Positions 1-57,621 of a stretch of 57,621 bases of DNA are shown in pieces. The notes under the pieces were generated by a model. It was not told the DNA's origin. It did not search any database and worked only from the letters and a program-made list of their open reading frames with translations. Every line of letters starts with the position of its first letter. Within the stretch, counting starts at the first letter, position 1. This stretch comes from Parcubacteria group bacterium GW2011_GWA2_47_21 (lineage in GTDB: Bacteria; Patescibacteriota; Minisyncoccia; Phycocordibacterales; DSPV01), in assembly GCA_001000545.1 (NCBI GenBank), contig LCOC01000004.1, positions 1 to 57,621 on the forward strand. The letters are read 5' to 3'. Made by a program: the position numbers and the translations under genes.

Positions 1-792
1 AAGGCAAATCTTCTGCAGTTTAAAGACGAAAAGTTTGACAGAATTTACCACCTCGCGGCTTGGACCAAGGCCGGCGATTTTTGCCTCTATCATCAAGGCG
101 AGCAATGGATCATCAATCAGCAGATTAACACCAATGTTTTATGGTTTTGGAAGGAATTTCAATCGCAGGCGGTTTTGGTTGCGATGGGCACGAGTTGCGC
201 TTACCCTCAAGGGGAGATGAATCTGAAAGAGGAAGATTATATGGCTGGCGAACCGGACAAAGATTTGTACACGTACGCCATGACCAAGCGAATGCTTTAC
301 ACTGGTTTGCTAGCCCTCAATCATCAGTTTGGTTTTAAGTACCGGTATCTCATTCCTTCTACACTCTATGGAACTTTGTTTGAAAAGCACGACCACCATT
401 TTATTTTTGACTTAATTGCAAAGATTCATGCCGGAAAAACGGAAGGTAAGGATGTGGTTTTGTGGGGGACGGGTCAGCAAGTTCGGGAGCTTATATATGC
501 GCCTGACGCGGTTAGATTAATTGATGCCGCGGTCAATCGGCAAGAGAGTGACATTCTTAATCTCGGAGTAGGCAGAGGCTACACCATTCGGGAATACGCG
601 GAGATGATTTGCAAAATCATCGGCTATGATCACCAAAAAATAAAGTATGATACCACGCACCCATACAGTGGTATGAAGAAGCGTGTGCTTGATACTTCTA
701 AAGTAAAAAAACTTTTTCCTGATTTCAAGTTTACCTCTCTAGATAAAGGGATTGAAGTTACTGTTGATTACTACCTGTCAATTTATAGATAA
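1..792 (+). CDS. GDP-L-fucose-synthase-like NAD(P)-dependent sugar epimerase/reductase (5' end outside window)
   Basis: Frame 1 is open from nt 1 (KANLLQFKDEKFDRIYHLAAWTKAGDF...), so ORF-track 175..792 is only the C-terminal part. It has the extended-SDR catalytic YxxxK (YTYAMTKRM) and a VVLWGTGQQVRELIYAPD block typical of GDP-fucose-synthase-type 3,5-epimerase/4-reductases. Confidence 0.75.
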   Translation, partial: KANLLQFKDEKFDRIYHLAAWTKAGDFCLYHQGEQWIINQQINTNVLWFWKEFQSQAVLVAMGTSCAYPQGEMNLKEEDYMAGEPDKDLYTYAMTKRMLYTGLLALNHQFGFKYRYLIPSTLYGTLFEKHDHHFIFDLIAKIHAGKTEGKDVVLWGTGQQVRELIYAPDAVRLIDAAVNRQESDILNLGVGRGYTIREYAEMICKIIGYDHQKIKYDTTHPYSGMKKRVLDTSKVKKLFPDFKFTSLDKGIEVTVDYYLSIYR

Positions 793-801
793 GATTATCG
801 T

Positions 802-829
802 TTGACTTCCATAGAGCGTTAAATATACT
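802..829 (+). promoter_or_regulatory. sigma70-like promoter candidate TTGACT-N16-TATACT
   Basis: TTGACT at 802-807, a 16-nt spacer, TATACT at 824-829. The ATG at 836 lies only 6 nt after the -10 box and has no Shine-Dalgarno, so a leaderless start is possible. Confidence 0.25.
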
Positions 830-835
830 TGTGTG

Positions 836-1309
836 ATGAAAGAAAAGAAATCTGGTGGAAAAATACAATTATTCAATCCCTCCTGCAACCTAAACACCAT
901 TAAGGATGGCCGCGGAGCCATTTTCTCATTCGTGCCGGACGTGCCGATTGTAGAGTGGACGCATCAGTTTATCAAAGCTGGTAAAGCGCGCGGCAATCAT
1001 TGCCATCCTGAATTTGACGAATATATTATGCTTGTCGACGGCGCGGGAGTTGAAGTTGAAAAAGACACGAAAACCGACAAGGAGCATTTTATTTACATGA
1101 ATAAAGGCACCTGCATTTTTATTCCCAAAGGCACCTATCATGTTTTTTTAGCTATTAGCGATTGCCAGTCAGTTTCTTTTTTGACGAAGCGTTGGGATGA
1201 TTGTAAGCGACCTATCGTTCATGCTGACTTAGGACTTGGAAGTGGCGATCATGGCGATCCAAAAAGCGTCTACTTCAAAACTCAAAATAAAGACAGCAAA
1301 CATGTTTGA
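836..1309 (+). CDS. cupin-fold sugar-nucleotide epimerase/ketoisomerase-like protein (RmlC/FdtA/WxcM-like)
   Basis: DGRGAIFSF, GKARGNHCHPEFDEYIMLVDG and IPKGTYHVF are cupin barrel/His motifs. ATG at 836 chosen over GTG at 833. Confidence 0.55.
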   Translation: MKEKKSGGKIQLFNPSCNLNTIKDGRGAIFSFVPDVPIVEWTHQFIKAGKARGNHCHPEFDEYIMLVDGAGVEVEKDTKTDKEHFIYMNKGTCIFIPKGTYHVFLAISDCQSVSFLTKRWDDCKRPIVHADLGLGSGDHGDPKSVYFKTQNKDSKHV

Positions 1310-1315
1310 AATAGT

Positions 1316-2317
1316 ATGCCAGTTAGATTTGGAATCATCGGTTGTTCGAGAGTAGCCATGCGGCGGTTTCTGCCGGCGTTGGTTTCGTCGCCTCTGGCCA
1401 AGTTAACTTTTGTTGGCAGCCGCGATAAAAAAAAAGCCAAGCAATATGCCGAGGAATTTGGGGCGCAAAAATTTGGCAGTTATGAAGATGTCTTGGCAAG
1501 CAAAGAAGTGGATGCCGTTTACATTTCCACCCCGCCTCTTTTACACGCCGAGTGGGTTAAAAAGGCAGCTAGCGCTGGCAAGCACATAATTTGCGAGAAA
1601 CCATCCTTTCCAGATTACGAGACAACTTCGGGAATTATTTCTTTCTGCCGCGGGGCCAGCGTGCGTCTATTTGAGAATTACGCTTTTTTGTATCATCCCC
1701 AACACAAAGCGGCCCGCGAGCTATCCAGTCGCGTCGGCCAGGTTTCCTCAATTGAAGCGGTATTTTTGTATCCCAACCCGCCCGGGGGAGATATCAGGTG
1801 GCGACCGGAACTCGGCGGCGGAGTTTTCCATGATTCTTTTGGTTATCCGATTGCCACCGCGCTTCATTATTTCGGCGAGTTGCCGGAATCAGTAGAGTGC
1901 ACTCTCACCGTTGATCAGTTGCACCAGATTGATACCGCCGCTAAACTAGGTCTTTCTTGGGGTGATGGGAGACAAGCCGCAGGTAGGATAGCCATGGGCG
2001 AGGAAGGTTATTCTTCGCGTTATATTTTGCGGGGCCAAGATGGTCAGGTAGAAGTATGTCGGGCCTTTGCCGTTGATAGCGATAAGCCGACGGAAATTGC
2101 GTTTGAAACCGGTGATAAAAAAGAAATTATCCAAGTTAAGCCGGCAAGCCAGTTTCAGCTTGCCTTGGAGGATTTTTGTAAAACTATAGTTGGCGAAGTC
2201 CGCCGGCTCTTTGAGGACGATATTTTGGCTCGGGCCGCTGTTAAGGAGGCGGCCCTACGCTCCGCAAGGGCTGGTAAGCCGGTATTTCTTTCGGAGATAG
2301 GTTTTAGGAAAAAATAA
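1316..2317 (+). CDS. Gfo/Idh/MocA-family NAD(P)-dependent sugar oxidoreductase
   Basis: N-terminal Rossmann strand VRFGIIGCSRVAMRRFLPAL and the family EKP motif (HIICEKPSF). 333 aa. The 3' end overlaps the convergent kinase gene by 14 nt. Confidence 0.8.
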   Translation: MPVRFGIIGCSRVAMRRFLPALVSSPLAKLTFVGSRDKKKAKQYAEEFGAQKFGSYEDVLASKEVDAVYISTPPLLHAEWVKKAASAGKHIICEKPSFPDYETTSGIISFCRGASVRLFENYAFLYHPQHKAARELSSRVGQVSSIEAVFLYPNPPGGDIRWRPELGGGVFHDSFGYPIATALHYFGELPESVECTLTVDQLHQIDTAAKLGLSWGDGRQAAGRIAMGEEGYSSRYILRGQDGQVEVCRAFAVDSDKPTEIAFETGDKKEIIQVKPASQFQLALEDFCKTIVGEVRRLFEDDILARAAVKEAALRSARAGKPVFLSEIGFRKK

Positions 2318-3284
2318 TCTGCGAGCCCGGGGCGTTGATTTTTATCGGTAAGACATATTTGGGCGAAAAGGTCTTCTTAAGACGCGAGTGAACCTTTGGG
2401 TCGGCAAAGAAAAGTAAGAAACCTCCCCCGCCCGCCCCCAAAAGCTTTCCGCCCCAAGCCCCCGCGGCCAGCCCTTTCTTATAAAGCTTGTCTATCCTTC
2501 CATTTGAAACCCCGCCGTCCAGTGAACGTTTTTTCTCCCACGCTTCGTTTAGAAGCTCGCCAAACTTCCGAAGCGGTTTCCCGTTCGTTAAAATCTCGTA
2601 GCCGTCATAAGCCATTTTTTTCATAGCTCTTAAGGCGGGGATGTTGTCCTTGACTTTCTTAAGTTGGTGGGCCGTAACATCCGAGGCGTTTCGGACTATA
2701 CCGGTGTAGACCAGAAACAAATGATTTTCCAAATTTGCGAGCCGTTCAAGGGAAAGTGGCACACGATGAACATGAAAGTCCTGTTCCGTCCTAAACTCAA
2801 TTAAATTAAATCCGCCAAATGCCGCTGCCACCTGATCTTGGCAGCCGACTTTGGCTTTAACGCGGTGTTTTTCCACAAAGATTGCTTCGCGTGCCAATTC
2901 CTTCGGGGTTAAGAATCTTTTTTTAAAACTCATAAGGGCTTGGAGAGTGGAGACAACCAGCGACGATGATGAACCAAGTCCACTGAGTGCGTGAGTGTCA
3001 AAGGCGCTATGGAGAGCAATGTCTTTTTCAATTTCCGCGTGTTTGAGGCATTCTCTGAAGATATTGTGTTCTACCTCATCTATTTTTTTCGCCAGTTCCA
3101 CGCTGCTGTAGGAAAGCCGAATGGCGTACTCGTACATATGGCTGGGAAAGTAATTGGCGGTAGTGTACACGAATTTATCAATCGCAGTGGAAAGCACCGC
3201 GCCGCCCTCTTCAAGGAAAAACTCGGGGTGGTCGGTGCCGCCACCAAAAAAACTTATGCGAACTGGCGCTCTGGCGATTATCAT
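2304..3284 (-). CDS. GHMP-family sugar kinase, D-glycero-alpha-D-manno-heptose-7-phosphate kinase (HddA)-like
   Basis: N-terminus MIIARAPVRISFFGGGTDHPEF, GHMP motif II SGLGSSSSLVVS, C-terminal GAGGGGFLLFF. Confidence 0.8.
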   Translation of the reverse strand: MIIARAPVRISFFGGGTDHPEFFLEEGGAVLSTAIDKFVYTTANYFPSHMYEYAIRLSYSSVELAKKIDEVEHNIFRECLKHAEIEKDIALHSAFDTHALSGLGSSSSLVVSTLQALMSFKKRFLTPKELAREAIFVEKHRVKAKVGCQDQVAAAFGGFNLIEFRTEQDFHVHRVPLSLERLANLENHLFLVYTGIVRNASDVTAHQLKKVKDNIPALRAMKKMAYDGYEILTNGKPLRKFGELLNEAWEKKRSLDGGVSNGRIDKLYKKGLAAGAWGGKLLGAGGGGFLLFFADPKVHSRLKKTFSPKYVLPIKINAPGSQIIFS

Positions 3285-3308
3285 TGGTGAAAAATAATAC
3301 TAAATCGT

Positions 3309-3410
3309 GAATTACGAAATGCAAAATTTTAGGTCCTCGGGTCGTAAAATCCCTAATTCTTAAAGGAGATTTTGCTCAACCGGACCATAAAATTTTGCGT
3401 TTCGTAATTC
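3309..3410. repeat. long imperfect palindrome (about 28-nt arms) in the hddC-like/hddA-like spacer
   Basis: Left arm gaattacgaaatgcaaaattttaggtcc (3309-3336) pairs with ggaccataaaattttgcgtttcgtaattc (3382-3410) with few mismatches. It shares the 14-mer aaatcgtgaattac (3302-3315) in inverted orientation with 38121-38134. Confidence 0.7.
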
Positions 3411-3416
3411 AAAGTA

Positions 3417-4151
3417 CTAAACATAATTTTTTATAAGACCGTTTTCAAACATCTCATTGGCCATTTTGTAGCGCTCCGGTACGCCGATGTCTATAAATAT
3501 GTCGTCGGTTTCAAAACCAAAACAGTTGTGTTGCCAAAGAGTAGGGAAGAGGTCATTTTCAAGAGAAAATTTCTGCTCCTTTGGCAAGAGTTTGGACACC
3601 GCGCTGTCAAAAAGGTAAGTGCCGGCGTTAAGGGGAAGCTCTTCAGGTTGGTCTTTCTCGGTTTTAAGTCGCCAGCCGATCACTCGTTTGGTTTCGTCAA
3701 TTATGACAACATTACCGCCACTGCCGACATAACGGCGGGTTAAAGCCATGGACATAAGAGCATTTCTTCGTTCGTGGAATGTTCGGAGGAGCGCAAAATT
3801 TGGACGGTAAACCGTGTCGCCGTTCATGACGAAAAAGTGCCTGGCATCGCCCACATAATCAAGCGCCTTCTTTAACGCGCCGCCGGTTCCAAGCGGCTCT
3901 TCTTCTTCAGATAAAATAACTCGATAGTTGTTTTTTTCAATGTGTTCTTTTATGTGTTCTTTCAAATATCCGACGCTTAGAATTATTTTTTCAAAACCGG
4001 TCTTAATAAACATCCCAATAATAATATCAAGCAAAGTACTGCCGCCAATCGGGGCGAGTACCTTAGGTCTGTTTTTCAATACAGCTTGTATTCTCGTGCC
4101 CAAGCCGCCGCACAGCACGATTACCGGTATTTCTTTTAATGATTTGCTCAT
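3417..4151 (-). CDS. sugar-1-phosphate nucleotidyltransferase, heptose-1-phosphate guanylyltransferase (HddC)-like
   Basis: VIVLCGGLGTRI nucleotidyltransferase signature, EEPLGTGGAL, 244 aa, directly upstream of the HddA-like kinase on the same strand. Confidence 0.8.
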   Translation of the reverse strand: MSKSLKEIPVIVLCGGLGTRIQAVLKNRPKVLAPIGGSTLLDIIIGMFIKTGFEKIILSVGYLKEHIKEHIEKNNYRVILSEEEEPLGTGGALKKALDYVGDARHFFVMNGDTVYRPNFALLRTFHERRNALMSMALTRRYVGSGGNVVIIDETKRVIGWRLKTEKDQPEELPLNAGTYLFDSAVSKLLPKEQKFSLENDLFPTLWQHNCFGFETDDIFIDIGVPERYKMANEMFENGLIKNYV

Positions 4152-4465
4152 CGCGGATTAAGCATAGCCGAAAAATAGGCCGCTGAAAATTTGACAGGTT
4201 ACCACGACTACTCATTTACCGGCCGATTGGCTGAAAGCTATCGTGATGTCACGTTACACGCTGACTCATGCATCATACTTACTGATGCAACTATGGATGA
4301 TCGTGGTGGGGAAAGAGCTGAATTCGCCGTGGGTAGACTCATAATTCCAAAAGGACAACTACAGGCACTTTCAATAGAGGAGGATAGCACTTCGCCACCC
4401 ATCTTGCCGGCAGGCAATCAAACGGCGTGACTTGTTGGGTATTCCGGTAAAATTTAGTTTCTATA

Positions 4466-4495
4466 AACCTCGAGATGGTACCCCCGAGGTTTTTT
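4466..4495. terminator. A-tract/stem/T-tract hairpin, probably a bidirectional terminator
   Basis: aacctcg (4466-4472) pairs with cgaggtt (4485-4491) across a 12-nt loop. T6 follows on the + strand and an A-tract precedes it. It lies 13 nt beyond the stop of the minus-strand epimerase gene. Confidence 0.5.
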
Positions 4496-4507
4496 ATTTG
4501 GATGTGT

Positions 4508-5446
4508 TTAGATATTTGAGTATGGGTTGCTCCGGAGAATTGTGTAGCCCTTGATGAGTTCAGCGATACCATCGTCAAGGGACCATTTTGGTTTGAATCC
4601 TGTTTTGGCGATTCGGGCGTTGGAAATAATGTAGTCGCGTTTGTCGGGGTCTTCACCGATCGGCGCTTCAAGGTACACAAATTTCGGCAGATGTTTTTTG
4701 ATCGCCGCAGCCAATTCCAGTTTTGAAAGATTGGCGTCATCGAGTCCCACATTGTAAGACCCCCCCTTCATTTTTTGAAAATTTTTTATTCCGTGAATAA
4801 ATACCCGGACGACATCGCGAATATGAATATAATTTCTTTTAAAGTGACCCTCAAAGATAACGAGCGCCCGATCGGTAACGGCGCGGTATACGAAGTCGTT
4901 GACCAGCAAATCTAGCCGCATTCTAGGCGACATGCCGAACACTGTGGCCAGCCGAAAGCTCAAGCTGTTTTCTCTCTGGAGCACCACTTCTTCCGCTTTC
5001 ACTTTTGTAATTCCGTAAAGAGAAATCGGCCTAAGGGGAGATTCCTCGGTGCAGAATTTTCCTTTCTCGCCGATACCGTACCCGCTGTTGGTTATGGGAA
5101 TGAGGACTTTCTGGTTTTTACTGGCCAATTTGCAGAGCATTTTTACCGCTTCAAAGTTCGTCGTCTCGGCGGCAATTTTATTTTGGTCGCAAAGCGGCGC
5201 GCCGACAAGCGCCGCCAAGGGGATTATTATGTCGGCGTTTTTAAGAAGCGGCTTTACGATTTTTTCATCGCGGCAATCGCCGCGCACAACATTGAAATTT
5301 TTGTACTGACAACAATCCGCCAAACTGTTTTGACGGAACATAAAATTATCCAGAACAGTTACTCCATATCCTTCCTCTAGAAGCGTTGGCGTCAAAACAG
5401 ACCCTATATAACCCGCCCCACCTGTGATAAGAATTTTTTGCGCCAT
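4508..5446 (-). CDS. NAD-dependent nucleotide-sugar epimerase/dehydratase (extended SDR)
   Basis: KILITGGAGYIGS Rossmann motif and YGITK (YxxxK). Start trimmed from 5482 to the ATG at 5446 (MAQKILITGG). Confidence 0.85.
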   Translation of the reverse strand: MAQKILITGGAGYIGSVLTPTLLEEGYGVTVLDNFMFRQNSLADCCQYKNFNVVRGDCRDEKIVKPLLKNADIIIPLAALVGAPLCDQNKIAAETTNFEAVKMLCKLASKNQKVLIPITNSGYGIGEKGKFCTEESPLRPISLYGITKVKAEEVVLQRENSLSFRLATVFGMSPRMRLDLLVNDFVYRAVTDRALVIFEGHFKRNYIHIRDVVRVFIHGIKNFQKMKGGSYNVGLDDANLSKLELAAAIKKHLPKFVYLEAPIGEDPDKRDYIISNARIAKTGFKPKWSLDDGIAELIKGYTILRSNPYSNI

Positions 5447-5486
5447 AGTATTCTTGGAGAATAACACAAAAAAAGGTCGCATCCCC

Positions 5487-5514
5487 TTGCTATTTTCTAT
5501 TATTCATGTATTAT
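5487..5514 (+). promoter_or_regulatory. sigma70-like promoter candidate TTGCTA-N16-TATTAT
   Basis: TTGCTA at 5487-5492, a 16-nt spacer, TATTAT at 5509-5514. It points into the + strand two-gene cassette. Confidence 0.3.
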
Positions 5515-5671
5515 ACATTGCGGTAAAGTTCTTCACAACAAAACAACAAGACGTATAAATATGTCTAAAAAACCGGAAATTCGGTATCTCATTTCTCGGA
5601 GCGAGCAGAGCATTTTCACCGAAATTTACTTCCCCAAAAGAGCAACATACTAGGGCACTATCTTTGACGCC

Positions 5672-6352
5672 TTGCGTAATGGTTATAAAGAGACGGTAGT
5701 CAGAAAATACATGGAAACTAATGTGCCGGTACTACTTGAGGAGTACCGAGCTTATCTCGCGCTCTTTGACCCGAATGATTACACAACAACGCGAAGAGTA
5801 ACCACCCCCGTTTCCGCTGATAAAGCGCGCGAACGCATCAAGATGTATCGGTCGCCATTTAAGGGCTGGTCCACTTATAGTGTGGATGGTGTTTTCTTTG
5901 ACGAAAAGAATAAGATGTACGAGGAAGCAGTCCAGGTGGTGCGCATCATGTTTCGGTTCCAAAGTTCTTTCGCTCCCGTAGCGGAAAAATTAGGATTTAG
6001 TGATGTCCCGCGGTGCATTCTAGTGTGGCTCATTACCCGACAAGGGCGACTGGCTAGCCACAAAATGTGGTTTGAAAGCGAGAAACGGCTCTTCATAGCA
6101 AGTCAGCCGCCGCTTTCCAAACGCAAACGCGCCTTTGTGGAACAACACTTCACTGGCATCGCCAAAGAAGCGAATAAGTGGATTGATGACCGTGGACTTT
6201 TTCTCTTTGGTTACTTAGTCCACAAGTTTGCGGATAAAGTGCTTGCCGAACAGCTTTTCGAAAAAGAGATTTGGGCGACCAATCTCTTCAACCAAAACCT
6301 TATCGTTACCAGCCGTGTTGGAAACGATACAAATCGCATAACCCAGAAATGA
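5672..6352 (+). CDS. hypothetical protein, no recognisable family
   Basis: 226-aa ORF on the strand opposite to the flanking sugar genes. The ORF-track start is TTG and the first ATG is at 5711. An in-frame 30-codon ORF (5561-5653, MSKKPEIRYLISRSEQSIFTEIYFPKRATY) sits upstream, separated only by a TAG. Confidence 0.5.
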   Translation: MRNGYKETVVRKYMETNVPVLLEEYRAYLALFDPNDYTTTRRVTTPVSADKARERIKMYRSPFKGWSTYSVDGVFFDEKNKMYEEAVQVVRIMFRFQSSFAPVAEKLGFSDVPRCILVWLITRQGRLASHKMWFESEKRLFIASQPPLSKRKRAFVEQHFTGIAKEANKWIDDRGLFLFGYLVHKFADKVLAEQLFEKEIWATNLFNQNLIVTSRVGNDTNRITQK

Positions 6353-6362
6353 AAGGAAAAGT

Positions 6363-6662
6363 ATGATTCATCCCAAAGTCAAAGCACTCGTTCAGGAAGT
6401 GTTCAGTTGGTTTGGCGAAGAAGAAGGCAAGCGCGCCGGAGAATATCCGGAAGCTTACCTAGTATCTTTGTTGGAAGAAATCCAAGAAAGACTACCTGAG
6501 GTGTCGGCAATGCTCGACTCAACGGTTGATATGGCGAGATTCGGCTTTGATACGGAAAGATTCAAAAACACACTCGCCAAAATGCAAGTGGAAGAAAAGT
6601 CCCAGCATCGCGTCAATAAAGGACAAACCAAACGCCGGCGTTTGAAAAAAGCTAGCGCTTAA
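6363..6662 (+). CDS. hypothetical small protein (acidic body, basic KRRRLKK tail)
   Basis: 99-aa ORF 10 nt after the previous stop, with an AGGAAA-type RBS (gaaaggaaaagtATG). A hairpin terminator follows. Confidence 0.5.
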   Translation: MIHPKVKALVQEVFSWFGEEEGKRAGEYPEAYLVSLLEEIQERLPEVSAMLDSTVDMARFGFDTERFKNTLAKMQVEEKSQHRVNKGQTKRRRLKKASA

Positions 6663-6682
6663 CCTCTTGTTGTGTTCTTTCA

Positions 6683-6711
6683 AGCCCTGTTCAGTTGGAC
6701 GGGGCTTTTTT
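6683..6711 (+). terminator. rho-independent terminator candidate
   Basis: agccctgt (6683-6690) pairs with acggggct (6699-6706) across an 8-nt loop, followed by a T-run. Confidence 0.5.
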
Positions 6712-6717
6712 ATTCCA

Positions 6718-7701
6718 TTATTTTTTATCCCCGCGGGTCATGTAATCGGCAAGATTGGCTTCGGCAAAATCCAAATTACTTTTCCACCAATCAATTGTCT
6801 TTTTGAGTCCTTGGCGAAGTGTGTGTTTTGGCCGCCAGCCGAGTTTTTGCCGAGCAAGCGAAATATTACCCGACATTTTCATAATTTCATTTTCCCGCAT
6901 CGGCACCGCGCCAAAAAATGGTTTTACTGGATTGCCCATCAAGTCAAGTGTTTCGGTTACAATCTCTTTTACCGGGACGCCAACGCCTGAACCGATATTA
7001 AGGATGGAACCATCAGCGACATTTTTCGTAGCGGCAAGCATAAGTGCGTCTATAATGTCGTCAATATAAGTTGGGTCTCGTTCTTGCGTGCCTGATGTTA
7101 GGGAGAGGTCCTTGCCTTTGAGCGCGGAGAGGATGATGTTGGGGATTAAACGCGCTGGATGTTCCCACGGCCCGTACGGTAAAAAGAAACGAAGTTCAAC
7201 GGTTGGCAGTCCATACACTTCGGCGTAAGTTCTTACAATCGTGCTCGTCGCCGCTTTGGCGGCGCCGAAAATTGTGTTAGGGGTAAATGGGGAATTTTCT
7301 TTTAAATTATTACCGGAGCCATAGACCGCTGCCGAGCCAGTATAAACAAACCGTTCTGGTTTTTGCTCCCGCAATGCCTCCAGTAAATTGATTGTACCGA
7401 TGCAGTTTACCTCAATGTGTTTTTGGGGCGAAGTAGCCCATGAAGTAGATGCGAGATGAAATACCAGATTCGGCTTGACTCGCTTAACCGTGTCTTTGAT
7501 AGCCGTGGCGTCAAGTACATCACCTTTAACCAACCGGACTTTCTTTCCAAGGTTTTTAAGCCGCACTAAATCTGGTGCCGGCAAAGAAAATACCGTAACT
7601 TGATAACCTTCCTTTATCAAGCGGTGAACTAAATTAATTCCAATTGCCCCCGCGCCGCCTGTAACGAGTGCCTGTTTTGCTGCTGTTGTTTTGCTAGACA
7701 T
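6718..7701 (-). CDS. NAD-dependent nucleotide-sugar epimerase/dehydratase (UDP-glucuronate decarboxylase / 4,6-dehydratase-like extended SDR)
   Basis: ALVTGGAGAIGINLV Rossmann motif, YGAAKAA (YxxxK), 327 aa. Confidence 0.85.
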   Translation of the reverse strand: MSSKTTAAKQALVTGGAGAIGINLVHRLIKEGYQVTVFSLPAPDLVRLKNLGKKVRLVKGDVLDATAIKDTVKRVKPNLVFHLASTSWATSPQKHIEVNCIGTINLLEALREQKPERFVYTGSAAVYGSGNNLKENSPFTPNTIFGAAKAATSTIVRTYAEVYGLPTVELRFFLPYGPWEHPARLIPNIILSALKGKDLSLTSGTQERDPTYIDDIIDALMLAATKNVADGSILNIGSGVGVPVKEIVTETLDLMGNPVKPFFGAVPMRENEIMKMSGNISLARQKLGWRPKHTLRQGLKKTIDWWKSNLDFAEANLADYMTRGDKK

Positions 7702-7720
7702 GAAAATCCTTTAGTTTTAA

Positions 7721-8518
7721 TTATTCGCCACCGGCAACCGTGATAATTTGGCCGGTCGTGAAATCGCTGGCGCTTGAGCAAAGAAAAAGCGCAAGATGGG
7801 CGATTTCTTCTGGATTGCCCGCGCGGGCCAAAGGAATCATCCTTATTCTTTCCCGATTTTTTTTCTCGCTGTAGCCCACAAACTTTGTATGCATTGGTGT
7901 ATTGATGTTACCACAACGAATCGCGTTGACGAGTATATTATGCTTCGTGCCCTCTTTCGCGAATCCGAGCGTTACGGCTTCAAGGGACGCTTTGGAGGAA
8001 TAATAGTGCATGATGTTTGGGCTCGCATACTTAGTTGCATTAGTACTGATATTAATGATTCGTCCCCACTTTTGCCGAGTCATATTGGCGAAAGCTTTTT
8101 GAGATAGGACGAACGATGCCTTGGCGTGCAACGCAAACATATCATCCCAGTTAGTTTCAGTGAGTCTACTAAAATGTTTGTACTCAAGAATCGCTCCGGC
8201 GTTATTGATAAGGATATCAATGCCGCCGAATTTATTTATAAATTTTGAAATAAGGTTTGCCCTGACATTTCTTTGCAGCAGGTCTCCTTTAAAAAGTTCT
8301 CCTTCGCCGCCCGCCGATTTGATTTCTCGCAAGACATTTAAGGCTGAATTTTTAGAATTTCGATAGTGTATGCCGATTTTAGCGCCGTGTAGCGCGAATA
8401 ATTTGGCCATTGTAGCTCCAATACCAGACGAGGCGCCGGTTATAAGCACCCGCTTGCCGCTGAGAGAATCATATGGAGACAGCGCCGTATTTTTCTTTAA
8501 ATTCTTTGAATGAGCCAT
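7721..8518 (-). CDS. classical short-chain dehydrogenase/reductase
   Basis: VLITGASSGIG, NNAG and YSSSKASLE motifs. The ORF-track N-terminal extension to 8752 overlaps the upstream gene, so the start is trimmed to ATG 8518 (MAHSKNL). This still overlaps the upstream stop by 50 nt. Confidence 0.8.
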   Translation of the reverse strand: MAHSKNLKKNTALSPYDSLSGKRVLITGASSGIGATMAKLFALHGAKIGIHYRNSKNSALNVLREIKSAGGEGELFKGDLLQRNVRANLISKFINKFGGIDILINNAGAILEYKHFSRLTETNWDDMFALHAKASFVLSQKAFANMTRQKWGRIINISTNATKYASPNIMHYYSSKASLEAVTLGFAKEGTKHNILVNAIRCGNINTPMHTKFVGYSEKKNRERIRMIPLARAGNPEEIAHLALFLCSSASDFTTGQIITVAGGE

Positions 8519-9044
8519 ACGCTTTATGTCCTTCCGATATAATCGGCTCCGTATCTCCGATTTCCCAGCCGACCTTGAGTTCTGGATCATCCCATCTGAT
8601 GCCCGTGCCAACGACATTTGAAAAAGCAGTGTCGGCAAAAGCAAGTACCGAAGTGCCGTCTTCCAAAGAAACACAGCCATGAGCAAAGCCCTTGACGACT
8701 GCGATGCCGTTGTTTTTATCTGCCGAGAGAATTGTGGAATCCCATATACCAAAAGTCGGGCTGTCCTTCCTTAAATCTAGAGTAATCCACTGCATCCGGC
8801 CGCTTAGGCCCACTACCAGCTTTCCTTCCATGGTTGGTGGCAGCGAGACATGAAGTCCCCGCATCGTGTTTTTCTTAGCTGATTTTAATAAGCTTGCTTG
8901 GACCATCTCCAAATTACCACTGAAGACCTTTTGTAACGTGTTTTTATCATAAAGCCGGCGGATGAATCCTCGCTGGTCTCTAAATTCTCCGGGGACCACT
9001 TCAAAAACACCATCTATTTTTTTGGGAATAAGTTGTATGTCCAT
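8469..9044 (-). CDS. dTDP-4-dehydrorhamnose 3,5-epimerase-like cupin (RmlC family)
   Basis: FRDQRGFIRRLY and MRGLHVS blocks, 191 aa, typical RmlC size and layout. Confidence 0.75.
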   Translation of the reverse strand: MDIQLIPKKIDGVFEVVPGEFRDQRGFIRRLYDKNTLQKVFSGNLEMVQASLLKSAKKNTMRGLHVSLPPTMEGKLVVGLSGRMQWITLDLRKDSPTFGIWDSTILSADKNNGIAVVKGFAHGCVSLEDGTSVLAFADTAFSNVVGTGIRWDDPELKVGWEIGDTEPIISEGHKAYGSFKEFKEKYGAVSI

Positions 9045-9061
9045 GCGCCTTATAATAGCTT

Positions 9062-9841
9062 TTACCGCATTATTTTTGCAAGTGCCATGAGCGCAAAGTG
9101 ACCGCGCATTGTTTTGAGGCGCTTCAGCGCCAAGATTTCAAAACCGCATTCCTTTAAAAGCCGCGTTAGTGTTTCCGGATCAAACATCCAGATTTTTTTG
9201 AGGATTGTTATCGGGTTCTCTAGATGTTCCAGCACGTATATAAGGGAAATAAAGGTAAATTTCTTCCTAAACTGTCCCGGTTGGTAAAAATTTTGTATCA
9301 GAGGAATATGTAGTTTCGTCTTTACGAAACTATTGTTTGTTGCCGGATCCGTGATATATGGTTTCCATAACTGGTCTTTGAATTCGTGAGCAAAAATCGC
9401 CGCGCCGCCACCGATGTCTAAGAAAGCGAAAGGCGCTTTAGGTCGTTTTGCTAAACTGTTGTCCCAAGCTTTGCCAATTGCGTTTTTGATCCATGCCACT
9501 CTTTGTTTGGTCTCGGATTTACGCTTGGGAAGCGCAATAATTTTTCGGAAAATTTCTTCAGCAGTTTCTTTTCGCCAGCTTGCCGCGTTGTCGCGATAGA
9601 CGGATTGGTAAATTCTGTTGATAAAATTTCTGGGGCGGGAATAGACTGAATAATAAAAGCTGCAATTAAGACACCTTACCCAGTGCCGAAAATATCCTCT
9701 CGCTTTGACCCCTATTGCATGTTCATAGCGGTCGGGTTCTTGATAGGAGAAAATCTTTATGAATCTTTTATCGCCGCAGAGAAGACAGGTGCTGTTTTTT
9801 TCAAATGTTTTTTGAGATTTCATTCGCCTAGCGTAGCGCAT
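9062..9841 (-). CDS. class I SAM-dependent methyltransferase with N-terminal Cys4 zinc ribbon
   Basis: CLLCGD...CLNCSF ribbon, FLDIGGGAAIF SAM motif I, YVLEHLENP. The region after motif III looks shorter than in the paralogous 16496..17488 enzyme. Confidence 0.6.
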   Translation of the reverse strand: MRYARRMKSQKTFEKNSTCLLCGDKRFIKIFSYQEPDRYEHAIGVKARGYFRHWVRCLNCSFYYSVYSRPRNFINRIYQSVYRDNAASWRKETAEEIFRKIIALPKRKSETKQRVAWIKNAIGKAWDNSLAKRPKAPFAFLDIGGGAAIFAHEFKDQLWKPYITDPATNNSFVKTKLHIPLIQNFYQPGQFRKKFTFISLIYVLEHLENPITILKKIWMFDPETLTRLLKECGFEILALKRLKTMRGHFALMALAKIMR

Positions 9842-9895
9842 TTTCGGTTAGAGTCAATTGTGCTAGGATGGCTAGGTAAAACTTTAATTATTGTT

Positions 9896-10780
9896 ATGGC
9901 AAGAGATACGACGGAACTGCCTTTTGTTTCTATCGGTTTTCCAACGAGGAATCGAGCGCACTGTTTGGAGCAGTCGCTCGGCTCGCTCTTAAAGCAGACC
10001 TACCGGAATATTGAGATTATCGTTTCTGATAATTGCTCGACCGACGATACGGAAGCGAAGGTGCGGACACTCGCCGCTCTAGATTTCCGGGTCTGCTACA
10101 TTAGGCAACAGAATAACATTGGTGGTATCGCCAACCATGAGTTTGTGCTAAAGCAAGCACACGGTAAATACTTTATGTGGGCTTCTGATGATGATTATTG
10201 GATGCCGGATTTTGTTGAGAAACTCGTCTTTTTGCTGGAAGCCAACAAACAATACGATGTGGCTATGAGTCATTACTACATCCGTTTTCTAAAAGATGGA
10301 ACGGAAGTCGGCCGGGAATTAAGAAAACATGACTTTACATGGATGTCGCACCAGGAACTTTTTCGTTACCATTTTCGAGGCCGCAAAACCCCGATACTTT
10401 TTTTTGGACTATATCGGACGGAATTTTTGAAAGCCATACTCGCCCGCCCGACGCCTATTTCTTATCAAGGCCCCCACCTTTTTTTATGTGAAGTATCGCT
10501 CTCCGGCCGGGCCATGTCGCTATCAGAGCCACTCCATGTGAGGACCCAGAACACAAGTTCGCGAATTGCTCGCCACCCGACTCACCCTTTCGCTCTGGCG
10601 GAGCAAAAAACTTTTGCCATGACGCATCATATGATTAAGTCCTTTTTTTGGCTCCTGGCTTCCCCGGTCATTCCTTTTTCTCGGAAAATTTTAATTTTTC
10701 AACCGTGGTTCGCGCGATTATGGAAGAAAAAGAAAAAGTTTCTTTCTGAGTTTAAAAAGTTTTTGCGGCAGTTGTTTTAA
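9896..10780 (+). CDS. family-2 glycosyltransferase
   Basis: VSIGFPTRNRAHCLEQSLGSLLKQTY, IIVSDNCSTDDT and WASDDD motifs. Start trimmed to ATG 9896 (MARDTT). Confidence 0.8.
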   Translation: MARDTTELPFVSIGFPTRNRAHCLEQSLGSLLKQTYRNIEIIVSDNCSTDDTEAKVRTLAALDFRVCYIRQQNNIGGIANHEFVLKQAHGKYFMWASDDDYWMPDFVEKLVFLLEANKQYDVAMSHYYIRFLKDGTEVGRELRKHDFTWMSHQELFRYHFRGRKTPILFFGLYRTEFLKAILARPTPISYQGPHLFLCEVSLSGRAMSLSEPLHVRTQNTSSRIARHPTHPFALAEQKTFAMTHHMIKSFFWLLASPVIPFSRKILIFQPWFARLWKKKKKFLSEFKKFLRQLF

Positions 10781-10803
10781 TTGCGACATATTTTGTACGG
10801 AAG

Positions 10804-11460
10804 TTATGTGATTTTCTCTAATATGCAGTAATTTTTCCATGAACCTCCCGGTCGAAAATATTGGTCAAGGTATTTAAGGTAAAGTGCCAAAGCTACCTTC
10901 CGATTATCTACAAAAACAATGCCACCCAATTTGATGTGAGAGATAAGATTGAATAAATCGCCGTTTGGGTGATGATTCATTTGACCATTCTCCCAAAAAC
11001 TGCCCGGGCCATCTACTAATACGAAATCAAATGGACCTCGTTCCACAGGCAGATTTTTATACCCGGAGATTCTTTCGCCTTGCTTTAAAATAGGCGAAGT
11101 GAAAGTACAGGGCTCACTTAGATGAAAACTTATTTTTTGCTGGAGGTTATCAGGAATCAATTTTTTCGCGATTTCCAAACATTCTTTTTTCTGCTCAATG
11201 GTTGTCACTTTACCACTATCTTCCACTGCCAAAGCCATAATTGCCGCCGCGGCGCCGATGCCGGTGCCAAGCTCTAAAGCATTTTTGGCATCGCGGACCT
11301 TAATGAGGTGGTATATTTTCTTTGCCTCCTTCCAACCGATAATCCACCCACCTTCGGGTGATTTAGCGAATATATCATATATTTCTTTTAGTTTCCTTTC
11401 ACTAGGATTAAACCCAGTCAGTTTGTTTTTTATTTTTTTTAAAACTCTTAGGAGAGGCAT
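10804..11460 (-). CDS. class I SAM-dependent (O-)methyltransferase
   Basis: ALELGTGIGAAAAIMA (motif I), VTTIEQKKE, FDFVLVDGP. Layout resembles catechol-O-methyltransferase-type enzymes. Confidence 0.65.
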   Translation of the reverse strand: MPLLRVLKKIKNKLTGFNPSERKLKEIYDIFAKSPEGGWIIGWKEAKKIYHLIKVRDAKNALELGTGIGAAAAIMALAVEDSGKVTTIEQKKECLEIAKKLIPDNLQQKISFHLSEPCTFTSPILKQGERISGYKNLPVERGPFDFVLVDGPGSFWENGQMNHHPNGDLFNLISHIKLGGIVFVDNRKVALALYLKYLDQYFRPGGSWKNYCILEKIT

Positions 11461-11548
11461 AGTCGGTATTTTATCTTACCGGCAAAGTTGTTACAAACTT
11501 CGAAAACACTATGTTATATTGGATACTAAGGGTAATAATAAATTAGCA

Positions 11549-12958
11549 ATGACTGAAGGGGTTAAAACTCTGTTTATGACCGTGCCGTCGGCCGCCGCCA
11601 GACGGTACCTTTTTCAATTTCCTAATTGCGTTTCTCATCAATTGCAAAAACTGGCGCAAACCCGCTCTGATTTAAGAATTGTTTTTTTGGTTGTAAAAAA
11701 GGATTACGATAGGTATAAGCCATTTCTAACTTTGTTTCCGAGCGAACGAGTCACTGTTGAACCGATTGAAATTAGCTACGAACGCACTCTAGTTCAAAAA
11801 CTATTCCGTTTTTTTTACTCATATCTTCTTTATACCAACACAACAAAAATTCTCGCCACTATGGGTATGCGTCCGGACGAGCCGCCAGCTGGCGGCAATC
11901 GTTTTTTGGCACCCGTAAAATGGCTTCTTGCGAACACCTTTGGGCGTTCTATATTCATCCGCAAAAAACTGGCGCCTTGGTTGTACTTTAAAATCAACCC
12001 GGAGCGACCGTTTGCCGAAGCGTTTGAAAAATACCAGCCGGATGTCGTGTTTCTTTCAAGTATTTACGACCGGTTTGATTCCCGTTTGATTCCAGAGGCC
12101 AAGCGTCGTAGCGTAAAAACAATTGCCATGCAGGCGAGCTGGGACCACATTGATAAATACTACATGCCGTTTCAAGCCGACATTTTCATAGCCCACAGCG
12201 AACAAATCAGAAGGGCAGCGATAAAATTTCAGAGCTATAAGCCGGAATCAGCGGTTGTTACCGGTTACCCGCACTTTGATTATTTTACGAGTTCGGAATC
12301 GCTTGTCCCCAGGGAGAAAGTTCTGGCGGAGCTTGGGCTTTCGAATGACGCTCGTTATATTCTTTACGTCTCCGGCAGTTCCTATTGCCCCGATGAGCCG
12401 GATATCATTGACACTATGCTTAAGTGGGTTTCGGAAAATAAATTCGGCGAGGATATTTACATAATTCTTCGGCCGTACCTTGGTTCGCGCAGCAAAGACA
12501 GGGATTTTGACGTCTGGCGTTACAAGGAACTAAAAAGTCACCCTCGGCTTCGGGTGTTTGAAAAAAGGGGACTGGAGGACTTTAACGACACAGCGATGTT
12601 TATAAACATCATGCGACACTCAAGTATCGTTATGTCGGTTTATAGTACGGTGGTTCTGGAATCTGTAGTGTTTGATCGGCCACTTTTAACTGCTCCTTTT
12701 GACGGCTATAAAAAAAGACCTTTTTACCGCTCTATTAAAAGATTTGAGGGTTTTGAACATTTTCAGGACGTGATTAAAAGCGGTGGGCTTCGACGCGCTT
12801 TTAATTTCGGCGAACTTAAAGAGGCGATTCGCGCTTATCTTGAAAACCCCCAACTTGATAGAGAGGGAAGAGAGAGAATGCGCAAGGAGCTTTGTTATAA
12901 GCTTGACGGCAGGTCGAGTGAGAGGATGGTGGAAGTTATTTTAAGAGAATTATTTTAA
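11549..12958 (+). CDS. GT-B-like putative glycosyl/glycerophospho-transferase, SWD-motif family, paralog 1
   Basis: MQASWDHIDK, VTGYPHFDYF, IILRPYLG, VYSTVVLESVVFDRPLL and the C-terminal LENPQLDREGRERMRKELCYKLDGRSSERM. Start trimmed to ATG 11549. Confidence 0.55.
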   Translation: MTEGVKTLFMTVPSAAARRYLFQFPNCVSHQLQKLAQTRSDLRIVFLVVKKDYDRYKPFLTLFPSERVTVEPIEISYERTLVQKLFRFFYSYLLYTNTTKILATMGMRPDEPPAGGNRFLAPVKWLLANTFGRSIFIRKKLAPWLYFKINPERPFAEAFEKYQPDVVFLSSIYDRFDSRLIPEAKRRSVKTIAMQASWDHIDKYYMPFQADIFIAHSEQIRRAAIKFQSYKPESAVVTGYPHFDYFTSSESLVPREKVLAELGLSNDARYILYVSGSSYCPDEPDIIDTMLKWVSENKFGEDIYIILRPYLGSRSKDRDFDVWRYKELKSHPRLRVFEKRGLEDFNDTAMFINIMRHSSIVMSVYSTVVLESVVFDRPLLTAPFDGYKKRPFYRSIKRFEGFEHFQDVIKSGGLRRAFNFGELKEAIRAYLENPQLDREGRERMRKELCYKLDGRSSERMVEVILRELF

Positions 12959-12990
12959 TTAACCTAAAAGGATCCCAATGAAAATAAGCC

Positions 12991-13097
12991 CCAAACTCTA
13001 AATTCTAATCAAGTTCAAATTTCCAAAATCAAAACTCAAATTTAATCTTTGAACTTTGATTTTTTAGTTTGATTAGAGTTTAGATATTAGAGTTTGG
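12991..13097. repeat. long imperfect palindrome built from ccaaa/tttgg words
   Basis: ccaaactctaaattctaatcaag... on the left and ...ttgattagagtttagatattagagtttgg on the right are imperfect reverse complements. It sits in the 194-nt spacer upstream of paralog 2. Confidence 0.65.
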
Positions 13098-13152
13098 AAT
13101 TTGCGATTTGGAACTTTTTTAGAAATTAGGATTGAAAGTTAATTATTGTGCC

Positions 13153-14517
13153 ATGTCTCCTCAAAAGACGTTATTTATTGTTTGCTTTCACCCATTAGTG
13201 TCCCGAAATATTTTATCGGCGCCGTTTTTTGAGTTGCTGAAAAAAAATTCCGGACTCAAAATTGTGCTTATCGTACACGAGAAGAAAAAGGATTTTTTTG
13301 ACAAAAATTACGGCGGGGGCAATGTAGTCGTCGAGGGAGTCAAGAGGAATTTAAATGAACTGGATTATTTGTTCAAAGATTTAGCGGCCGCGGCAATTCG
13401 GACTCGTTCCCGCAAACTTATCAGGAAAATGAGATTGGGGCATGAGCGCTGGAATGCCTACAAAATTTTTTTCTGGGCGCCCTTGATTCGCCCCTTAATT
13501 CCGAAATTGTTTTCCTTAATTGTGCCAAGGAATCGCTACGCCTTTTTATTTGAAAAATACACACCGGCGCTTCTTTTGACAACCGATGTGTTCAATCCGA
13601 TGGATGTTATTCTTGCCCACGAAGCCAAACATAGAGGTGTTAAGGTTTTAGGCATGGTTCGTTCTTGGGACAACTTAACGGCCAAAGGAGGATTTCGGGT
13701 GGTTCCCGACGAGCTTATTGTCAATAATGAAATTATAAAACAGGACGCGATAAAAATTCATGGCGTGTCTGATAGGGTTATTAAAATCGTGGGCATTCCT
13801 CACTACGACAAATATTTAGACGGTTCGCCTCTAACGAGAGAAGAATTGTATAAACGTCTGGGGATTGGTTTAGACCGGAAGTTTATTGTCTATGCCCCGG
13901 TAGGGAATCGCTTTTTTACTCGTAATACTTTTGACCGTGAGATGGTTCTTATAATACGGGAGATGTTGCCTGACGGGTTTCATTTGATTGTTCGCTGTCC
14001 GCCCGGCGACCCGGTGGATTTGGAGGGGGTATCAAAAGACCCTCGGATTATCATAGACCAACCGGGAACGAGATTTTCCGGAAGCGGCGAGAGGCAAATG
14101 GATACGGAAATGTCGCCAGCCGACGATGATTGGCTGGTTTCGGTTCTCTATCACTCGGAATTACTTATTTCCGGTTTTACGACCCTAACCGTTGATGCCG
14201 CTCGTTTTAATAAACCTGTAATCGTGGTTGGCTTTGACGCAAAAACACCTCTGCCTTATAGGGAAAGCGTCAAGCGCCATCTTGAATTTGAGCATTTCCA
14301 GCCGATTCTTAAAAGTGGGGGAGTCAGAATCGCGCACAGCGAAACGGAGCTAAAAAATTTATTTGCTCTGTATCTTAGGAATCCGGAGACCGACGGGGAG
14401 AAACGAAAAGCCATGGTGATGAAGCAGGCCTATAAATTGGATGGCAAAGGAAGCGAACGTTTGCTAGAGTGTATAGTTACCGCGTTAGAAATTAACAGTA
14501 ATCGGTCGGATGTGTAA
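13153..14517 (+). CDS. GT-B-like putative glycosyl/glycerophospho-transferase, SWD-motif family, paralog 2
   Basis: MVRSWDNLTAKG, VGIPHYDKY, LIVRCPPGDP, GFTTLTVDAARFNKPVIVVGFD, LRNPETDGEKRKAMVMKQAYKLDGKGSERL. ATG 13153 preferred over TTG 13132. Confidence 0.55.
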   Translation: MSPQKTLFIVCFHPLVSRNILSAPFFELLKKNSGLKIVLIVHEKKKDFFDKNYGGGNVVVEGVKRNLNELDYLFKDLAAAAIRTRSRKLIRKMRLGHERWNAYKIFFWAPLIRPLIPKLFSLIVPRNRYAFLFEKYTPALLLTTDVFNPMDVILAHEAKHRGVKVLGMVRSWDNLTAKGGFRVVPDELIVNNEIIKQDAIKIHGVSDRVIKIVGIPHYDKYLDGSPLTREELYKRLGIGLDRKFIVYAPVGNRFFTRNTFDREMVLIIREMLPDGFHLIVRCPPGDPVDLEGVSKDPRIIIDQPGTRFSGSGERQMDTEMSPADDDWLVSVLYHSELLISGFTTLTVDAARFNKPVIVVGFDAKTPLPYRESVKRHLEFEHFQPILKSGGVRIAHSETELKNLFALYLRNPETDGEKRKAMVMKQAYKLDGKGSERLLECIVTALEINSNRSDV

Positions 14518-14553
14518 TTTTTTAATTTATCTAAATTGACCTAATTTCTAAAT

Positions 14554-14685
14554 AAATTCCAAATTACAAATTACAAACAATACCAAAATCTAAATTTCAA
14601 AATCCCAAACTAGAAATTTTGTTTTGAATTTGTAATTTTGGTCATTGAATATTGTTTGGTATTTGGTGCTTGTAATTTGGAATTT
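14554..14685. repeat. long imperfect palindrome built from ccaaatt/aatttgg words
   Basis: aaattccaaattacaaattacaaacaataccaaaa... pairs imperfectly with ...tgtttggtatttggtgcttgtaatttggaattt. It shares attgacctaa and ttccaaatt words with the 47584..47739 spacer. Confidence 0.65.
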
Positions 14686-14691
14686 TATATC

Positions 14692-16503
14692 ATGAGTATT
14701 AAACAACCAATCATTTTAGGTCTAAAAGTAACCAACCACGATACGGGGGCGGCTTTGATTGCCGGTGGAAAAATCGTGGCGATTGCCGAGGAACGGCTTT
14801 GCCGGGTTAAGCATTCCCGGAATATTTTTCCCGCTTTATCAATAGATTATTGCCTTGGCGCTTTGGAAGTTAAGCCGGATGAAGTTGAGCTTCTGGTGAT
14901 TGACCAAGTGCGGTATCGGACCCAGGAATCCTCACTGCAAATTTTAAGGAATCAGGTTGGGAACCGCTTTAAAAACGCCAAGGTGCATGTTATCAATCAT
15001 CACGACGCTCACGCCGCCGCGGCTTTTTTCTGTTCCCCGTTTGCTTCCGCCGCGGTGCTTATTGTTGATGGGGCGGGTGAAAGCGTGCGCGATCATTTGG
15101 GGGTATTAGGGACGGAAACAGAGACGCTCTATCGCGGTTTCGGCAATAAGATTCAGGAAATTCAGAAAACCACCCACATTCGCGGCATGCTCGGTTTTCC
15201 GTCCACGATCGGTATTGGGAAACTTTACTCGTTTATTTCCAACGGTTATCTGAATTTTGGCGATTACAATGAAGGCAAGATGATGGGGCTCGCGCCGTAC
15301 GGCACGGACGAGATTCTGAAAAAATACCCATTTGAAAATTGGTTTAAGGAAGTCGGCAATCATATTGTTTGCAACCCGCGAATTATTTTTCCCGGCATTG
15401 AGCAGGTTAAAGGGGTGCGCCAAAAATTACACTGGCGCGGGCAACTGCTTTGGCTTTGGACTAAGGTCTGGAGCGCCGTTGGGTACTTCGCTTTTGAAAG
15501 GGCCGCTCGTTCGCGCGCGCCTCTTATCACCAAACAAAATTTTTTCTCCGACGTTATTTTGAAAGAGCGCCGGCGAGGGAAAAAAGACCAGTTGCCGCAA
15601 GATTATTACTCGGCAGCGGCCCACGCCGTTCAGAAAGTACTGGAGGAGGTAATGGTTGCCTGGGGTAAAAAAATCAAAGCAGTGACTAATGAGAATAATC
15701 TTTGTGTTTCTGGCGGGGTGGGACTCAACATTGACGCCAACAAACGTTTTCTTGACGATGTCGGCTTCAAAGAGCTCTTCATCCAGCCCGCCGCGTCTGA
15801 TACCGGTATCGCCCTCGGCTGTGCCCTTTGGGGCGCTCATATGATACTGGGACTGCCCAGATTTTATGAAATGAAATCAGCGGCGCTTGGCCGTTCTTAC
15901 ACAGAAGAAGAAATAAAGTCGGCTTTGGAGAAAGAATCATCCAGAATTAATTTTCGTAAATCGGCCGATGTTGCTACCGATACAGCAAAACTTATCGCTC
16001 AAGGTAATATCATAGGCTGGTTTCAAGGTGGGGCTGAATACGGGCCAAGGGCTTTAGGCAACCGCTCAATTATTTGCGATGCTAGAAATCCTAAAATGAA
16101 AGATATTGTTAATGAGAAAGTGAAACACCGCGAGAGCTGGCGGCCGTTTGCGGCATCTATTCTCTCCGAACGGCAGCGCGAGTGGTTTGAGCTTGATTAT
16201 CCAAGTCCTTTCATGCTTCTGGCGGCAAAAGTGCCGAAAGAGAAGAAAGAACTCATTCCTTCTGTTGTTCATGTGGACGGCACTTGTCGAATTCAGGCGG
16301 TAACGCCCGAATCCAACCGCCCATACTATGATTTACTCAAGGCCTTTGAGAAAGAAACCGGTGTGCCCCTTTTCTTAAACACTTCCTTCAACGACGCCGG
16401 CGAACCAATAGTTGAAACGCCAGAAGACGCTCTTCGTTGTTTTCTTAATACGAAGATTGATTATTTAGTTATGCACGACTACGTTATCTCCAAGCATGGA
16501 TAA
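14692..16503 (+). CDS. carbamoyltransferase, NodU/CmcH family
   Basis: ILGLKVTNHDTGAALI, VINHHDAHAAAAF, YGPRALGNRSI and VHVDGTCRIQ are family hallmarks. Start trimmed to ATG 14692. Confidence 0.9.
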   Translation: MSIKQPIILGLKVTNHDTGAALIAGGKIVAIAEERLCRVKHSRNIFPALSIDYCLGALEVKPDEVELLVIDQVRYRTQESSLQILRNQVGNRFKNAKVHVINHHDAHAAAAFFCSPFASAAVLIVDGAGESVRDHLGVLGTETETLYRGFGNKIQEIQKTTHIRGMLGFPSTIGIGKLYSFISNGYLNFGDYNEGKMMGLAPYGTDEILKKYPFENWFKEVGNHIVCNPRIIFPGIEQVKGVRQKLHWRGQLLWLWTKVWSAVGYFAFERAARSRAPLITKQNFFSDVILKERRRGKKDQLPQDYYSAAAHAVQKVLEEVMVAWGKKIKAVTNENNLCVSGGVGLNIDANKRFLDDVGFKELFIQPAASDTGIALGCALWGAHMILGLPRFYEMKSAALGRSYTEEEIKSALEKESSRINFRKSADVATDTAKLIAQGNIIGWFQGGAEYGPRALGNRSIICDARNPKMKDIVNEKVKHRESWRPFAASILSERQREWFELDYPSPFMLLAAKVPKEKKELIPSVVHVDGTCRIQAVTPESNRPYYDLLKAFEKETGVPLFLNTSFNDAGEPIVETPEDALRCFLNTKIDYLVMHDYVISKHG

Positions 16504-17488
16504 AGCCAGTAATAGAGCCTCTCAAGCGAACGAATTTTCTGAAATAAGTTTTGAGCCGCTATCGCGTTGTGAGCTTTGCCAATCAAGTTCATTTCGGTCC
16601 ATCGGGAGCTATGACTTGAAAGGTATTGTGCTCCGTTACACTTTATGCGAACAGTGCGGTTTTGTGCAGATGAATCCGGTTACCAGTGAGGCAAGTATGA
16701 ACCTTTTCTATCAAAAGGAGTATTGGCGCAATATCTCCAAGGGATCTTTGGGAAGGGTGCAACGGAAACAAATTTATCGGGCGAGGCAAATCATAAACTT
16801 TACAACCGAACGTTTAAAAAAAATGGATTCAGATGTAGTAAGAGTGCTAGAGATTGGTTCTAGTTTTGGCAATACTTTAGAGATGGTCGGCGGGGTGATT
16901 TCTTCGCTCGGGAAAAAGACCGTATTATACGGAATTGAACCGAACGAAGCGATAGCCAAAGACGGTGTTTCTGTTTATAAGCAAATTAAGTTAATCGGGA
17001 GAAGTTATCGCGACTTAGATAAGATTCATGAAATATATGATTTTATTATCTTGAGTCATGTTTTGGAACATTTAAGAGATCCTGTCGGGGTTCTGCGATT
17101 AATAAGAGAAAAACTAGCATCAGCCGGGTTCATGTATATCGAGGTACCGAATTTTTACGGTCATCAATCTTATCATATATACCATGTCAGCTGTTTTACA
17201 CCGATATCTCTGAAGTCGGCATTGGCCAACGCCGACTTATCGGGAGAAGTGTTTGCCTACGGAGGAAATCGGCAATTTCCAAAATTCATCGGTGTTATAG
17301 CCTATAAACAACAAGGTAAAGGATCAGTAGGGCAGTACTCAGTCGCTGTTGCAAAGGGCAGCGGAGATCCTAGACAGGTTATTGAAAGACGAGCCGCATT
17401 CGAGAGGTATTTAGCCTCGAAAAGGAAAACCAATTTCCTTTCCCGCATATTTAGGAAATTCGGCGGAAAGTTCTTGCCAAAATTTTGA
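16496..17488 (+). CDS. class I SAM-dependent methyltransferase with N-terminal Cys4 zinc ribbon
   Basis: CELCQSS...CEQCGF ribbon, VLEIGSSFGN, ILSHVLEHLRDP. The start overlaps the carbamoyltransferase stop by 8 nt. Confidence 0.7.
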   Translation: MDKASNRASQANEFSEISFEPLSRCELCQSSSFRSIGSYDLKGIVLRYTLCEQCGFVQMNPVTSEASMNLFYQKEYWRNISKGSLGRVQRKQIYRARQIINFTTERLKKMDSDVVRVLEIGSSFGNTLEMVGGVISSLGKKTVLYGIEPNEAIAKDGVSVYKQIKLIGRSYRDLDKIHEIYDFIILSHVLEHLRDPVGVLRLIREKLASAGFMYIEVPNFYGHQSYHIYHVSCFTPISLKSALANADLSGEVFAYGGNRQFPKFIGVIAYKQQGKGSVGQYSVAVAKGSGDPRQVIERRAAFERYLASKRKTNFLSRIFRKFGGKFLPKF

Positions 17489-17537
17489 GCTCGGATTATT
17501 GAAAGATAAATCTCTGCTTTAAGTACCGGTGAAAATG

Positions 17538-18476
17538 TCACAAGGAATTAATGACCGATTCGGGCTTTTCACCTCTCGCGATATGTTCAAAATTTTTGAC
17601 GGCAAACATCATCGCCGCTTCATAGGTTTCTTTAGCTGCGCCGGCGACATGGGGGGTGATAATTACGTTTTTAAGCGAGAGCAGCCTCGCATCAATCTTT
17701 TTTTTGTCGGTTACGACATCAAGACCAAGACCCCCAAGTTTGTCCTCTTTAAGCGCGGCATACAAGGCCTGGTCATCGATGAGTTCAGGTCGCGCGGTAT
17801 TAATGAGAATTACCCCCTTTTTCATTAAACCAAATTCCTTTTTTCCTATTATGCCGGCTGTTTGCGGGTTATTTCTAAGATGAAGAGTTATGATGTCAGA
17901 GTTTTCTATAAGTTCATTGAGAGGGGATGAGTTTGGCACTGGCTTTATATCGTTAATTAAGATTTTCGCGCCAAAGCTTTGTAATCGTTCCGACACTTTT
18001 GATCCGATGTTGCCGTAGCCAATAATACCGACTGTTTTTCCATGAAGCGTATTAAGGTTCATTCCATAATCCTGGTCCATACCTTTCCCTTGGCGTCCCC
18101 GCTCGAGGTTCCCCGGTAAACCGCGCAAAACCGCCAGAATTAAAAGGATGGTGTATTCAGCTACAGCGATGGCGTTTGCGCCGCCATTATTAGCGACTGG
18201 TATTCCTTTTTTTGTTGCGCCTTCCACATTAAACTTATCATAACCGGAACTTAGGAGCTGGATAAGTTTAAGCCGGTTCCCGTAAAGGTGTTCAGGTAAA
18301 TACTTGCCGCTCGGAGTGAAAATGGCGATATCAGTCTCCTTTAAGGCACGCTCGAATTGGCTGTCGGGGGCGGAGAAGGGCAGTCGCTCAACAGTGAAAG
18401 ATTTTGGAATTAGATCAATGAGAAAATCGACGTATTGGCGTGGCAGTTTGTCTTTATATGAGAAAACAGTTTTCAT
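17538..18476 (-). CDS. D-isomer-specific 2-hydroxyacid dehydrogenase (glycerate/phosphoglycerate dehydrogenase-like)
   Basis: GKTVGIIGYGNIGSKV NAD-binding motif, INTARPELID and ITPHVAG catalytic-domain blocks. Confidence 0.85.
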   Translation of the reverse strand: MKTVFSYKDKLPRQYVDFLIDLIPKSFTVERLPFSAPDSQFERALKETDIAIFTPSGKYLPEHLYGNRLKLIQLLSSGYDKFNVEGATKKGIPVANNGGANAIAVAEYTILLILAVLRGLPGNLERGRQGKGMDQDYGMNLNTLHGKTVGIIGYGNIGSKVSERLQSFGAKILINDIKPVPNSSPLNELIENSDIITLHLRNNPQTAGIIGKKEFGLMKKGVILINTARPELIDDQALYAALKEDKLGGLGLDVVTDKKKIDARLLSLKNVIITPHVAGAAKETYEAAMMFAVKNFEHIARGEKPESVINSL

Positions 18477-18556
18477 TTCTTAAGTTAAAGATCGATGATA
18501 CTATAGCATGAAAGGAGATTGTAATCGCATCTTTTTTTCGGTTGCGAAATGTCATT

Positions 18557-19462
18557 ATGATTAGTTATATCCAGATGGTGGGCAATTTCGATGAAAAAAT
18601 TAAAAACGTCAGCCGACGCCTTAGGCGGCGTTTTTTTAGCCCGCTACAAGGCTTGGTAGAAGGATTTTTTGCTTTAGTCTGGTCAATGCTTCCCTTAAAA
18701 ATTAAGGCAAACCTTCTTGAGAAGGATTCATGTTTCAGTCGGCTTAACTGGCAGAGGGGCCATATCCTTATGGGAGTTAATTCCTATCAAGCAATGAGAC
18801 GTTTGGATGCCCTAAAAAGCGAACCTTATACGGCGGCATGGATAGAAAATGACATTATGGCGGGTGATGTTTTTTATGACATCGGCGCTAGCACCGGCCC
18901 CTTTTCGCTATTGGCCTTTGCCAGTACAGGCGGGAAGGCCAAGGTTTATGCATTCGAGCCGGTGGCGTCATCATTTGCTTTGCTTGTTGGAAACGTTTCA
19001 ATAAATGATGCCTCAGGTCTAGTGGTGCCGCTTAAAATCGCTCTCGCAGATCGAACAGGATTCACGTCTTTTGCTTACGGCAGTTTGTCTGCCGGGACCA
19101 CTAAACACCCGGGTCTTTTACCGCCAACCGCTTTCGGGATATTGAAAAATCTTGGAACCAGGGAAATTTTTTCCGAACTGATGTATGTATGGGCCTTGGA
19201 TGATTTTGTTGAGAGGGCCAAAATTTTATTACCAACCCATGTAAAAATTGATGTTGACGGGTCAGAGGTCGGAGTGCTTTCTGGCGCAAGAAAAGTGCTT
19301 TCTAATCCGAATTTAAGATTGGTTCAGGTGGAGGTTAGAAAGGGAGACGGTGGAACGGTGGAAGGGGTGTTTACAATAATGAGAGACGCGGGATTTAAAT
19401 TAATAGCCAAATATAGGGATGAAAGTCAACGAGCGGCCGATTATTTGTTTCGGCGAACGTAA
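18557..19462 (+). CDS. FkbM-family methyltransferase
   Basis: FYDIGASTGPFSL, VYAFEPVASSFALLVGNVSIN, HVKIDVDGSE. The start is uncertain (TTG 18542, ATG 18557 or ATG 18575). Confidence 0.7.
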   Translation: MISYIQMVGNFDEKIKNVSRRLRRRFFSPLQGLVEGFFALVWSMLPLKIKANLLEKDSCFSRLNWQRGHILMGVNSYQAMRRLDALKSEPYTAAWIENDIMAGDVFYDIGASTGPFSLLAFASTGGKAKVYAFEPVASSFALLVGNVSINDASGLVVPLKIALADRTGFTSFAYGSLSAGTTKHPGLLPPTAFGILKNLGTREIFSELMYVWALDDFVERAKILLPTHVKIDVDGSEVGVLSGARKVLSNPNLRLVQVEVRKGDGGTVEGVFTIMRDAGFKLIAKYRDESQRAADYLFRRT

Positions 19463-19471
19463 ATAAATTTG

Positions 19472-20851
19472 ATGTCTGACAGCAACAGAGAAAAAAAAAT
19501 TGTTTTTTTTGTCAAATCCGTAAGGTTCCTTCGCTACTTCAAGAGCGTGCTCACGGCATTTCTCGAAATGGATTACAGAGTGACCGCGGTCTTTGATGCA
19601 AGTAAAATTGAGCCGGTCTCGGACGATTCGCTGAAGAATCTTCAAAGCAGATTCCCTTTTTTTGCGTGGAAAAATGGTCCTCTTAGAACTGATATCTTTA
19701 GGCGTTTGGTTATCGCTAGTCGTAATATTCTTAACTATCAGTTTCTATTGCGCAGGGGGGTGGTGGCGTGGCGTTTGAAAAGGCATTTTGATTACTTGCC
19801 GATTTTCTTGCAGAAATTTATCCTCATAGTAACACCTTTCGCAAAAGTGTTAATTAAATCCGGCGTGGCTGAATTCGTATGTCGGTCTGTGGAAAAAATT
19901 GTTCCTCCAGATGAGGGTATTACGTCTTTTTTACGATCTTTGAAATCCGACGCTTTAATTGTTTCCTACCGAAGCTTTCCTTGCTTGTCGCCGGATATAG
20001 ATTATGTCAAGTCTGGTATGGCTTTGGGCATCCCGACCACAATTATTATCCCTTCTTGGGATCAGCCGACCACTAAGTCCCTTATCCAAATCATTCCGGA
20101 TAAGGTTTTTGTTTGGAACGAAGAGCACGCATCTGTTTTATCGCGTGAACACGCCGTACCGCGGAATAAAATTGTTATATCTGGCGCACCCCAGTTTGAC
20201 GTTTTTTTTGAACGCAAAACCCCCTTTCGTTCCATCAATGATTTTTTAAGCATTTATAGGATTACGGCAGGACCTCCTTTTGTTCTATACATTGCGTCGT
20301 CTGGTGAGCGAGATAGCGCTCTGGTAAAGGAATTATCACTAACTTTAAGCAGTAATTCTGATGGGGCGCTTCAATCGATAACTATCCTGGTACGGCCGTA
20401 TCCGGGAAGAGAAAACTGTTTTGCTGACCTTAAACTTCAAAATGTTAAAGTTTTACCTGCTCCTCTGGAAGGCCGCCGCTCGCTCGATGATGATCAAGAT
20501 TTTTTCGATGCCATCTACCATTCTTTTGCGACAATTGCCCTGTCTAGCACGGCTTTACTGGATACCATTGCCATAGGTCGTCCGTCTATTATGTATTTTG
20601 ATAAACGTCATAAAGAAATCCAAAGCGATGCCCATTTGGAGACGCTTTATCGAAGCGGCGCTTTTTACACGGCCTATAATCTTACGGAACTTATGCCAGT
20701 TCTTAAGAGGATTAATGCCGGGGATGATTTTTTGCGGGAGAAGCGACATGATTACATTTGCAAATTTATTAGGCCGCAAGGTTCGACTAAGAGTGCGGCG
20801 GCGGTGGTAGTTGAGGAAATTGGCAAGCTGCTTTCTTCGCGTGTTAATTAA
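19472..20851 (+). CDS. GT-B-like putative glycosyl/glycerophospho-transferase, SWD-motif family, paralog 3 (most divergent)
   Basis: IIPSWDQPTTKS, SGAPQFDVF, ILVRPYPGRE, LSSTALLDTIAIGRPSIMYFD. The C-terminal tail is divergent. Confidence 0.5.
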   Translation: MSDSNREKKIVFFVKSVRFLRYFKSVLTAFLEMDYRVTAVFDASKIEPVSDDSLKNLQSRFPFFAWKNGPLRTDIFRRLVIASRNILNYQFLLRRGVVAWRLKRHFDYLPIFLQKFILIVTPFAKVLIKSGVAEFVCRSVEKIVPPDEGITSFLRSLKSDALIVSYRSFPCLSPDIDYVKSGMALGIPTTIIIPSWDQPTTKSLIQIIPDKVFVWNEEHASVLSREHAVPRNKIVISGAPQFDVFFERKTPFRSINDFLSIYRITAGPPFVLYIASSGERDSALVKELSLTLSSNSDGALQSITILVRPYPGRENCFADLKLQNVKVLPAPLEGRRSLDDDQDFFDAIYHSFATIALSSTALLDTIAIGRPSIMYFDKRHKEIQSDAHLETLYRSGAFYTAYNLTELMPVLKRINAGDDFLREKRHDYICKFIRPQGSTKSAAAVVVEEIGKLLSSRVN

Positions 20852-20858
20852 TTTTTTT

Positions 20859-22271
20859 ATGAAGACCATATTAATTCCAATAAACAGCAATTTTTTTGCC
20901 AGGAACTTTCTTCGCACCGACGCTTTCAAGATTCTTAAGGCGAGACAAGATTTGCGGGTTGTTCTTTTGGTGCCGCCGTCCAAACTTTCTTACTACCGCA
21001 AGGAATTCGGGAGCCAACAGGTCATTGTTGATAATCTGGCATTAACCAGAGACAGCGCCGTTGAGAATTTCTTTCGTTTTTTGGAAAGGAACAGTATTGT
21101 TACCAATCGAGTGAAAATGGACCAAATCACGGCTCTTTATAAGAGGAAGAAGGAGCCGGTTCTTAAGGCGACAATCCGGTTTTTGTTGCGTCTTGTTAAT
21201 TTCTTGGCCGCGCGAGCCCTTTATTATTTTGGCCACCTCGGCATGTCTTGGAGATTCCTTGTCAGATGGCTCTACAGTTTAGTGCCGACACATTACTACG
21301 TCCAGGTCTTTGCCGCCTACAAACCCGATTTGATTTTTTGTCCCACTTTGGTGTGGCATGAGGACTACTGTCTTATCCGGGAGGCCAGAAAGTCGGGTGT
21401 CAAAACGGCCGGCATGATTTTTTCCTGGGACAGTTTTTACAGCAAGACATTTTTTTTGGCCTACCCGGGCCATCTTTTTGTTCAGACGCCGGAAATCGCA
21501 AATCAGGCCAAACAGCTTGCAAATTATCCGTACGAAATAGATGTGGTCGGTTTTCCTCAATACGACAGTCATTTTCAGAAGCGGGGAATAATTCCTCGCG
21601 CCGAGTTTTTAAAACAATTTGGAGCGGACCCGGCGAAAAAATTGATTCTTTACGCCTTCTCCGGCAAAGCGGGACTGGATATTGAGTTTGATGTTTTGGA
21701 TATTATGGCCAAGGCGATTAGAAGCGGAGAAATTAAAGGCGCGCCTGAAGTTCTCATCCGACCGTACCCGCGCTTTGATTTTTCGGAGGCGAAATTAAGC
21801 GATTTGAAGCGCCGCTATGGATTTAGAGCGGCCGCCTCCACTTCGAATATCGGCGCTGATTCCTCCGCTGATTGGGAGATGGATGACAGGGCCATTTCGC
21901 TTTTAGTCAACAGCTTGGCGCACGCCGATTTGATAATCACCATGTACTCAACGTTTTTTATTGAAGGGGCAATTTTCAACAAGCCCTTAATTGCCGTCGG
22001 CTTTGACGGGTTTAAGACGCGGCCATATCCCTTGTCCGCCAAGCGGTTTTTTAATTGGGACCATCTCAAGGATTTAAAGGCGCAGGGCGGCATATCAATT
22101 GTTTCCTCAGCGGAGGAGTTTATTGCCGCGATTAATCGGTCATTAGCCGAACCGGCGTATCTAGCGGCGGGGCGAGGGCGAATCGTCAGCGAGCACTGCT
22201 ATTTTAAGGATGGAATGTCGGGGAAACGCCTGGCGGAGGCCCTGATTAAGGCCTTGCCAAGACAACAATGA
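20859..22271 (+). CDS. GT-B-like putative glycosyl/glycerophospho-transferase, SWD-motif family, paralog 4
   Basis: MIFSWDSFYSKT, VGFPQYDSH, VLIRPYPRFD, MYSTFFIEGAIFNKPLIAVGFDG. Start trimmed to ATG 20859, 7 nt after the paralog 3 stop. Confidence 0.55.
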   Translation: MKTILIPINSNFFARNFLRTDAFKILKARQDLRVVLLVPPSKLSYYRKEFGSQQVIVDNLALTRDSAVENFFRFLERNSIVTNRVKMDQITALYKRKKEPVLKATIRFLLRLVNFLAARALYYFGHLGMSWRFLVRWLYSLVPTHYYVQVFAAYKPDLIFCPTLVWHEDYCLIREARKSGVKTAGMIFSWDSFYSKTFFLAYPGHLFVQTPEIANQAKQLANYPYEIDVVGFPQYDSHFQKRGIIPRAEFLKQFGADPAKKLILYAFSGKAGLDIEFDVLDIMAKAIRSGEIKGAPEVLIRPYPRFDFSEAKLSDLKRRYGFRAAASTSNIGADSSADWEMDDRAISLLVNSLAHADLIITMYSTFFIEGAIFNKPLIAVGFDGFKTRPYPLSAKRFFNWDHLKDLKAQGGISIVSSAEEFIAAINRSLAEPAYLAAGRGRIVSEHCYFKDGMSGKRLAEALIKALPRQQ

Positions 22272-23161
22272 CAATCAAGAATAAATTATTCTCTATCTTC
22301 AAATGGACGCACGGTAAACTTTTCGGAAGAAATCTGGGCGCTATCCCATTTTTAAGATTGCTCAAAAGGGCGACTTTTAAATTGCTTAAGCCCCGCGGCA
22401 TAGTGCCGGTTTCGGTTTTCGGAGGCCGGCTTTTTATTGATTCAACGGATGACGCGGGCGGAGTGGATTTGCTTCTTCACGGTGTCTACAGCCCATTTGA
22501 AACTGAAATTATAAAAAGAATCGTTAAACCGGGGATGATGGCTGCCGACATCGGAGCTCATATCGGTTACTTCACGCTGCTTTTGGCAAAACTTGTGGGC
22601 CCGGAGGGCCGGGTGCACGCCTTTGAGCCGGAGCCGGCCAACTTCAAACTGCTTTCTAGAAATGTTGAGGAAAATAAATTAGCCAATGTGACTTTATACA
22701 ACCTGGCGCTTTCGGACCAGGAAGGGACGCATGAACTTTATTTGGATGCCTCCAATCTAGGCAACCCGTCATTTTCAGAAAGAAACCTTCCCCCGGGCGC
22801 TAAAAAAGGGAGTGTCTCGGTCAGAACCGGTAAGTTGGATAATGTGATTAAAACGTTTGATTTTATTAAAATTGACGTTCAAGGGGCGGAGGGGTTGGCG
22901 CTTGCCGGCGCCGCCGGCACTCTTAAGGGCGTTAAGGCCATAGTTATGGAATTTTGGCCCTACGGCCTTCGAAACCAAGGCACCAACCCTCTTCAATTGC
23001 TGGAATACCTGATGTCTTTTGGCTTTTCCCTTTATGTAATGAGCGAGGCAAAAAAAGAGTTAAAGAAGAAGTCGCCGGCGGAATTATTGAATGTCTCCCG
23101 AAACAGGCCTGGGGGGAAGGGTTGGGCTGACGTTCTTTGTTACAAAGGCGCTCTTCGGTAG
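22268..23161 (+). CDS. FkbM-family methyltransferase
   Basis: AADIGAHIGYFTL, VHAFEPEPANFKLLSRNVEEN, FIKIDVQGAE. ATGA start/stop overlap with paralog 4. Confidence 0.8.
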   Translation: MTIKNKLFSIFKWTHGKLFGRNLGAIPFLRLLKRATFKLLKPRGIVPVSVFGGRLFIDSTDDAGGVDLLLHGVYSPFETEIIKRIVKPGMMAADIGAHIGYFTLLLAKLVGPEGRVHAFEPEPANFKLLSRNVEENKLANVTLYNLALSDQEGTHELYLDASNLGNPSFSERNLPPGAKKGSVSVRTGKLDNVIKTFDFIKIDVQGAEGLALAGAAGTLKGVKAIVMEFWPYGLRNQGTNPLQLLEYLMSFGFSLYVMSEAKKELKKKSPAELLNVSRNRPGGKGWADVLCYKGALR

Positions 23162-23170
23162 GGAGTCCAA

Positions 23171-24346
23171 ATGCAATTCAACGAGCCAATAAAATTTTTC
23201 TTTTACGCGGGGCTGTTACTGCTTGCGAGCCCCGTTCTTTTGTTATGGGCTCGTTTCAGAAAAGGCAAATTAAGACCGACCGCGCCGAAGATTTTGGTCA
23301 TACCGGTTCTAACCAGAGTCGGAGATTTAGTAAGCGCTACGCCGGTCTTTCGGGAGATTAAGATAAAGTATTCCAAAAGTTATTTGACCGTGATTTCTGC
23401 CGGCAAGGCCATTGGGGTTTTGGAGAATAATCCTAGAATTGACGAACTCATTAATATCAATAAAGAGCCGTTCCGGGGTCTCTTTGGCCGGGGCCGGCTT
23501 TATCTTCACTTGATGAAAAAGGGGTTTGACTTCGCTTTCACTTTGCCGCCCTCTCCGTTCGGTTCTCTGCTCGCATTGAGTTCTTTGGCGCCGTTTAGAG
23601 TTAAGACCGTTTTTCCCAGCCGGTCAATGGCCGAGAGATTGACCGATTGGCTTAATACCGAACTGAAGCCCTACAAGGCGGGAGAATTTTTACCCGGCCA
23701 TTATTTGTCTTTACTTCAAACGGTGGGTATTAACGGGGCCGATGTAGTAAAAGAGGTCTTTATTACCGCTGAAGGTGAAAAAAAGGTCAGCGAGTTTCTT
23801 GCCTCTAACGGCATTTCTGGTGGCGATTTTCTTGTCGGTATCGCTCCTTCCGCCGGTTCAAAAAGAAAAGAGTGGCCGATGGAAAGATTCGCGGTCGTGG
23901 CAGACGCGCTGGCGGAGAAATTCAAGGCCAGGGTTGTTATAATAGACGGCGCGGCGGGTAGAGAAAAAGCCGGCAAGTTTCAGTCAATGATTAAGGGCAG
24001 CCGAACGGCCTTCGCGGCGGTTGATTTTAACTTGAGAGAGTTGTCGTCGCTTATGAAAAGATTGTCGCTTTTCATATCGGTTGATACCGGTCCGATTCAT
24101 ATCGCCGAGGCGCTTGGCGTGCCGGCGGTAGATATTTTGGGCACGGAGACCCCGGGGGAAATGGCGCCGCGCTCTGTCCGTTGTTTAGTCCTTCAACCAA
24201 GAGGGGTGCCGCCGGTTTTTTCGGTTACCGGAGTGGTGGGCGCTCTTAATCGCGCCAGAGAGGCGGTGCTGTCAATAACCGTTCTAGATGTGCTGGGCGC
24301 GGTTGATGAATTGGTTAAAAGAGGCGCGATAAAAATTAAAAATTAA
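23171..24346 (+). CDS. family-9 glycosyltransferase (heptosyltransferase-like)
   Basis: ILVIPVLTRVGDLVSATPVFREIK N-terminal block, SAGSKRKEWPMERF, FISVDTGPIHIAEALGVPAVDILG. Confidence 0.7.
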   Translation: MQFNEPIKFFFYAGLLLLASPVLLLWARFRKGKLRPTAPKILVIPVLTRVGDLVSATPVFREIKIKYSKSYLTVISAGKAIGVLENNPRIDELININKEPFRGLFGRGRLYLHLMKKGFDFAFTLPPSPFGSLLALSSLAPFRVKTVFPSRSMAERLTDWLNTELKPYKAGEFLPGHYLSLLQTVGINGADVVKEVFITAEGEKKVSEFLASNGISGGDFLVGIAPSAGSKRKEWPMERFAVVADALAEKFKARVVIIDGAAGREKAGKFQSMIKGSRTAFAAVDFNLRELSSLMKRLSLFISVDTGPIHIAEALGVPAVDILGTETPGEMAPRSVRCLVLQPRGVPPVFSVTGVVGALNRAREAVLSITVLDVLGAVDELVKRGAIKIKN

Positions 24347-24414
24347 AAATCATAACTCAAACATAAAATATTTCTTTGTTTTACGCTTTACGCTTTTAGT
24401 TTTAAGTTTATATT

Positions 24415-26232
24415 ATGCGCTTGCCCTATTTTTTAAAGAAATCGCTCCAAATCTCGGAAAAGCTTTTTCGCCCTTACATCGGCCGATTTTTCCTGCTGGC
24501 CGGCGTCGGTTTTTTGACCGGTTTTGCCGACAGCGTGGGTATTTCTCTTCTCATACCGCTTTTCGCTTTTTTTGTCGGTTCAAGCGAGGCCGTGCCGAGC
24601 ACCTTCGCTACCGATTTTGTTCAAGGCCTTTTTAGCCGTTTTCACATTGATTTAACTTTCCAATTGCTTCTTATCATCGTTGTGTCGGTCTTTATTTTTA
24701 AAACCGCTTTTCTGGCTTTTTTCGGCAGTTTGCGCATCAAAGCCACCGTCGCTTATTATCGAGACGTCCAAAAGAAAATTTTTAAAGAGACCCTTTCCGC
24801 CGATTATCGCTATCTTTCGGGAGAGAAAGCCGGCCGTTTGGTGAGTTTGCTCACGACCGACGCCAAACAAAGCGTCCGGCTTTTGGACAATTTAATCGGT
24901 TTGGTTTTCATCTTCACTTCCGTGGCGGCTTATCTCGCGGTGGCTTTTTCGTTGTCGGCGAGCATCACGCTGGTCACTTTAGCGGTGGGTTTTGCGGTTC
25001 TGCTTCTTTTCCGGCCGGCGGTTCGTCTGATTCGCAGTTATACCAGAGAGCTCATCGCTTTACGCCACGAGCTTTTTCAATTTTTAAACGAGAGTATTTT
25101 AGGCCTTAAAACGATTAAAGCGATGAGCGTGGAGGAGGCCCTCATCAAAAAATCTTCCGAGTGGCTTCAGCGTACGGAGAAAATTGAAATGAAACGCCAG
25201 TACGTGAAATTTTTCAGCAAGACGGCGCTGGAACCGATTACGATTTTTTACATTCTGGCGGTTTTTTCCATCTCTTATTTTTATTTGGATTTCAACATCG
25301 TGAGTTTTATCGCCATTGTCTATATCATCCAGAAGATTTTCAGCAATGTTGAGAAATTGCAATCGGCGATTCATCTTATGAACACGGAATTGCTTCACGC
25401 CGTGGCGGTTACCGACCTGCTCTCTCAGATTGCCTTAAATAAAAAGGAGCAAACCGGTAGCCGCCCGTTTGCCCTCAAAGAAGGTCTGGAGTTTAGAAAT
25501 GTCGGTTTCAGCTACGCCTCGGGGCGCGGTTTCGTTAAAGATGTGTCGTTCAAAATTAAAAAGGGAGATTATGTCGGTATTGTCGGCCGCTCCGGTTCCG
25601 GTAAGACGACCATCGTTGACCTATTGCTTCGGCTGCTGGTGCCGGACTCGGGCGCGATTTTAGCGGACGGGATTGATGTCAAAGATTTAGATTTGAATTC
25701 GTGGCGGCAGAATGTCGTTTATGTGCCGCAAGACGCTTTTCTTTTCAATGATACGGTTTTAGCCAATATTTCTTTTTACGACGGTGCTGTGGGGCGGGCG
25801 GAAGTGAGCGAGGCGGCAAGGTCGGCTCACATTCTTGAAGTAATCAATAAATTGCCAAAAGGGTTTGACACGCCGATTGGCGAGCGCGGCACCGCTCTTT
25901 CCGGCGGCGAGCGCCAGCGCGTCGCTTTGGCCAGAGCGCTTGCCAGAAAGCCGGCTATTTTGGTTTTGGACGAGGCGACTAGCGCCGTTGACGTCCATTC
26001 GGAACAACTCATACAAGAGACCATCAAGCATTTGCGCGGTAAGACGACGGTCATCGTCATCGCCCACCGGCTTTCTTCTGTTTTGGATGCCGACAAAATT
26101 ATTACTATTGACGGGGGGCGGGTGATTGAAGAAGGCCGGCCCGCCGATTTGGCCAAAATCCCCGGCTCTTATTTAGCCCAAGCGATTGCCGCCGGCGCTC
26201 GCGGTGCTTCTCTATGGTTGCCAACAGAATGA
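24415..26232 (+). CDS. ABC exporter, fused permease/ATPase (MsbA/PglK-type)
   Basis: About 300 aa of N-terminal TM helices, Walker A GRSGSGKTT, signature LSGGERQRVALARAL, Walker B ILVLDEATSAVD, H-loop AHRLS. Confidence 0.9.
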   Translation: MRLPYFLKKSLQISEKLFRPYIGRFFLLAGVGFLTGFADSVGISLLIPLFAFFVGSSEAVPSTFATDFVQGLFSRFHIDLTFQLLLIIVVSVFIFKTAFLAFFGSLRIKATVAYYRDVQKKIFKETLSADYRYLSGEKAGRLVSLLTTDAKQSVRLLDNLIGLVFIFTSVAAYLAVAFSLSASITLVTLAVGFAVLLLFRPAVRLIRSYTRELIALRHELFQFLNESILGLKTIKAMSVEEALIKKSSEWLQRTEKIEMKRQYVKFFSKTALEPITIFYILAVFSISYFYLDFNIVSFIAIVYIIQKIFSNVEKLQSAIHLMNTELLHAVAVTDLLSQIALNKKEQTGSRPFALKEGLEFRNVGFSYASGRGFVKDVSFKIKKGDYVGIVGRSGSGKTTIVDLLLRLLVPDSGAILADGIDVKDLDLNSWRQNVVYVPQDAFLFNDTVLANISFYDGAVGRAEVSEAARSAHILEVINKLPKGFDTPIGERGTALSGGERQRVALARALARKPAILVLDEATSAVDVHSEQLIQETIKHLRGKTTVIVIAHRLSSVLDADKIITIDGGRVIEEGRPADLAKIPGSYLAQAIAAGARGASLWLPTE

Positions 26233-27635
26233 AAACGATTTTTATCGCCATTTTAAACGGGGTGGAGGGCAAAAATATTCTCCGTTCCGCGGTGTATAAG
26301 ACCTTGAAGGCGAAAGGGGACTGGCGCATCGTCTTGCTTTTCCGAAGCAAAACGCTGGCTTCCGTCTACGAAGCGGAATTCAAAACCCCCGGCACTTTTT
26401 TTGAGCTCCTGCCGCCTATTAAAAAATTGCTCCCGGAGAGAATTTTCTCCCGCCTGAAACTTTATCTGCTCCGCAGTAAGACCACGGACTTGCACCGGCA
26501 GACCCACCTGGAAGAAACCGGCAATTACCCGATTTATTTTTTAAGTTTATCATTCAACAGAATTTTCGGCCGGGCGTTTGTTCGCCGCGCGGTTCGTTTT
26601 TTGGACGAGCGGCTAATTCGCCAAAATAATCTCACTCCGCTTTTTGAAAAATATCGGCCCAACCTGGTCTTTCTCGCCGACCTCTTTAATGATTTGGAAG
26701 CGGCCATTCTTCGGGAGGCCAAGCGGCAAAAGATTCCCTCCGTCGGCTTGGTGAACACTTGGGACAGAATTACCACCCGCTGGCTGATTAGGATTCTTCC
26801 CGACTATTTTATTGCGTTCAATGAGATAGTAAAGGCGGAGCTCGCGGAGTATGACGATTTTCCTCTTGATAAAATTTATGTTTCCGGCACGGTTCAGCAC
26901 GACCATTTGGTCAGCGGCGAGTTTAGCAGTCGGGAAGAATTCTGCCGCCGTCTTGGCATTGATTCAGCGAGTAAGATTTTGGTCTACGCGCCTCTCGGGA
27001 AGTTTTTTGACCAATCAAGGCCGGAGCTTGATAAATGGCTGGTTCGGATTTTAAGCGAACGGGCGACGGAAGGGAAATTCGGGCAAGAGAAACTCACGAT
27101 TTTAGTCCGATTCCATCCCAACGACCTGGTTGATTTGGGCGAGTGGCCGAATTTGCCGAATGTCGTCTACAGCCGGCCGGGGCTTAAGTTTACTTCCGCT
27201 CTTTCGGATAAAGTGTTTAGTCGGACAAGGGGGCAGAATTGGGACTTGACCTTTGAGGACCTGACGCTCCTTCGCGACACTCTTTATCAAAGTGCCCTAG
27301 TCATTTGCTATTACACCTCTTTTTCCATTGATGCGGCGGTTTTAGACAAGCCGGTTATCAATGTGAATTTTGGCGTGAAAGACGGGCAAATTACTAAGAC
27401 CCCCCATTCTTATTACGCGTCCGTTCATTATCAAAAAGCCGCCCGGACCGGCGGCATCAAGTTGGCGGCCGACGAAGAAGAATTTTTCGCCGCCATCACA
27501 AATTATCTTGCCAATCCCGCTCTTGATAGGGAAAAAAGACGGCAATTGGTTTCGGAGCAATGTTTCAAACTAGACGGCCATTCCGGCGAGAGAGTGGCGG
27601 AGTATCTTCTAAAATTTCTAAATCCTAAATCCTAG
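26229..27635 (+). CDS. GT-B-like putative glycosyl/glycerophospho-transferase, SWD-motif family, paralog 5
   Basis: LVNTWDRITTRW, SGTVQHDHL, ILVRFHPNDL, YYTSFSIDAAVLDKPVINVNFG, LANPALDREKRRQLVSEQCFKLDGHSGERV. ATGA overlap with the ABC exporter stop. Confidence 0.55.
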   Translation: MKTIFIAILNGVEGKNILRSAVYKTLKAKGDWRIVLLFRSKTLASVYEAEFKTPGTFFELLPPIKKLLPERIFSRLKLYLLRSKTTDLHRQTHLEETGNYPIYFLSLSFNRIFGRAFVRRAVRFLDERLIRQNNLTPLFEKYRPNLVFLADLFNDLEAAILREAKRQKIPSVGLVNTWDRITTRWLIRILPDYFIAFNEIVKAELAEYDDFPLDKIYVSGTVQHDHLVSGEFSSREEFCRRLGIDSASKILVYAPLGKFFDQSRPELDKWLVRILSERATEGKFGQEKLTILVRFHPNDLVDLGEWPNLPNVVYSRPGLKFTSALSDKVFSRTRGQNWDLTFEDLTLLRDTLYQSALVICYYTSFSIDAAVLDKPVINVNFGVKDGQITKTPHSYYASVHYQKAARTGGIKLAADEEEFFAAITNYLANPALDREKRRQLVSEQCFKLDGHSGERVAEYLLKFLNPKS

Positions 27636-27755
27636 TTTCTATAAATTAGTATCATTCGTATGAATTAGTAGATTGGCATCGCTACACTTTGAAACGTCTT
27701 GACATCACTGGGAGTTTAATATAGCGTATCGGCCTATACGGTACAGTTTTTAACT

Positions 27756-29297
27756 ATGGTTTTAGGCAGAAAAACCTTTGATTTCAACAATCTTTTCACC
27801 TTTGAGATGGCCAATAACCACCAGGGGCAGGTTTCGCATGGCCGGCGGATTATTCAGGAAATGGCGGCGGTGGCCAAAGAGTTTGGACTCAAAGCGGCGG
27901 TGAAATTACAGCTTCGCGATTTAGATACTTTCATCCACCCCGCTTACAAAGAACGGCAGGACTTAAAACACATTCCTCGTTTTATTGCCACGCGGCTTTC
28001 CCGCGATGAATTTTCTTATTTAGTGGAAGAGACGAAACGCGCGGGGCTTATCACTATGGCAACGCCTTTTGATGAAGCGTCAGTGGATTTTTTAAGCAAT
28101 CTGGGCGTGGAGCTCGTCAAAGTTGCGAGCTGTTCGGCGAAGGATTGGCCCTTACTTCAAAAAATCGCCGAGGCCGGCAAGCCAGTCATCATCTCGGTGG
28201 GCGGCCTTACTTTGAAGGAGGTAGACAATGTAGTGAGTTTCTTTGAGCATAGGGGCGTTGATTTCGCGCTGATGCATTGCGTCGCCGTGTATCCCACTCC
28301 GCCGGAGGATATGTTTATTCGCCAGATTGAAATTTTTAAGAATCGCTACCCGCATTTAACTGTTGGTTTTTCTACCCACGAACCGCCCGAAGATACTCTG
28401 ATGGCCGGTTTGGCCTACGCCAAGGGCGCTCGGATTTTTGAAAAACATGTCGGCCTGCCCACCGAGACCGTAAAGTTAAACGCCTACTCTGCCAATCCGG
28501 AGCAGATTAGAAATTGGGTCGGGGCGCTTAAAAGAGCGGAAGCGGCTTGCGGCGAGCATTTGCCGGAGCGGCTCATCTCCCTTAAGGAGCAGGAGGACTT
28601 GAAGTCCTTGGAACGGGCGGTGTTTACCAAAGGAGCGCTTCGCAAGGGACAGACCATCAGGCGCGATGATGTCTTCTTCGCGATGCCCACTCTTTCAGAC
28701 GAGAATCTGCGGAGCGGCGAGTTTCGCGAAGGACTTCTTACAGAGCGCGATTATGCCCCGGGCGAAGCGATTTCTCGCGCCGTTCTGCCAAAGGAATTTA
28801 AGACGAAGGAAGTCATATATGCCACGGTTCATAAAGTCAAGGGAATGCTTAATTTGGCAAAAATCCCCCTGTCTCACGAATTTGCCGTGGAGATTTCGCA
28901 TCACTACGGCTTGGAAAAATTCCACGAAGTGGGCTGTGTTATCATTGACTGCTTCAATCGCGAGTATGCCAAGAAATTGGTGATTCAACTGCCCGGCCAA
29001 TTTCATCCGACTCACTACCACAAACAAAAAGATGAGACCTTCCAAGTGCTTTGGGGTTCAATGGAAGTGGAAATAGAAGGCCAAAGAAGGGTTATGCGCC
29101 CGGGCGAAGTCGTTTGGGTGCCAAGAGGCGTATGGCATGGCTTCAAAACCGACACCGGCGTGATTTTTGAAGAGGTTTCAACGACGGCCAAGGAAACCGC
29201 CGGCGATTCTTTCTATGTTGATAAAGAAATTTCCAAGAAATCCAGAGAAGACAGGAAGACCAAACTTATGAATTGGGGGAGGCACCAGTTTGACTGA
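27756..29297 (+). CDS. NeuB-family ulosonic (sialic-acid-type) synthase with SAF domain fused to a C-terminal D-lyxose/D-mannose-isomerase-like cupin
   Basis: FEMANNHQG, VKVASCSA, HCVAVYPTP and FSTHE are NeuB TIM-barrel blocks. A SAF-like segment follows (KGQTIRRDDVFFAMP). An extra ~150 aa carries cupin motifs HPTHYHKQKDETFQVLWG and VWVPRGVWHGF. Confidence 0.75.
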   Translation: MVLGRKTFDFNNLFTFEMANNHQGQVSHGRRIIQEMAAVAKEFGLKAAVKLQLRDLDTFIHPAYKERQDLKHIPRFIATRLSRDEFSYLVEETKRAGLITMATPFDEASVDFLSNLGVELVKVASCSAKDWPLLQKIAEAGKPVIISVGGLTLKEVDNVVSFFEHRGVDFALMHCVAVYPTPPEDMFIRQIEIFKNRYPHLTVGFSTHEPPEDTLMAGLAYAKGARIFEKHVGLPTETVKLNAYSANPEQIRNWVGALKRAEAACGEHLPERLISLKEQEDLKSLERAVFTKGALRKGQTIRRDDVFFAMPTLSDENLRSGEFREGLLTERDYAPGEAISRAVLPKEFKTKEVIYATVHKVKGMLNLAKIPLSHEFAVEISHHYGLEKFHEVGCVIIDCFNREYAKKLVIQLPGQFHPTHYHKQKDETFQVLWGSMEVEIEGQRRVMRPGEVVWVPRGVWHGFKTDTGVIFEEVSTTAKETAGDSFYVDKEISKKSREDRKTKLMNWGRHQFD

Positions 29298-29456
29298 TTC
29301 AAATATTGCCTTTGTCATACAAACTTTGGTGTGGATAACTTCATCGCACCAAATATAAGTATATGTTCTAATATTAGGGACATAAATTCCATCCCCCCTG
29401 TCATTTTAGTCCAATGTCAAAGGCGGGAGGGGTTTTATTATTTCTAATGTTAAGCG

Positions 29457-30422
29457 ATGAAGATAGATTTCAAGTTGATGCGCGATAATCTCCGCGCTTT
29501 TTTAACTGCTGTTATCAGCGGAATCTTGTTTATCGGTATGTCAGTTTTTGCCGCTACAACCATCAGTACTAGCATACAAACGGACGGAACTCTCTCTGTT
29601 ACAGGTGCTGCGGTGAATTATGGAGATTTGACTACCGGAGGCGATCTCTATGTAAATGGCGCAGATTTCAGCTTGGGTACCGGTAGCGCGACAACCACAC
29701 TCACCGTATCGTCTGCTCGTCTCGGTGTTGCCTCCACAACCCCGTGGGGTCTTTTCTCTATAGAGTCCGACAATAGCAGTGTTGGTATCAATCCGATTTT
29801 TGTCGTTGGTGATCAAGGAACCTCAACACCGCTTTTTATTATATCGGGCAATGACGGGCGAGTGGGGGTTGGCACATCGTCTCCGGGCGTCAGGCTTGGG
29901 GTTGCCGGGGACATTAATGCGAATATTGTTTATGGCGACACCCTTGTTGCCACTTCAACAACGGCCACTTCTACGCTGAAGGGCGGTTTAACGGTAGATA
30001 CGAGCACGCTTGTTGTGGACTTTTCTTCCAATAGTGTTGGCGTCTCGTCATCGTCACCGTTCGTTGCTCTCGGTGTTACTGGCACAACCACATCAAGCTG
30101 GGGGGCAATTCTCGGGCTGAACGGCGCTCCGATTAACCAGTTGCGTTTCGGCACATGCACTTACAATCCGGCCGTTTCCCTCGCGGCAAGTTCCACGCTA
30201 AGCACAAACTGCACTGGGGCGACGGGAGTAAACACATCGGACCGTGTCTTTGTAACGCCAGTATCACTTGAGATAGGGTTGATAATGACAAGCGCTTCTT
30301 CCACAGCAGATAATGTTATACAAGTGAGCGTTATGAATACCGGAAATAGAGAACCATCAGCCGGATACGGTACTGCGGTGACACCCGCATCTGCCACTTG
30401 GTTTTGGATGGCTATCAGATAA
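29457..30422 (+). CDS. secreted/anchored Ser/Thr/Gly-rich fibre-repeat surface protein
   Basis: N-terminal hydrophobic helix (LTAVISGILFIGMSVFAATT). Repeated modules RLGVASTTPWGLFSIES, RVGVGTSSPGVRLGVAG and GGLTVDTSTLVVDFSSNSVGVSSSSPFVALGVTG are homologous to modules in the 55534.. protein. Confidence 0.6.
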   Translation: MKIDFKLMRDNLRAFLTAVISGILFIGMSVFAATTISTSIQTDGTLSVTGAAVNYGDLTTGGDLYVNGADFSLGTGSATTTLTVSSARLGVASTTPWGLFSIESDNSSVGINPIFVVGDQGTSTPLFIISGNDGRVGVGTSSPGVRLGVAGDINANIVYGDTLVATSTTATSTLKGGLTVDTSTLVVDFSSNSVGVSSSSPFVALGVTGTTTSSWGAILGLNGAPINQLRFGTCTYNPAVSLAASSTLSTNCTGATGVNTSDRVFVTPVSLEIGLIMTSASSTADNVIQVSVMNTGNREPSAGYGTAVTPASATWFWMAIR

Positions 30423-30458
30423 TTTTCTTTTTTCCTGCAACCTATAAAGATAATCTAT

Positions 30459-31544
30459 ATGATGAAGCTTAAAAGTTTTTTTACGTTTCTTGCTGTTTTA
30501 CTTGGTTTGCTTCCGGCAATGATACTGTCTGCCGCTTATAATGATGTTTCCTTGACAACCGACGCTCGCATTACTGTCGGCAGTGAGACGCTTACTGTGT
30601 CGGGTTCAACCGCGAGTGTTGCGTCCATAGTCGTCACCGCAAATAATTTTCAGGTTGCTCTCCAACCCGGTTCCTCAATAACAATTACTTCTAACAGTGC
30701 CACCGACCTCAATTATTCCACGGGCGGGGCGAGTGTTGAAGCCACGGTAACCTGTTCCAGCTCATCCTCTTCACTAGCTCTTTCAAGTCCCGTACTTGCA
30801 ACTACCGTTACTGTGACACTTGGGGGAACGTGCACGCCAGCGTCTTCCAGTTCAAACCCGGTCGGTGGCGGTATCATTTCGTCGGGCGGTGGCGGGTTGT
30901 CTATCCCTCCCGTTGCACCAACCCCAGCTAAAATTCAAGCGACAATTCCGCCGATGGCTAGCGGACCAGCAATTTCGGCGGTTTTTACCAAAACTCTTTC
31001 ATTTGGCTCCCGAGGCAGTGATGTCACTCGTTTGCAGACACTTTTATCCGGCGATTCATCGATTTACCCCGAAGGAACAGTTAGCAGTTATTTTGGTCCA
31101 GCCACTAAGCGAGCCGTTGGTCGTTTTCAAGAAAAGTACGGAATCGCTAAACCAGGCGAGTCGGGTTATGGCACAGTTGGGCCGAAAACAGGAGCGAAGC
31201 TGGCTGAGACATTCGGAGGTATTTCCGGGACTGCCGGTGAAGAAAATGCACCAGCTAAGGAATTACCTTTGCCCGTCGGTATTTTTACGAAACCTTTGCG
31301 CCTCGGCGTCATCAATCCAGAGGTGAAATTACTTCAAGTTACTCTTAATCTGGATTCCGCCACTCGTTTGATTGAATCGGGAGTTGGTTCACATGGTAAT
31401 GAGTCAGATTATTTTGGCGCGCTTACTGAAAAAGCGGTTCAGAGATTTCAGGAGAAATATGGAATCGCTAAACCGGGCGAGTCGGGTTATGGCACAGTTG
31501 GGCCGAAAACAAGAGCCCAGTTGAATAAGATAATTGGAAGATAA
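30459..31544 (+). CDS. secreted protein with Ser/Thr-rich beta region and two peptidoglycan-binding (PG_binding_1-like) domains
   Basis: Signal peptide MMKLKSFFTFLAVLLGLLPAMILSAA. It has two copies of ...A[VT][GQ]RFQEKYGIAKPGESGYGTVGPKT.... Confidence 0.65.
   Translation: MMKLKSFFTFLAVLLGLLPAMILSAAYNDVSLTTDARITVGSETLTVSGSTASVASIVVTANNFQVALQPGSSITITSNSATDLNYSTGGASVEATVTCSSSSSSLALSSPVLATTVTVTLGGTCTPASSSSNPVGGGIISSGGGGLSIPPVAPTPAKIQATIPPMASGPAISAVFTKTLSFGSRGSDVTRLQTLLSGDSSIYPEGTVSSYFGPATKRAVGRFQEKYGIAKPGESGYGTVGPKTGAKLAETFGGISGTAGEENAPAKELPLPVGIFTKPLRLGVINPEVKLLQVTLNLDSATRLIESGVGSHGNESDYFGALTEKAVQRFQEKYGIAKPGESGYGTVGPKTRAQLNKIIGR
31140..31190 (+). repeat. 51-nt direct repeat, copy 1 (inside PG-binding domain 1)
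   Basis: ggaatcgctaaaccaggcgagtcgggttatggcacagttgggccgaaaaca. It differs from the copy at 31461-31511 by one base and the two copies are spaced 321 nt apart (in frame). Confidence 0.85.
31461..31511 (+). repeat. 51-nt direct repeat, copy 2 (inside PG-binding domain 2)
   Basis: ggaatcgctaaaccgggcgagtcgggttatggcacagttgggccgaaaaca. Confidence 0.85.
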
Positions 31545-31612
31545 TCCTTTTTACTCGCTTATTACCACCCGCACACCTTGTGTTCCGTGTTTATCTTCTT
31601 TAGCATCTACAC

Positions 31613-32269
31613 GTGCTATATGAAATAACCAGTATCCTAAAGGGCAAAAGTTTGCTTCGCACCCTTATGAATGCCGAGGCGGCGAATTTTTCTTTGAGCG
31701 GTAAAGTATTGGATATCGGCGGCGGCCAAGGGCCAAGCTACTTGGAATTTTTTAAAAAGGGAGAGTATTTTCAATATGAGAGTTTGGATATTAGCCATGA
31801 AGCGGGGCATATCGGCCGCAGGAGAATTGATATTGAAAAAGAGAAATTACCGTATGGAGACGCTGTCGCAGATTCGGTCTTGATGTTTAACATCCTTGAG
31901 CATATTTACAACTATCGCCACGTGGTTGCCGAAGCAAGGCGGGCTTTGAAAGCCGATGGGCGACTCTTTGGCTTTGTGCCGTTTCTTTTAAATTATCACC
32001 CCGACCCACACGATTATTTCCGCTATACAAACGAATCGCTCCAAAAGATTTTTACAGAGGCCGGTTTTAAAAATATTTCCATAAAACTAATCGGCAAGGG
32101 GCCATTTTTCGTTAACTTCAATAATCTTCTTGGCATAGCCCGACCTCTTCGTTTTCTCCTCGCCCTACTTTTTCCACTGTATTATCTAGCCGACTACATT
32201 TTCCTTAAACTCCGCCCCTCTGCCCGCGACCGCTACCCCCTCGGCTACTTTTTTGTTGTGAAGATTTAA
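31613..32269 (+). CDS. class I SAM-dependent methyltransferase (Methyltransf_11-like)
   Basis: VLDIGGGQGPSYLEF (motif I) and VLMFNILEHIYN. The start is uncertain (GTG 31613 or ATG 31667). Confidence 0.7.
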   Translation: MLYEITSILKGKSLLRTLMNAEAANFSLSGKVLDIGGGQGPSYLEFFKKGEYFQYESLDISHEAGHIGRRRIDIEKEKLPYGDAVADSVLMFNILEHIYNYRHVVAEARRALKADGRLFGFVPFLLNYHPDPHDYFRYTNESLQKIFTEAGFKNISIKLIGKGPFFVNFNNLLGIARPLRFLLALLFPLYYLADYIFLKLRPSARDRYPLGYFFVVKI

Positions 32270-32285
32270 AATTTAAGTTTAATAA

Positions 32286-32412
32286 TCCTCCCTCGGGTGT
32301 CAACCTGCCAGGTTGAGGCGCGAATACTTGGAGTGCCGAAAGACCTTTTGAGCTGTTTTGTGAGCGAAGCGAAACAAAAGAGCCAAAAGGTATACTGCTC
32401 CTGTAAGGAGGA
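32286..32412. other. structured non-coding segment (candidate RNA element)
   Basis: tcctcc (32286-32291) can pair with ggagga (32407-32412). This encloses a 6-7 bp hairpin (32300-32316) and a 49-nt near-perfect hairpin (32343-32391: accttttg...caaaaggt). Confidence 0.3.
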
Positions 32413-32573
32413 CATATTTTTATGTCTTAAAATAAAGACATATCGTGTCACCATAATCCTGTATATTAATCAAACATTGACGGCTTGACACGATTAGCGT
32501 TACTGGTAATCTGCTCCTCCAGAGTTAGGTTCAGTTAAGTACAAAACAGCAACTACAAATCCGGAGGTTCTAG

Positions 32574-33257
32574 ATGATACCCAAAGCGATTGTTTTTGAT
32601 TTTGACGGCGTTTTGACGGTTGGCGGCGAGGGATTGAAACAGCAGGCGTGGGATATTCTAGCGTTGCCCTGGCATGAAGCCAGTGTTGCCAGATTATCGG
32701 CTAAACGGCAGAAAATTTCTGGCGGGAAAAGGTCTCGCTACGATATTCTGGAAGAGACATTTATGGCGTTTGGAGGAAGTGAGGTGGATATTCTCACGGC
32801 CGCTTACGCCGACTGTTACAACTCCATTGTTCAGCAACTTCTGGAAAAAAGCGGCATGCCGGAAGGCACCGTTGAGGTTTTGGAAGAACTATCCAAACTC
32901 TGCCCGCTTTTCGTGAATTCCGCTACGCCGGAGAAGGCGGTGGAGGAAAGTGTTGTTAAGTTTGGCGTCAGGAAATATTTTACTGGAGTGTACGGACAAC
33001 CAACCGGTAAGGTGGACAATCTGAAACGCGTGCTCGCGGTTGCCAACCAGTTGCCGGGTCCTCTGGATGTGCTACCGCGCTCAATCGTCTTTGTGGGCGA
33101 TGGCAACAATGACCGCAAGGCGGCGGAGGAATTCGGCTGTCGTTTCATCGGAATCGCTAACGATTGGAATAAATGGGGAATTGGTGAGGCACCGGATTTT
33201 CCTGTTGTAGCCGATATCCGGTCTGTGCCGGATATTGTTGAGACCTTTCGCGATTGA
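32574..33257 (+). CDS. HAD-superfamily phosphatase
   Basis: Motif I IVFDFDGVLT and motif IV VGDGNNDRKAAE. A GGAGG RBS lies 8 nt upstream. Confidence 0.8.
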   Translation: MIPKAIVFDFDGVLTVGGEGLKQQAWDILALPWHEASVARLSAKRQKISGGKRSRYDILEETFMAFGGSEVDILTAAYADCYNSIVQQLLEKSGMPEGTVEVLEELSKLCPLFVNSATPEKAVEESVVKFGVRKYFTGVYGQPTGKVDNLKRVLAVANQLPGPLDVLPRSIVFVGDGNNDRKAAEEFGCRFIGIANDWNKWGIGEAPDFPVVADIRSVPDIVETFRD

Positions 33258-33297
33258 GCAGACTCTTGAGTTTTTTCAATGAAATTATGATTTTTTC

Positions 33298-33329
33298 CAA
33301 ACCGCCGCTTTATTGTGCGACGGTTTTTT
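33298..33329 (+). terminator. rho-independent terminator candidate
   Basis: accgccgc (33301-33308) pairs with gcgacggt (33317-33324) with one mismatch, followed by a T-run. Confidence 0.5.
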
Positions 33330-33369
33330 CTTTGTTATGATTTGCCAGTCAATATTGTTCTAAATTTGT

Positions 33370-35090
<1,721 letters not shown>

Positions 35091-35170
35091 GCAGAAATAT
35101 ATTCTGATGTTCTTGAGAACACTAGAATATACCAAGCTTATATTTAGTTGTTGGAGTTTTTTTATTGAGT

Positions 35171-35699
35171 ATGACAACCACCTTTTATTTAATCAGACAC
35201 GCGGAAAGCCTTGCCAAGGAAAAAGGTATTGTCCAAGGCGCTGGCCTTTCGCAGTCAGGCAGTTAGAGCCATTGAGACCGCAAAGCCAGTCCGGGCGCTT
35301 TTTCCCGACACGCCATACTCGGAACATGCCGAGCTTAATGAGCGGTCAAAAGGCGAGGCCGAAGGGATGACAAAGGAAGAATTTAAACGGCGCTATCCGG
35401 AGATTCAGGCGGCGTGGGCGAGAGAAGAGGACCCGCGCGTGTCGGGCGGCGAGAGTTTCGCTGATGTTGAAAAACGAGTCATGCCATTTTTGGAGAAACT
35501 TGCGAGCGAACAAACGGGCAAGCGTTTGCTTTTAATTTTTCACGGTAATGTCATTCGGGTAATTCTCGGGGCGATTCTTGGCGCGCCCGCCAATTTTCGG
35601 CACAGGATTAAACAAGATTACTGCGCGCTGAATGTAATTGAGTATGATGACGCCGATTGCCGTAGGTCTATTCTTAAAGTTAATGAAACCCTCCTCTGA
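35171..35699 (+). pseudogene. histidine-phosphatase (phosphoglycerate-mutase-like) family gene, frameshifted
   Basis: MTTTFYLIRHAESLAKEKGIVQGAGLSQSGS stops at 35264-35266. The continuation QAVRAIETAK...LLLIFHGNVIRVILGAIL lies in the +1 frame (ORF-track 35211..35699). Confidence 0.55.
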
Positions 35700-35702
35700 A
35701 AT

Positions 35703-36770
35703 ATGGATTTTCTTTCAAAAAGAGAGGTAAATGAATTGTTGGAGGAAGAATACGGTTTTCGCGTTCAAAAAATTGATGAGCCGAGGATTACGGAATCGGG
35801 CATCACCTTTCTCGTTTTTTTGGATAAAGGCGGCAAAGTAATCGTCAAACAAACGCATTGGTATGACTTTGCCGACAATCCTAGGGCTATACTTGAGAAA
35901 GTGCATTCGGTTGGCAATAATATTAAAAATCGGGGAGTGAAAGTGCAAGCGGCGCATCAAGCGCGAGGCGGCGGTTATGCTCGCTTTAGAAACGGCGCGC
36001 CAACCCTCGTTTTGCCGTATTTTGAAGGCCGGAGTTTTTCGGGGGCTGATGCGGATATTTTGGCTGCGGGTTTCGCTCTGGCTTCTTTTCACAAAGCCGG
36101 GGTTGAATTTCTGAAAAGTAATAAAGATGAATACGAGAACATACGGAAGACCATTCCCGTAGAAAAACCCTATGAGGAGTCCGTTGAACTATATAAAACG
36201 GAAATGCGAAGCGTCTTAAAGCGAACGCACGATTGCGCTGAAAAGGAGATTTGCGCTTTAGTGAGGGCTTCTACTCCCGCGATTGATGAGGCAATTGATT
36301 TTATAAGCCGCGCGTTTGATGAAGAAAAAAATCTTGCGAAAGGCATTATTCACACCGATTTTAATTTTAACAACGCCGTCTACGACGAGAGCGGCGCGGC
36401 GGCTATTATTGATATTGACCATTTGAACGTGGGGTGTTTGGGGGCGGACATCGGGAACGCTTTGGCTTCTTTTGTCTCCCGACTCAAGAAAATGGGCAAG
36501 GATGAGCCCGCCGAAAAAATCACCACTCTGTTTTTCTCGGCGTACCACAAATCCAATCCGTTGTCTTTGCTTGACTACAAACTCGCTTTGCCTTCCATAC
36601 AGAGGACGAGCGTGACGCGGATTCTCCGAATCATGCGCCGGCATCATTTTGAAAATAATCGTTTGCCGGAGATGATGAAAAAAATTCCGGATAGATTTCT
36701 GGCGCGTCTCAAAGATTCTCCAAAGGAATTTTCTTTTTTGACCAAAGAGTGGTTGCGAAAAATTTTCTAG
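35703..36770 (+). CDS. aminoglycoside/choline-kinase-fold phosphotransferase (APH family)
   Basis: Brenner-type catalytic loop IIHTDFNFNNAV followed by IIDIDHLNVG. 355 aa. Confidence 0.7.
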   Translation: MDFLSKREVNELLEEEYGFRVQKIDEPRITESGITFLVFLDKGGKVIVKQTHWYDFADNPRAILEKVHSVGNNIKNRGVKVQAAHQARGGGYARFRNGAPTLVLPYFEGRSFSGADADILAAGFALASFHKAGVEFLKSNKDEYENIRKTIPVEKPYEESVELYKTEMRSVLKRTHDCAEKEICALVRASTPAIDEAIDFISRAFDEEKNLAKGIIHTDFNFNNAVYDESGAAAIIDIDHLNVGCLGADIGNALASFVSRLKKMGKDEPAEKITTLFFSAYHKSNPLSLLDYKLALPSIQRTSVTRILRIMRRHHFENNRLPEMMKKIPDRFLARLKDSPKEFSFLTKEWLRKIF

Positions 36771-36820
36771 CACCTATCTCAAAAATTGGCTCTTGGGTGG
36801 TTATTTTTGAGATAGGTGCT
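36769..36820. repeat. perfect 18-bp inverted repeat with 16-nt loop, overlapping the kinase stop codon
   Basis: agcacctatctcaaaaat (36769-36786) and atttttgagataggtgct (36803-36820) are exact reverse complements. Confidence 0.85.
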
Positions 36821-36848
36821 AATAAAAGCCCCGCTCTTTCAAGCGAGG
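36821..36848 (-). terminator. rho-independent terminator candidate for the minus-strand membrane-protein gene
   Basis: On the minus strand cctcgct...agcgggg forms a stem followed by cttttatt. Confidence 0.45.
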
Positions 36849-36856
36849 CCTCCTGT

Positions 36857-37978
36857 TCAACCTTTGAGTGTAATGAGCACGATGCCGATAATGACGGCTA
36901 CGGCAACCCCAATTCTTAACAGTTTTTCTCCGGTATTTTGACCTTCTCGGAGGACATAAATGCCGTAGAAAGTGCCGAAGATCGCTGCGGCGCGTTTGAT
37001 GCTGGCGTAATAATTGACATTTGCACCGAAGAGCGCCACATTCATGACTAGGATTACGGCGCCATACACCAAGCCCACCCTTAAGAATTCGCGCCAGTAG
37101 CTTTTGAAGACAAAGCGCATCCTTTCAATACCACCTTGTTTGAGTGTCCAACCAAGGGTTATCGCGACGACTACGAGAGACATCACAATTCCGGCCAGGA
37201 AGGGGTTGGCGCTGTCAATGGCCACCTTGTCAAAGTTAACAGCAACGCTTGCAATGACTGTCGCCAATATCCCTGAAGCGACCGGGTGGTTGGCAAAAAA
37301 ATCACCCTTTGGCGCTTCATCCGGCGGCTTCCTCTTATTGGCTAACACACTGAGAGCCACTGCTGCCACCACAATGATGATTCCTGCGAATCCGGCGGCA
37401 CTTACGGACGGATTGCCGATTGGCGCGCTGTCGCCAATCAGTTGGTAGACAATGATAGATATCGGCAAAACAAAAACTGGCGACAAAGCCCAGGTTACCG
37501 ATACAAGCGAAACATCGCCGTAACGCATCCCTTTGGTTAGAAAATAAAAGATGCCTACATTTAGCACCCCCGTGCCAAGTATTGACCAAAAGAAATGTGA
37601 GCTTTTCAAGTCAAGAATTATTTGCTCGCCGTAGAGAATCGGCGACAACGCCAACGCTCCGATGAAGAGCACGAGCGCCACCACCGGGTAATAACCCATT
37701 AGTGTCTCATGGTCCTTGAGATGTAGGTTTGGATTGGTTGTCACCCTAGGGTCTTTGAGACCGGGGAAATTGGTCTTGACCATCGGCTGGAACAGGAAAC
37801 CGGTAATCATTGCTCCGAAAAGAAGGAGCGCCGTCCACCAAACATTTTGAAATATTTGGGTGTTAGCAATAATACCCACTACCGCGCCGATTTTGGACAT
37901 GACAAGCAGGATGAGGTAAACAAACGTAATGACGCGGGTAATGTTGCGCCGATTGGCCAGAGAGTTCGGTGTATTCAT
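36857..37978 (-). CDS. polytopic membrane protein, EamA/DMT-superfamily-like permease
   Basis: About 10 predicted TM helices. The C-terminal half (ASIKRAAAIFGTFYGIYVLREGQNTGEKLLRIGVAVAVIIGIVLI) matches the EamA repeat pattern. Confidence 0.5.
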   Translation of the reverse strand: MNTPNSLANRRNITRVITFVYLILLVMSKIGAVVGIIANTQIFQNVWWTALLLFGAMITGFLFQPMVKTNFPGLKDPRVTTNPNLHLKDHETLMGYYPVVALVLFIGALALSPILYGEQIILDLKSSHFFWSILGTGVLNVGIFYFLTKGMRYGDVSLVSVTWALSPVFVLPISIIVYQLIGDSAPIGNPSVSAAGFAGIIIVVAAVALSVLANKRKPPDEAPKGDFFANHPVASGILATVIASVAVNFDKVAIDSANPFLAGIVMSLVVVAITLGWTLKQGGIERMRFVFKSYWREFLRVGLVYGAVILVMNVALFGANVNYYASIKRAAAIFGTFYGIYVLREGQNTGEKLLRIGVAVAVIIGIVLITLKG

Positions 37979-37994
37979 ATCTTTAATTATTTTT

Positions 37995-38126
37995 AATTAC
38001 AAAACTCCCGAAGATGCGTAATTTTTGGAAACTCTCGGAGCGCGACGGTGCGAGAGGGAGCTAAAAATTCAGTAGAATTTTATAGCGTTCTCCAAAAATT
38101 ACGCGCCGAGGAAGAGTTTTGTAATT
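37995..38126. repeat. about 130-nt imperfect palindrome in a divergent promoter region
   Basis: aattacaaaactcccgaagatgcgtaatttttggaaac pairs with gttctccaaaaattacgcgccgaggaagagttttgtaatt. The central stem is ctctcg/cgagag. Confidence 0.7.
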
Positions 38127-38240
38127 CACGATTTAATTATGTCAAAGAAGGTGATGTTTGTCTTTTTTCTAAAATAATATTAATTCCATAAAAAAGTAAA
38201 TGATTTGGCCGATTTCAAGCGGCGTGCTATATTTTCAGGC

Positions 38241-40490
38241 ATGTTGAATCTTTGGCTAAAGAGAATTGTTTTTACCGGAATTTTTCTCGTGCCCTTTGTG
38301 CCGCTTGTGGTGACAGAGTCGCTTTTTTTTCCTTATATCACGGGAAAGGCCTTTGTCTACCGGCTGATTGTAGAAATTATTTTTTCGGCGTGGCTTATTT
38401 TGATGATTAAAAACCCGGTCTACCGGCCGCGGATGTCTTTTATTCTCAAGGCCTTCGCCGCTTTTATTTTCCTGATTGCCGTTTCCGACGCCCTGAGTCC
38501 GAACGCTTTCAAAAGTTTTTGGTCAAACTTTGAGCGGATGGAGGGTTGGGTGGCTTTAATTCACCACCTCGGATACTTTCTGGTGATTGGCAGCATGCTT
38601 GCCGGCGAAAAGCTCTGGCGGAGATTTTTTGACACCTCTATTGGCGTTTCTTTAATTGTTACCGGCTACGGCATTCTCCAGCTGTTTGGCGTTTTCACCA
38701 TCAATCAAGGCGGAGTCAGGGTTGATTCCACTTTCGGCAACGCCGCCTACTTGGGCGTTTACACGCTATTTCACATCTTTCTCGCGGTTTTCTTTTTGAT
38801 GCGCGAGCGGCTTCATTCTTGGCGGCAGTATTTTTACGGCGCGGCTATTGCGCTCAATCTTATTATTCTTTATTTCACCGCCACCCGCGGCGTCTTCATC
38901 GGCCTTTTTGTCGGGGTTTTGGTCTCGGTTGGATTACTCGCCCTCTTTGAGAGGGAAAATAAAAAATTAAGGAAGATTTTCGCCGGCGCCCTCATCGCCC
39001 TCTTTGTATTCGTAGGCTCAATTTTTCTTCTTAAAGATACCGCGCTCATAAAAGCCACCGGCCCTCTTAATCGCATCGCTTCAATCTCGCTTAACGATGC
39101 CAATGTGCGCTTTAACATCTGGAAAATCGCTTTTGCAGGTTTCAAGGAGCGGCCGATTTTCGGCTGGGGGCAGGAGAGCTTTAATTATGTTTTCAACAAG
39201 CATTACCATCCGTCTCTCTACGGTCAAGAGCAGTGGTTTGACCGGACCCACAATATTGTTTTTGACTGGCTTATTGCCGGCGGCTTGCTTGGACTTATTG
39301 CTTACTTAGTCCTATTTGCGGCCGGCCTTATTGCCGTCTGGAAAGGGGAGCCCCCGCGATTCCACTGGATAAAAGCGGCAAAAATTCGCGGCTGGTTGGA
39401 GCGAATTTTTGGAGCGGATAATGGCGGTTTGGGCGTCAGAGAGAAGGCGGTCTTGACCGGTCTCCTTGCCGGCTATTTCGCCCAAAATTTTTTCGTTTTT
39501 GACCAGATAGGAAGTTACATTCTTTTTGCCTCGGTTCTTGGCTATCTTCACTCTCGTGTGGCGGAGCCGCTCCCCGACCGCGTTCATAAAGCGCTCTCTT
39601 TGGACCGCGGCGCTCTCAATCGCCTGGTGATTCCAGTAGTGACCCTCGTTTTCGTTTTTTCGGTTTATTTTGTGAATGCCAAAGGATTTATGACTGCTCG
39701 GACTCTCATTAAGGGCTTTCAAAGTTACCCCAATGAAGGCGCTGAAAAGAATTTGACGCTTTTTAAGAAAGCCGCTTCGTATGAAGCGTTGGGAAAATCA
39801 GAGGTGCGAGAGCAAATTTCCCAGGCGGCCTCAAGAGTGCTTGCCACCAAGGAGGCGAGTTTGGCTTTGAAACAATCCTTTTTTGACGCCGCTCGCTCTG
39901 CCTTGATGAAACAAATTGAGGAGGCGCCCGGCGATGCGCGTTATTATCTTTTTCTCGGCTCTTTTTTTAATCAGGCCGGCGCCTTTGAAGAGGCGAGGGC
40001 TTATCTTGGTAAGGCCTTGGAGCTTTCCCCGCGCAAACAGATGATTATTTTTGAGATTGGCTCCAGTTATTTTGCCGAGGGCAAGACAGCGGAAGCGCTC
40101 GCCGCTTTCAAGGAGGCGTTTCTGCTTGAGCCGAAGTTCTCCGAAGCGAGACAGCTTTACGGACTTATGGCGATTTACAATCGAGACCTCAAGTTAGCTG
40201 AAGAAATTCTTGTTCCGGCTTACGGCACGGCTCTGGTGGCTGATGACAGGTTTATCAACGCTTACGATAAGATAGGGGATAAAAAGGCCGTGCTTAAAAT
40301 TTGGCAGAACCGGGTGGGTATTTTGCCGGACAACGCCGATTGGCGGGTCTCGCTTGCGGCGGCTTATCTGGCGGCGGGCGAGAGGCAGAACGCGCTCAAA
40401 GAGCTTGAGGAATCGGCGCGGCTCAATCCGGATTTAAAAGAGCGGGTTGAATATTATATTAAGGAGATAAGGGCGGGGAGGAATCCTTAA
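38241..40490 (+). CDS. O-antigen-ligase-like (Wzy_C) polytopic membrane protein with C-terminal TPR repeats
   Basis: Multiple TM helices, YFTATRGVFIGLFVG and FDRTHNIVFDWLIAGGLLGLIAYL Wzy_C-type blocks, and a C-terminal ~250 aa of TPR-like repeats (ARAYLGKALELSP, ALAAFKEAFLLEP, ALKELEESARLNP). ATG 38241 preferred. Confidence 0.75.
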   Translation: MLNLWLKRIVFTGIFLVPFVPLVVTESLFFPYITGKAFVYRLIVEIIFSAWLILMIKNPVYRPRMSFILKAFAAFIFLIAVSDALSPNAFKSFWSNFERMEGWVALIHHLGYFLVIGSMLAGEKLWRRFFDTSIGVSLIVTGYGILQLFGVFTINQGGVRVDSTFGNAAYLGVYTLFHIFLAVFFLMRERLHSWRQYFYGAAIALNLIILYFTATRGVFIGLFVGVLVSVGLLALFERENKKLRKIFAGALIALFVFVGSIFLLKDTALIKATGPLNRIASISLNDANVRFNIWKIAFAGFKERPIFGWGQESFNYVFNKHYHPSLYGQEQWFDRTHNIVFDWLIAGGLLGLIAYLVLFAAGLIAVWKGEPPRFHWIKAAKIRGWLERIFGADNGGLGVREKAVLTGLLAGYFAQNFFVFDQIGSYILFASVLGYLHSRVAEPLPDRVHKALSLDRGALNRLVIPVVTLVFVFSVYFVNAKGFMTARTLIKGFQSYPNEGAEKNLTLFKKAASYEALGKSEVREQISQAASRVLATKEASLALKQSFFDAARSALMKQIEEAPGDARYYLFLGSFFNQAGAFEEARAYLGKALELSPRKQMIIFEIGSSYFAEGKTAEALAAFKEAFLLEPKFSEARQLYGLMAIYNRDLKLAEEILVPAYGTALVADDRFINAYDKIGDKKAVLKIWQNRVGILPDNADWRVSLAAAYLAAGERQNALKELEESARLNPDLKERVEYYIKEIRAGRNP

Positions 40491-40626
40491 CGGCCGCTCG
40501 AATACATTTTTTGAAATGCACGAAAATTTTCTGCTGAAAATTTTCTCTATCCGGCATCGTCGCGCCTTCCAATGCATTTCAAAAAAGTATCCTCGCTTAA
40601 AATTCAAGACAGGCCATCATGTTCGC

Positions 40627-40654
40627 TTGACAAGTATTAAGTTTATGCTATCTT
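40627..40654 (+). promoter_or_regulatory. sigma70-like promoter candidate TTGACA-N16-TATCTT
   Basis: Consensus -35 at 40627-40632 and TATCTT at 40649-40654. A ~115-nt structured leader follows before the ATG at 40776. Confidence 0.35.
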
Positions 40655-40775
40655 ATTTTACAGATGAGAACCGGCGTATGCGAATAGCGCACTACCAATG
40701 CGCGCACGCGAATAATACGGGGTTCTTAAACAGTACCGAAAGGGTCAAAAAACCTTTCAAACAAAGGAAAAAACT

Positions 40776-41858
40776 ATGGCGAAGATTGTACTTGTTTGCG
40801 GAATGGTTAATACAGGCAATTTCTTTAATCCACTTGCTACGGCACTTGAACAGCGGGGGCACACGGTTCACCTAAGTATTGGCACGCATAGACCATCGTC
40901 TTCAGATGACCAGCAAGGTGGCCTGTCCTATTTGATTGAGAATGCTGATCTAGTGTTATCAGGAATGTCCAATCCAGCTGACTTTGCTGGTTTGGAGCTT
41001 TTCGCTCTGTCCTTGGCATATGTGAGGAATGTTCCATTTGGTTTCTTGTCGGACGCCAATGGGGCTTGGCGGCGGGAGTACTTCCAAAATTTTGCCGATA
41101 AGGCAAGTTTGCTTGCCGTCCGTTTCCCGCATGAGGTGGCATTAGCCGAAAGAATCTTTCCAAACGCGACCATCGCTTCTGTTGGTCATCCAACAGCCGA
41201 AAAAGCGTCTTCCGCTAAGTTTACGAGGGAAAAATTGCGGAAGCGGCTCGGCCTTGCCGACAGTGAGCTTGTTGTTTATCTCGCCGGAACCAAAATGATG
41301 GACATGAATCGTGAGGCAATCACCTTGGTTACACAATCAATCAAACAGTTCTCCCGCGATTTTCATATTCGTTTCCTCTTCGGTCCTCATCCGGGAATTA
41401 CCGGCGAGAAAGCGAGAAAAGATGGCAAGGAAGTTTCTTTGGACGAATACCGGAACTGGAGCGAGAACATTGAATTTGTTCCGGATGTCTCCGGCGAGGA
41501 TATTGTTCCGGCGGCGGATGCCTTTTTGTTCACTACCGGCACCGCATTCTACGCTGCCATATATCAAGGCGACCAAGGCGCTCTGGCGGTATTGCTCAAT
41601 TCACCAAAAATTGCCGCCATTCGTGGCACGAGCAACGACCTGTCGTTTGAATGCGAGACCGGGGCGATTGTGCCGGTGGCGAGCGCCGATGCTTTGGCGG
41701 CGGTTTTGGGAAATACCATCTACCCGTATCCGGCAGTGCTTCAGGCCAACAGAAGAGTGTATTGGCCGAAACCGGAGAGAGAGGGAGCGGCGGTGGACGC
41801 TCTAGCCATCTTGATTACGGCGAGTATTGAAGCTCGCTTTACCGAGCACGCCAAGTAG
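40776..41858 (+). CDS. hypothetical protein, weak GT-B/Rossmann-like layout without canonical catalytic motifs
   Basis: N-terminal KIVLVCGMVNTGNFFNPLATALEQRGHTV and the linker SVGHPTAEK...LRKRLGLADSELVVYLAGT echo the G-x-P / LG...Y pattern of the SWD paralogs. The SWD and RPYP motifs are absent and the gene is visibly GC-richer than its neighbours. Confidence 0.35.
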   Translation: MAKIVLVCGMVNTGNFFNPLATALEQRGHTVHLSIGTHRPSSSDDQQGGLSYLIENADLVLSGMSNPADFAGLELFALSLAYVRNVPFGFLSDANGAWRREYFQNFADKASLLAVRFPHEVALAERIFPNATIASVGHPTAEKASSAKFTREKLRKRLGLADSELVVYLAGTKMMDMNREAITLVTQSIKQFSRDFHIRFLFGPHPGITGEKARKDGKEVSLDEYRNWSENIEFVPDVSGEDIVPAADAFLFTTGTAFYAAIYQGDQGALAVLLNSPKIAAIRGTSNDLSFECETGAIVPVASADALAAVLGNTIYPYPAVLQANRRVYWPKPEREGAAVDALAILITASIEARFTEHAK

Positions 41859-41886
41859 GATGAGATTTTTAGGGAAATGATTACCC

Positions 41887-41927
41887 GCGCCGAAGTGAAC
41901 GAGTTCACTTCGGCGCTCTTCTTTTTT
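41887..41927 (+). terminator. rho-independent terminator
   Basis: gcgccgaagtgaac (41887-41900), loop gag, ttcacttcggcgc (41904-41916), then ctcttctttttt. Confidence 0.7.
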
Positions 41928-41930
41928 ATA

Positions 41931-42205
41931 ATAGATACGCTTAACGAATGGCGCACACGAATGGGGAACACCCTGCGCTTGTGCGCGGGGAATCGGGGCG
42001 GCCAGGCAAGGGTCCAACGCCCTGCGGTGCCGCTCTTCAAATTTACAAGGCCTTGATGATGACGAAGTCTGCCCGCGCCGCGGGCGCGGCAGACAGGATA
42101 TGAAGCTGATTTGTCCCCAGCTTAGCTTGACTTTTAATAAAGGCCTTGGTAGTATGCCACCCGTGAGTGCGAGCAAATGCTTGCTCAAACGAATGTCTGC
42201 GTAAG
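41931..42205 (+). other. GC-rich structured non-coding segment between two terminators (candidate small RNA; identity unknown)
   Basis: There is no credible ORF. Strong hairpins are gcgcaca...tgtgcgc (about 41950-41985) and gtctgcccgcgcc-gcg-ggcgcggcagac (about 42067-42094). The segment ends at the terminator at 42206-42233. Confidence 0.25.
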
Positions 42206-42233
42206 ACCCGCCTTTGGCGGGTTTTGCGTTTTT
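42206..42233 (+). terminator. rho-independent terminator
   Basis: acccgcc-ttt-ggcgggt followed by ttttgcgttttt. Confidence 0.65.
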
Positions 42234-42354
42234 ATTCCTGCCTGTCTATAATGGAGGCACTGGTTGCTCCAAGTTATGGTCGGCGGTTCGCACTCACATA
42301 AGACATTAGTTTTTAGGAGCTCGCGCCCGCCGGCCATAACTCGGCGAAACTTTT

Positions 42355-43377
42355 ATGAGGGTTGAAGAGAATGTTCCATTAAAAGATTTGTCAACATTCA
42401 AGGTGGGCGGGGCGGCCCGCTATTTTTGTCGCGCCGCGTCATTTGACGATTTAAAGGAGGCATATAGGTTTGCCAAGAGTAAGAAACTTAAAATTTTTGT
42501 GCTCGGCGGCGGTTCCAATATTTTGGTTTCCGATGCGGGCTTTAATGGTTTGGTTATAAAGAATGAAATCTCCGGCATCAAGTTTACTGAAAAATCCGGC
42601 GGTTTGACGCTGGTGGAAGCGGGCGCCGGAGAAAATTGGGATGCTTTGGTGGCGCTTTGCGTTTCTAAAAACCTGTGGGGCTTGGAGAATTTATCCGGCA
42701 TTCCCGGGACGGTTGGCGCCGCGCCGATTCAAAATATCGGCGCCTACGGCGCCGAAATTAAAGACACGGTGAAATGGGTTGAGGTCTTTGACCCGAAGTT
42801 TATGAAGCGAAAGGTTATGACGGCCGAAGCGTGCCGTTTCGGTTACCGCGACAGCCGTTTCAAACATTCCCCCGATAGCCGATATGTCGTTACGCGATTG
42901 ACTCTTACTCTTTCCACCAGCCCCAGACCGAACTTAAATTATACAGATGTCAAAGAATTCTTTGCGGGCAGGAATGGCACGCCGTCGCTTCATGAGATTA
43001 GAGAAGCGGTGTTAAAAATTCGTCGCCATAAGCTTCCGGATTATGAGAAAATCGGCACAGCCGGTTCATTTTTCAAAAACCCAATTCTTTCCCAAGAAGA
43101 GTTCAACCGACTGCGGGCGCAATTTCCAGATTTGCCCGGGAGGCCTTTCGGCAGCCGGCAAATTAAAATTTCCTTAGCCCATATCATAGACAAAATTTTA
43201 GGCCTCAAGGGCTTCCAAAAAGGCCCGGTGGCTGTTCATGGCAGACAAGCTTTGGTCTTAGTCAATCTCGGGAACGCGACGGCCAAGGAGATACTTTTGC
43301 TTGCCGAAGAAATAGAGCGGCGGATAAAAGAGAAACTCGGTTTGGAAATTGAGAGGGAGGTGGAAATAATAAAATAA
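42355..43377 (+). CDS. murB: UDP-N-acetylenolpyruvoylglucosamine reductase
   Basis: LKDLSTFKVGGAARYF, FVLGGGSNILVSD, GLENLSGIPGTVGAAPIQNIGAYG, AGSFFKNP. Confidence 0.9.
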   Translation: MRVEENVPLKDLSTFKVGGAARYFCRAASFDDLKEAYRFAKSKKLKIFVLGGGSNILVSDAGFNGLVIKNEISGIKFTEKSGGLTLVEAGAGENWDALVALCVSKNLWGLENLSGIPGTVGAAPIQNIGAYGAEIKDTVKWVEVFDPKFMKRKVMTAEACRFGYRDSRFKHSPDSRYVVTRLTLTLSTSPRPNLNYTDVKEFFAGRNGTPSLHEIREAVLKIRRHKLPDYEKIGTAGSFFKNPILSQEEFNRLRAQFPDLPGRPFGSRQIKISLAHIIDKILGLKGFQKGPVAVHGRQALVLVNLGNATAKEILLLAEEIERRIKEKLGLEIEREVEIIK

Positions 43378-43487
43378 CACGAATCCGCAAACTTGAAGCG
43401 AATTTACGAATAACGAATTCGTAATTCGTTTCATTCGTCCAATTATTTGTAGATTAGTGTTATATTCTGTGTTACCATAAGCCCGCT

Positions 43488-46034
43488 ATGAAATTACTTG
43501 GGTTTCTGTTTGGCGACGAAAATCAGAAGAAAATAAAAACTTTAGAACCGCTAGTTCAAAAAATTAATGTTCTGGAGACGCAAGCCGTCGCTTTATCTCC
43601 AGACGAGCTCAAAGGGAAAACGGCGGAATTCAAGTTAAGAATTTCAAAAGACGCGGATTTAGAAGAAATTCTGCCGGAGGCCTTTGCGGTTGTCCGCGAG
43701 GCGGCCAAGAGAACGCTCGGCGAGCGGCATTTTGATGTCCAGCTTTTGGGCGGCATCGTGATGCATCGGGGCGGGATTGCCGAAATGAGGACCGGCGAAG
43801 GCAAGACCTTGGTTGCGACCTTGCCGGTTTATTTAAACGCGCTTTCCGGCAAAGGCGTTCATGTGGTAACGGTGAACGACTATCTTTCCCGCCGCGACAG
43901 CGTTTGGATGGGGCAAATTTATGACGCGCTCGGGCTTCGGGTGGGATGTATTACGTCGGATGGGAGTTATATATATGATTCAGAACACAGGCAAAATCCC
44001 GAATCCCGAATCCCGAATCCCAAACAAATTCCAAATCCCAATAATAAAAATTCAAAGGAAGATAATTTAGACGCAACCAGAGACACTTTAGGTTCCTTTA
44101 AAGTTGTTCATGAGTTTTTGCGGCCGGTTTCCCGCCGGGAGGCCTATGAGGCGGATATCACCTACGGCACCAATAACGAGTTTGGTTTTGATTACTTGCG
44201 GGACAACCTTGAGTACGAGCCGGAAAAACTTCGCCAAAGAGAGCACCGTTTTGCCGTGGTAGATGAAATTGATTCAATTTTAATAGACGAGGCGCGGACG
44301 CCTCTTATCATTTCCGCCCCGTCGGCGGAATCGGAAAGCTTGTATAAAACTTTTGCGTCCATCGTCGCTTCTTTGAAGGCGGAAGAGGATTACACAATTG
44401 ACGAGAAATTCAGGTCCATCGCTTTAACCGAGTCGGGTATAGAAAAAGTGGAGAAGAAACTTGGCGTTGATAATCTCTACGCCGAAGGCGGAGTGAAGCT
44501 TGTCCACCATTTAGAAACGGCGATTAAAGCCAAGGCGCTTTATAAACGCGACAAGGAGTACGTGGTGAAAGACAATCAGATTATTATTGTGGATGAGTTC
44601 ACCGGCCGGCTTATGGCGGGCAGGCGCTGGAGCGAGGGTCTTCATCAGGCGGTTGAAGCCAAAGAAGGCGTGCCGATTCAAAAAGAATCGCGGACTTTCG
44701 CTTCCATCACTTTTCAAAATTATTTCCGCCTTTACGCCAAACTTTCCGGTATGACCGGCACCGCGGCCACTTCCAAGGAAGAATTTTTTAAGGTTTATCG
44801 GCTGGATGTCGTGTCAATTCCCACCAATAAGCCGATGGCTCGGTTGGACCAGAACGATTTGATTTTCCAGAGCGAGCGGGGGAAGTTTAAGGCGGTCGCC
44901 AAGAAAGTGAAGGAACTCAACGGCAAGGGCCAGCCAGTTTTGGTCGGCACGGTTTCTATTGAAAAGAATGAGGTTTTGTCGGCATATCTTTCAGCGGTTG
45001 GCATACCTCACGAAGTGCTGAATGCCAAAAACCACGAGCGGGAGGGCGAAATAATCGCGCAAGCCGGCAGGCGGGGCGCCGTAACAATAGCGACCAATAT
45101 GGCTGGCCGGGGCGTTGACATCAAACTTGGCGGCAATCCGGCGAAGAGAGAAGAATACGAGGCGGTAAAAAATTCTGGCGGGCTTTTTGTTATTGGCACC
45201 GAAAGGCATGAAGCGCGGCGAATAGATAATCAGCTTCGCGGGCGTTCCGGCCGGCAAGGCGACGCCGGCGAGACCCAATTTTTTGTTTCATTGGAGGACT
45301 CGCTTATGCGGATTTTCGCCAAGGATATGCTGAAGAAGGCGATGGGGCGGATTGGCATGGCCGAGGACGAGCCGATTGAAAGCCGTCTTATTACCAAAGC
45401 GTTGGAAACCGCTCAGACCAAAATTGAAGGATTTAATTTTGACGCCCGAAAGCATGTTTTGGAATATGATGATGTGTTGAATCATCAGCGAAAAATCGTT
45501 TATGAAAGAAGGCGAGCGTTGGTGGTCGGCAAAGAAGCGGTGACCAAGGACTATTTAGGCGAATTAGCGTCAAACCATTCGGCTTTCGGCGCCGTTCTTT
45601 CCGAAAAAATCAAGGCCGTCGGCGAAAATTTGTTTTATCAACTGGCGAGGCGAGTACTTCTTCAAACCATTGATATGTTTTGGGTGGAACAGCTTGAGGC
45701 GATGGACCATCTGCGCGGGAGCGTAAATCTTCGGGCCTACGGCCAGCGCGACCCGCTGGTGGAATACAAGCGCGAGGGCCTCATGCTCTTCAAAGAAATG
45801 CAGAATTCTATCGGCGCGCAAATAATGGGCATTATTTCCAATTTGGCTACCAAAGAATCGGCCAAAGAGATGAAGCCCCTTGAAGCGATTGCCAGAGACG
45901 CCCGCGTCATCGGCGGCTCTTCAAATTCCGCTGATGTTTCAACCGTGTCTACTCCCAAAAAAACCGAGGTTGGTAGAAATGACCCCTGCTGGTGCGGGTC
46001 TGGTAAAAAGTATAAGAAATGCCATGGGAGATAA
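43488..46034 (+). CDS. secA: preprotein translocase ATPase SecA
   Basis: MRTGEGKTLVATLP (Walker A), HVVTVNDYLSRRD, DITYGTNNEFGFDYLRDN, VDEIDSILIDEARTPLIIS, TNMAGRGVDIKLGG, RGRSGRQGD, and the C-terminal zinc motif CWCGSGKKYKKCHG. Confidence 0.95.
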   Translation: MKLLGFLFGDENQKKIKTLEPLVQKINVLETQAVALSPDELKGKTAEFKLRISKDADLEEILPEAFAVVREAAKRTLGERHFDVQLLGGIVMHRGGIAEMRTGEGKTLVATLPVYLNALSGKGVHVVTVNDYLSRRDSVWMGQIYDALGLRVGCITSDGSYIYDSEHRQNPESRIPNPKQIPNPNNKNSKEDNLDATRDTLGSFKVVHEFLRPVSRREAYEADITYGTNNEFGFDYLRDNLEYEPEKLRQREHRFAVVDEIDSILIDEARTPLIISAPSAESESLYKTFASIVASLKAEEDYTIDEKFRSIALTESGIEKVEKKLGVDNLYAEGGVKLVHHLETAIKAKALYKRDKEYVVKDNQIIIVDEFTGRLMAGRRWSEGLHQAVEAKEGVPIQKESRTFASITFQNYFRLYAKLSGMTGTAATSKEEFFKVYRLDVVSIPTNKPMARLDQNDLIFQSERGKFKAVAKKVKELNGKGQPVLVGTVSIEKNEVLSAYLSAVGIPHEVLNAKNHEREGEIIAQAGRRGAVTIATNMAGRGVDIKLGGNPAKREEYEAVKNSGGLFVIGTERHEARRIDNQLRGRSGRQGDAGETQFFVSLEDSLMRIFAKDMLKKAMGRIGMAEDEPIESRLITKALETAQTKIEGFNFDARKHVLEYDDVLNHQRKIVYERRRALVVGKEAVTKDYLGELASNHSAFGAVLSEKIKAVGENLFYQLARRVLLQTIDMFWVEQLEAMDHLRGSVNLRAYGQRDPLVEYKREGLMLFKEMQNSIGAQIMGIISNLATKESAKEMKPLEAIARDARVIGGSSNSADVSTVSTPKKTEVGRNDPCWCGSGKKYKKCHGR
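43995..44022 (+). repeat. heptanucleotide tandem repeat (aatcccg x3 + aatccca) inside secA
   Basis: Units at 43995-44001, 44002-44008, 44009-44015 and 44016-44022. The translation is NPESRIPNPK. Confidence 0.9.
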
Positions 46035-46035
46035 A

Positions 46036-46194
46036 ATGAAAAAATTCAGGAGCATTGAAAAATTACATCATTTTGTTTGCCAGAAATGTAAAAGGTGGTG
46101 GACGGTTGGCGACGCACCGGTTGCCAAGAAAATCTGGTTCTGCCCGTGGTGTGGAAAGAAAAATAATTATAAAATTATGAAATCCCAGATCTGA
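46036..46194 (+). CDS. small zinc-ribbon protein (52 aa)
   Basis: CQKCKRWW...CPWCGKKN gives two CxxC pairs. The ATG lies 1 nt after the secA stop. The ORF-track entry 45880..46194 is an N-terminal over-extension into secA. Confidence 0.45.
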   Translation: MKKFRSIEKLHHFVCQKCKRWWTVGDAPVAKKIWFCPWCGKKNNYKIMKSQI

Positions 46195-46210
46195 TCTAGT
46201 TTAACATCAA

Positions 46211-46480
46211 ATGATAATCAAAAAGAAAATTTGGCCGGAGTATTTTGAAGCCGTTTCAAGCGGAAAGAAGAAATTTGAGTTGCGGCTCAATGATTTTGAT
46301 GTTTCCGAGGCGGATACTCTTGTTTTAGAGGAGTGGGACCCGCAAACCAAAGAGTATACCGGCCGGGTGGTTGAGAAAAAGGTTTCTTACGTCGGCAAAT
46401 GGAAGATTGAAGATTTGGCGGAATTTTGGCCGATTAAAGAAATCAAGGAGAAGGGCCTACAAATTATTTCTTGGGAGTAA
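46211..46480 (+). CDS. ASCH-like DUF3850-type domain protein
   Basis: KKIWPEYFEAVSSGKKKFELRLNDFDVSEADTLVLEEWD...YTGRVVEKKVSYV matches the DUF3850/ASCH pattern. Confidence 0.6.
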   Translation: MIIKKKIWPEYFEAVSSGKKKFELRLNDFDVSEADTLVLEEWDPQTKEYTGRVVEKKVSYVGKWKIEDLAEFWPIKEIKEKGLQIISWE

Positions 46481-46549
46481 TTTTTTAGTAGCTATCGGTA
46501 GATTGGTGTAAATTCGTATATCAGTATTTATCTTGTTATAATCTTACCA

Positions 46550-46963
46550 ATGCTAAAGAAAACCATCAGATTTTTTGATAAGTTGGAAGATAAAATAAGA
46601 GCCCGTCTTTCCCGCCACCCGATTGTGTATAGTTTGATTGGCGGCGTGGCGGTGGTGCTTTTTTGGCGCGGGGTTTGGATGACTGCCGATGAATTTTCGT
46701 TCTTAACCGGTCCGGTTTCCATTATTATCAGCGTTTCCGTTCTCCTTCTCATAGGATTGTTCGCGTCGTTTTTCGTCGGCGACCAAATTGTCATTTCCGG
46801 CCTCCGCAAGGAGAAAAAACTGATTGAGAAGACCGAAGAAGAGGTCAGGTCGGAACTGTCGGAATTGCCAGGCATAAAGTCCGACCTTGAACGGATTGAA
46901 AGGGAAGTCAGGCACATTGAAGAGCTTTCCGAGGAACAGAGCGCCGGTAATGAGCAGTCCTAA
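46550..46963 (+). CDS. small membrane protein (two TM helices plus charged coiled tail)
   Basis: IVYSLIGGVAVVLFWRGVWM and VSIIISVSVLLLIGLFASFFVG helices, followed by a glutamate-rich tail. Confidence 0.5.
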   Translation: MLKKTIRFFDKLEDKIRARLSRHPIVYSLIGGVAVVLFWRGVWMTADEFSFLTGPVSIIISVSVLLLIGLFASFFVGDQIVISGLRKEKKLIEKTEEEVRSELSELPGIKSDLERIEREVRHIEELSEEQSAGNEQS

Positions 46964-47583
46964 ATTCTCTCCAAATTCTCGGCGCGGATTTCTTTGGAGA
47001 TGACCTTGCCGTTCCGAGCCATTTTGTAGACCCACGCTTCGCCGGTTTGAATTTCCACATCGGCGATTTTTTCATCCGAAACGCCCTCCAAATATTTTAC
47101 GAGCGCTCTGATGCTGTTGCCGTGGGCGCTCACCAGAACATTTTTCTCCGCTTTAAGTTGAGGTAAAATTTCTTTTTCAAAATACGGAATGACCCTTTCA
47201 TAAACCATTTTAAGCGATTCGCCTTTTGGTATCGGGTGAGCGAAACTCCTCCTGATTTTTTTGAACTCATCACTACCTACTTGCTCTTTCACTTCCCACT
47301 TATTTTTACCAGTATAGATGCCGTAGTCTCGTTCGTTAAGAGCGAAGTTTTCCTTGACTGGCGCGCTTTGGCCAAGAGCGTTCATAATAATTGAAAGCGT
47401 TTCTTTGGCTCGGGAGAGGGGAGAGGTATAGACCAAATCAATCGGCAGGCCTTTAATGGCCGCCGCTGTCTTTTTGGCCTCATTTCGCCCGCTTTCGCTT
47501 AGGGGTATGTCGGTAAAGCCGGTCCAAAGGCCTTTTTCATTCCACTCGCTTTTGCCGTGACGAACGAGGATTAAGTAAGACAT
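46960..47583 (-). CDS. gpmA: 2,3-bisphosphoglycerate-dependent phosphoglycerate mutase
   Basis: LILVRHGKSEWNEKGLWTGFTDIPLSESG and VSAHGNSIRALVKYLEG. Confidence 0.85.
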   Translation of the reverse strand: MSYLILVRHGKSEWNEKGLWTGFTDIPLSESGRNEAKKTAAAIKGLPIDLVYTSPLSRAKETLSIIMNALGQSAPVKENFALNERDYGIYTGKNKWEVKEQVGSDEFKKIRRSFAHPIPKGESLKMVYERVIPYFEKEILPQLKAEKNVLVSAHGNSIRALVKYLEGVSDEKIADVEIQTGEAWVYKMARNGKVISKEIRAENLERI

Positions 47584-47739
47584 AGAATTGACCTAATTGG
47601 TCTAATTAACCTAATTGACCTAAGAAATTTCCAAATTCCAAGCACCAAATTCCAAATGCCAGTATTTAATATCCAAATTACCAATAGTTTGATTTTTGGG
47701 TTATTGAAGCGTGTTTAGAAATCAGGTGAATTAGTTCAA
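47584..47739. repeat. AT-rich word-repeat spacer (imperfect palindrome) between gpmA and eno
   Basis: attgacctaattggtctaattaacctaattgacctaa, then ttccaaattccaagcaccaaattccaaatgcc, with a partial reverse-complement arm tttagaaatcaggtgaattagttcaatt. It shares words with 14518-14691 and a 12-mer (caaattccaaat) with the secA insertion. Confidence 0.65.
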
Positions 47740-48999
47740 TTAGAAATTGTACTTTTCAAAATCCTCCTCAATTCGTAACAGCTCATTATACTTTGCCGTC
47801 CGCTCTCCGCGCGCCGGCGCGCCGGCTTTGATAAACGGCGCTCCGGTGCCGACCGCGAGGTGAGAGATGGTCGTGTCTTCGGTTTCGCCGGAACGGTGAG
47901 AAATGATAAATTCGTAATTGTTGTCGCGGGCCAATTGAATGGCCTCCAAGGTTTCTGTTACGGTTCCAATTTGGTTTAATTTGATAAGGATGGCGTTGCC
48001 CATCTTTTCTTTTATACCGGCGGCAAGGATTTTTTTGTTGGTAACGAATAAGTCGTCGCCCACCAAGAGTAGTTTCTTATCTAACCTTTGAGTCAGCCGT
48101 TTCCAACCGGCGATATCGTTTTCCGCGAGGCCGTCTTCAATCAAGCGAATCGGATATTTATTTGTCCAATTTTCGTAGAGTTCCACCAGCTCTTCAGAAT
48201 TCAAAACTTTGTTTTCACTTCTCAGCCGATAGGCGTTGCCTTCCATGAGTTCCGTGGCTGCCGCGTCAAGGCCAAGCGCGATATCTTTACCGAGCGCCAG
48301 TCCTGTTTTTTCTATGGCTTCAATAATCAATCCTATAGCCGATTCATTGGAGTGAAGAACGGGGCAAAAGCCGCCTTCATCGCCGACGGCGGTGTTCATT
48401 CTTCGCTCTGAAAGAATTTCCTTGAGTGTTTGATAAATTTCCGCTCCCGTTTGCAGCCCGGCTCTGAAGCTTTTTGCTCCGACCGGCATTATCATAAATT
48501 CTTGAATATCGGTGGAATTTTCCGCGTGCCGTCCGCCATTTAGGACATTAAACATCGGAATCGGCAGTTTTGGCGGACCATCGGCCTCCGCGATTTCTTT
48601 GAGGTATTGCCAGAGAGGCCTGGCCTCTTTTACGGCGGCGCTTTGGGCGAATGCCATTGAGACGGAGAGAAGCGCGTTGGCGCCCAGGCGGCTTTTATTT
48701 TCCGTGCCGTCTAATTCTTTTAGCTTTTTGTCCAACGATGATTGGTCAAACTCCTTTCCAATGATTTCTTTGCCGATTATTTCATTCACATTTTGAACGG
48801 CTTTTTGAACGCCTTTGCCGGAGAATCTTTGAGGGTCGCCGTCTCTAAGTTCCAACGCCTCGCGGCTTCCGGTAGATGCGCCGGCCGGCACGGCCGCTCT
48901 GCCCAAGTCGCCGCTTTCAAGCGTTATATCGGTTTCAATGGTAGGGTTACCCCGGGAATCAAGAATTTCACGGCTTTTTACGGCCTTAACTTTAAACAT
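47740..48999 (-). CDS. eno: enolase
   Basis: AVKSREILDSRGNPTIE, IKLNQIGTVTET, SHRSGETEDTTISHLAVG. Start trimmed to ATG 48999. Confidence 0.95.
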   Translation of the reverse strand: MFKVKAVKSREILDSRGNPTIETDITLESGDLGRAAVPAGASTGSREALELRDGDPQRFSGKGVQKAVQNVNEIIGKEIIGKEFDQSSLDKKLKELDGTENKSRLGANALLSVSMAFAQSAAVKEARPLWQYLKEIAEADGPPKLPIPMFNVLNGGRHAENSTDIQEFMIMPVGAKSFRAGLQTGAEIYQTLKEILSERRMNTAVGDEGGFCPVLHSNESAIGLIIEAIEKTGLALGKDIALGLDAAATELMEGNAYRLRSENKVLNSEELVELYENWTNKYPIRLIEDGLAENDIAGWKRLTQRLDKKLLLVGDDLFVTNKKILAAGIKEKMGNAILIKLNQIGTVTETLEAIQLARDNNYEFIISHRSGETEDTTISHLAVGTGAPFIKAGAPARGERTAKYNELLRIEEDFEKYNF

Positions 49000-49075
49000 A
49001 AAGGTATTATACACCGTTTGTATTTTTCAGTGTTAGCGTCGGCTGACTTTTATAGTAGAATATAGACATCTTCTT

Positions 49076-50101
49076 ATGCACCGTAAAATAGAACTCGGCT
49101 TCTTTTTAGTCATTGCTGTTTTGGCGTTGGTTTTTACTTATTTTATTTTTAAGCCCTATTTAACGGCATTGTTTTTGGCACTGGTGATTTTTATTGTTTT
49201 CAAACCAGTTCACAAAAAGATTGTGGGCGCTCTCGGCGGTAGGCCGAATCTTTCTTCGGCTCTCACGGTAGTGGTGATTTCCGCGCTCATCCTGGTGCCT
49301 TTCGCCGTTTTCGGTTCTATTTTATTTGACGAGGCGACCGACCTTTATCAGAGGATTGCAAACAATGAGATTAGGGCGGGCCTTCTCGCGCGGGCTTCAG
49401 ATTCCGTTGAAAATTTTATCGGACGTTTTGCGCCTCGGGCCGAAATTGAGTTGGAAGATTATATCGGCAACACTCTTGGTTTTGTGGTCAAAAATTTCAA
49501 CCAGGTTTTCTCCGGCCTATTTCAAGTGGCAGTCAATTTATTTGTGATGGTTCTCGGTTTATTTTTCCTATTTCGCGACGGGGATAAACTCAAAACCAAT
49601 CTGCTAGCTTTAAGCCCATTGCCTGACGCTTACGACTTGGACATTTTTGACCATGTGGAAAGGGCGGTTAATTCGGTAGTGCGCGGTTATCTGTTCATCG
49701 GCCTGATTCAAGGGCTCTTGACCGGTTTTGGTTTTGCGATTTTCGGCGTGCCGAACGCGGCGCTTTGGGGCGCCGTGGCCGCCGTTACTTCCTTGATTCC
49801 GGTTATCGGCACAGCCGCCGTGTTAATCCCCGGCATCGCTTATTTGTTTTTCGGCGGTCACTTGGGCGCGACGGCGGGTCTTTTGGTTTGGGGTGTTATT
49901 GCCGTCGGTTTGGTAGACAATATCTTAGCGCCGATTTTCATAGAGCGAGGAATCAAGATTCATCCGTTCCTTATTTTACTATCGCTTCTGGGCGGTTTGA
50001 GTTTCTTTGGTTTAACCGGGTTTCTTGCCGGCCCCGTTATTTTAAGCATTTTTGTTACTCTTATTCATTTATATCCGAGGGTAGTTAAGGACGCGGCCTG
50101 A
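49076..50101 (+). CDS. AI-2E family transporter (PerM/UPF0118)
   Basis: Eight TM-like segments and the GLIQGLLTGFGFAIFGVPNAALWGAVAAVTSLIPVIGTA family block. Confidence 0.8.
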   Translation: MHRKIELGFFLVIAVLALVFTYFIFKPYLTALFLALVIFIVFKPVHKKIVGALGGRPNLSSALTVVVISALILVPFAVFGSILFDEATDLYQRIANNEIRAGLLARASDSVENFIGRFAPRAEIELEDYIGNTLGFVVKNFNQVFSGLFQVAVNLFVMVLGLFFLFRDGDKLKTNLLALSPLPDAYDLDIFDHVERAVNSVVRGYLFIGLIQGLLTGFGFAIFGVPNAALWGAVAAVTSLIPVIGTAAVLIPGIAYLFFGGHLGATAGLLVWGVIAVGLVDNILAPIFIERGIKIHPFLILLSLLGGLSFFGLTGFLAGPVILSIFVTLIHLYPRVVKDAA

Positions 50102-50105
50102 AGGT

Positions 50106-50738
50106 ATGGGCAGACCAATTTTATCTTTTTTGACCACAGCGCTAATACTCGCCGCGCTGTTTTTACTGGCAATCCAGCTGGACTTGATTCCGCTAGTTCG
50201 GGAAGGATTTAACAAAAACCCGCTTTGGGGAGCTTCTCTATATGTTTTTTTGCTTGTTCTTGGAACGGTGATAAGCCCCGTTACCACTTTGCCGATTGTG
50301 CCGTTCGTGGCTTCGGTTTTTGGGCCGTTTGAAACCGCCGTTTTAAGCGTCTTTGGTTGGACGCTTGGCGCCGCCGCCGTGTTCGGCGTCGTGAAATTCG
50401 GCTTTCTGCCTTTTATTATTCGTTTTGTTTCGGGAAATCGGTTGGCTTATTATGAGCAATTCTTGCCGGAGAAAACACGGTTCTGGTTTCTGGTTTTGTT
50501 TCGGATGGTTGTGCCGGTGGAATTTTCCAGTTATTTAATCGCGATTTTCACTACTATTGGCTTTGGGGAATACTTGCTTGGGACGGCGATTGGCGTCTTG
50601 CCGTTCGCTTTTATTTTTTCGTATACCGGTCCGGCTTTTCTTTCAGATGATATTTTTCAATTAGGTCTTCTGGCCGTCTTCGCCATTTTGATTTTTAGCT
50701 TGGCATATTTCCTTTTAGTGCGTAGAATGAAAAAATGA
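50106..50738 (+). CDS. TVP38/TMEM64 (SNARE-associated/DedA-like) membrane protein
   Basis: FRMVVPVEFSSYLIAIFTTIGFGEYLLGTAIGVLPFAFIFSYTG matches the SNARE_assoc pattern. Confidence 0.6.
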   Translation: MGRPILSFLTTALILAALFLLAIQLDLIPLVREGFNKNPLWGASLYVFLLVLGTVISPVTTLPIVPFVASVFGPFETAVLSVFGWTLGAAAVFGVVKFGFLPFIIRFVSGNRLAYYEQFLPEKTRFWFLVLFRMVVPVEFSSYLIAIFTTIGFGEYLLGTAIGVLPFAFIFSYTGPAFLSDDIFQLGLLAVFAILIFSLAYFLLVRRMKK

Positions 50739-51637
50739 GAATCAGGCCACGGACCATAATTACTCATAATGGCAGTTTCCACGCGGATGATGTGTTTGCC
50801 GTGGCTTTACTCCTCGTTGCTCAAAAGGGTCAGGACTTCAAAGTTATCCGAAGCCGGGACCTTGAGGCGCTCGCCGAGGCCGATATAGTTGTTGATGTCG
50901 GTCGGGAGTATAAGCCGGAGGAGTTTCGTTTTGACCATCATCAAGAAGGCGGCGCTGGTGTCAGGCCGAATGGCATTCCGTACGCCTCATTCGGCTTGGT
51001 CTGGAAGCGCTTCAGCAAAGACCTGTGTTCTTCCAGAGTGGTTGCCGAAATAGTAGATGAAAAATTAGTGGCGCCGATTGACGCCATGGACAACGGCATT
51101 CAATTGTTTGAATTGACCAATTTAGGGCTTTTTCCCTATCTCATTCAGGATTTAGTGGTCGCTTTCCAGCCGACATGGAAAGAGGAGGGCGATTTGGATT
51201 CCGGATTTATGAAATTAGTCGGTGTTGCCAAAGAAATTTTGGAAAGGGAAATTACCCAAGCCGAAAGTTTGGTTGATGGAGAAGAGATGGTTCGGGCCGC
51301 GCTTCGCGAAACCCGCGATAAGAGAATTGTCGTTTTGGACAAGCCCTATCCTTGGGAGAAGGTTTTGTCCAATTCGCTTGAAACACTCTTCGTCGTTGAA
51401 CCGGAAGAAGGTGATGTCCGAAATTGGAAAGCGAAAGCCGTTCGCACCGAACCGCAATCTTTCGATGTGCGCCATCCATTTCCCATCTCTTGGGCGGGTA
51501 AAGCCGGCAGAGAATTATCCGAAGTAAGCGAGGTTCCCGACGCGCTTTTTTGCCATAACCAGAGATTTATCGCGGTGGCGAAAACCAAAGAAGGAGCATT
51601 AGCGCTCGCGAAACGAGCGCTGGAAACGCGAAAGTAA
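50735..51637 (+). CDS. MYG1/UPF0160-family metal-dependent hydrolase
   Basis: IITHNGSFHADDVFAVALL and FRFDHHQ motifs. ATGA overlap with the upstream gene. Confidence 0.75.
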   Translation: MRIRPRTIITHNGSFHADDVFAVALLLVAQKGQDFKVIRSRDLEALAEADIVVDVGREYKPEEFRFDHHQEGGAGVRPNGIPYASFGLVWKRFSKDLCSSRVVAEIVDEKLVAPIDAMDNGIQLFELTNLGLFPYLIQDLVVAFQPTWKEEGDLDSGFMKLVGVAKEILEREITQAESLVDGEEMVRAALRETRDKRIVVLDKPYPWEKVLSNSLETLFVVEPEEGDVRNWKAKAVRTEPQSFDVRHPFPISWAGKAGRELSEVSEVPDALFCHNQRFIAVAKTKEGALALAKRALETRK

Positions 51638-51726
51638 ACGCGTGAAATTTAAAAATAAGATTTAAAATAAAAAATACATACGAATCGTTTTTTACGTTTT
51701 TCGCTTCAAGTTTTTAATTTATTGAC

Positions 51727-52701
51727 ATGGCTTTCATTGACGAACTTAATATCCATCTTTCCGCCGGTCGCGGCGGTAACGGCGTCGTGCGATGGCTTCA
51801 TGAAAAAGGCAAAGAATACGGCGGGCCGTCTGGTGGAAACGGCGGCAAGGGCGGGGATGTTTACGCGCTAGCCGTCCGCGACATCGGCGCTCTTGGCCGT
51901 TACCGCGCCGTTAAGACGCTTGAAGCCGGTTGCGGCAAAGACGGAGAGGGTTTTGGCAGACAAGGAAAATCCGGTGAGCCGCTTTTTTTAGAACTGCCAG
52001 TAGGTTCTGTTATTTATAATTCTTCAACCAGGAGAAGAGTTGAACTTTTGCGCGAAGGCGACCAAACGCTTTTACTTCAAGGGGGCCGCGGCGGGCTTGG
52101 CAACAAATATTTCAAGTCCTCAACCAATACGAAGCCCAGCGAGTGGACGCTGGGAGAAAAAGGGGAGGATGCCGATTTTGCCATAGAAATTAATTTGATT
52201 GCCGACGCCGGTTTAATTGGCCTGCCTAACGCCGGTAAGTCGTCTCTGCTAAATGTTTTGACGAATGCTTCCGCAAAAGTCGGCAGTTATGCCTTCACCA
52301 CTCTTGAACCAAATCTCGGCGATTTTTACGGGTTTATCTTGGCTGATATTCCAGGACTTATTGAAGGCGCTTCGGGGGGCAAAGGACTTGGCCATAAATT
52401 TCTCCGGCACATCAAGCGCACTAAGTTGATTGCTCACCTAGTTTCGCTTGAAAACAAGAATATCAAGGAAGCGTATCAAACAATCCGCCTTGAACTCCAT
52501 GCCTACGACCAATCTTTACTAGATAAGCCGGAGATAATCATTCTGACCAAGACCGACCTTGTTTCTAAAGAGGCATTAGAAAAGGCAAAAAACACGCTTA
52601 GCGTTTTCTTTCCCGCCAAAATTTTCGCTCTTTCAATTCTGGACGATAAATCCGTAAAATCTTTTGCCGACAACCTGACAAAAATTTTACGCGGCGACTG
52701 A
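51727..52701 (+). CDS. obg: GTPase Obg
   Basis: FIDELNIHLSAGRGGNGVVRW, GGPSGGNGGKGGDVY, G1 GLPNAGKSSLL, G3 DIPGLIEGAS, G4 TKTD. Confidence 0.9.
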   Translation: MAFIDELNIHLSAGRGGNGVVRWLHEKGKEYGGPSGGNGGKGGDVYALAVRDIGALGRYRAVKTLEAGCGKDGEGFGRQGKSGEPLFLELPVGSVIYNSSTRRRVELLREGDQTLLLQGGRGGLGNKYFKSSTNTKPSEWTLGEKGEDADFAIEINLIADAGLIGLPNAGKSSLLNVLTNASAKVGSYAFTTLEPNLGDFYGFILADIPGLIEGASGGKGLGHKFLRHIKRTKLIAHLVSLENKNIKEAYQTIRLELHAYDQSLLDKPEIIILTKTDLVSKEALEKAKNTLSVFFPAKIFALSILDDKSVKSFADNLTKILRGD

Positions 52702-52847
52702 ACGCCGCTTTGCTTTTTTCGGGCGCGTCCTTATACTAATAGGCGTTCTAGTAAATAGACAACTTCAACTAATGAGATTGTGAATTTACTTTTATGGGAG
52801 ATAAACCCTTCGGAAGGGCAAGGGGTTTCGCATTCATTCAACCAAAT

Positions 52848-54263
52848 ATGAATTACACACCCACCATCGGGTTAGAGCTCCACGCGGAGTTAAAAACTCT
52901 GACAAAAATGTTTTGTAACTCCAAGAATGACCCCAATGAGGAAAGGCCGAATGTAAATGTCTGCCCAATTTGCCTCGGCCATCCTGGAACATTGCCGACC
53001 ATAAACAAAGAAGCGGTTAAACACATCTTGAAAATCGGTTTAGCCGTCGGCGGCCAACTAGCTGATTTTTCTGAATTCGACCGGAAGAATTATTTTTATC
53101 CTGACATTTCCAAGGGTTATCAAATTAGCCAGTATAAGCGGCCGTTGGTCCAAGGCGGAGAGCTGGCTGGCGTGAAACTAACCCGCATTCACTTGGAAGA
53201 AGATACGGCCACCTCGCTTCATGATGTAAGCGGCGCTAGTTGCTTGAATTTCAATCGGGCAGGCGTGCCGCTTATGGAACTCGTGACGGAACCCGTTATC
53301 AAGGACGCTAAGACAGCGGTGAGGTTTGCCAAGGAACTCCAGTTGCTGCTCCGTTATTTGGGGATTGCTGAAGCTAACATGGAGAAAGGTGAGATGAGGG
53401 TAGAAGCCAACATCTCGGTTAGTCGAGGTAGCGCTTTAGGGACAAAAGTTGAAGTTAAAAATTTGAACTCGTTTAAATCAGTTGAAAAGGCCATTGAATA
53501 TGAAGTGAAACGTCAAGTAAAAGAGCTTGAGGATGGCGGCAGGGTGGCGCAAGAGACAATGGGGTGGGACGATAATGAAGGGGTTTCTTTCCCCCAACGG
53601 CGAAAAGAGGAGTCGCACGACTATCGTTATTTCCCAGACCCAGATTTGCCAAAATTGCGAATAAAAAAGGTGCCGGAATTTGACAAGCTATTAATTCAAC
53701 AAGGATTACCAGAATTACCGCATCAAAAGCGCGCTTGTTATCTTGAGAAGTGGAATCTCAGGCCGGAGGTAGCTGAAATTTTCGTTCAGAACACAGATTT
53801 AGGCGGATTTTTTGAGAGTGTTGCTCGGAAAATGACGGACAATCAAGCGAATTTGGCGGCGAATTACATAGCGTCTGATTTAGCGGGGCTACTTAACCTG
53901 TCAGTAAATGTTGATTTGCTTAGCACGATTAAAATCGACCCGGAAGATTTCGCCACAATAATTGTGATGGTGGAAGCGGGGAAGATATCGTCCCGAGGAG
54001 CGAAGGATTTAATCCGCATTGTTTTCGAGAGGGGAGGAAATCCGGAGGACGTTGCGAAAGAAACGGGTTTGATTCAGGAAAGCGGGGAGAGTGCATTGGC
54101 TCGAGTCGCGGAAGAGACGATTAAACAAAATCCAAAAGTCGCTTCGGATTACCAGAACGGCAAAGAAGCGGCCCTCCAATTTCTTGTGGGTCAGGGAATG
54201 AAAATTAGCCGCGGTTCGGCGAATCCGGAAATACTCCGTTTGGTGTTGAAAAAAAAGTTATAG
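52848..54263 (+). CDS. gatB: Asp/Glu-tRNA(Asn/Gln) amidotransferase subunit B
   Basis: IGLELHAELKT, CPICLGHPGTLP, FDRKNYFYPD, RIHLEEDT, VEVKNLNSF, DYRYFPDPDLP. Start trimmed to ATG 52848. Confidence 0.9.
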   Translation: MNYTPTIGLELHAELKTLTKMFCNSKNDPNEERPNVNVCPICLGHPGTLPTINKEAVKHILKIGLAVGGQLADFSEFDRKNYFYPDISKGYQISQYKRPLVQGGELAGVKLTRIHLEEDTATSLHDVSGASCLNFNRAGVPLMELVTEPVIKDAKTAVRFAKELQLLLRYLGIAEANMEKGEMRVEANISVSRGSALGTKVEVKNLNSFKSVEKAIEYEVKRQVKELEDGGRVAQETMGWDDNEGVSFPQRRKEESHDYRYFPDPDLPKLRIKKVPEFDKLLIQQGLPELPHQKRACYLEKWNLRPEVAEIFVQNTDLGGFFESVARKMTDNQANLAANYIASDLAGLLNLSVNVDLLSTIKIDPEDFATIIVMVEAGKISSRGAKDLIRIVFERGGNPEDVAKETGLIQESGESALARVAEETIKQNPKVASDYQNGKEAALQFLVGQGMKISRGSANPEILRLVLKKKL

Positions 54264-54287
54264 TGAACTTGATTGAATCCATTTCTT

Positions 54288-54315
54288 AAAAATCTCCGCG
54301 CCGGCGGAGATTTTT
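54288..54315. terminator. bidirectional rho-independent terminator between gatB and the transposase gene
   Basis: aaaa-atctccgc-gccg-gcggagat-tttt. Confidence 0.7.
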
Positions 54316-54342
54316 GTTGATTCATCGGTTTCGCGTGATTAT

Positions 54343-55017
54343 TTAAATTAGATGAATCGCCCCCAAATTTTTATCTCTTTCTTTGGCGGTGCTGGAATCC
54401 ACAAATTTTCTGTAATCAACTTTTTTGTTTTTAAATTGGCTGGAAATTATTTCGGTATCAAGCAGGTCGCCGAAACGATTTTCTTTTATGTAATCAGTAA
54501 AACTTCCGTATGGGTAGTCGGGGAGAGCGGCGCGCCACTCTTTTAGGCCTCGCGGGTTTTTGTGAACATAAGCGCTTAGATGGAGAAGCTGGGTGTTGCT
54601 TTCTACCCGTACGGCTTTGTAAGCGCCTTGGAAAAGGTGGCCAGTGCGTCGGTACTTCGTATTGAAATATTTCACATAAGCGTTTTGGATGCGGTGCAGG
54701 TAATTTGCCATACCGCCCTCTTTTTCTTCTCTGACAATTAAGTGGAAGTGGTTGGGCATTAAACAGAAACCTATTAAGGTAACAACTCGTTTGGCAACAA
54801 TTTCATTCACCCGCGATGCTCGGCGAGAAAATTGACGCGAGAGGGCGTAATGAGCCACGCTTCTCACGGTATTGTTTAGCGGCAGGGAAGATTGCGCGTG
54901 GAGCACAAGATAGAGAAAACGGACGAAGTCACGCTCATCTAGAAAAATAGGTTTCAGGTCGGTGCCTCGGTTTAAGATGTGATAAATTTCCCCGGGGGCG
55001 ATTACTGGTTTACGCAT
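54343..55017 (-). CDS. IS200-like / REP-associated tyrosine transposase (RAYT, Y1 HUH family)
   Basis: IYHILNRG, FCLMPNHFHLIV (HUH motif) and RTGHLFQGAYKAV (catalytic Tyr region). 224 aa. Confidence 0.75.
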   Translation of the reverse strand: MRKPVIAPGEIYHILNRGTDLKPIFLDERDFVRFLYLVLHAQSSLPLNNTVRSVAHYALSRQFSRRASRVNEIVAKRVVTLIGFCLMPNHFHLIVREEKEGGMANYLHRIQNAYVKYFNTKYRRTGHLFQGAYKAVRVESNTQLLHLSAYVHKNPRGLKEWRAALPDYPYGSFTDYIKENRFGDLLDTEIISSQFKNKKVDYRKFVDSSTAKERDKNLGAIHLI

Positions 55018-55025
55018 AACTTTAT

Positions 55026-55062
55026 CCTATTTCACTTGACACCGAGTGTCAAGTGAAATAGG
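55026..55062. repeat. perfect 17-bp hairpin (3-nt loop) immediately 5' of the transposase gene
   Basis: cctatttcacttgacac-cga-gtgtcaagtgaaatagg, 9 nt from the transposase start codon. This is the position expected for an IS200/RAYT-recognised hairpin. Confidence 0.85.
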
Positions 55063-55302
55063 GGAAAATTGGCCGGCAAGGACTTGTTTTGCGGAATTTT
55101 TTTACTGCGACATTTCTTAATTCTTTCAGGAGCGGGGACGAAAAGAGTAGTTGGGGAAGCGGAAAATCTACTTACACAATTAATTTCAACACATGTAAAG
55201 GGAAAATACTCATTTTAAAAAAATCTCAAAAATCCACCCGCCTTGAAGGTAAAAAATTACCCAAAAGAATGGTCATAATTCCTTTACGAGGATTTGAGAA
55301 TT

Positions 55303-55599
55303 CCGAGATGACGATTTTTAAGGATAAAATCGTACGTTTTTCGCGTTTCTCAACTAAAATTTTTTTTAGATTTTGTAGGATAAATCATTTTGGATTCTCA
55401 TAATTTTTAAAATATTTAGAGATTTTATAAAAAAAGATCCCCGAGATGGAAATTATCCACATTTTTGAACGAATTTTATCAATCCGAGATGAAAATTCTA
55501 GTAAAATGTATAGGTCCTAAAGAGAACCTAGAAATGCGGAAAAAATCTTTAATTATTAAGGGAAAAAAATTCATCTCGGCAAAGCAAGCCGCCGAGATG
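55303..55599 (+). promoter_or_regulatory. cluster of CCGAGATG words upstream of and inside the 5' end of the HTH-fibre gene
   Basis: CCGAGATG at 55303, 55441, 55484 and 55592, with the reverse complement at 55572-55579. The three upstream copies share CCGAGATG-N3-ATT. Confidence 0.4.
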
Positions 55600-57621
55600 A
55601 CTGCTTATACCAGCGATTATGTCGGACAGCTTTGTCGCGGACAGAAAGTGGAGGCAATCAGAGTGGGAAAATCCTGGTATATTTCTTCTGAATCCATACT
55701 TTCCCACAAAGCGGAAAACTTGGATTGGCGAGGCGGAGAAAAAGCGCCAAAAGGACACAAAGTTAAGAGGGTGGAAAAACCGGCCATATTCCACCCAGAG
55801 CCCTTAAAAAGACGAGATCAAGATATCTCGGTTTTTAATACCGATAAAGTTTCTAGCAAGAACACTGTTCCGAGACCGATTTTTACAGAAAGTTCTTTCA
55901 GTGGTGCCGGTCCGGATTTAATTCCAAGAATTGGTGATGATTGGTCGTCAAGCGATTTAAATCACTTGCGTCGCGCCGAGATTGAAAATGAGATTGGTTT
56001 GGTGGCGAGTAATTTACTTCCCGCAGTCCGCAAAAGTAAAACTGAAGCGTTACGGACGAGGACTTCCGACTTTTTTAATAAAACATCAAAGATTCCCGGC
56101 GAACTTTGGAACAAGTACACTGAAACTTTAGAGAAGGGCGCATTTGTTTGGCTGGCAGTTGCTTTGGTTTTTGGGAATTTCTTTTTCGGCAAGTTTTTGA
56201 TTGCCGACGGCGGCTACGAGAAATTGTCCGGCAGATTTTCTCAAGTCGCTTCTATTACCGGACAGAAACTTGCCGATTTTGATTTCGCTGACGTTGCCAG
56301 CTCTTTCAAAAAAACAGCGGACTTTCTCGTCTCGGTTCCAGAGAAAGCTCCCGCTTTGGCTTCTTCGGGCCTTAACGCTTTCTCTGATTGGACAAAAAGT
56401 TTCTTTGATTCCGGAGAAAGGTTCAGTTATCGCGCAAGCAATTTAATCGCCAAAGAATTTCTAAATCTTGAAGAGAAGGCCAGATCGATTACTCTGTCGG
56501 AATCGCGGGCGATTGCCACTTTGCCGGTTGAGATCGCAGAGGAGGCAGCCCGAAGCGTCAACCACACGATTGATACCGGCGTATTCAAGGCAGTAGATGG
56601 CGTGATTTCAATCAAAAATCGCGGGATTGATTTCTTCGCTTCTCTTTTTGGTGGCAATGGTGCGGTTTTGGAAAAGCAAATTATTGTCCGAGAAGGAGGC
56701 CCATCGGTTGTTGTAAGAACATCAGTGCCGCAGGTCTCCAAGCCCCTCGCCGTATCCGGTGCGGTTGACCGGATAATCATGGAGCGGGTAGTTTCTGGCG
56801 TTACATCGGACGATCTGGAGACGCGGCTCAATCAACTTGAGAACAAGTTGATGTCCCAAATGTATAAAATTACCGCTGACATCAAAGGCAATGCCACCTA
56901 CATTTCCAATGTTCACAACATAGTGAGCCAAACCAACCGGATAGATATGCTGACGAGCGTTGATATCACCGACTCCACTTGGACCAGCGGTTCTATCTCG
57001 AGCGACAATATCTCGGGCACTTTCCGCGGCAACATTGAAACCGATAATTTCACCTTAAACGGTGTCGGCGCTGACATGATTATCACCACTAACGGGAGTC
57101 GCAGATTAGTCGCCTCTTCTACGCCGCAAGTCGCTTCGATTAACGCCACTTCCACAAACGCAACCTCCACCTTCGCCGGTGGCTTGACCCTCGGCACCAA
57201 CGGTTTTGTTTTTGATTTTTCATCAACCAATGTGGGTATTGGCACGACATCGCCGCTTTCCAAATTGGACCTTCACGGTAACCTGATTCTTTCCGGTTCT
57301 GGCCGATATATAAATTTTGGAGACGCGGTTGGTTCCATAGGGTACGGCATTCGCGATTCTTCTGGCACCTTGGAGTTTAAAAATTCTGGTGGCGGGTGGA
57401 CTGGGTTTGGTACTGGTTCTGGTGGTGGTTTTGGCCAAACCTTTGAACTCCTCACCTCCAATGGCATCCAAGCGCTCACTCCAACAACTTCAGTGGCCGT
57501 CTCTCTGCCTGGCACCACCCTATACCTCGGCACCGGTCTGGCCACTTCCACCCTCACGAGTTCAGCAGGGAAGTTAGGCCTCGGCTCCTCTTCGCCCTTC
57601 GCCGTTTTTTCCATCTCGCCC
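55534..57621 (+). CDS. large membrane-anchored surface protein: N-terminal excisionase/MerR-type HTH, one TM helix, extracellular fibre-repeat region (3' end outside window)
   Basis: This ORF is not in the ORF track because no stop is reached. My translation from ATG 55534 is open for 696 codons to the window end. It reads MRKKSLIIKGKKFISAKQAAEMTAYTSDYVGQLCRGQKVEAIRVGKSWYISSESI (HTH), then GAFVWLAVALVFGNFFFGKFLI (TM), then GGLTLGTNGFVFDFSSTNVGIGTTSPLSKLDLHG and KLGLGSSSPFAVFSISP modules. Confidence 0.7.
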   Translation, partial: MRKKSLIIKGKKFISAKQAAEMTAYTSDYVGQLCRGQKVEAIRVGKSWYISSESILSHKAENLDWRGGEKAPKGHKVKRVEKPAIFHPEPLKRRDQDISVFNTDKVSSKNTVPRPIFTESSFSGAGPDLIPRIGDDWSSSDLNHLRRAEIENEIGLVASNLLPAVRKSKTEALRTRTSDFFNKTSKIPGELWNKYTETLEKGAFVWLAVALVFGNFFFGKFLIADGGYEKLSGRFSQVASITGQKLADFDFADVASSFKKTADFLVSVPEKAPALASSGLNAFSDWTKSFFDSGERFSYRASNLIAKEFLNLEEKARSITLSESRAIATLPVEIAEEAARSVNHTIDTGVFKAVDGVISIKNRGIDFFASLFGGNGAVLEKQIIVREGGPSVVVRTSVPQVSKPLAVSGAVDRIIMERVVSGVTSDDLETRLNQLENKLMSQMYKITADIKGNATYISNVHNIVSQTNRIDMLTSVDITDSTWTSGSISSDNISGTFRGNIETDNFTLNGVGADMIITTNGSRRLVASSTPQVASINATSTNATSTFAGGLTLGTNGFVFDFSSTNVGIGTTSPLSKLDLHGNLILSGSGRYINFGDAVGSIGYGIRDSSGTLEFKNSGGGWTGFGTGSGGGFGQTFELLTSNGIQALTPTTSVAVSLPGTTLYLGTGLATSTLTSSAGKLGLGSSSPFAVFSISP

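Follow-up and report, generated by a model that had tools for sequence, protein, structure and literature searches.

A variable glycan island joined to a conserved Wzy_C-TPR gene in a Parcubacterium: putative O-glycosylation of a secreted fibre protein

Two joined units at the locus

The window analysed here, a stretch of 57,621 nucleotides of contig LCOC01000004.1 (Parcubacteria group bacterium GW2011_GWA2_47_21), is not a single island but two joined units (Table 1). Unit 1 is a variable glycan-biosynthesis island, which runs from position 1 to about 34,450 and extends at least 8.7 kb beyond the left edge of the window. The glycan genes of this tiny, uncultivated groundwater bacterium, predicted to build an elaborate sugar polymer for the cell surface, span more than 40 kb. 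It contains sugar-nucleotide tailoring genes, a NeuB-cupin synthase, GT2 and GT9 glycosyltransferases, five TagF/TarL-like paralogs, methyl- and carbamoyltransferases and an ABCB-type exporter. Unit 2 starts at about 34,500 and is a backbone conserved in Parcubacteria, with cytidylyltransferase, phosphatase, kinase, Wzy_C-TPR, MurB and SecA genes. The boundary is placed near 34.4 kb because L081, the nearest relative, has the genes CTP_transf_3 - His_Phos_1 - APH - Wzy_C-TPR - MurB - SecA in this order but no island. The initial annotation had treated positions 1-40490, ligase included, as one island. All of the gene classes that it listed were located with Pfam where it had placed them, but the single island does not stand, given the state of L081 and the overrun at the left edge, and Wzy_C-TPR is a core gene of Parcubacteria, not an island gene.

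The proposed one-strand gene run was confirmed, every gene from 18542 to 36770 being on the + strand. The fibre pair of the window lies within the island's part of this run. The island core (two TagF-like genes, carbamoyltransferase, GT9, ABC, TagF-like) is seen again in L086 and L087. The most similar island (L088) and a Wzy_C - fibre cluster (L173) are found on separate contigs of the same MAG, Gr01-1014_17.

Table 1. Genes of the island and of the adjoining backbone
Feature	Position	Strand	Remarks
SDR reductase (GDP-L-fucose-synthase-like)	1..792	+	Pfam Epimerase; NCBIfam Fcl-like, below cut-off; 5' end beyond window, full protein 315 aa in sibling contig L165
Small cupin	833..1309	+	Weak FdtA/WxcM-like match
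GFO/IDH/MocA sugar oxidoreductase	1316..2317	+	
GHMP sugar kinase	2304..3284	-	Top match HddA, far below cut-off
Sugar-1-phosphate nucleotidyltransferase	3417..4151	-	Top match HddC, below cut-off
SDR epimerase/dehydratase	4508..5482	-	
Function-unassigned protein	5672..6352	+	Kept with island; 81% identity in L088
SDR, NDP-sugar 4,6-dehydratase-like	6718..7701	-	
Short-chain ketoreductase	7721..8752	-	Real start probably downstream of listed start; 265 aa in L166
RmlC-like 3,5-epimerase	8469..9044	-	
Methyltransferase	9062..9841	-	Methyltransf_23
GT2 glycosyltransferase	9683..10780	+	Soluble, zero predicted TM helices
O-methyltransferase	10804..11460	-	Methyltransf_3
TagF-like paralog 1	11198..12958	+	Listed start probably over-extended
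TagF-like paralog 2	13132..14517	+	AF2-modelled (pLDDT 93)
O-carbamoyltransferase	14638..16503	+	NodU/CmcH-type
Methyltransferase	16496..17488	+	
D-2-hydroxyacid dehydrogenase	17538..18476	-	Phosphoglycerate/glyoxylate-type
Methyltransferase	18542..19462	+	FkbM-type
TagF-like paralog 3	19469..20851	+	Divergent, without Pfam match
TagF-like paralog 4	20811..22271	+	
Methyltransferase	22268..23161	+	FkbM-type
GT9 glycosyltransferase	23171..24346	+	Heptosyltransferase family
ABCB-type half-transporter exporter	24415..26232	+	Transmembrane and nucleotide-binding domains
TagF-like paralog 5	26229..27635	+	ATG overlaps ABC stop codon (ATGA)
NeuB-family ulosonic-acid synthase	27756..29297	+	Fused C-terminal cupin (lyxose/mannose-isomerase-like)
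Secreted Ser/Thr-rich fibre protein	29457..30422	+	Family only in Patescibacteria
Secreted Ser/Thr-rich protein	30459..31544	+	Two PG_binding_1 domains; conserved downstream fibre partner
Methyltransferase	31613..32269	+	Homolog within Wzy_C - fibre cluster of L207
HAD phosphatase	32574..33257	+	
GFO/IDH/MocA oxidoreductase	33370..34452	+	Final gene preceding conserved backbone
PseF-like CMP-sugar cytidylyltransferase	34496..35090	+	PF02348; start approximate; disrupted in window, 112-bp gap vs sibling assemblies
Histidine phosphatase	35088..35699	+	His_Phos_1; disrupted in window, 79-bp gap vs sibling assemblies
Small-molecule kinase	35703..36770	+	APH family; backbone member
Polytopic membrane protein	36857..37978	-	EamA-like, ~10-11 TM helices; missing in closest relative
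Wzy_C/WaaL-fold ligase	38241..40490	+	13 TM helices, predicted external C-terminal TPR domain; Parcubacteria core gene
Function-unassigned protein	40776..41858	+	Recurs beside Wzy_C/fibre clusters (L001, L192, L203)
MurB + SecA	42355..46034	+	Conserved-backbone markers

Sugar supply, polymer assembly and export

The heptose route proposed for the island retains HddA and HddC as the top NCBIfam matches, but these fall far below the cut-offs (144 bits against 600 for HddA, and 123 bits against 300 for HddC), GmhA was not found, and the route is incomplete. A GmhB-like phosphatase is encoded directly left of the window. The five genes first labelled GT-B-like transferases are real paralogs, with 22-30% identity, although the label is corrected here to distant TagF/TarL/Cps3D relatives (PF04464). 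PF04464 matches are present in four of the five, profile matches include TarL (7.7e-6) and Cps3D (1.4e-5), the fold is GT-B with TagF among the structural matches, and a weak BFO_1060-family match was also obtained. Across 77 loci with TagF-like genes, a PF02348 cytidylyltransferase co-occurs in 38 and NeuB in 21, and a Wzy_C-TPR gene lies within 10 kb in just 9. Ser/Thr-rich secreted proteins are present in 2 of the 77, and are thus not a recurrent feature of such islands.

The ATGA overlap noted between the exporter and paralog 5 was verified, the ABC stop codon TGA (26230-26232) overlapping the in-frame ATG at 26229. The exporter itself is not specifically PglK-like, as had been suggested; in NCBIfam it scores best with HepA and MsbA, with no match reaching the cut-off. 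Nor does the region hold every class of part for a lipid-linked route: neither the window nor the adjoining 8.7 kb on the left nor two syntenic islands yielded an initiating polyprenyl-phosphate phosphoglycosyltransferase, a Wzx or an LCP protein. With no initiating enzyme found, the lipid carrier in what follows is an assumption.

The Wzy_C-TPR protein and the fibre gene pair

The Wzy_C and TPR assignment of the product at 38241-40490 was upheld (Wzy_C domain score 73 bits, cut-off 31.7). In the AF2 model (pLDDT 89) the fold is of the WaaL type, with WaaL 7tpg_B as the best non-TPR structural match in Foldseek (target-normalised TM-score 0.61). R216, R290 and H337 are invariant, with the same spacing as the triads of WaaL (R215/R288/H338) and PglL (R224/R298/H349) (PMC3643930), and the PglL_A motif was not detected by Pfam search. 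Thirteen TM helices are present in the model, and the K/R-rich even-numbered loops agree with the positive-inside rule; this predicts an extracytoplasmic TPR domain, as the initial annotation had supposed.

GTDB genomes contain 409 relatives of this protein, Patescibacteria throughout among the matches listed. The protein keeps 35-60% identity across genomes in which the neighbours upstream differ. These neighbours, counted as the three genes upstream in 44 loci (132 ORFs), are mostly glycan genes, with Epimerase in 16/132, Wzx-type Polysacc_synt in 14/132, GT2 in 7/132, ABC_tran in 6/132 and ABC2_membrane in 5/132. Such conservation beside varying glycan genes suggests that the enzyme behaves as a relaxed-specificity ligase or oligosaccharyltransferase (OTase), and not as a Wzy polymerase. 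A murB match adjoins the gene in 46 of the 80 closest loci, and SDR genes occur at 30 of 80 Wzy_C-TPR loci against 2 of 50 fibre loci (p = 6e-6).

Both secreted Ser/Thr-rich products (29457-31544) are as originally described, each with a hydrophobic segment at the N-terminus and a Ser+Thr content of 24-28%. The fibre protein has a Sec-type signal peptide, a conserved AATTISTN motif and C-terminal Cys-containing domains, and is not a type IV pilin. Its family comprises 95 homologs; every source-named match and every recovered genome locus belongs to Patescibacteria. A PG-binding gene is directly 3' of the fibre gene in 31/43 cases, and a Wzy_C(-TPR) gene is directly 5', on the same strand, in 13/43, where 29-290 bp separate it from the fibre gene. 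Of 50 fibre loci, 19 have a Wzy_C homolog no more than 10 kb away, compared with an assumed chance level of about 7% (binomial p = 4e-10). In L206 the genes run Wzy_C ... fibre - PG-binding - MurB ... SecA; L175 shares this order, with SecA as the last gene. In a neighbour-joining tree, the fibre-linked Wzy_C copies of these two loci take basal positions in the clade of the window's protein, and fibre linkage is limited to deeper-branching orthologs and to paralogs. As to the synteny that the earlier reading called for, the fibre and PG-binding pair and the Wzy_C(-TPR) - fibre adjacency recur, L081 has no island, and a fibre or PG-binding gene within 10 kb was found in none of the 80 closest Wzy_C-TPR loci.

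Possible acceptors and comparison with known systems

A Wzy_C gene directly beside a secreted fibre gene mirrors the pilin–PilO/TfpO/TfpW arrangements, and the fibre is the most likely target of sugar attachment by the conserved membrane enzyme. We propose, with a probability of roughly 0.45, that the Wzy_C-TPR enzyme glycosylates the fibre protein, with the island and the surface module as two joined units. The island would make unusual NDP-sugars, and a CMP-activated ulosonic acid would be formed by the NeuB-cupin synthase, the HAD phosphatase and the PseF-like cytidylyltransferase. GT2, GT9 and the five TagF-like enzymes may assemble a polymer in the cytoplasm from donors that are probably cytidine-nucleotide-activated, and the polymer would then be O-methylated and O-carbamoylated and exported by the ABCB-type transporter. 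On the outward-facing side of the membrane, the Wzy_C-TPR enzyme would accept the polyprenyl-diphosphate-linked glycan and move it en bloc onto Ser/Thr residues of the secreted fibre protein, and possibly also of the PG-binding partner, with the TPR domain as docking site for the acceptor protein. The island's role as source of the donor glycan is suggested mainly by adjacency. This putative O-glycosylation is partly supported, as is the earlier idea of a lipid-linked glycan that is flipped and then transferred by the Wzy_C-TPR protein: fold, triad, topology and fibre linkage agree with it, but the PglK assignment, the ligase as an island member, the initiating enzyme and the heptose route do not.

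WaaL attaches glycan to lipid A-core, and LCP enzymes attach teichoic acids. The WaaL-like fold and triad, the undetected PglL_A motif, the tight murB adjacency, the PG_binding_1 domains of the partner and the TagF-like enzymes, typical of wall teichoic-acid-type polymers, would all suit a ligase that attaches the exported polymer to the wall through a non-protein acceptor, either peptidoglycan or a glycolipid anchor in the membrane; the fibre and PG-binding proteins would then be wall neighbours that bind or depend on the polymer. We regard this as unlikely, given that same-strand fibre adjacency is the pattern of pilin-dedicated OTases, that TPR domains usually bind proteins and that the window has no lipid A genes. 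It is similarly doubtful that island and Wzy_C-TPR/fibre module have independent functions, the island having landed in a glycan-gene hot spot and its teichoic-acid-like or capsule-like polymer being anchored or released by unlinked enzymes. The lack of the island in L081, which has the same backbone, the separate contigs of L088 and L173, the scarcity of Wzy_C-TPR genes near TagF-like loci and the undetected initiating transferase favour independence; against it are the glycan clusters of differing content, each with a flippase or exporter of its own, that are found repeatedly upstream of the Wzy_C-TPR gene, the SDR enrichment near this gene and the position of the fibre pair inside the island's gene run.

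A Wzy polymerase and its repeat unit vary together. A role of the Wzy_C-TPR enzyme in joining repeat units of the exported glycan, consistent with Wzy_C family membership and the frequent upstream Wzx-type flippases, is improbable in view of its conservation beside differing glycan genes, its WaaL- and PglL-like fold and triad, and the ABC exporter of the window, which implies that the polymer is completed in the cytoplasm. Most improbable of all is the use of lipid II as donor, by which fibre and PG-binding proteins would be coupled covalently to the wall in a sortase-independent manner. The conserved murB adjacency and the PG-binding domains are compatible with it, and PMC4296511 reports a WaaL point mutant that attaches peptidoglycan to LPS, but the variable clusters with Wzx or ABC exporters beside the gene point to variable glycan donors.

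With regard to known systems, the TagF-like paralogs share PF04464, the GT-B fold and the weak BFO_1060-family match with the TagF/TarL/Cps3D polymerases and with the nonulosonic-acid transferases of Tannerella forsythia, which have a TagB-type domain and are likewise associated with CMP-sugar synthetase genes (PMC5420450). They differ in being five paralogs in a single locus without CDP-glycerol/CDP-ribitol genes, and are very distant from TagF (about 12% identity in the fold alignment), whose catalytic histidines could not be mapped here. The WaaL O-antigen ligase (PDB 7tpg) resembles the Wzy_C-TPR protein in its 12-TM core, its large external loop with the triad and its service as a conserved enzyme to hypervariable glycan clusters; the protein described here has an extra TM helix and the TPR domain, no lipid A-core context in the window, and a gene linked to fibre and PG-binding genes. 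In S-layer protein O-glycosylation of Paenibacillus/Geobacillus (WsfB/WsaB), as proposed here, the envelope is of the monoderm type, the whole glycan is assembled in the cytoplasm and exported by an ABC transporter, and a Wzy_C-type OTase then modifies a surface protein. Initiation in those systems falls to a WbaP-like enzyme encoded in the cluster, and export to a Wzm/Wzt-type ABC-2 transporter, in contrast to the ABCB-type exporter and undetected initiating enzyme of the present island.

PilO/TfpO and PglL share with the Wzy_C-TPR protein the Wzy_C domain, polytopic membrane topology, the Arg/Arg/His triad and, as expected here, en bloc transfer from an Und-PP-glycan on the outward-facing side of the membrane. 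Their genes are often directly beside the gene of the fibre-subunit substrate, 21 of 31 pglL homologs adjoining pilin genes (PMC3643930), an arrangement that resembles the Wzy_C(-TPR) - fibre adjacency in relatives. Differences are the undetected PglL_A motif, the additional 13th TM helix, the external TPR domain of roughly 250 residues, a neighbouring fibre that is not a type IV pilin, the Patescibacterium host and an activity that is here predicted. TfpW of Pseudomonas aeruginosa, a polytopic pilin OTase encoded beside pilA, has a GT-C/ArnT-like fold and a polyprenyl-phosphate-arabinofuranose (D-Araf) donor, unlike the WaaL/Wzy_C fold described here, yet both are polytopic membrane transferases with a large external (in TfpW, periplasmic) C-terminal TPR domain, whose gene adjoins that of a fibre subunit.

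Gene content and limits of the glycan island

Scanning about 50 ORFs against Pfam and NCBIfam bore out the gene parts listed in the initial annotation (see table), including the overlap of the ABC exporter with the fifth TagF-like paralog, where the exporter stop codon shares an ATGA (26229-26232) with an in-frame ATG of the paralog. The accompanying statement that every class of part for a lipid-linked glycan route is present was incorrect, since the window, the adjoining 8.7 kb on the left and the two syntenic islands L086 and L087 encode no initiating polyprenyl-phosphate phosphoglycosyltransferase (WbaP/PglC or WecA/TagO type), Wzx or LCP. The initiating enzyme may be encoded elsewhere in the genome. 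Scans for tRNA genes and Rfam families found nothing, and therefore no tRNA-linked integration signature. Between 17 and 36.9 kb, promoter-like sites were no more frequent than in shuffled controls, and terminator-like sites lay mostly within genes. Among the matches listed, all relatives of the window Wzy_C-TPR gene come from MAGs of Patescibacteria (Parcubacteria/Paceibacteria), the nearest named one being Candidatus Taylorbacteria, and groundwater-metagenome contigs carry genes identical to those of the window.

Features of the window and of its left flank
Feature	Coordinates	Strand	Basis
GmhB-like HAD phosphatase, E1_dh alpha and transketolase-like beta subunits, TylCIII-type C-methyltransferase, aldo-keto reductase, more SDRs (left flank, sibling contig L165)	L165:1-9477
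SDR epimerases/dehydratases/reductases, GHMP kinase, nucleotidyltransferase, RmlC-like epimerase	1-9044		Pfam/NCBIfam
Conserved protein, function not assigned by family	5672-6352
GT2	9683-10780		Pfam/NCBIfam
Five mutually homologous TagF-like paralogs, 22-30% identity	starts 11198, 13132, 19469, 20811, 26229
NodU-type carbamoyltransferase	14638-16503		Pfam/NCBIfam
Seven methyltransferases, including two of FkbM type			Pfam/NCBIfam
GT9	23171-24346		Pfam/NCBIfam
ABC exporter, transmembrane and nucleotide-binding domains on one chain	24415-26232		Pfam/NCBIfam
NeuB-cupin fusion	27756-29297		Pfam/NCBIfam
Fibre protein, secreted, Ser/Thr-rich	29457-30422
PG-binding partner, secreted, Ser/Thr-rich, two PG_binding_1 domains	30459-31544
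Methyltransferase downstream of the PG-binding gene	31613-32269
Cytidylyltransferase, histidine phosphatase and APH-family kinase trio	34496-36770
EamA-like membrane protein	36857-37978	-
Wzy_C protein, TPR repeats at C-terminus	38241-40490	+	Pfam/NCBIfam
360-aa protein between the Wzy_C-TPR gene and MurB	40776-41858
IS200/Y1-type transposase	54343-55017

The first 40,490 nt had been described as a single island. The region is instead composite, as the backbone that includes the ligase is kept without the island in L081, a 273-kb contig with the closest relative of the Wzy_C-TPR protein (60% identical). Both window and L081 have the same backbone order, namely PF02348 cytidylyltransferase, His_Phos_1, APH kinase, Wzy_C-TPR, MurB, SecA, phosphatase, enolase, AI-2E transporter, VTT, MYG1 and Obg; in L081, RecG and a cation ATPase occupy the position upstream. 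Among the 80 closest Wzy_C-TPR loci (the best 80 of 409 relatives in GTDB genomes), SecA is syntenic with the ligase gene in 57 and MurB in 46, and the island genes are sporadic, with TagF-like genes in 6. This puts the end of the island near 34.4 kb and makes the ligase part of a conserved core neighbourhood. The core order of two TagF-like genes, carbamoyltransferase, ..., GT9, ABC and TagF-like is found again in L086 and L087, so that the island is a real, heritable module. It goes on for at least 8.7 kb to the left of position 1, where the genes, taken together, point to a branched-chain or C-methyl deoxysugar as the likely product.

Some genes of these two parts deserve separate mention. 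The protein of unassigned function at 5672-6352 shares 81% identity with its counterpart in the syntenic island L088 and 68% with that in L089, and is far more conserved than the enzymes beside it. Even L081, which lacks the island, keeps the cytidylyltransferase-phosphatase-kinase trio immediately 5' of the Wzy_C-TPR gene (L081:7236-9839). By analogy with LicA/LicC, this may point to a small conserved pathway of activation, by kinase and cytidylyltransferase, that would serve the ligase system. Compared with the three sibling assemblies L082-L084 from the same population, the window lacks 112 bp at ~34602-34609 and 79 bp at ~35247-35251. Both gaps shift the frame, leaving 168 aa of PF02348 cytidylyltransferase versus 238, and 162 aa of His_Phos_1 phosphatase versus 203; they are either pseudogenes particular to this strain or an assembly artefact in a stretch that varies between strains. 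The gene for the EamA-like protein (~10-11 TM helices) lies in divergent orientation to the Wzy_C-TPR gene and is missing from L081; its product might transport or flip a small sugar in lipid-linked or nucleotide form. The 360-aa product has no Pfam, NCBIfam or PDB match; its homologs adjoin Wzy_C/fibre clusters in three loci (L001, L192, L203) and occur in five TagF-like loci.

TagF-like paralogs, sugar-nucleotide routes and exporter

The TagF-like paralog family is widespread in Parcubacteria. Four of the five paralogs match PF04464 at 27-48 bits (gathering score 22.1), the 19469 paralog having no match, and one shows a weak match to the BFO_1060 family. A profile of the paralog family matches TarL, a ribitol-phosphate polymerase, at 7.7e-6 and Cps3D, a capsule polymerase of TagF-like type, at 1.4e-5; the profile was needed, as a PDB search with a single paralog gave a best E of 0.14 (TarL). 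The AF2 model of a paralog (pLDDT 93) has a GT-B fold, with matches that include TagF, MshA and UDP-GlcNAc 2-epimerases. A single His is common to the five paralogs (H388 of the 13132 product, at least 90% conserved in 41 sequences), and it aligns to a non-His residue of TarL. In TagF, the catalytic histidines are H444 and H548, as named in PDB variant entries.

Genes for CDP-glycerol or CDP-ribitol supply (TagD, TarI/J) are absent from the window, which has a PseF-like PF02348 cytidylyltransferase instead. Across 77 TagF-like loci, the commonest companions are PF02348 cytidylyltransferases of PseF/KdsB type (38), followed by SDRs (26), NeuB (21), 2-hydroxyacid dehydrogenase (19) and GT9 (17). 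We infer for at least some of the paralogs a donor activated by a cytidine nucleotide. One candidate is a CMP-ulosonic acid, which the NeuB-cupin synthase, the HAD phosphatase and the cytidylyltransferase would produce together; because the genes include neither an aminotransferase nor an acetyltransferase, a Kdn- or Kdo-like acid appears more likely than Pse or Leg. Given their linkage to CMP-sugar synthetases, the TagF-like paralogs are a candidate new transferase class. The cupin at the C-terminus of the NeuB-family synthase resembles lyxose/mannose isomerase, the same architecture is found in L087, and close homologs occur in L091 (65% identity) and L145 (61%). One possibility is that the fusion couples a sugar isomerase with a Kdn-like ulosonic-acid synthase.

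The GDP-heptose route proposed earlier is incomplete as far as the window and its left flank go. HddA and HddC are the best matches of the kinase (144 bits; NCBIfam cut-off 600) and the nucleotidyltransferase (123; 300), both far below the cut-offs, and a GmhB-like phosphatase just left of the window also scores below its cut-off (158; 178). SIS/GmhA turned up neither in the window nor in the left flank of 8.7 kb. Three of the four enzymes of the GDP-D-glycero-alpha-D-manno-heptose pathway (GmhA, HddA, GmhB, HddC) are plausibly encoded in the window and left flank, short of the complete set. The description of the exporter as MsbA/PglK-type is right as to its generic ABCB half-transporter architecture, but PglK, the partner of PglL (230 bits versus a cut-off of 1000), comes well behind HepA (329 versus 725) and MsbA (322 versus 602), all of them under the NCBIfam equivalog cut-offs. 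Judged by these scores, the protein is a generic ABCB-type half-transporter. Its best PDB matches, eukaryotic ABCB1-type full transporters, were uninformative on substrate.

Fold and topology of the ligase

The Wzy_C domain (PF04932) scores 73.2 bits, against a Pfam gathering score of 31.7. A PDB sequence search with the full-length protein was swamped by TPR matches and uninformative, and a fold search was used instead. In the AF2 model (41 homologs; pLDDT 89, pTM 0.85), the O-antigen ligase WaaL (7tpg_B) is the best Foldseek match outside TPR proteins (E 8.4e-5, target-normalised TM-score 0.61, 468 aligned columns), and the predicted structure has a WaaL-type polytopic fold with a large external loop. 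Residues R216, R290 and H337 are invariant in the 41 homologs and all lie on the predicted outer side. Matched by spacing and not by residue-level superposition, this triad corresponds to R215/R288/H338 of E. coli WaaL and R224/R298/H349 of Neisseria PglL, which are reported to be functionally important (PMC3643930). Thirteen membrane helices are seen in the model. Lys and Arg are abundant in loops 2, 4, 6, 8, 10 and 12, and the 75-residue loop bearing the triad is on the opposite side, so the N-terminus is predicted inside and the TPR domain outside, in agreement with the extracytoplasmic TPR domain of the initial annotation. A Pfam scan at E<=1e-3 gave just Wzy_C and TPR families, without the PglL_A motif (PF15864), which PilO also lacks (PMC3643930). 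NCBIfam returned a weak IctB match alone. Of the LPS pathway that a lipid A-core ligase would call for, the window has no lpx or kds gene.

Fibre linkage and the competing readings

The 29457 family comprises 95 detectable homologs, and every source-named match and every recovered genome locus belongs to Patescibacteria. Its members share a Sec-type signal peptide, a mature N-terminus with the conserved sequence AATTISTNIxTGGTLxVTG, fibre-like repeats over a variable length and a conserved C-terminal domain with two invariant cysteines. The family was recovered in 50 genome loci with 43 recognised fibre genes. A PG_binding_1 gene homologous to 30459 lies directly downstream of 31 of the 43, mostly with gaps of 4-63 bp, and a Wzy_C(-TPR) gene lies directly upstream on the same strand of 13, with gaps of 29-290 bp. 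Within 10 kb, a Wzy_C homolog is found in 19 of the 50 loci; in the window, the two genes are 7.8 kb apart. The recurrent cluster consists of a large PG-binding protein (~1200 aa), a small TPR protein, one or two Wzy_C-TPR genes, fibre and PG-binding protein, often followed by Ig-like surface proteins. Comparison by BLAST gave no significant similarity between the small TPR protein and the TPR domain of the ligase, so that a detached domain was rejected.

In L206 the order is Wzy_C-TPR ... fibre - PG-binding - MurB ... SecA, and L175 repeats it as far as SecA, MurB not being recognised there. In a neighbour-joining tree, these fibre-linked single-copy genes form a basal grade to the MurB/SecA-linked clade that includes the window, which tentatively suggests that fibre linkage is the ancestral state. 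Homologs of the window transposase directly adjoin the fibre and PG-binding pair in unrelated Parcubacteria (L172, L199, L204) and might explain the mobility of the pair. The methyltransferase next to the pair has a homolog within the L207 cluster (large PG-binding protein - TPR - Wzy_C x2 - fibre - PG-binding protein) and an 83%-identical copy in a Taylorbacteria TagF-like locus (L094). Ser/Thr-rich secreted proteins were rejected as a general island feature, occurring in just 2 of 77 TagF-like and 2 of 80 Wzy_C loci.

Overall, the initial observation was partly confirmed and its interpretation partly supported. We give a probability of about 0.45 to a model in which a plug-in island would build and then export a decorated polymer, and a conserved WaaL-fold, TPR-bearing ligase would move lipid-linked glycans onto the co-encoded fibre, perhaps also onto the PG-binding partner. 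In 44 related loci, the first three ORFs upstream of the Wzy_C-TPR gene (132 ORFs in total) have predominantly glycan functions, with Epimerase/GDP_Man_Dehyd (16), Polysacc_synt, a Wzx-type flippase (14), GT2 (7), ABC_tran (6), ABC2_membrane (5), GT1 (4), and also methyltransferases and nucleotidyltransferases. That these varied clusters each have their own flippase or exporter gives indirect support to export followed by transfer. WaaL and PglL have relaxed donor specificity, whereas Wzy polymerases are specific for their repeat unit. Orthologs at 35-60% identity adjoin differing glycan gene sets and do not co-vary with a repeat-unit cluster; the Wzy_C-TPR protein thus behaves like WaaL/PglL, and it is highly unlikely to be a Wzy polymerase, its Wzy_C domain notwithstanding.

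As to the acceptor, the proposal that the fibre and PG-binding proteins receive the glycan is favoured by the 13 fibre genes with an upstream Wzy_C gene, but the pair is within 10 kb of the Wzy_C-TPR gene in none of the 80 closest loci. Transfer to a wall or lipid acceptor is an unlikely alternative reading of the same ligase fold, and lipid-II-based anchoring is barely credible. In MAG Gr01-1014_17, the island most similar to that of the window (L088) and a Wzy_C - fibre cluster (L173) are on separate contigs; that island and ligase are two unrelated systems merely co-located is, again, improbable. Beyond transfer to the fibre by this ligase, a wider reading seems doubtful at present, namely a Parcubacteria-wide, ancestral fibre O-glycosylation machine (TPR ligase, fibre, PG-binding anchor) with interchangeable upstream islands and strain-level appendage diversity. 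A WaaL-fold ligase would there have acquired one further TM helix, the 13th, together with an external TPR domain for acceptor docking, the window's island would supply a new TagF-like family using CMP-ulosonic-acid donors, and the strain-varied appendage would be one that episymbionts probably use for host contact.

Bacteria of the Candidate Phyla Radiation (CPR) have genomes of ~1 Mb and are thought to be host-attached; to our knowledge, almost nothing is known of their surface chemistry. Here, one contig spends >40 kb on a decorated glycan, and a core Wzy_C-TPR enzyme is genomically tied to a lineage-restricted fibre family. If the enzyme glycosylates the fibre, this would be the first defined protein-glycosylation system of the CPR, with the ligase gene and the fibre and PG-binding genes as a clonable enzyme-substrate pair, and the strain-variable islands would make sense as generators of surface diversity.

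Our literature search found no study characterising Wzy_C/O-antigen-ligase proteins of Patescibacteria. The system is nothing categorically new, being a Wzy_C-type ligase/OTase system in a lineage with none characterised. Homologs of pglL adjoin pilin genes in 21 of 31 cases, and pilO adjoins pilA (PMC3643930); TfpW, a polytopic pilin OTase with a periplasmic TPR domain, is likewise encoded next to pilA. The adjacency of Wzy_C(-TPR) and fibre genes parallels the pglL-pilin, pilO-pilA and TfpW-pilA arrangements and, by this analogy, would be the strongest new support for the fibre as acceptor.

Follow-up and report, generated by a model that had tools for sequence, protein, structure and literature searches.

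Five related genes in a glycan-assembly locus

The window, which is the whole stretch of 57,621 nucleotides that was analysed, from a tiny bacterium of groundwater type (Parcubacteria/CPR), carries five plus-strand genes, all present as an earlier note had read them, that encode related proteins of 454-470 aa (P1 to P5). The locus also encodes GT2 and GT9 glycosyltransferases, a carbamoyltransferase, methyltransferases, an ABC exporter, NeuB and a Wzy_C ligase-like protein, which bears out the glycan-assembly setting proposed in that note. The features are as follows, with motif positions in nucleotides of the window.

9683..10780, plus strand: GT2 glycosyltransferase (Pfam Glycos_transf_2, 4e-29)
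11549..12958, plus strand: P1, putative W-D-type transferase of TagF fold, 469 aa (PF04464, 34.2 bits); S-W-D 12137-12145, GYPHFD 12263-12280, R-P-Y-L 12470-12481
13153..14517, plus strand: P2, putative W-D-type transferase, 454 aa (PF04464, 48.3 bits; AlphaFold2, GT-B); S-W-D 13663-13671, GIPHYD 13792-13809, R-C-P-P 13993-14004
14638-16503, plus strand: carbamoyltransferase (Pfam)
16496-17488, plus strand: methyltransferase (Pfam)
17538-18476, minus strand: D-2-hydroxyacid dehydrogenase (Pfam)
18542-19462, plus strand: FkbM methyltransferase (Pfam)
19472..20851, plus strand: P3, divergent member, 459 aa (HMM of P2 orthologues; AlphaFold2, GT-B); S-W-D 20054-20062, GAPQFD 20183-20200, R-P-Y-P 20393-20404
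20859..22271, plus strand: P4, putative W-D-type transferase, 470 aa (PF04464, 27.4 bits); S-W-D 21423-21431, GFPQYD 21549-21566, R-P-Y-P 21759-21770
22268..23161, plus strand: second FkbM-type methyltransferase (Pfam Methyltransf_21, 7.4e-19)
23171..24346, plus strand: GT9 heptosyltransferase-family glycosyltransferase (Pfam Glyco_transf_9, 1.2e-18)
24415..26232, plus strand: fused TMD-NBD ABC exporter, MsbA/PglK-like (Pfam ABC_membrane, ABC_tran)
26229..27635, plus strand: P5, putative W-D-type transferase, 468 aa (PF04464, 32.9 bits), directly upstream of neuB; T-W-D 26757-26765, GTVQHD 26886-26903, R-F-H-P 27108-27119
27756..29297, plus strand: NeuB-family ulosonic-acid synthase with C-terminal cupin fusion (Pfam NeuB, 1.9e-45; Cupin_2, 2.3e-13)
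33370..34452, plus strand: GFO/IDH/MocA oxidoreductase of the nonulosonic-acid (NulO) gene set (Pfam)
34497..35090, plus strand: CTP_transf_3, homologue of CMP-ulosonic-acid synthetases, split (tblastn with the intact L003 orthologue)
35170-35699, plus strand: His_Phos_1 phosphatase of the NulO gene set, split (Pfam)
35703-36770, plus strand: APH-type kinase of the NulO gene set (Pfam)
38205..40490, plus strand: Wzy_C (O-antigen-ligase/PglL-like) membrane protein with TPR (Pfam Wzy_C, 2.6e-20)

The GT2 gene probably starts downstream of its overlap with a minus-strand methyltransferase gene. A rich set of NDP-sugar genes lies upstream (1-9044), and the NTP_transferase encoded at 3417-4151 resembles phosphocholine cytidylyltransferase weakly (E 1.5e-4). 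Parts of the arrangement recur in related loci, designated here by L numbers: the tailoring block 14638..19462 follows a P1-P2 pair also in L001, the ABC exporter is placed alike in L001 and L003, GT9 is found in 21 of 77 related loci, and Wzy_C proteins are encoded in 10 related loci as well as L087-L089.

P1 to P5 are true paralogues. In a MAFFT alignment the other copies are 20-29% identical to P1, and 16 columns are invariant, among them one late His, the Arg in R-P-Y-P, both linker residues G and D (G-x-P-x-x-D) and the W-D within [ST]-W-D. At a nominal database size of 1e8, P1, P2, P4 and P5 find each other by BLASTP over nearly their full length (E 1e-31 to 1e-56). P3 is the outlier, whose matches to the other copies span about 200-280 aa and reach only E 4e-6 to 1e-2, and its kinship is established by its GT-B model and by an HMM built from P2 orthologues only, P3 being left out of the profile, which finds it at residues 173-427 (E 5.6e-16, 64 bits, Z = 1e6). 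The relationship claimed earlier is thereby confirmed, as is every motif listed for it, including the C[YF]KLDG.S.ER tail, which four of the five possess and P3 lacks.

The copies are also old, as had been supposed: each has a one-to-one orthologue of 47-72% identity in other Parcubacteria genomes, compared with 20-30% between paralogues. Orthologues of P1 (47-67% identity) are found in L001, L004, L008 and L011, those of P4 (49%) in L003 and L004, and those of P5 (53-72%) in L003, L008 and L011. The P2 type is the commonest orthogroup, with 101 of the 172 members in the fetched loci, and the P3 orthogroup is rare (14 proteins, every one of Parcubacteria-type source). At E <= 1e-30 the clade as a whole comprises 2,607 representatives; in Patescibacteria arrays of 2-4 copies are the usual arrangement. 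The polymerases TagF, TarL and TarK carry an extra N-terminal domain (PMC10901376), whereas the proteins of this family do not, and in the P2 and P3 models the first Rossmann strand starts already at residues ~5-9. The retention of one orthologue per copy and the lack of this polymerase domain fit the idea, put forward in the earlier note, that the five perform different steps, and not redundancy.

Fold and family placement

The two Rossmann halves suspected from the sequence are found in the AlphaFold2 models of P2 (pLDDT 95, pTM 0.93) and P3 (pLDDT 91.6, pTM 0.90), which are GT-B and have the same topology. A GT-B protein consists of two Rossmann-like domains with a linker between them and a C-terminal helix that crosses back. 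Foldseek searches of the PDB with these two models give 316-360 matches (E <= 1e-3), of which the best 50 listed for each are all GT-B. The N-domain carries a basic and hydrophobic helical insertion of ~70 aa.

As to the family, the gathering threshold of PF04464 (Glyphos_transf, TagB/TagF; 22.1 bits) is passed by P1, P2, P4 and P5, while P3 stays below it with 13.2 bits. The A2 profile matches TarL (8va1) at 6e-11 and Cps3D (8qoy) at 2.5e-6, and some homologues are already labelled 'CDP-glycerol glycerophosphotransferase family protein' in public records, so that the family can no longer be called unassigned. Against six canonical TagF-like proteins, hhalign gives a probability of 98.8% (E 6e-17), compared with 96.4% (1.4e-9) for Epimerase_2, 80% for GT4 and 4% for GT9 as controls. 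TagB/TagF/TarF/TarL, Cps3D and Bcs3 (PF04464) have the GT-B fold in common with this family, and also the G-x-P-(R)-x-D linker; this linker and the nucleotide-binding C-domain are those of TagF-like enzymes. The [ST][ST]...(K/R)P block with its ribose-binding acid ('SSLIYEY' in TarL, 'STxxxDA' here) and the C-terminal ...DG.S.ER motif are likewise shared. These three motifs align directly to TarL and are thus not specific to the family, and the signatures that the earlier note had sought, those of MurG and GT4, were not the right ones. Monotopic membrane binding via the helical insertion of the N-domain is probably shared as well. The N-domains themselves cannot be aligned by HMMER, and they are not reliably aligned by hhalign against the TagF-like proteins either. 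TIGR04396 (surface carbohydrate biosynthesis protein; cut-off 125 bits) is matched below its cut-off by P3 (28.6 bits, 8e-7) and P1 (14.7 bits). The five are single-module GT-B enzymes of a large unnamed clade within the TagB/TagF (PF04464) superfamily.

By structure, the best Foldseek matches of both models are not TagF but UDP-GlcNAc 2-epimerases (WecB/MnaA/NeuC; E 1e-12, TM 0.55-0.57, with TM ~0.5-0.57 throughout), and these are also the second-best profile match, with an acidic 'I-D-E' segment of the NeuC type opposite the W-D of the family in hhalign. The proteins might accordingly be no transferases but a NeuC/WecB-like epimerase or hydrolase of a NulO pathway, or non-catalytic scaffolds, and it fits this idea that no Epimerase_2 gene is recognisable in the window and in L003, L008 and L015, which are three of the four other loci with a NeuB-cupin gene. 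We consider it very improbable: the similarity to TagF-like proteins is stronger (6e-17 against 1.4e-9 in hhalign, 1e-13 against 0.15 in Pfam), the Epimerase_2 family PF02350 (gathering threshold 30.6 bits) is matched by P1 only, with 11.4 bits (E 0.15), and genuine Epimerase_2 genes coexist with the family in most loci (20/36). Furthermore, the family differs from the epimerases in its ~70-aa helical insertion and its TagF-type C-terminal tail, arrays of 2-5 diverged copies with a membrane-type insertion agree with transferases whose acceptors are lipid-linked, and the strict conservation of W-D, R and G-x-P-x-x-D argues against pseudo-enzymes.

The active site and its relation to known transferases

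Activity in TagF-like enzymes is defined by two invariant histidines, W299-H300 and H433 in TarL (PMC10901376). The former, equivalent to H444 of TagF, is the base in a Q-x-W-H motif, and the latter lies in K-x-H-P and contacts the donor alpha-phosphate (PMC10901376). In the family described here, the position of the base is occupied by Asp in all five proteins of the window and in 435 of 437 relatives (171/172 members from the 77 loci, 145/146 diverse representatives and 119/119 of an Acidobacteria clade). Both MAFFT modes align the W of the family with that of Q-x-W-H; E-INS-i places the D directly opposite the TagF His, and in L-INS-i a gap opens after the W. From the sequence alignment and the position in the secondary structure we infer that W-D is the equivalent of W-H. 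At the second site HMMER aligns K431-M-H433-P of TarL with R-x-x-P of the family, the R of which is present in 172/172, 134/146 and 119/119 proteins of the same three sets. The residue at the place of H433 varies across the clade (P, Y, Q or H) and differs between orthogroups: P1, P3 and P4 have Y, P2 has P, and P5 alone has H. R-x-H-P is found in P5, in 59 of the 146 representatives and in a Rhizobium homologue. By the functional definition of TagF-like enzymes, the window thus has the base His in none of the five proteins and the second His in one.

It is conceivable that these are ordinary TagB/TagF-type phosphotransferases, in which Asp and Arg replace the histidines and CDP-activated donors supply glycerol phosphate, ribitol phosphate or the phosphate of another alcohol for a teichoic-acid-like polymer. 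The PF04464 matches of the four, TarL and Cps3D as the closest solved relatives by sequence, the common C-terminal nucleotide-binding motifs, an ABC exporter nearby as in wall-teichoic-acid pathways and the weak phosphocholine-cytidylyltransferase likeness of the NTP_transferase would all agree with it. Such a function is nevertheless improbable, since histidines essential in TagB, TagF and TarL (PMC10901376) are missing, the second one in four of the five, and since the main neighbours make CMP-ulosonic acids and not CDP-alcohols: an approximate TagD query detects a TagD-like CDP-glycerol synthetase gene in just 1 of the 77 loci, and instead of CDP-glycerol or CDP-ribitol synthesis genes the family is linked to NeuB and CMP-sugar synthetase.

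A precedent, implicated by genetics, comes from Tannerella forsythia, where the TagB-like GT-B proteins Tanf_01245 and TFUB4_00887 are candidate pseudaminic- and legionaminic-acid transferases encoded with NulO genes, and deletion removes the terminal NulO (Pse or Leg) of the protein O-glycan (PMC5420450). The corresponding model NF046086 (BFO_1060 family, BFO_1060_trans) is matched by all five proteins and by distant members of the clade (E 2e-5 to 7e-20) in the N-domain including the W-D region, the five scoring 24-47 bits and the distant members up to 71.5 bits; P1 covers model positions 40-361 of 365 with 46 bits. The curated cut-off is 200 bits, which these scores miss by far, so that the five do not belong to that family; the E-values, significant all the same, point to a remote relationship only. 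In Tannerella, moreover, the enzymes occur singly and add a terminal sugar, whereas loci of the window type hold arrays of 2-5 diverged copies.

Other transferases of ulosonic acids are comparable in mechanism. The bacterial sialyl- and polysialyltransferases of GT38, GT52 and GT80 have D/E-D/E-G and HP motifs (PMC5420450, PMC7439481). These GT-B enzymes use CMP-NulO as donor and an acidic residue of the N-domain as base, and the CMP phosphate is contacted by a His-Pro where the C-domain begins. A mechanism of this kind is proposed for the family, although within the window only the R-F-H-P of P5 resembles the HP motif. The Pfam sialyltransferase families are not matched by P1-P5 at E up to 1. 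KpsC/KpsS (GT107), WbbB (GT99), KpsS1 (GT118) and KrkA (GT140) are retaining GT-B-like enzymes with CMP-Kdo or CMP-Pse donors and a conserved Asp as the nucleophile (PMC12887879). This Asp lies in a QxxxD motif that is not seen in the family, and sequence similarity to these four families was not detected; they illustrate that families of ulosonic-acid glycosyltransferases are still being newly defined.

Linked nonulosonic-acid genes and the proposed function

Among the related loci, 36 have full 10-kb flanks, and in 31 of these NeuB, a CMP-sugar synthetase (CTP_transf_3) or NeuC (Epimerase_2) is encoded within 10 kb. With 29 (CTP_transf_3), 28 (NeuB) and 20 (Epimerase_2) loci, these are the three commonest neighbour families, above GT2, GT4 and flippases, in a sample that is biased, as the loci were gathered with P2-type patterns. 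In 17 cases P2-type members directly adjoin NulO genes. The L003 orthologue of P5 directly precedes a NeuB-cupin gene, as in the window, and in L001 the copy most like P5 (39% identity) stands immediately before an Epimerase_2 gene. The linkage extends beyond these bacteria: the sole full-length homologue in 72,556 plasmids, from Rhizobium sp. WL3, comes directly after neuB...neuC-neuA and has W-D and R-C-H-P, a homologue on an Armatimonadetes contig has NeuB, CTP_transf_3 and Epimerase_2 as neighbours, and another on a contig of a 5.76-Mb genome has NeuB and CTP_transf_3; one Acidobacteria locus has no NeuB within 10 kb.

The NeuB-cupin fusion of the window is found also in L003, L008, L015 and L070, accompanied by the GFO/IDH/MocA oxidoreductase in L003, L015 and L070 and by the pair of His_Phos_1 phosphatase and APH-type kinase in L003 and L015. 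In the window the synthetase gene is split by an internal deletion and a frame change, tblastn finding residues 1-38 and 76-235 in different frames and 39-75 in none, and the phosphatase lacks residues 28-53 (tblastn). This may point to a defective NulO pathway in the window or to an error of assembly.

We regard it as slightly better than an even chance that the five are membrane-associated CMP-nonulosonic-acid glycosyltransferases, remote relatives of BFO_1060, each responsible for one step on a lipid-linked glycan. P1-P5 would be attached to the membrane on its cytoplasmic side, like TagF and TarL, and bind a cytidine-nucleotide donor, which would be a CMP-nonulosonic (sialic-acid-like) acid made by the linked NeuB and CMP-sugar-synthetase genes and not a CDP-polyol. 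The Asp would, in place of His, activate the acceptor hydroxyl or attack the anomeric carbon, and in this role it would therefore lead to glycosidic and not phosphodiester bonds. Acting non-processively, each paralogue would contribute a single step to an undecaprenyl-linked glycan, to which heptose or hexose (by GT9 and GT2), methyl groups and carbamoyl groups would be added as well. The ABC exporter, a candidate flippase of the lipid-linked glycan, would flip it, and the Wzy_C-type ligase, a candidate for the final transfer, would pass it to protein or to the cell wall.

The case for such a donor is strongest for the P2 and P5 types; for P1, P3 and P4 the donor may be this one or another. 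Members of the P1, P3 and P4 types are separated from the NulO genes by 5-10 kb, and as three to five transferases in a locus face one NeuB, not every copy need use a NulO donor. The clade, or possibly P1, P3 and P4 only, could accordingly act on another nucleotide sugar, for instance an NDP-heptose or NDP-deoxyhexose made by the genes at 1-9044, the NulO linkage then reflecting mere shared membership of surface-glycan loci; the NDP-sugar toolkit upstream would fit this, as would the variable residue at the second His, which hints at different contacts with the donor phosphate. This is rather unlikely, as the NulO genes outrank all other neighbours, their linkage recurs in unrelated lineages and the conserved C-domain is of the cytidine-nucleotide enzyme type.

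Since the arrays are tightly linked to nonulosonic-acid genes, and with the TagB-like NulO transferases of T. forsythia as precedent (PMC5420450), the 'undescribed assembly system' of the earlier note is too strong a term. The informative point is that the catalytic W-H of TagF is replaced by W-D, and the conserved neighbours suggest that the outcome is a sialic-acid-like sugar on a surface glycan, not glycerol phosphate.

Five old paralogues in a conserved gene order

The five paralogous GT-B-type enzymes of the window, P1 to P5, are encoded by + strand ORFs exactly where the earlier note had placed them, and their products have 454-470 aa.

ORFs of P1 to P5 in the window, each with its orthologue in a related locus (L001, L003 or L011) from another Parcubacteria genome
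P1: 11549-12958, + strand, ORF; orthologue in L001 8640-10004, 67% identity
P2: 13153-14517, + strand, ORF; orthologue in L001 10001-11338, 67% identity
P3: 19472-20851, + strand, ORF; orthologue in L001 15610-16965, 47% identity
P4: 20859-22271, + strand, ORF; orthologue in L003 4352-5725, 49% identity
P5: 26229-27635, + strand, ORF; orthologue in L011 13141-14538, 72% identity

In a MAFFT alignment of the five, identity to P1 is 20-29% and 16 columns are invariant, among them both residues of W-D, the first and last residues of G-x-P-x-x-D, and the Arg in the 'RPYP' strand. When all are compared with all (database size 1e8), P1, P2, P4 and P5 match each other nearly over their full length with E-values of 1e-31 to 1e-56, whereas P3 matches the other four only at 4e-6 to 1e-2. 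P3 is also the one copy that lacks the C-terminal ...KLDG.S.ER tail, as had been noticed before. Despite the weak pairwise matches P3 is a genuine family member; an HMM made from P2 orthologues alone scores it at E 5.6e-16, and its AlphaFold2 model (pLDDT 91.6) shares the GT-B topology, S-W-D following immediately on strand five of the N-domain.

That the copies are old, as proposed from the sequence, is borne out by the one-to-one orthologues in other Parcubacteria, which are 47-72% identical, versus 20-30% between paralogues. Also the gene order around the copies is kept in other Parcubacteria loci (L001, L003), and in L001 it runs P1-P2, carbamoyltransferase, methyltransferase, 2-hydroxyacid dehydrogenase, FkbM, P3, GT9, ABC exporter, P5, NulO (nonulosonic acid) gene. 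The longest-ORF starts of the GT2 gene (9683-10780, + strand) and of P1 (an extension at 11198-11548) overlap methyltransferase genes on the opposite strand (one at 9062-9841, - strand), and the true starts of both are probably internal; the P1 start at 11549, as chosen in the earlier note, agrees with the alignment.

The closest homologues of P2 are found in metagenome-assembled genomes (MAGs) of Parcubacteria/Patescibacteria (CPR), for example Parcubacteria bacterium Gr01-1014_17 (67%) and Candidatus Giovannonibacteria (54%). When one genome was scanned for each species, 75 loci emerged, essentially all from Patescibacteria MAGs. As no stretch of the five-paralogue alignment is conserved enough, the loci were gathered with an alignment of P2 orthologues, and the sample is thus biased toward the P2 type. 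Among the 36 loci with full 10-kb flanks, three copies are present in 22, two in 5, four in 2 and one in 7, and the five copies of the window are the highest number seen among the loci compared. At 50% identity, the clade numbers 11,547 representatives at E ≤ 1e-3, of which 2,607 reach E ≤ 1e-30, tandem-fused forms included. Such fusions are found among the homologues P0083-P0087 and P0089, where ~900 aa hold two full modules and one protein of 1,546 aa has three matched stretches, so that adjacent paralogues sometimes are fused into a single polypeptide.

The TagF fold and its active site

The earlier view that the family cannot be placed did not stand, as standard profiles place P1, P2, P4 and P5 in Pfam Glyphos_transf (PF04464, TagB/TagF) with 27-48 bits at a gathering score of 22.1 bits; P3 reaches 13 bits. 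A profile of 58 sequences matches the solved structures of TarL (8va1, 6e-11) and of the TagF-like capsule polymerase Cps3D (8qoy, 2.5e-6), and hhalign against six canonical TagF-like proteins, taken from plasmids, gives 98.8% probability (E 6e-17), with Epimerase_2 at 96.4% as a control. Membership in the MurG, GT4 and GT9 families has been rejected: two GT4 clusters give 80% and 12% and GT9 gives 4% in hhalign, and the sole Pfam match in this group is that of P5 to Glyco_transf_4 (E 0.022, 15 bits versus a cut-off of 28.5 bits).

The AlphaFold2 model of P2 (pLDDT 95, pTM 0.93) has the GT-B fold, but the similarities found by Foldseek are generic (TM ~0.5-0.57 for P2 and P3), with UDP-GlcNAc 2-epimerases ranking first for P2 and TagF and TarL at ranks 34-46, and the same for P3. 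This ranking is the one observation that speaks for epimerase-like or non-catalytic proteins, a reading that is very improbable; since Foldseek is unable to separate TagF from other GT-B enzymes, the profile-profile controls were used instead.

Several of the motifs that had been regarded as specific for the family turned out to be motifs of the TagF family when aligned residue by residue to TarL. The G-x-P-x-x-D linker is G-V-P-R-T-D in TarL, the [ST][ST]xxx[ED]xxxx[DN][KR]P block is S-S-L-I-Y-E-Y-A-V-F-K-K-P, and the ...DG.S.ER tail is Y-Q-D-G-R-S-S-E-R.

It is the active site in which the family departs from TagF. The activity of TagB, TagF and TarL depends on two invariant histidines; in TarL, the catalytic base is in W299-H300, where the His is stacked on the Trp, and H433 touches the alpha-phosphate of the CDP donor (PMC10901376). 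In HMMER alignments, the F-K-M-H433-P of TarL aligns to V-R-x-x-P of the family, and the position of H433 is taken by Y in P1, P3 and P4, by P in P2, and by H only in P5. Concerning the other histidine, all six canonical TagF-like proteins have Q-x-W-H-G/A after a beta strand, and in two full-length MAFFT runs (E-INS-i and L-INS-i) the W of this motif aligns with the W of S-W-D, with the D opposite the His in the E-INS-i alignment. The N-domains are unreliably aligned by HMMER and hhalign, the latter shifting W-H by ~20 residues with no confidence, which is why the match was taken from the two MAFFT modes and from the beta6-alpha-beta7-linker segment, where family and TagF-like proteins align gaplessly over 33 residues, beginning with the next strand and reaching as far as the G-x-P-x-x-D linker. 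Judged by sequence, the W-D of the family is probably equivalent to the W-H of TagF.

Conservation of the two positions
172 members from 77 loci: Asp at the base position in 171, Arg two residues before the second-His position in 172
146 diverse representatives (50% identity): Asp at the base position in 145, Arg two residues before the second-His position in 134
119 proteins of an Acidobacteria clade (counted from HMM columns): Asp at the base position in 119, Arg two residues before the second-His position in 119

The second-His position itself is variable among the 146 representatives (H in 59, P in 46, Y in 22, Q in 10), and the Acidobacteria clade has Q in place of K after the W-D motif. 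Members of this clade, all of them named 'hypothetical protein', carry S-W-D-N-L-T-S-Q together with R-x-Y-P. Fold and C-domain thus put P1-P5 in the TagF superfamily, yet both hallmarks of the phosphotransferases fail, and it is very likely that the clade represents a His-to-Asp variant of the TagF fold.

Linkage to nonulosonic acid genes

All genes of 77 loci were clustered with strict coverage and E-value limits, and the commonest clusters were annotated with Pfam. The three commonest neighbour families are CTP_transf_3 (a CMP-sugar synthetase of the NeuA/LegF/PseF type), NeuB (the synthase) and Epimerase_2 (NeuC type), which stand for the three steps of NulO activation. With HMMs made from the neighbour clusters, CTP_transf_3 was found in 29, NeuB in 28 and Epimerase_2 in 20 of the 36 fully flanked loci, and at least one of them in 31. 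By a rough estimate, which is not a computed control, a few per cent of ~1-Mb genomes with one NulO set would have it within 10 kb by chance. A TagD-like CDP-glycerol synthetase was found in one of the 77 loci (with an approximate TagD query sequence). P1-P5 could in principle be ordinary CDP-polyol phosphotransferases, but the catalytic histidines as well as the CDP-polyol genes are missing, and this is quite improbable.

The linkage extends beyond the CPR. Among 72,556 plasmids, a single full-length homologue was found, in Rhizobium sp. WL3. This 'hypothetical protein' has the motifs G-S-W-D-Q and R-C-H-P and is encoded directly downstream of neuB, kpsF, a glycosyltransferase gene, neuC and neuA. 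In an Armatimonadetes contig, two adjacent copies follow NeuB, Epimerase_2 and CTP_transf_3, and in a 5.76-Mb genome a homologue adjoins NeuB, CTP_transf_3 and PseB/PseC-like genes. No NeuB was found within 10 kb in one Acidobacteria locus (L087), and a different donor or context is possible for that clade. The neighbours in L087 include sulfotransferases, an ATP-sulfurylase/APS kinase, a Wzt-type ABC ATPase and PIG-L.

The copy types closest to the NulO genes are P2 (median distance 2.3 kb, 17 copies directly adjacent) and P5 (1.5 kb, 6 copies directly adjacent), and the P1, P3 and P4 types, few in number, lie 5-10 kb from them. There are several transferases per NeuB, which would fit with the same clade using another nucleotide sugar as donor, at least for P1, P3 and P4; this is rather unlikely.

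In the window, a NeuB-cupin fusion gene begins 120 bp after the end of P5, and further downstream follow a GFO/IDH/MocA oxidoreductase, CTP_transf_3, a histidine phosphatase and an APH-type kinase. The fusion (27756-29297), whose C-terminal Cupin_2 domain has a weak D-lyxose-isomerase-like match, is found also in L003, L008, L015 and L070, usually without a NeuC-type epimerase, and is accompanied by CTP_transf_3 in 5/5, GFO/IDH/MocA in 4/5 and the kinase and phosphatase in 3/5 of the loci. This gene set suggests an alternative NulO route, perhaps of the Kdn type via phosphorylated intermediates.

Two of the neighbouring genes are broken in the same odd way by an internal loss with a change of frame. 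CTP_transf_3 (34497-35090) is without residues 39-75 of its orthologue, with residues 1-38 in one frame, 76-235 in another and ~37 residues of the intact L003 orthologue gone; the His_Phos_1 phosphatase (35170-35699) is without orthologue residues 28-53, and its N-terminal 'MTTTFYLIRHAES...' reaches a stop. Either this genome is losing NulO activation or there is an error in the assembly. A broken frame can be an assembly artefact in these MAGs, as the P1-type gene is split into two ORFs in L003 (6579-7969, NCBI Giovannonibacteria) and intact in L004 (6545-7969, ENA, same sequence).

A nucleotide-sugar gene block occupies 175-9044, with a GHMP kinase, an NTP_transferase, two epimerase/dehydratases (one GDP-mannose-4,6-dehydratase-like), an SDR, an RmlC-like 3,5-epimerase, an FdtA-like cupin and a GFO/IDH oxidoreductase. 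It resembles pathways of NDP-heptose or 6-deoxy-heptose and deoxyhexose modification, which would fit the GT9 gene at 23171. Between neuB and the remaining NulO genes, two Ser/Thr/Gly-rich proteins with N-terminal hydrophobic segments are encoded (29457-30422 and 30459-31544), which are possible wall-associated glycoprotein substrates; two PG_binding_1 domains are present in the second, and a PG_binding_1 protein is encoded also in L001. At 38205-40490 lies the gene of a 761-aa Wzy_C (O-antigen ligase/PglL-like) membrane protein with C-terminal TPR repeats. Wzy_C proteins occur in 10 related Patescibacteria loci and in L087 (Acidobacteria), L088 (Armatimonadetes) and L089 (5.76-Mb genome).

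Precedents and proposed function

P1-P5 match the NCBIfam model NF046086 ('BFO_1060 family glycosyltransferase') with E-values of 2e-5 to 2e-12, and distant clade members down to 7e-20, all with scores far under the 200-bit cut-off; the matches cover the N-domain around W-D, where the TagF Pfam model does not match. A search with the homologue P0072 as query gave only Acidobacteria proteins and reached no named BFO_1060 protein, and tblastn against the 72,556 plasmids gave, besides the Rhizobium homologue, two partial Priestia matches and no member from Bacteroidota. BFO_1060 is the strain 92A2 homologue of Tanf_01245/TFUB4_00887, TagB-like proteins of Tannerella forsythia whose deletion leaves the protein O-glycan without its terminal pseudaminic or legionaminic acid, the CMP-activated sugars being present in the cells (PMC5420450). 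For catalysis and CMP binding, bacterial GT-B sialyltransferases use two motifs, the acidic D/E-D/E-G and H-P (PMC5420450, PMC7439481), and retaining ulosonic-acid transferases rely on a conserved Asp (PMC12887879). The Asp in the place of the base and the R-x-H-P that many members have at the phosphate position thus fit CMP-sugar chemistry.

There is about an even chance that P1-P5 are CMP-NulO glycosyltransferases. Each paralogue would be a peripheral membrane enzyme, and the model of P2 has a basic and hydrophobic helical insertion of ~70 residues in the N-domain (69-136) that is reminiscent of the monotopic membrane platform in TagF and TarL. The conserved C-domain would bind the cytidine-nucleotide donor, with R281 on the phosphate and D173 as base or nucleophile (P2 numbering), and the NulO residue would be moved from CMP-NulO onto a growing undecaprenyl-linked glycan. 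Unlike the TagF-type polymerases (PMC10901376), P1-P5 have no extra N-terminal domain, and for each of them a separate orthologue is conserved; every paralogue is therefore expected to carry out a single, non-processive step. GT2 and GT9 may add other sugars, and genes for a pathway of the NDP-heptose or NDP-deoxyhexose type lie upstream; the methyl- and carbamoyltransferases may decorate the glycan, the fused ABC exporter would flip it, and the Wzy_C/TPR protein (O-antigen-ligase or PglL type) would link it to protein or wall.

Already known are the fold and Pfam class of the proteins and the precedent of a TagB-like NulO transferase. What appears to be new is a sharply delimited W-D/R-x-x-P clade without the catalytic signature of TagF, together with its size, its arrays of several copies in Patescibacteria and its tight linkage to NulO genes. 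In the library searched, no paper was found that joins Patescibacteria, and none that joins glycerophosphotransferases, with nonulosonic acids, and for teichulosonic-acid genes there was no usable gene-level information; the Kdn-teichulosonic-acid loci of Streptomyces may contain TagF-like genes. To our knowledge, transferases for the sialic-acid-like sugars of bacteria (pseudaminic, legionaminic and Kdn-type acids) are poorly known, and the Tannerella enzymes are the only TagB-like candidates, with genetic support alone. Families of ulosonic-acid transferases continue to be newly defined, GT118 and GT140 among them (PMC12887879).

It is possible, though doubtful, that the S-W-D-N/R-x-x-P clade (at least 2,600 representatives at 50% identity) is a large unrecognised glycosyltransferase family dedicated to NulO, in which a switch of His to Asp turned the phosphodiester chemistry of the teichoic-acid phosphotransferase scaffold into glycosidic chemistry. 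The arrays of 3-5 specialised copies in Patescibacteria would then make a NulO-rich polymer (teichulosonic-acid-like) or protein glycan, in which these ultra-small bacteria, living attached to hosts, would have their main anionic surface structure. Clade members are now annotated as 'hypothetical' or as CDP-glycerol glycerophosphotransferase, the latter of which would be a mis-annotation. With the proposed rule (W-D for W-H, the invariant Arg, and NeuB and CMP-synthetase neighbours), thousands of proteins could be annotated anew, and a large number of NulO transferases would become available to enzymology. The lifestyle of Patescibacteria centres on attachment to host cells, and their genomes are very small, yet loci of at least 30 kb with 3-5 such enzymes are kept. 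If the reading is true, the swap of a single catalytic residue re-tooled a phosphotransferase scaffold for glycosyl transfer.

What the first reader, a model, noticed from the sequence alone, without database searches (positions are those of the whole stretch)
55534..57621. Membrane protein combining a cytoplasmic excisionase-type HTH with an extracellular fibre-repeat domain (missing from the ORF track)
My translation gives an open frame of 696 codons from ATG 55534 to the window edge. Its parts are:
- residues ~10-55, a textbook excisionase/MerR-like HTH (KFISAKQAAEMTAYTSDYVGQLCRGQKVEAIRVGKSWYISSESI);
- residues ~205-226, a single TM helix (GAFVWLAVALVFGNFFFGKFLI);
- a coiled segment (LETRLNQLENKLMSQMYKI);
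- T/S/G-rich modules of the tail-fibre-like VGIGTTSP..L.. type.

Those modules (GGLTLGTNGFVFDFSSTNVGIGTTSPLSKLDLHG, KLGLGSSSPFAVFSISP) are homologous to the 29457 protein (GGLTVDTSTLVVDFSSNSVGVSSSSPFVALGVTG, RLGVASTTPWGLFSIES).

A DNA-binding domain tethered through the membrane to a surface fibre suggests one of two things. It could be a one-component trans-envelope signalling or autoregulatory protein, or a re-purposed HTH.
Basis: partly seen in the sequence, partly recalled or inferred. Interest (0 to 1): 0.65.

Follow-up and report, generated by a model that had tools for sequence, protein, structure and literature searches.

The report
Membrane-anchored DNA-binding domain fused to surface fibre
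The gene is real: it encodes a single-pass membrane protein of an uncultivated groundwater bacterium (Candidate Phyla Radiation). An excisionase/MerR-type DNA-binding domain sits inside the cell and a tail-fibre-like stalk outside, and the protein belongs to a very large, undescribed family whose function is still only inferred.

Summary
An ORF runs from ATG 55534 to the contig end (696 codons, truncated). It has four parts:
- an N-terminal winged HTH (res ~10-60). AF2 pLDDT is 87 and the best fold matches are Xis, RacA, BldC and TraN. The window protein scores below the Pfam HTH_17 threshold, but relatives pass it;
- a 140-aa basic linker;
- one TM helix (res 202-223);
- an ectodomain with a confident long helix (425-467) and G-I-G-T-T-S-P fibre modules.

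It is one member of a family of at least 4,200 sequence clusters, found here only in Patescibacteria (Paceibacteria-type). The family plan is 1-2 HTH copies, a linker, one TM helix, and an ectodomain of ~55 aa to over 2,000 aa. K/R bias across the family puts the HTH in the cytoplasm.

The gene sits at a conserved locus: gatB lies upstream in 65 of 80 species. Its promoter architecture is also conserved. It has a TTATCCACA box and CCGAGAT/ATCTCGG repeats, one of them embedded in the HTH codons (ATC-TCG in 65 of 77 loci against 3% expected).

My best reading is a membrane-tethered DNA-binding regulator or anchor coupled to a surface fibre. DNA binding is untested, and a small MerR-like neighbour found in other genomes may be what binds the repeats. 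The contig ends in a multi-copy fibre module.

Verdict: a new variant of a known kind, moderately to highly interesting.

The parts
55534..57621 (+). Partial CDS (696 codons, 3' end cut by the contig end) of the HTH-TM-fibre protein
   Evidence: Open frame. The contig equals the window. The best ortholog, L001 (Ca. Taylorbacteria), is 42% identical over 726 aligned columns.
55561..55713 (+). Winged HTH of the MerR/excisionase (HTH_17) type, res 10-60. The recognition-helix motif is Y25-x-x-D28-Y29-V-G-Q-L-C-R35.
   Evidence: Pfam HTH_17 sub-threshold. AF2 pLDDT 87. Foldseek hits Xis, RacA, BldC and TraN. hhalign against bona fide MerR-like proteins gives 87% probability, E 3.9e-6. Y25, D28, Y29 and R35 are invariant in 108 domain copies.
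55714..56136 (+). Cytoplasmic linker, res 61-201, poorly conserved. The N-terminal part as a whole (res 1-201) is basic: 37 K/R against 25 D/E.
   Evidence: Composition. The family linker has a median length of about 105 aa.
56137..56202 (+). Single transmembrane helix (signal anchor), res 202-223
   Evidence: Only hydrophobic peak, Kyte-Doolittle 1.95. In 160 proteins (150 family hits plus the 10 proteins of the first two searches), 147 have exactly one TM helix, with N-side K/R bias in 128 and C-side in 4.
56203..56805 (+). Juxtamembrane ectodomain, res 224-424, no recognisable family
   Evidence: No Pfam, NCBIfam or PHROG hit. From about res 295 onward it aligns with ortholog L001.
56806..56934 (+). 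Long helix / coiled-coil 'neck', res 425-467, conserved in most long family members
   Evidence: AF2 helix with pLDDT 74-91. BLASTP matches over about res 380-600 in P0002, P0035, L061, L025, L059 and others.
56935..57621 (+). S/T/G-rich fibre modules, res 468-696. VGIGTTSP is at 57232-57255 and LGLGSSSP at 57574-57597.
   Evidence: Composition is 46% S+T+G. The modules are shared with Peptidase_S74-terminated proteins P0166 and P0167 and with the 29457 protein.
57523..57621 (.). Multi-copy segment that ends the contig (encodes res 664-696)
   Evidence: Word depth is 18-40x against about 3-7x for the rest of the gene in four metagenome runs, and other contigs branch at 57523 and 57552. The ortholog contig L001 ends within about 20 nt of the same point.
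55453..55461 (+). TTATCCACA box (identical to the DnaA-box consensus) upstream of the promoter
   Evidence: Only 2 copies in the window. TTRTCCMCA is present on the + strand upstream of the family gene in 68 of 78 loci.
55303..55491 (+). Three direct CCGAGATG copies (55303-55310, 55441-55448, 55484-55491). The last lies 10 nt upstream of a TAAAAT -10-like hexamer (55502-55507).
   Evidence: The window holds 7 copies against 1.46 expected, and 5 of them fall within 297 bp. The position next to the -10 hexamer is conserved across species.
55572..55599 (.). Inverted pair CATCTCGG / CCGAGATG inside codons 13-22 of the HTH (10-bp perfect stem, 55570-55601)
   Evidence: (I5, I24). The Ile-Ser codons are ATC-TCG in 65 of 77 loci against 3% expected from codon usage.
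54343..55017 (-). Divergent neighbour: IS200-like Y1 transposase-family gene, syntenic in 21 of 80 related loci
   Evidence: Pfam Y1_Tnp, 1.2e-9. Synteny. A 25-nt hairpin at 55018-55070 overlaps its sigma-70-like promoter.

Best explanation
The gene encodes a type II (N-in, C-out) single-pass membrane protein of a Paceibacteria-type CPR bacterium.

**Anatomy (shown)**
- A cytoplasmic MerR/excisionase-type winged HTH is joined by a roughly 140-aa flexible basic linker to one TM helix.
- Outside the cell come a helical neck and a tail-fibre-like repeat stalk, which continues beyond the contig end.
- The protein is the 'fibre-fused' form of a very large family. The commoner form has two tandem HTH copies and a short ectodomain, and heads an operon of secreted surface proteins.

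**Mechanism (inferred)**
- The protein probably works as a membrane-tethered DNA-binding protein, that is, a transmembrane transcription regulator in the ToxR/CadC sense, built on a different DNA-binding fold.
- The wHTH would reach the nucleoid through the long linker. It would bind conserved sites at its own promoter and 5' coding region: the TTATCCACA box and/or the CCGAGAT repeats.
- This would couple expression, and possibly membrane-proximal co-translational insertion, of the surface-fibre genes to the state of the fibre outside.
For: **Architecture**
-.

**Fold**
- AF2 pLDDT is 87.
- The top Foldseek hits are all DNA-binding MerR/Xis-type wHTH proteins: Xis 4j2n, RacA-DNA 5i44, BldC-DNA 6ama, TraN 4p0z and RdfS 8dgl, with probability 0.91-1.0.
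- hhalign to bona fide MerR/HTH_17 proteins gives 87% probability, E 3.9e-6.
- Relatives pass the HTH_17 gathering score.
- The core domain carries net charge +4 here and +1.9 on average across the family. Conserved basic positions are K17/R18, R35, K38 and R42/R43.

**Family**
- 6,986 representative clusters match at E<=1e-3 and 4,218 at E<=1e-10.
- Of 160 proteins examined (150 family hits plus the 10 from the first two searches), 147 have exactly one TM helix.
- K/R is higher on the N-flank in 128 proteins and on the C-flank in 4.
- Tandem wHTH copies resemble the 'internal dimer' of TraN (the TraN comparison is from my own knowledge).

**Context**
- gatB lies upstream in 65 of 80 species and obg in 42.
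- Short family genes are followed on the same strand by genes for signal-peptide proteins or giant fibres.

**Cis-elements**
- CCGAGATG is enriched, with 5 copies within 297 bp.
- The TTRTCCMCA box is present in 68 of 78 loci.
- CGAGAT abuts the conserved TATAAT hexamer in many species.
- The in-frame ATC-TCG codon pair occurs in 65 of 77 loci against 3% expected.

**Precedent**
- Transmembrane transcription regulators are widespread. HTH_17 is a minor DNA-binding domain among them, at 151 of 50,302 (PMC10269533).
Against: - No DNA-binding test was possible.
- The window protein itself is below the Pfam HTH_17 threshold.
- Its own TM-flank charges are balanced (2-4 K/R on each side), so the N-in assignment rests on the family and on the absence of a signal peptide.
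- The CCGAGAT/ATCTCGG repeats correlate with a divergent small MerR-like gene in other genomes. A full inverted repeat in the -35/-10 spacer occurs in 16 loci, and 15 of them have that gene. ATC-TCG occurs in 51 of 54 loci with the gene and 14 of 23 without it. That soluble protein may be the binder, although it is absent from this window.
- The recognition helix carries an invariant Asp and Gly, which is unusual for base-specific contacts.
- Ectodomains range from about 55 aa to over 2,000 aa. That is not what a conserved sensor domain looks like.
- RodZ shows that 'HTH + TM' need not mean transcription control.
Confidence: 0.45

Rival explanations
1. The protein is a structural anchor with a re-purposed HTH, by analogy with RodZ or RacA. 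It would be chiefly a surface fibre or adhesin. Its cytoplasmic wHTH would not regulate transcription. It would instead dock the fibre base to a conserved cytoplasmic partner: a cytoskeletal or division protein, or the nucleoid bound non-specifically. This would position or stabilise the appendage.
For: - The helix-2 motif is almost invariant (Y25, D28, Y29, R35 at 100%; G31, Q32, L33 at 95% or more) across 108 diverse copies, including both copies of tandem proteins. That fits one conserved ligand better than diversified operators.
- The gene occupies a fixed position among housekeeping genes (obg, gatB) in 65 of 80 species.
- The ectodomain is structural (fibre-like) and extremely variable in size.
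- RacA, a chromosome-to-pole anchor, is among the best fold matches.
- RodZ (HTH_25 + TM + DUF4115) is counted among 'TTRs' in census data although it binds MreB (the RodZ function is from my own knowledge).
Against: - No partner was identified.
- There is no sequence relation to RodZ: no HTH_25 or DUF4115 hit.
- The conserved promoter and coding-region repeats and the TTATCCACA box around this very gene would then need another binder.
- The long flexible basic linker suits reaching DNA.
Confidence: 0.25
2. The membrane protein is regulated rather than regulating. The CCGAGAT/ATCTCGG inverted repeats would be the operator of the small soluble MerR-like protein that is divergently encoded in most related genomes (and lies elsewhere, or has been lost, in this genome). 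TTATCCACA would be a DnaA box that ties expression to the replication state. The N-terminal HTH of the fibre protein would then have some other role, possibly vestigial.
For: - The dyad ATCTCGG-N3-4-CCGAGAT fills a spacer of about 19 bp immediately upstream of TATAAT, which is the classical MerR-type promoter layout (the MerR layout is from my own knowledge).
- 15 of the 16 loci with the full dyad have the adjacent MerR-like gene (Fisher p = 0.013).
- The ATC-TCG codon pair is present in 51 of 54 loci with the neighbour and 14 of 23 without it.
- The neighbour passes the Pfam MerR and HTH_17 thresholds.
- TTATCCACA also precedes the MerR-like and Y1_Tnp-like genes and equals the DnaA-box consensus.
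Against: - The window and its closest ortholog L001 keep several CCGAGATG copies although no MerR-like gene is nearby.
- The correlations are confounded by phylogeny.
- A vestigial domain would not stay this conserved across thousands of clusters.
Confidence: 0.2
3. The repeats act at the RNA level. The upstream CCGAGAUG would pair with the CAUCUCGG in codons 13-15, or that segment would pair with the downstream CCGAGAUG. The resulting hairpins would mask the start region and control translation or mRNA stability.
For: - There is perfect 10-nt complementarity between 55484-55493 and 55570-79, and a 10-12-bp stem at 55570-55601.
- The orientation and spacing of about 67-68 nt recur in many loci.
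Against: - In most loci the upstream copy abuts, on its 5' side, a strongly conserved TATAAT hexamer. It should therefore not be transcribed.
- In several loci the upstream copy has the same orientation as the coding copy (L005, L013, L016).
- No Rfam family matches.
Confidence: 0.07

Closest known systems
Transmembrane transcription regulators (ToxR, CadC, TcpP, VtrA; census in PMC10269533)
   Same: - One polypeptide carries an N-terminal cytoplasmic DNA-binding domain, a linker, a single TM helix and an extracytoplasmic C-terminal part.
- The gene lies next to the genes it would plausibly control.
- A membrane-tethered locus ('transertion') is conceivable.
   Different: - The DNA-binding domain is a MerR/excisionase HTH_17 fold, not an OmpR-type Trans_reg_C domain.
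- HTH_17 accounts for only 0.3% of catalogued TTRs.
- The outside part is a giant fibre or a 55-aa stub rather than a compact sensor.
- No partner of the ToxS or VtrC type was seen.
- DNA binding is untested.
RodZ (HTH_25 + TM + DUF4115)
   Same: It shares the topology and the logic of a cytoplasmic HTH tethered through one TM helix to an extracytoplasmic domain. It shows that such an HTH can be a protein-binding module.
   Different: There is no sequence or profile relation. The HTH class differs (XRE-type against MerR/Xis-type). The ectodomain is unrelated.
Small MerR/Xis-like wHTH proteins: BldC, phage Xis (Pukovnik), RdfS, RacA N-domain, TraN of pIP501
   Same: These are the best fold matches (TM-score to target 0.6-0.77, probability about 1). 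The tandem copies in family members recall the two-repeat TraN and the head-to-tail multimers of BldC and Xis on repeated sites (from my own knowledge).
   Different: - Those proteins are soluble, and none is fused to a TM helix and a surface fibre.
- Sequence identity is only 12-23%.
- The family-specific DY(I/V)GQLxR helix is not theirs.
Tail-fibre-like proteins with a C-terminal Peptidase_S74 intramolecular chaperone
   Same: - The same short modules are shared (NVGIGTTSP...; LSGSxRYxNFG...GYGIRDxxGxLEFK), at 45-66% identity to P0166 and P0167.
- Family member P0052 ends in Peptidase_S74 at 34.3 bits.
   Different: - The window protein has no Pfam or PHROG tail-fibre hit.
- Its C-terminus is missing.
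- The gene is chromosomal, among housekeeping genes, and not in a prophage.

Membership tests
Pfam HTH_17 (PF12728) / MerR-excisionase winged-helix superfamily | Profile match at or above the curated gathering score (27 bits) | tested here: inconclusive
   The window protein scores 16.2 bits (full length) and 21.3 bits (domain alone), both below the cut-off. Family members pass: P0035 41.7, P0052 35.9, P0023 28.0. Six of seven aligned N-termini, the window's included, hit the family.
Pfam HTH_17 (PF12728) / MerR-excisionase winged-helix superfamily | Fold: strand, helix-turn-helix, beta-hairpin wing, C-terminal helix | tested here: met
   AF2 pLDDT 87 with elements E6-8, E11-15, H16-23, H27-35, E41-44, E47-51, H52-66. 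The Foldseek top hits are Xis, RacA, BldC, TraN and RdfS.
Pfam HTH_17 (PF12728) / MerR-excisionase winged-helix superfamily | Profile-profile homology to bona fide members | tested here: met
   hhalign of the family profile A2 against the MerR-like neighbour proteins A5 (which pass Pfam MerR and HTH_17) gives probability 87%, E 3.9e-6 over 35 columns.
Pfam HTH_17 (PF12728) / MerR-excisionase winged-helix superfamily | Binds double-stranded DNA | not testable with these tools
   Only indirect evidence: conserved basic positions and net positive charge, and conserved repeats around the gene's own promoter.
Transmembrane transcription regulators (one-component, ToxR-like in the broad sense) | DNA-binding domain and at least one TM helix in one polypeptide | tested here: met
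   wHTH at res 10-60 and TM helix at res 202-223.
Transmembrane transcription regulators (one-component, ToxR-like in the broad sense) | DNA-binding domain on the cytoplasmic side | tested here: met
   At family level, K/R on the N-flank exceeds the C-flank in 128 proteins against 4 (538 against 184 residues). There is no N-terminal signal peptide. The window protein's own flanks are balanced.
Transmembrane transcription regulators (one-component, ToxR-like in the broad sense) | Sequence-specific promoter binding and control of transcription | not testable with these tools
   Candidate sites exist, but a rival binder, the MerR-like neighbour, is not excluded.
ToxR/CadC family in the strict sense | OmpR-type winged helix (Trans_reg_C, PF00486) | tested here: not met
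   No such Pfam hit, and the fold is MerR/Xis-type.
RodZ | XRE-type HTH (HTH_25) plus C-terminal DUF4115 | tested here: not met
   No Pfam hit to either domain. The C-terminus is missing, but relatives with complete sequences also lack DUF4115.
Tail-fibre-like proteins with Peptidase_S74 chaperone | C-terminal Peptidase_S74 (PF13884) domain | not testable with these tools
   The gene is cut by the contig end. Family member P0052 has the domain (34.3 bits against a cut-off of 22), and the module relatives P0166 and P0167 have it too.
Tail-fibre-like proteins with Peptidase_S74 chaperone | Profile match to tail-fibre families | tested here: not met
   No PHROG and no Pfam hit for res 224-696. 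Only short module-level BLAST and HMMER matches were found.
Tail-fibre-like proteins with Peptidase_S74 chaperone | Elongated oligomeric fibre fold | tested here: inconclusive
   The monomer AF2 model of res 380-696 has pLDDT 52. Only helix 425-467 (74-91) and a small sheet at 591-616 (63-76) have any confidence.

The most novel reading that the evidence does not exclude
Paceibacteria would possess a phylum-wide, previously undescribed device in which a single polypeptide physically links a host-contacting surface fibre to the chromosome.
- The cytoplasmic wHTH would bind an operator that is partly written into its own coding sequence (ATC-TCG-G within helix 1) and into its promoter.
- The gene locus would thereby be held at the membrane. 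Fibre load or contact outside would directly gate transcription and co-translational export of the surface-fibre genes.
- This would be a mechanosensory or 'transertion' one-component system in organisms that have very few conventional regulators.
Probability: 0.2. Interest if true: 0.85.

Novelty: new variant of a known kind. Interest (0 to 1): 0.6.

Why it matters
- **Biology of the organisms.** CPR/Patescibacteria are a large part of bacterial diversity. They are mostly uncultivated, live attached to other cells and encode few recognisable regulators.
- **Scale of the family.** A family of over 4,000 sequence clusters places a DNA-binding fold inside and a variable surface structure outside. 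It sits at a fixed chromosomal position and heads surface-protein operons. That makes it a strong candidate for how these cells couple envelope or host contact to gene expression, or for how they anchor their appendages.
- **Testable reagents.** The work gives concrete sites to test: a 60-aa domain, a 9-bp box, a 7-bp repeat and a codon-level constraint.
- **Assembly.** It explains why such genes are systematically truncated in metagenome assemblies: the contigs break in multi-copy fibre modules.

Tried and rejected
- **Sequence search of PDB.** Both N-terminal domain profiles found nothing meaningful.
- **NCBIfam and PHROGs on the window protein.** No hits.
- **Word-indexed homolog search.** It returned only a handful of hits. 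The exhaustive profile search was needed to see the family.
- **The search for related loci with the 108-sequence alignment.** The 7-sequence alignment worked.
- **AF2 of the ectodomain with locus-derived homologs.** The run with a shallow permitted alignment gave pLDDT 52, so I ran no fold search on it.
- **Dispersed REP element.** Rejected. The repeats are confined to this gene's 5' region in the window and cluster there in the related loci: 71 of 106 CCGAGATG copies lie within -450 to +100 of the gene start.
- **Replication origin at the TTATCCACA boxes.** Rejected. There are few boxes, and the flanking genes converge on the region instead of diverging from it.
- **Prophage tail-fibre gene.** Rejected. 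The neighbours are enolase, obg, gatB and secA, with conserved synteny.
- **Known RNA element.** Rfam found nothing.
- **Metatranscriptomes.** None holds the locus.
- **CPR pilus preprint (10.64898/2026.03.03.709456).** It concerns unrelated Ig-like pilins.
- **Literature searches for this architecture in CPR.** They found nothing.


Full report
**1. The observation**

Translating 55534-57621 on the + strand gives 696 codons with no stop, up to the last base of the window. The window is an entire 57,621-bp contig, so the gene is truncated by the assembly. The ORF tool omits ORFs that run off an end, which explains why it was 'missing'.

The database gene call (P0001, 719 aa) starts at TTG 55465. 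I prefer ATG 55534 for two reasons:
- Every aligned relative starts with a Met at exactly that position.
- The 69-nt extension is occupied by promoter elements that are conserved across species.

**2. Anatomy of the protein**

*N-terminal domain.*
- Pfam HTH_17 matches res 14-60, but below threshold: 16.2 bits, or 21.3 for the isolated domain, against a cut-off of 27.
- Family members pass the threshold: P0035 41.7, P0052 35.9, P0023 28.0.
- An AF2 model built on 108 domain copies is confident (pLDDT 87). Its order is strand-strand-helix-helix-hairpin-helix.
- Its best PDB matches are all MerR/excisionase-type DNA binders: Pukovnik Xis, RacA-DNA, BldC-DNA, TraN and RdfS. Foldseek probability is 0.91-1.0 and E-values are modest, as expected for 60 residues.
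- Profile-profile comparison with bona fide MerR-like proteins gives 87% probability, E 3.9e-6.
- Sequence searches of PDB found nothing.

*Transmembrane helix.* One hydrophobic segment, res 202-223, is the only TM candidate.

*Ectodomain.*
- It has no Pfam, NCBIfam or PHROG hit.
- Its monomer AF2 model is poor (pLDDT 52). The exceptions are a long helix at res 425-467 and a small sheet at res 591-616.
- Its S/T/G-rich modules recur in the 29457 protein (E 2e-6, 51% over 35 aa).
- They also recur in short secreted proteins that end in the Peptidase_S74 intramolecular chaperone, P0166 and P0167.
- One family member, P0052, itself ends in Peptidase_S74.
- 'Tail-fibre-like' is therefore supported at module level only.

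**3. The family**

*Size and plan.*
- An exhaustive profile search with the N-terminal domain found 6,986 representative clusters at E<=1e-3 and 4,218 at E<=1e-10.
- The top 150 nearly all have two tandem copies of the domain, a linker of about 105 aa, exactly one TM helix and an ectodomain of about 55 aa. A few reach 1,700 aa.
- K/R residues are enriched on the N-side of the TM helix in 128 proteins and on the C-side in 4, which places the HTH in the cytoplasm. The window protein's own flanks are balanced.
- Y25, D28, Y29 and R35 are invariant. G31, Q32, L33 and W48 are nearly so.

*Distribution.*
- A scan of one genome per species returned 282 confirmed loci.
- Of the best 80, 75 are labelled Patescibacteria or one of its groups (Taylorbacteria, Zambryskibacteria, Paceibacteria, Wolfebacteria and others); four carry no taxon beyond 'uncultured bacterium', and one (L035) is labelled Gammaproteobacteria.
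- The closest ortholog is L001 (Ca. Taylorbacteria), 42% identical over 726 aligned columns.

*Gene lengths and truncation.*
- Of 86 family genes in these 80 loci, 43 run off the end of the locus. About 30 of these stop because the contig ends, and about 13 because the protein exceeds roughly 2,050 aa.

**4. Why the contig ends here**

- In four groundwater and soil metagenome runs, the last 100 nt (57523-57621, res 664-696) have 18-40x word depth. The rest of the gene has about 3-7x. Other contigs branch at 57523 and 57552.
- The L001 contig ends within about 20 nt of the homologous point.
- The gene therefore continues. The break is caused by a multi-copy fibre module.

**5. Genomic context**

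- The order MYG1-obg-gatB-(Y1_Tnp-like on the minus strand)-family gene is conserved. gatB is present in 65 of 80 loci, obg in 42 and Y1_Tnp in 21.
- In 47-55 of the 80 loci, an 80-aa soluble MerR-family protein is encoded divergently, immediately upstream (Pfam MerR 1.7e-9). It is absent from this window.
- Where the family gene is short, it is followed on the same strand by genes for proteins with signal peptides, often with no gap. These show weak WxLIP_PGBD and clear fn3 hits. In other loci giant fibre genes follow.
- The window protein looks like a fusion of the anchor and the fibre.

**6. Conserved cis-elements**

*In the window.*
- CCGAGATG occurs 7 times against 1.46 expected, and none of 100 shuffles reached 7.
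- Five copies lie within 55303-55599. Three are direct copies upstream, and an inverted pair lies in codons 13-22.

*Layout across species* (positions relative to the Ile codon of helix 1):
- a TTATCCACA box at about -95, present in 68 of 78 loci and always on the gene's strand;
- CGAGAT abutting a conserved TATAAT hexamer at about -65, in 35 loci. In 16 loci this is a full dyad, ATCTCGG-N3-4-CCGAGAT, filling the spacer;
- the start codon 6-20 nt after TATAAT;
- ATCTCG in the Ile-Ser codons.

*Codon-level constraint.*
- The Ile-Ser codon pair is ATC-TCG in 65 of 77 loci.
- Codon usage in the same loci predicts 3% (binomial p about 1e-86, not corrected for phylogeny).
- This is a nucleotide-level constraint inside the HTH coding sequence.

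*Other observations.*
- The box also precedes the MerR-like and Y1_Tnp-like genes.
- The repeats are not dispersed REP-like elements.
- No Rfam family matches, and no transcriptome holds the locus.

**7. Who binds the repeats?**

- The full dyad and the ATC-TCG codons are more frequent where the MerR-like neighbour is present: 15 of 16 loci for the dyad, and 51 of 54 against 14 of 23 for the codons.
- The dyad-in-spacer layout is classical for MerR regulators (from my own knowledge).
- Yet the window and L001 keep several copies without that neighbour.
- The data cannot decide between the small protein, the membrane protein's own wHTH, or both.

**8. Interpretation**

*Shown.* The protein is a type II membrane protein with a cytoplasmic MerR/Xis-type wHTH and a fibre-like ectodomain. 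It belongs to a huge Patescibacteria family at a conserved locus with a conserved promoter.

*Inferred as most likely (0.45).* It is a membrane-tethered DNA-binding regulator or anchor for surface-fibre genes. That would make it a transmembrane transcription regulator, a class now known to be widespread, in which HTH_17 is rare (PMC10269533).

*Rivals.*
- A RodZ/RacA-like structural adaptor (0.25).
- A protein that is merely regulated by the MerR-like protein and DnaA (0.2).
- RNA-level hairpins (0.07).

**9. Novelty**

Searches of the paper library found no description of this family or architecture in CPR. I rate it a new variant of a known kind, with interest 0.6.

Noticed in passing
window 57523-57621: The last 100 nt of the contig have 4-6 times the depth of the rest of the gene in four metagenome runs, and other contigs branch there. 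The ortholog contig L001 breaks at the same point. This is a multi-copy fibre module, which could be paralogs, silent cassettes or strain variants.
   Followed up: partly
window 55453-55461 and 29330-29338; loci L002-L078: TTATCCACA, identical to the DnaA-box consensus, precedes the family gene in 68 of 78 species. It also precedes the neighbouring MerR-like and Y1_Tnp-like genes. The window's only other copy lies about 120 nt upstream of the fibre-module gene at 29457, in the opposite orientation.
   Followed up: partly
L005, L010, L013, L016 and others, about 250-350 nt upstream of the family gene (minus strand): An 80-aa MerR-family protein is divergently encoded next to the family gene in 47-55 of 80 species but is absent from this window. 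Its presence correlates with a full dyad operator in the -35/-10 spacer.
   Followed up: partly
P0002 (res ~581-918) and L010:849-4691 (res ~640-981): An intein (Intein_splicing/Hint) carrying a NYN nuclease domain is inserted in the extracellular fibre part of two relatives. This is an unusual host protein for an intein.
   Followed up: no
L006, L012, L030, L042, L060, L067 and others, downstream of short family genes: Same-strand operons encode 223-, 325-, 250- and 530-aa proteins with signal peptides. They show weak WxL-interacting-protein (WxLIP_PGBD) hits and clear fn3 hits, reminiscent of Gram-positive WxL/Csc surface-complex loci.
   Followed up: partly
window 54343-55070: An IS200-like Y1 transposase-family gene is syntenic in 21 of 80 species, so it is probably domesticated rather than mobile. 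A 25-nt near-perfect hairpin (55018-55070) overlaps its sigma-70-like promoter (TTGACA-17-TAGGAT).
   Followed up: partly
window 55071-55533: The 104-codon TTG ORF at 55089-55403 has no homolog in 80 related loci and is probably non-coding. This interval is where other genomes carry the MerR-like gene.
   Followed up: partly
P0005, P0011, P0013 C-termini: Short-ectodomain family members end in a conserved motif of about 45 aa (FSD-x-V-x-V-x-D-x-SG-x-x-G-I-I-x-P-x-F ... Y-x-x-V-x-VPV) with no Pfam match. It may be the ancestral outside module of the family.
   Followed up: no
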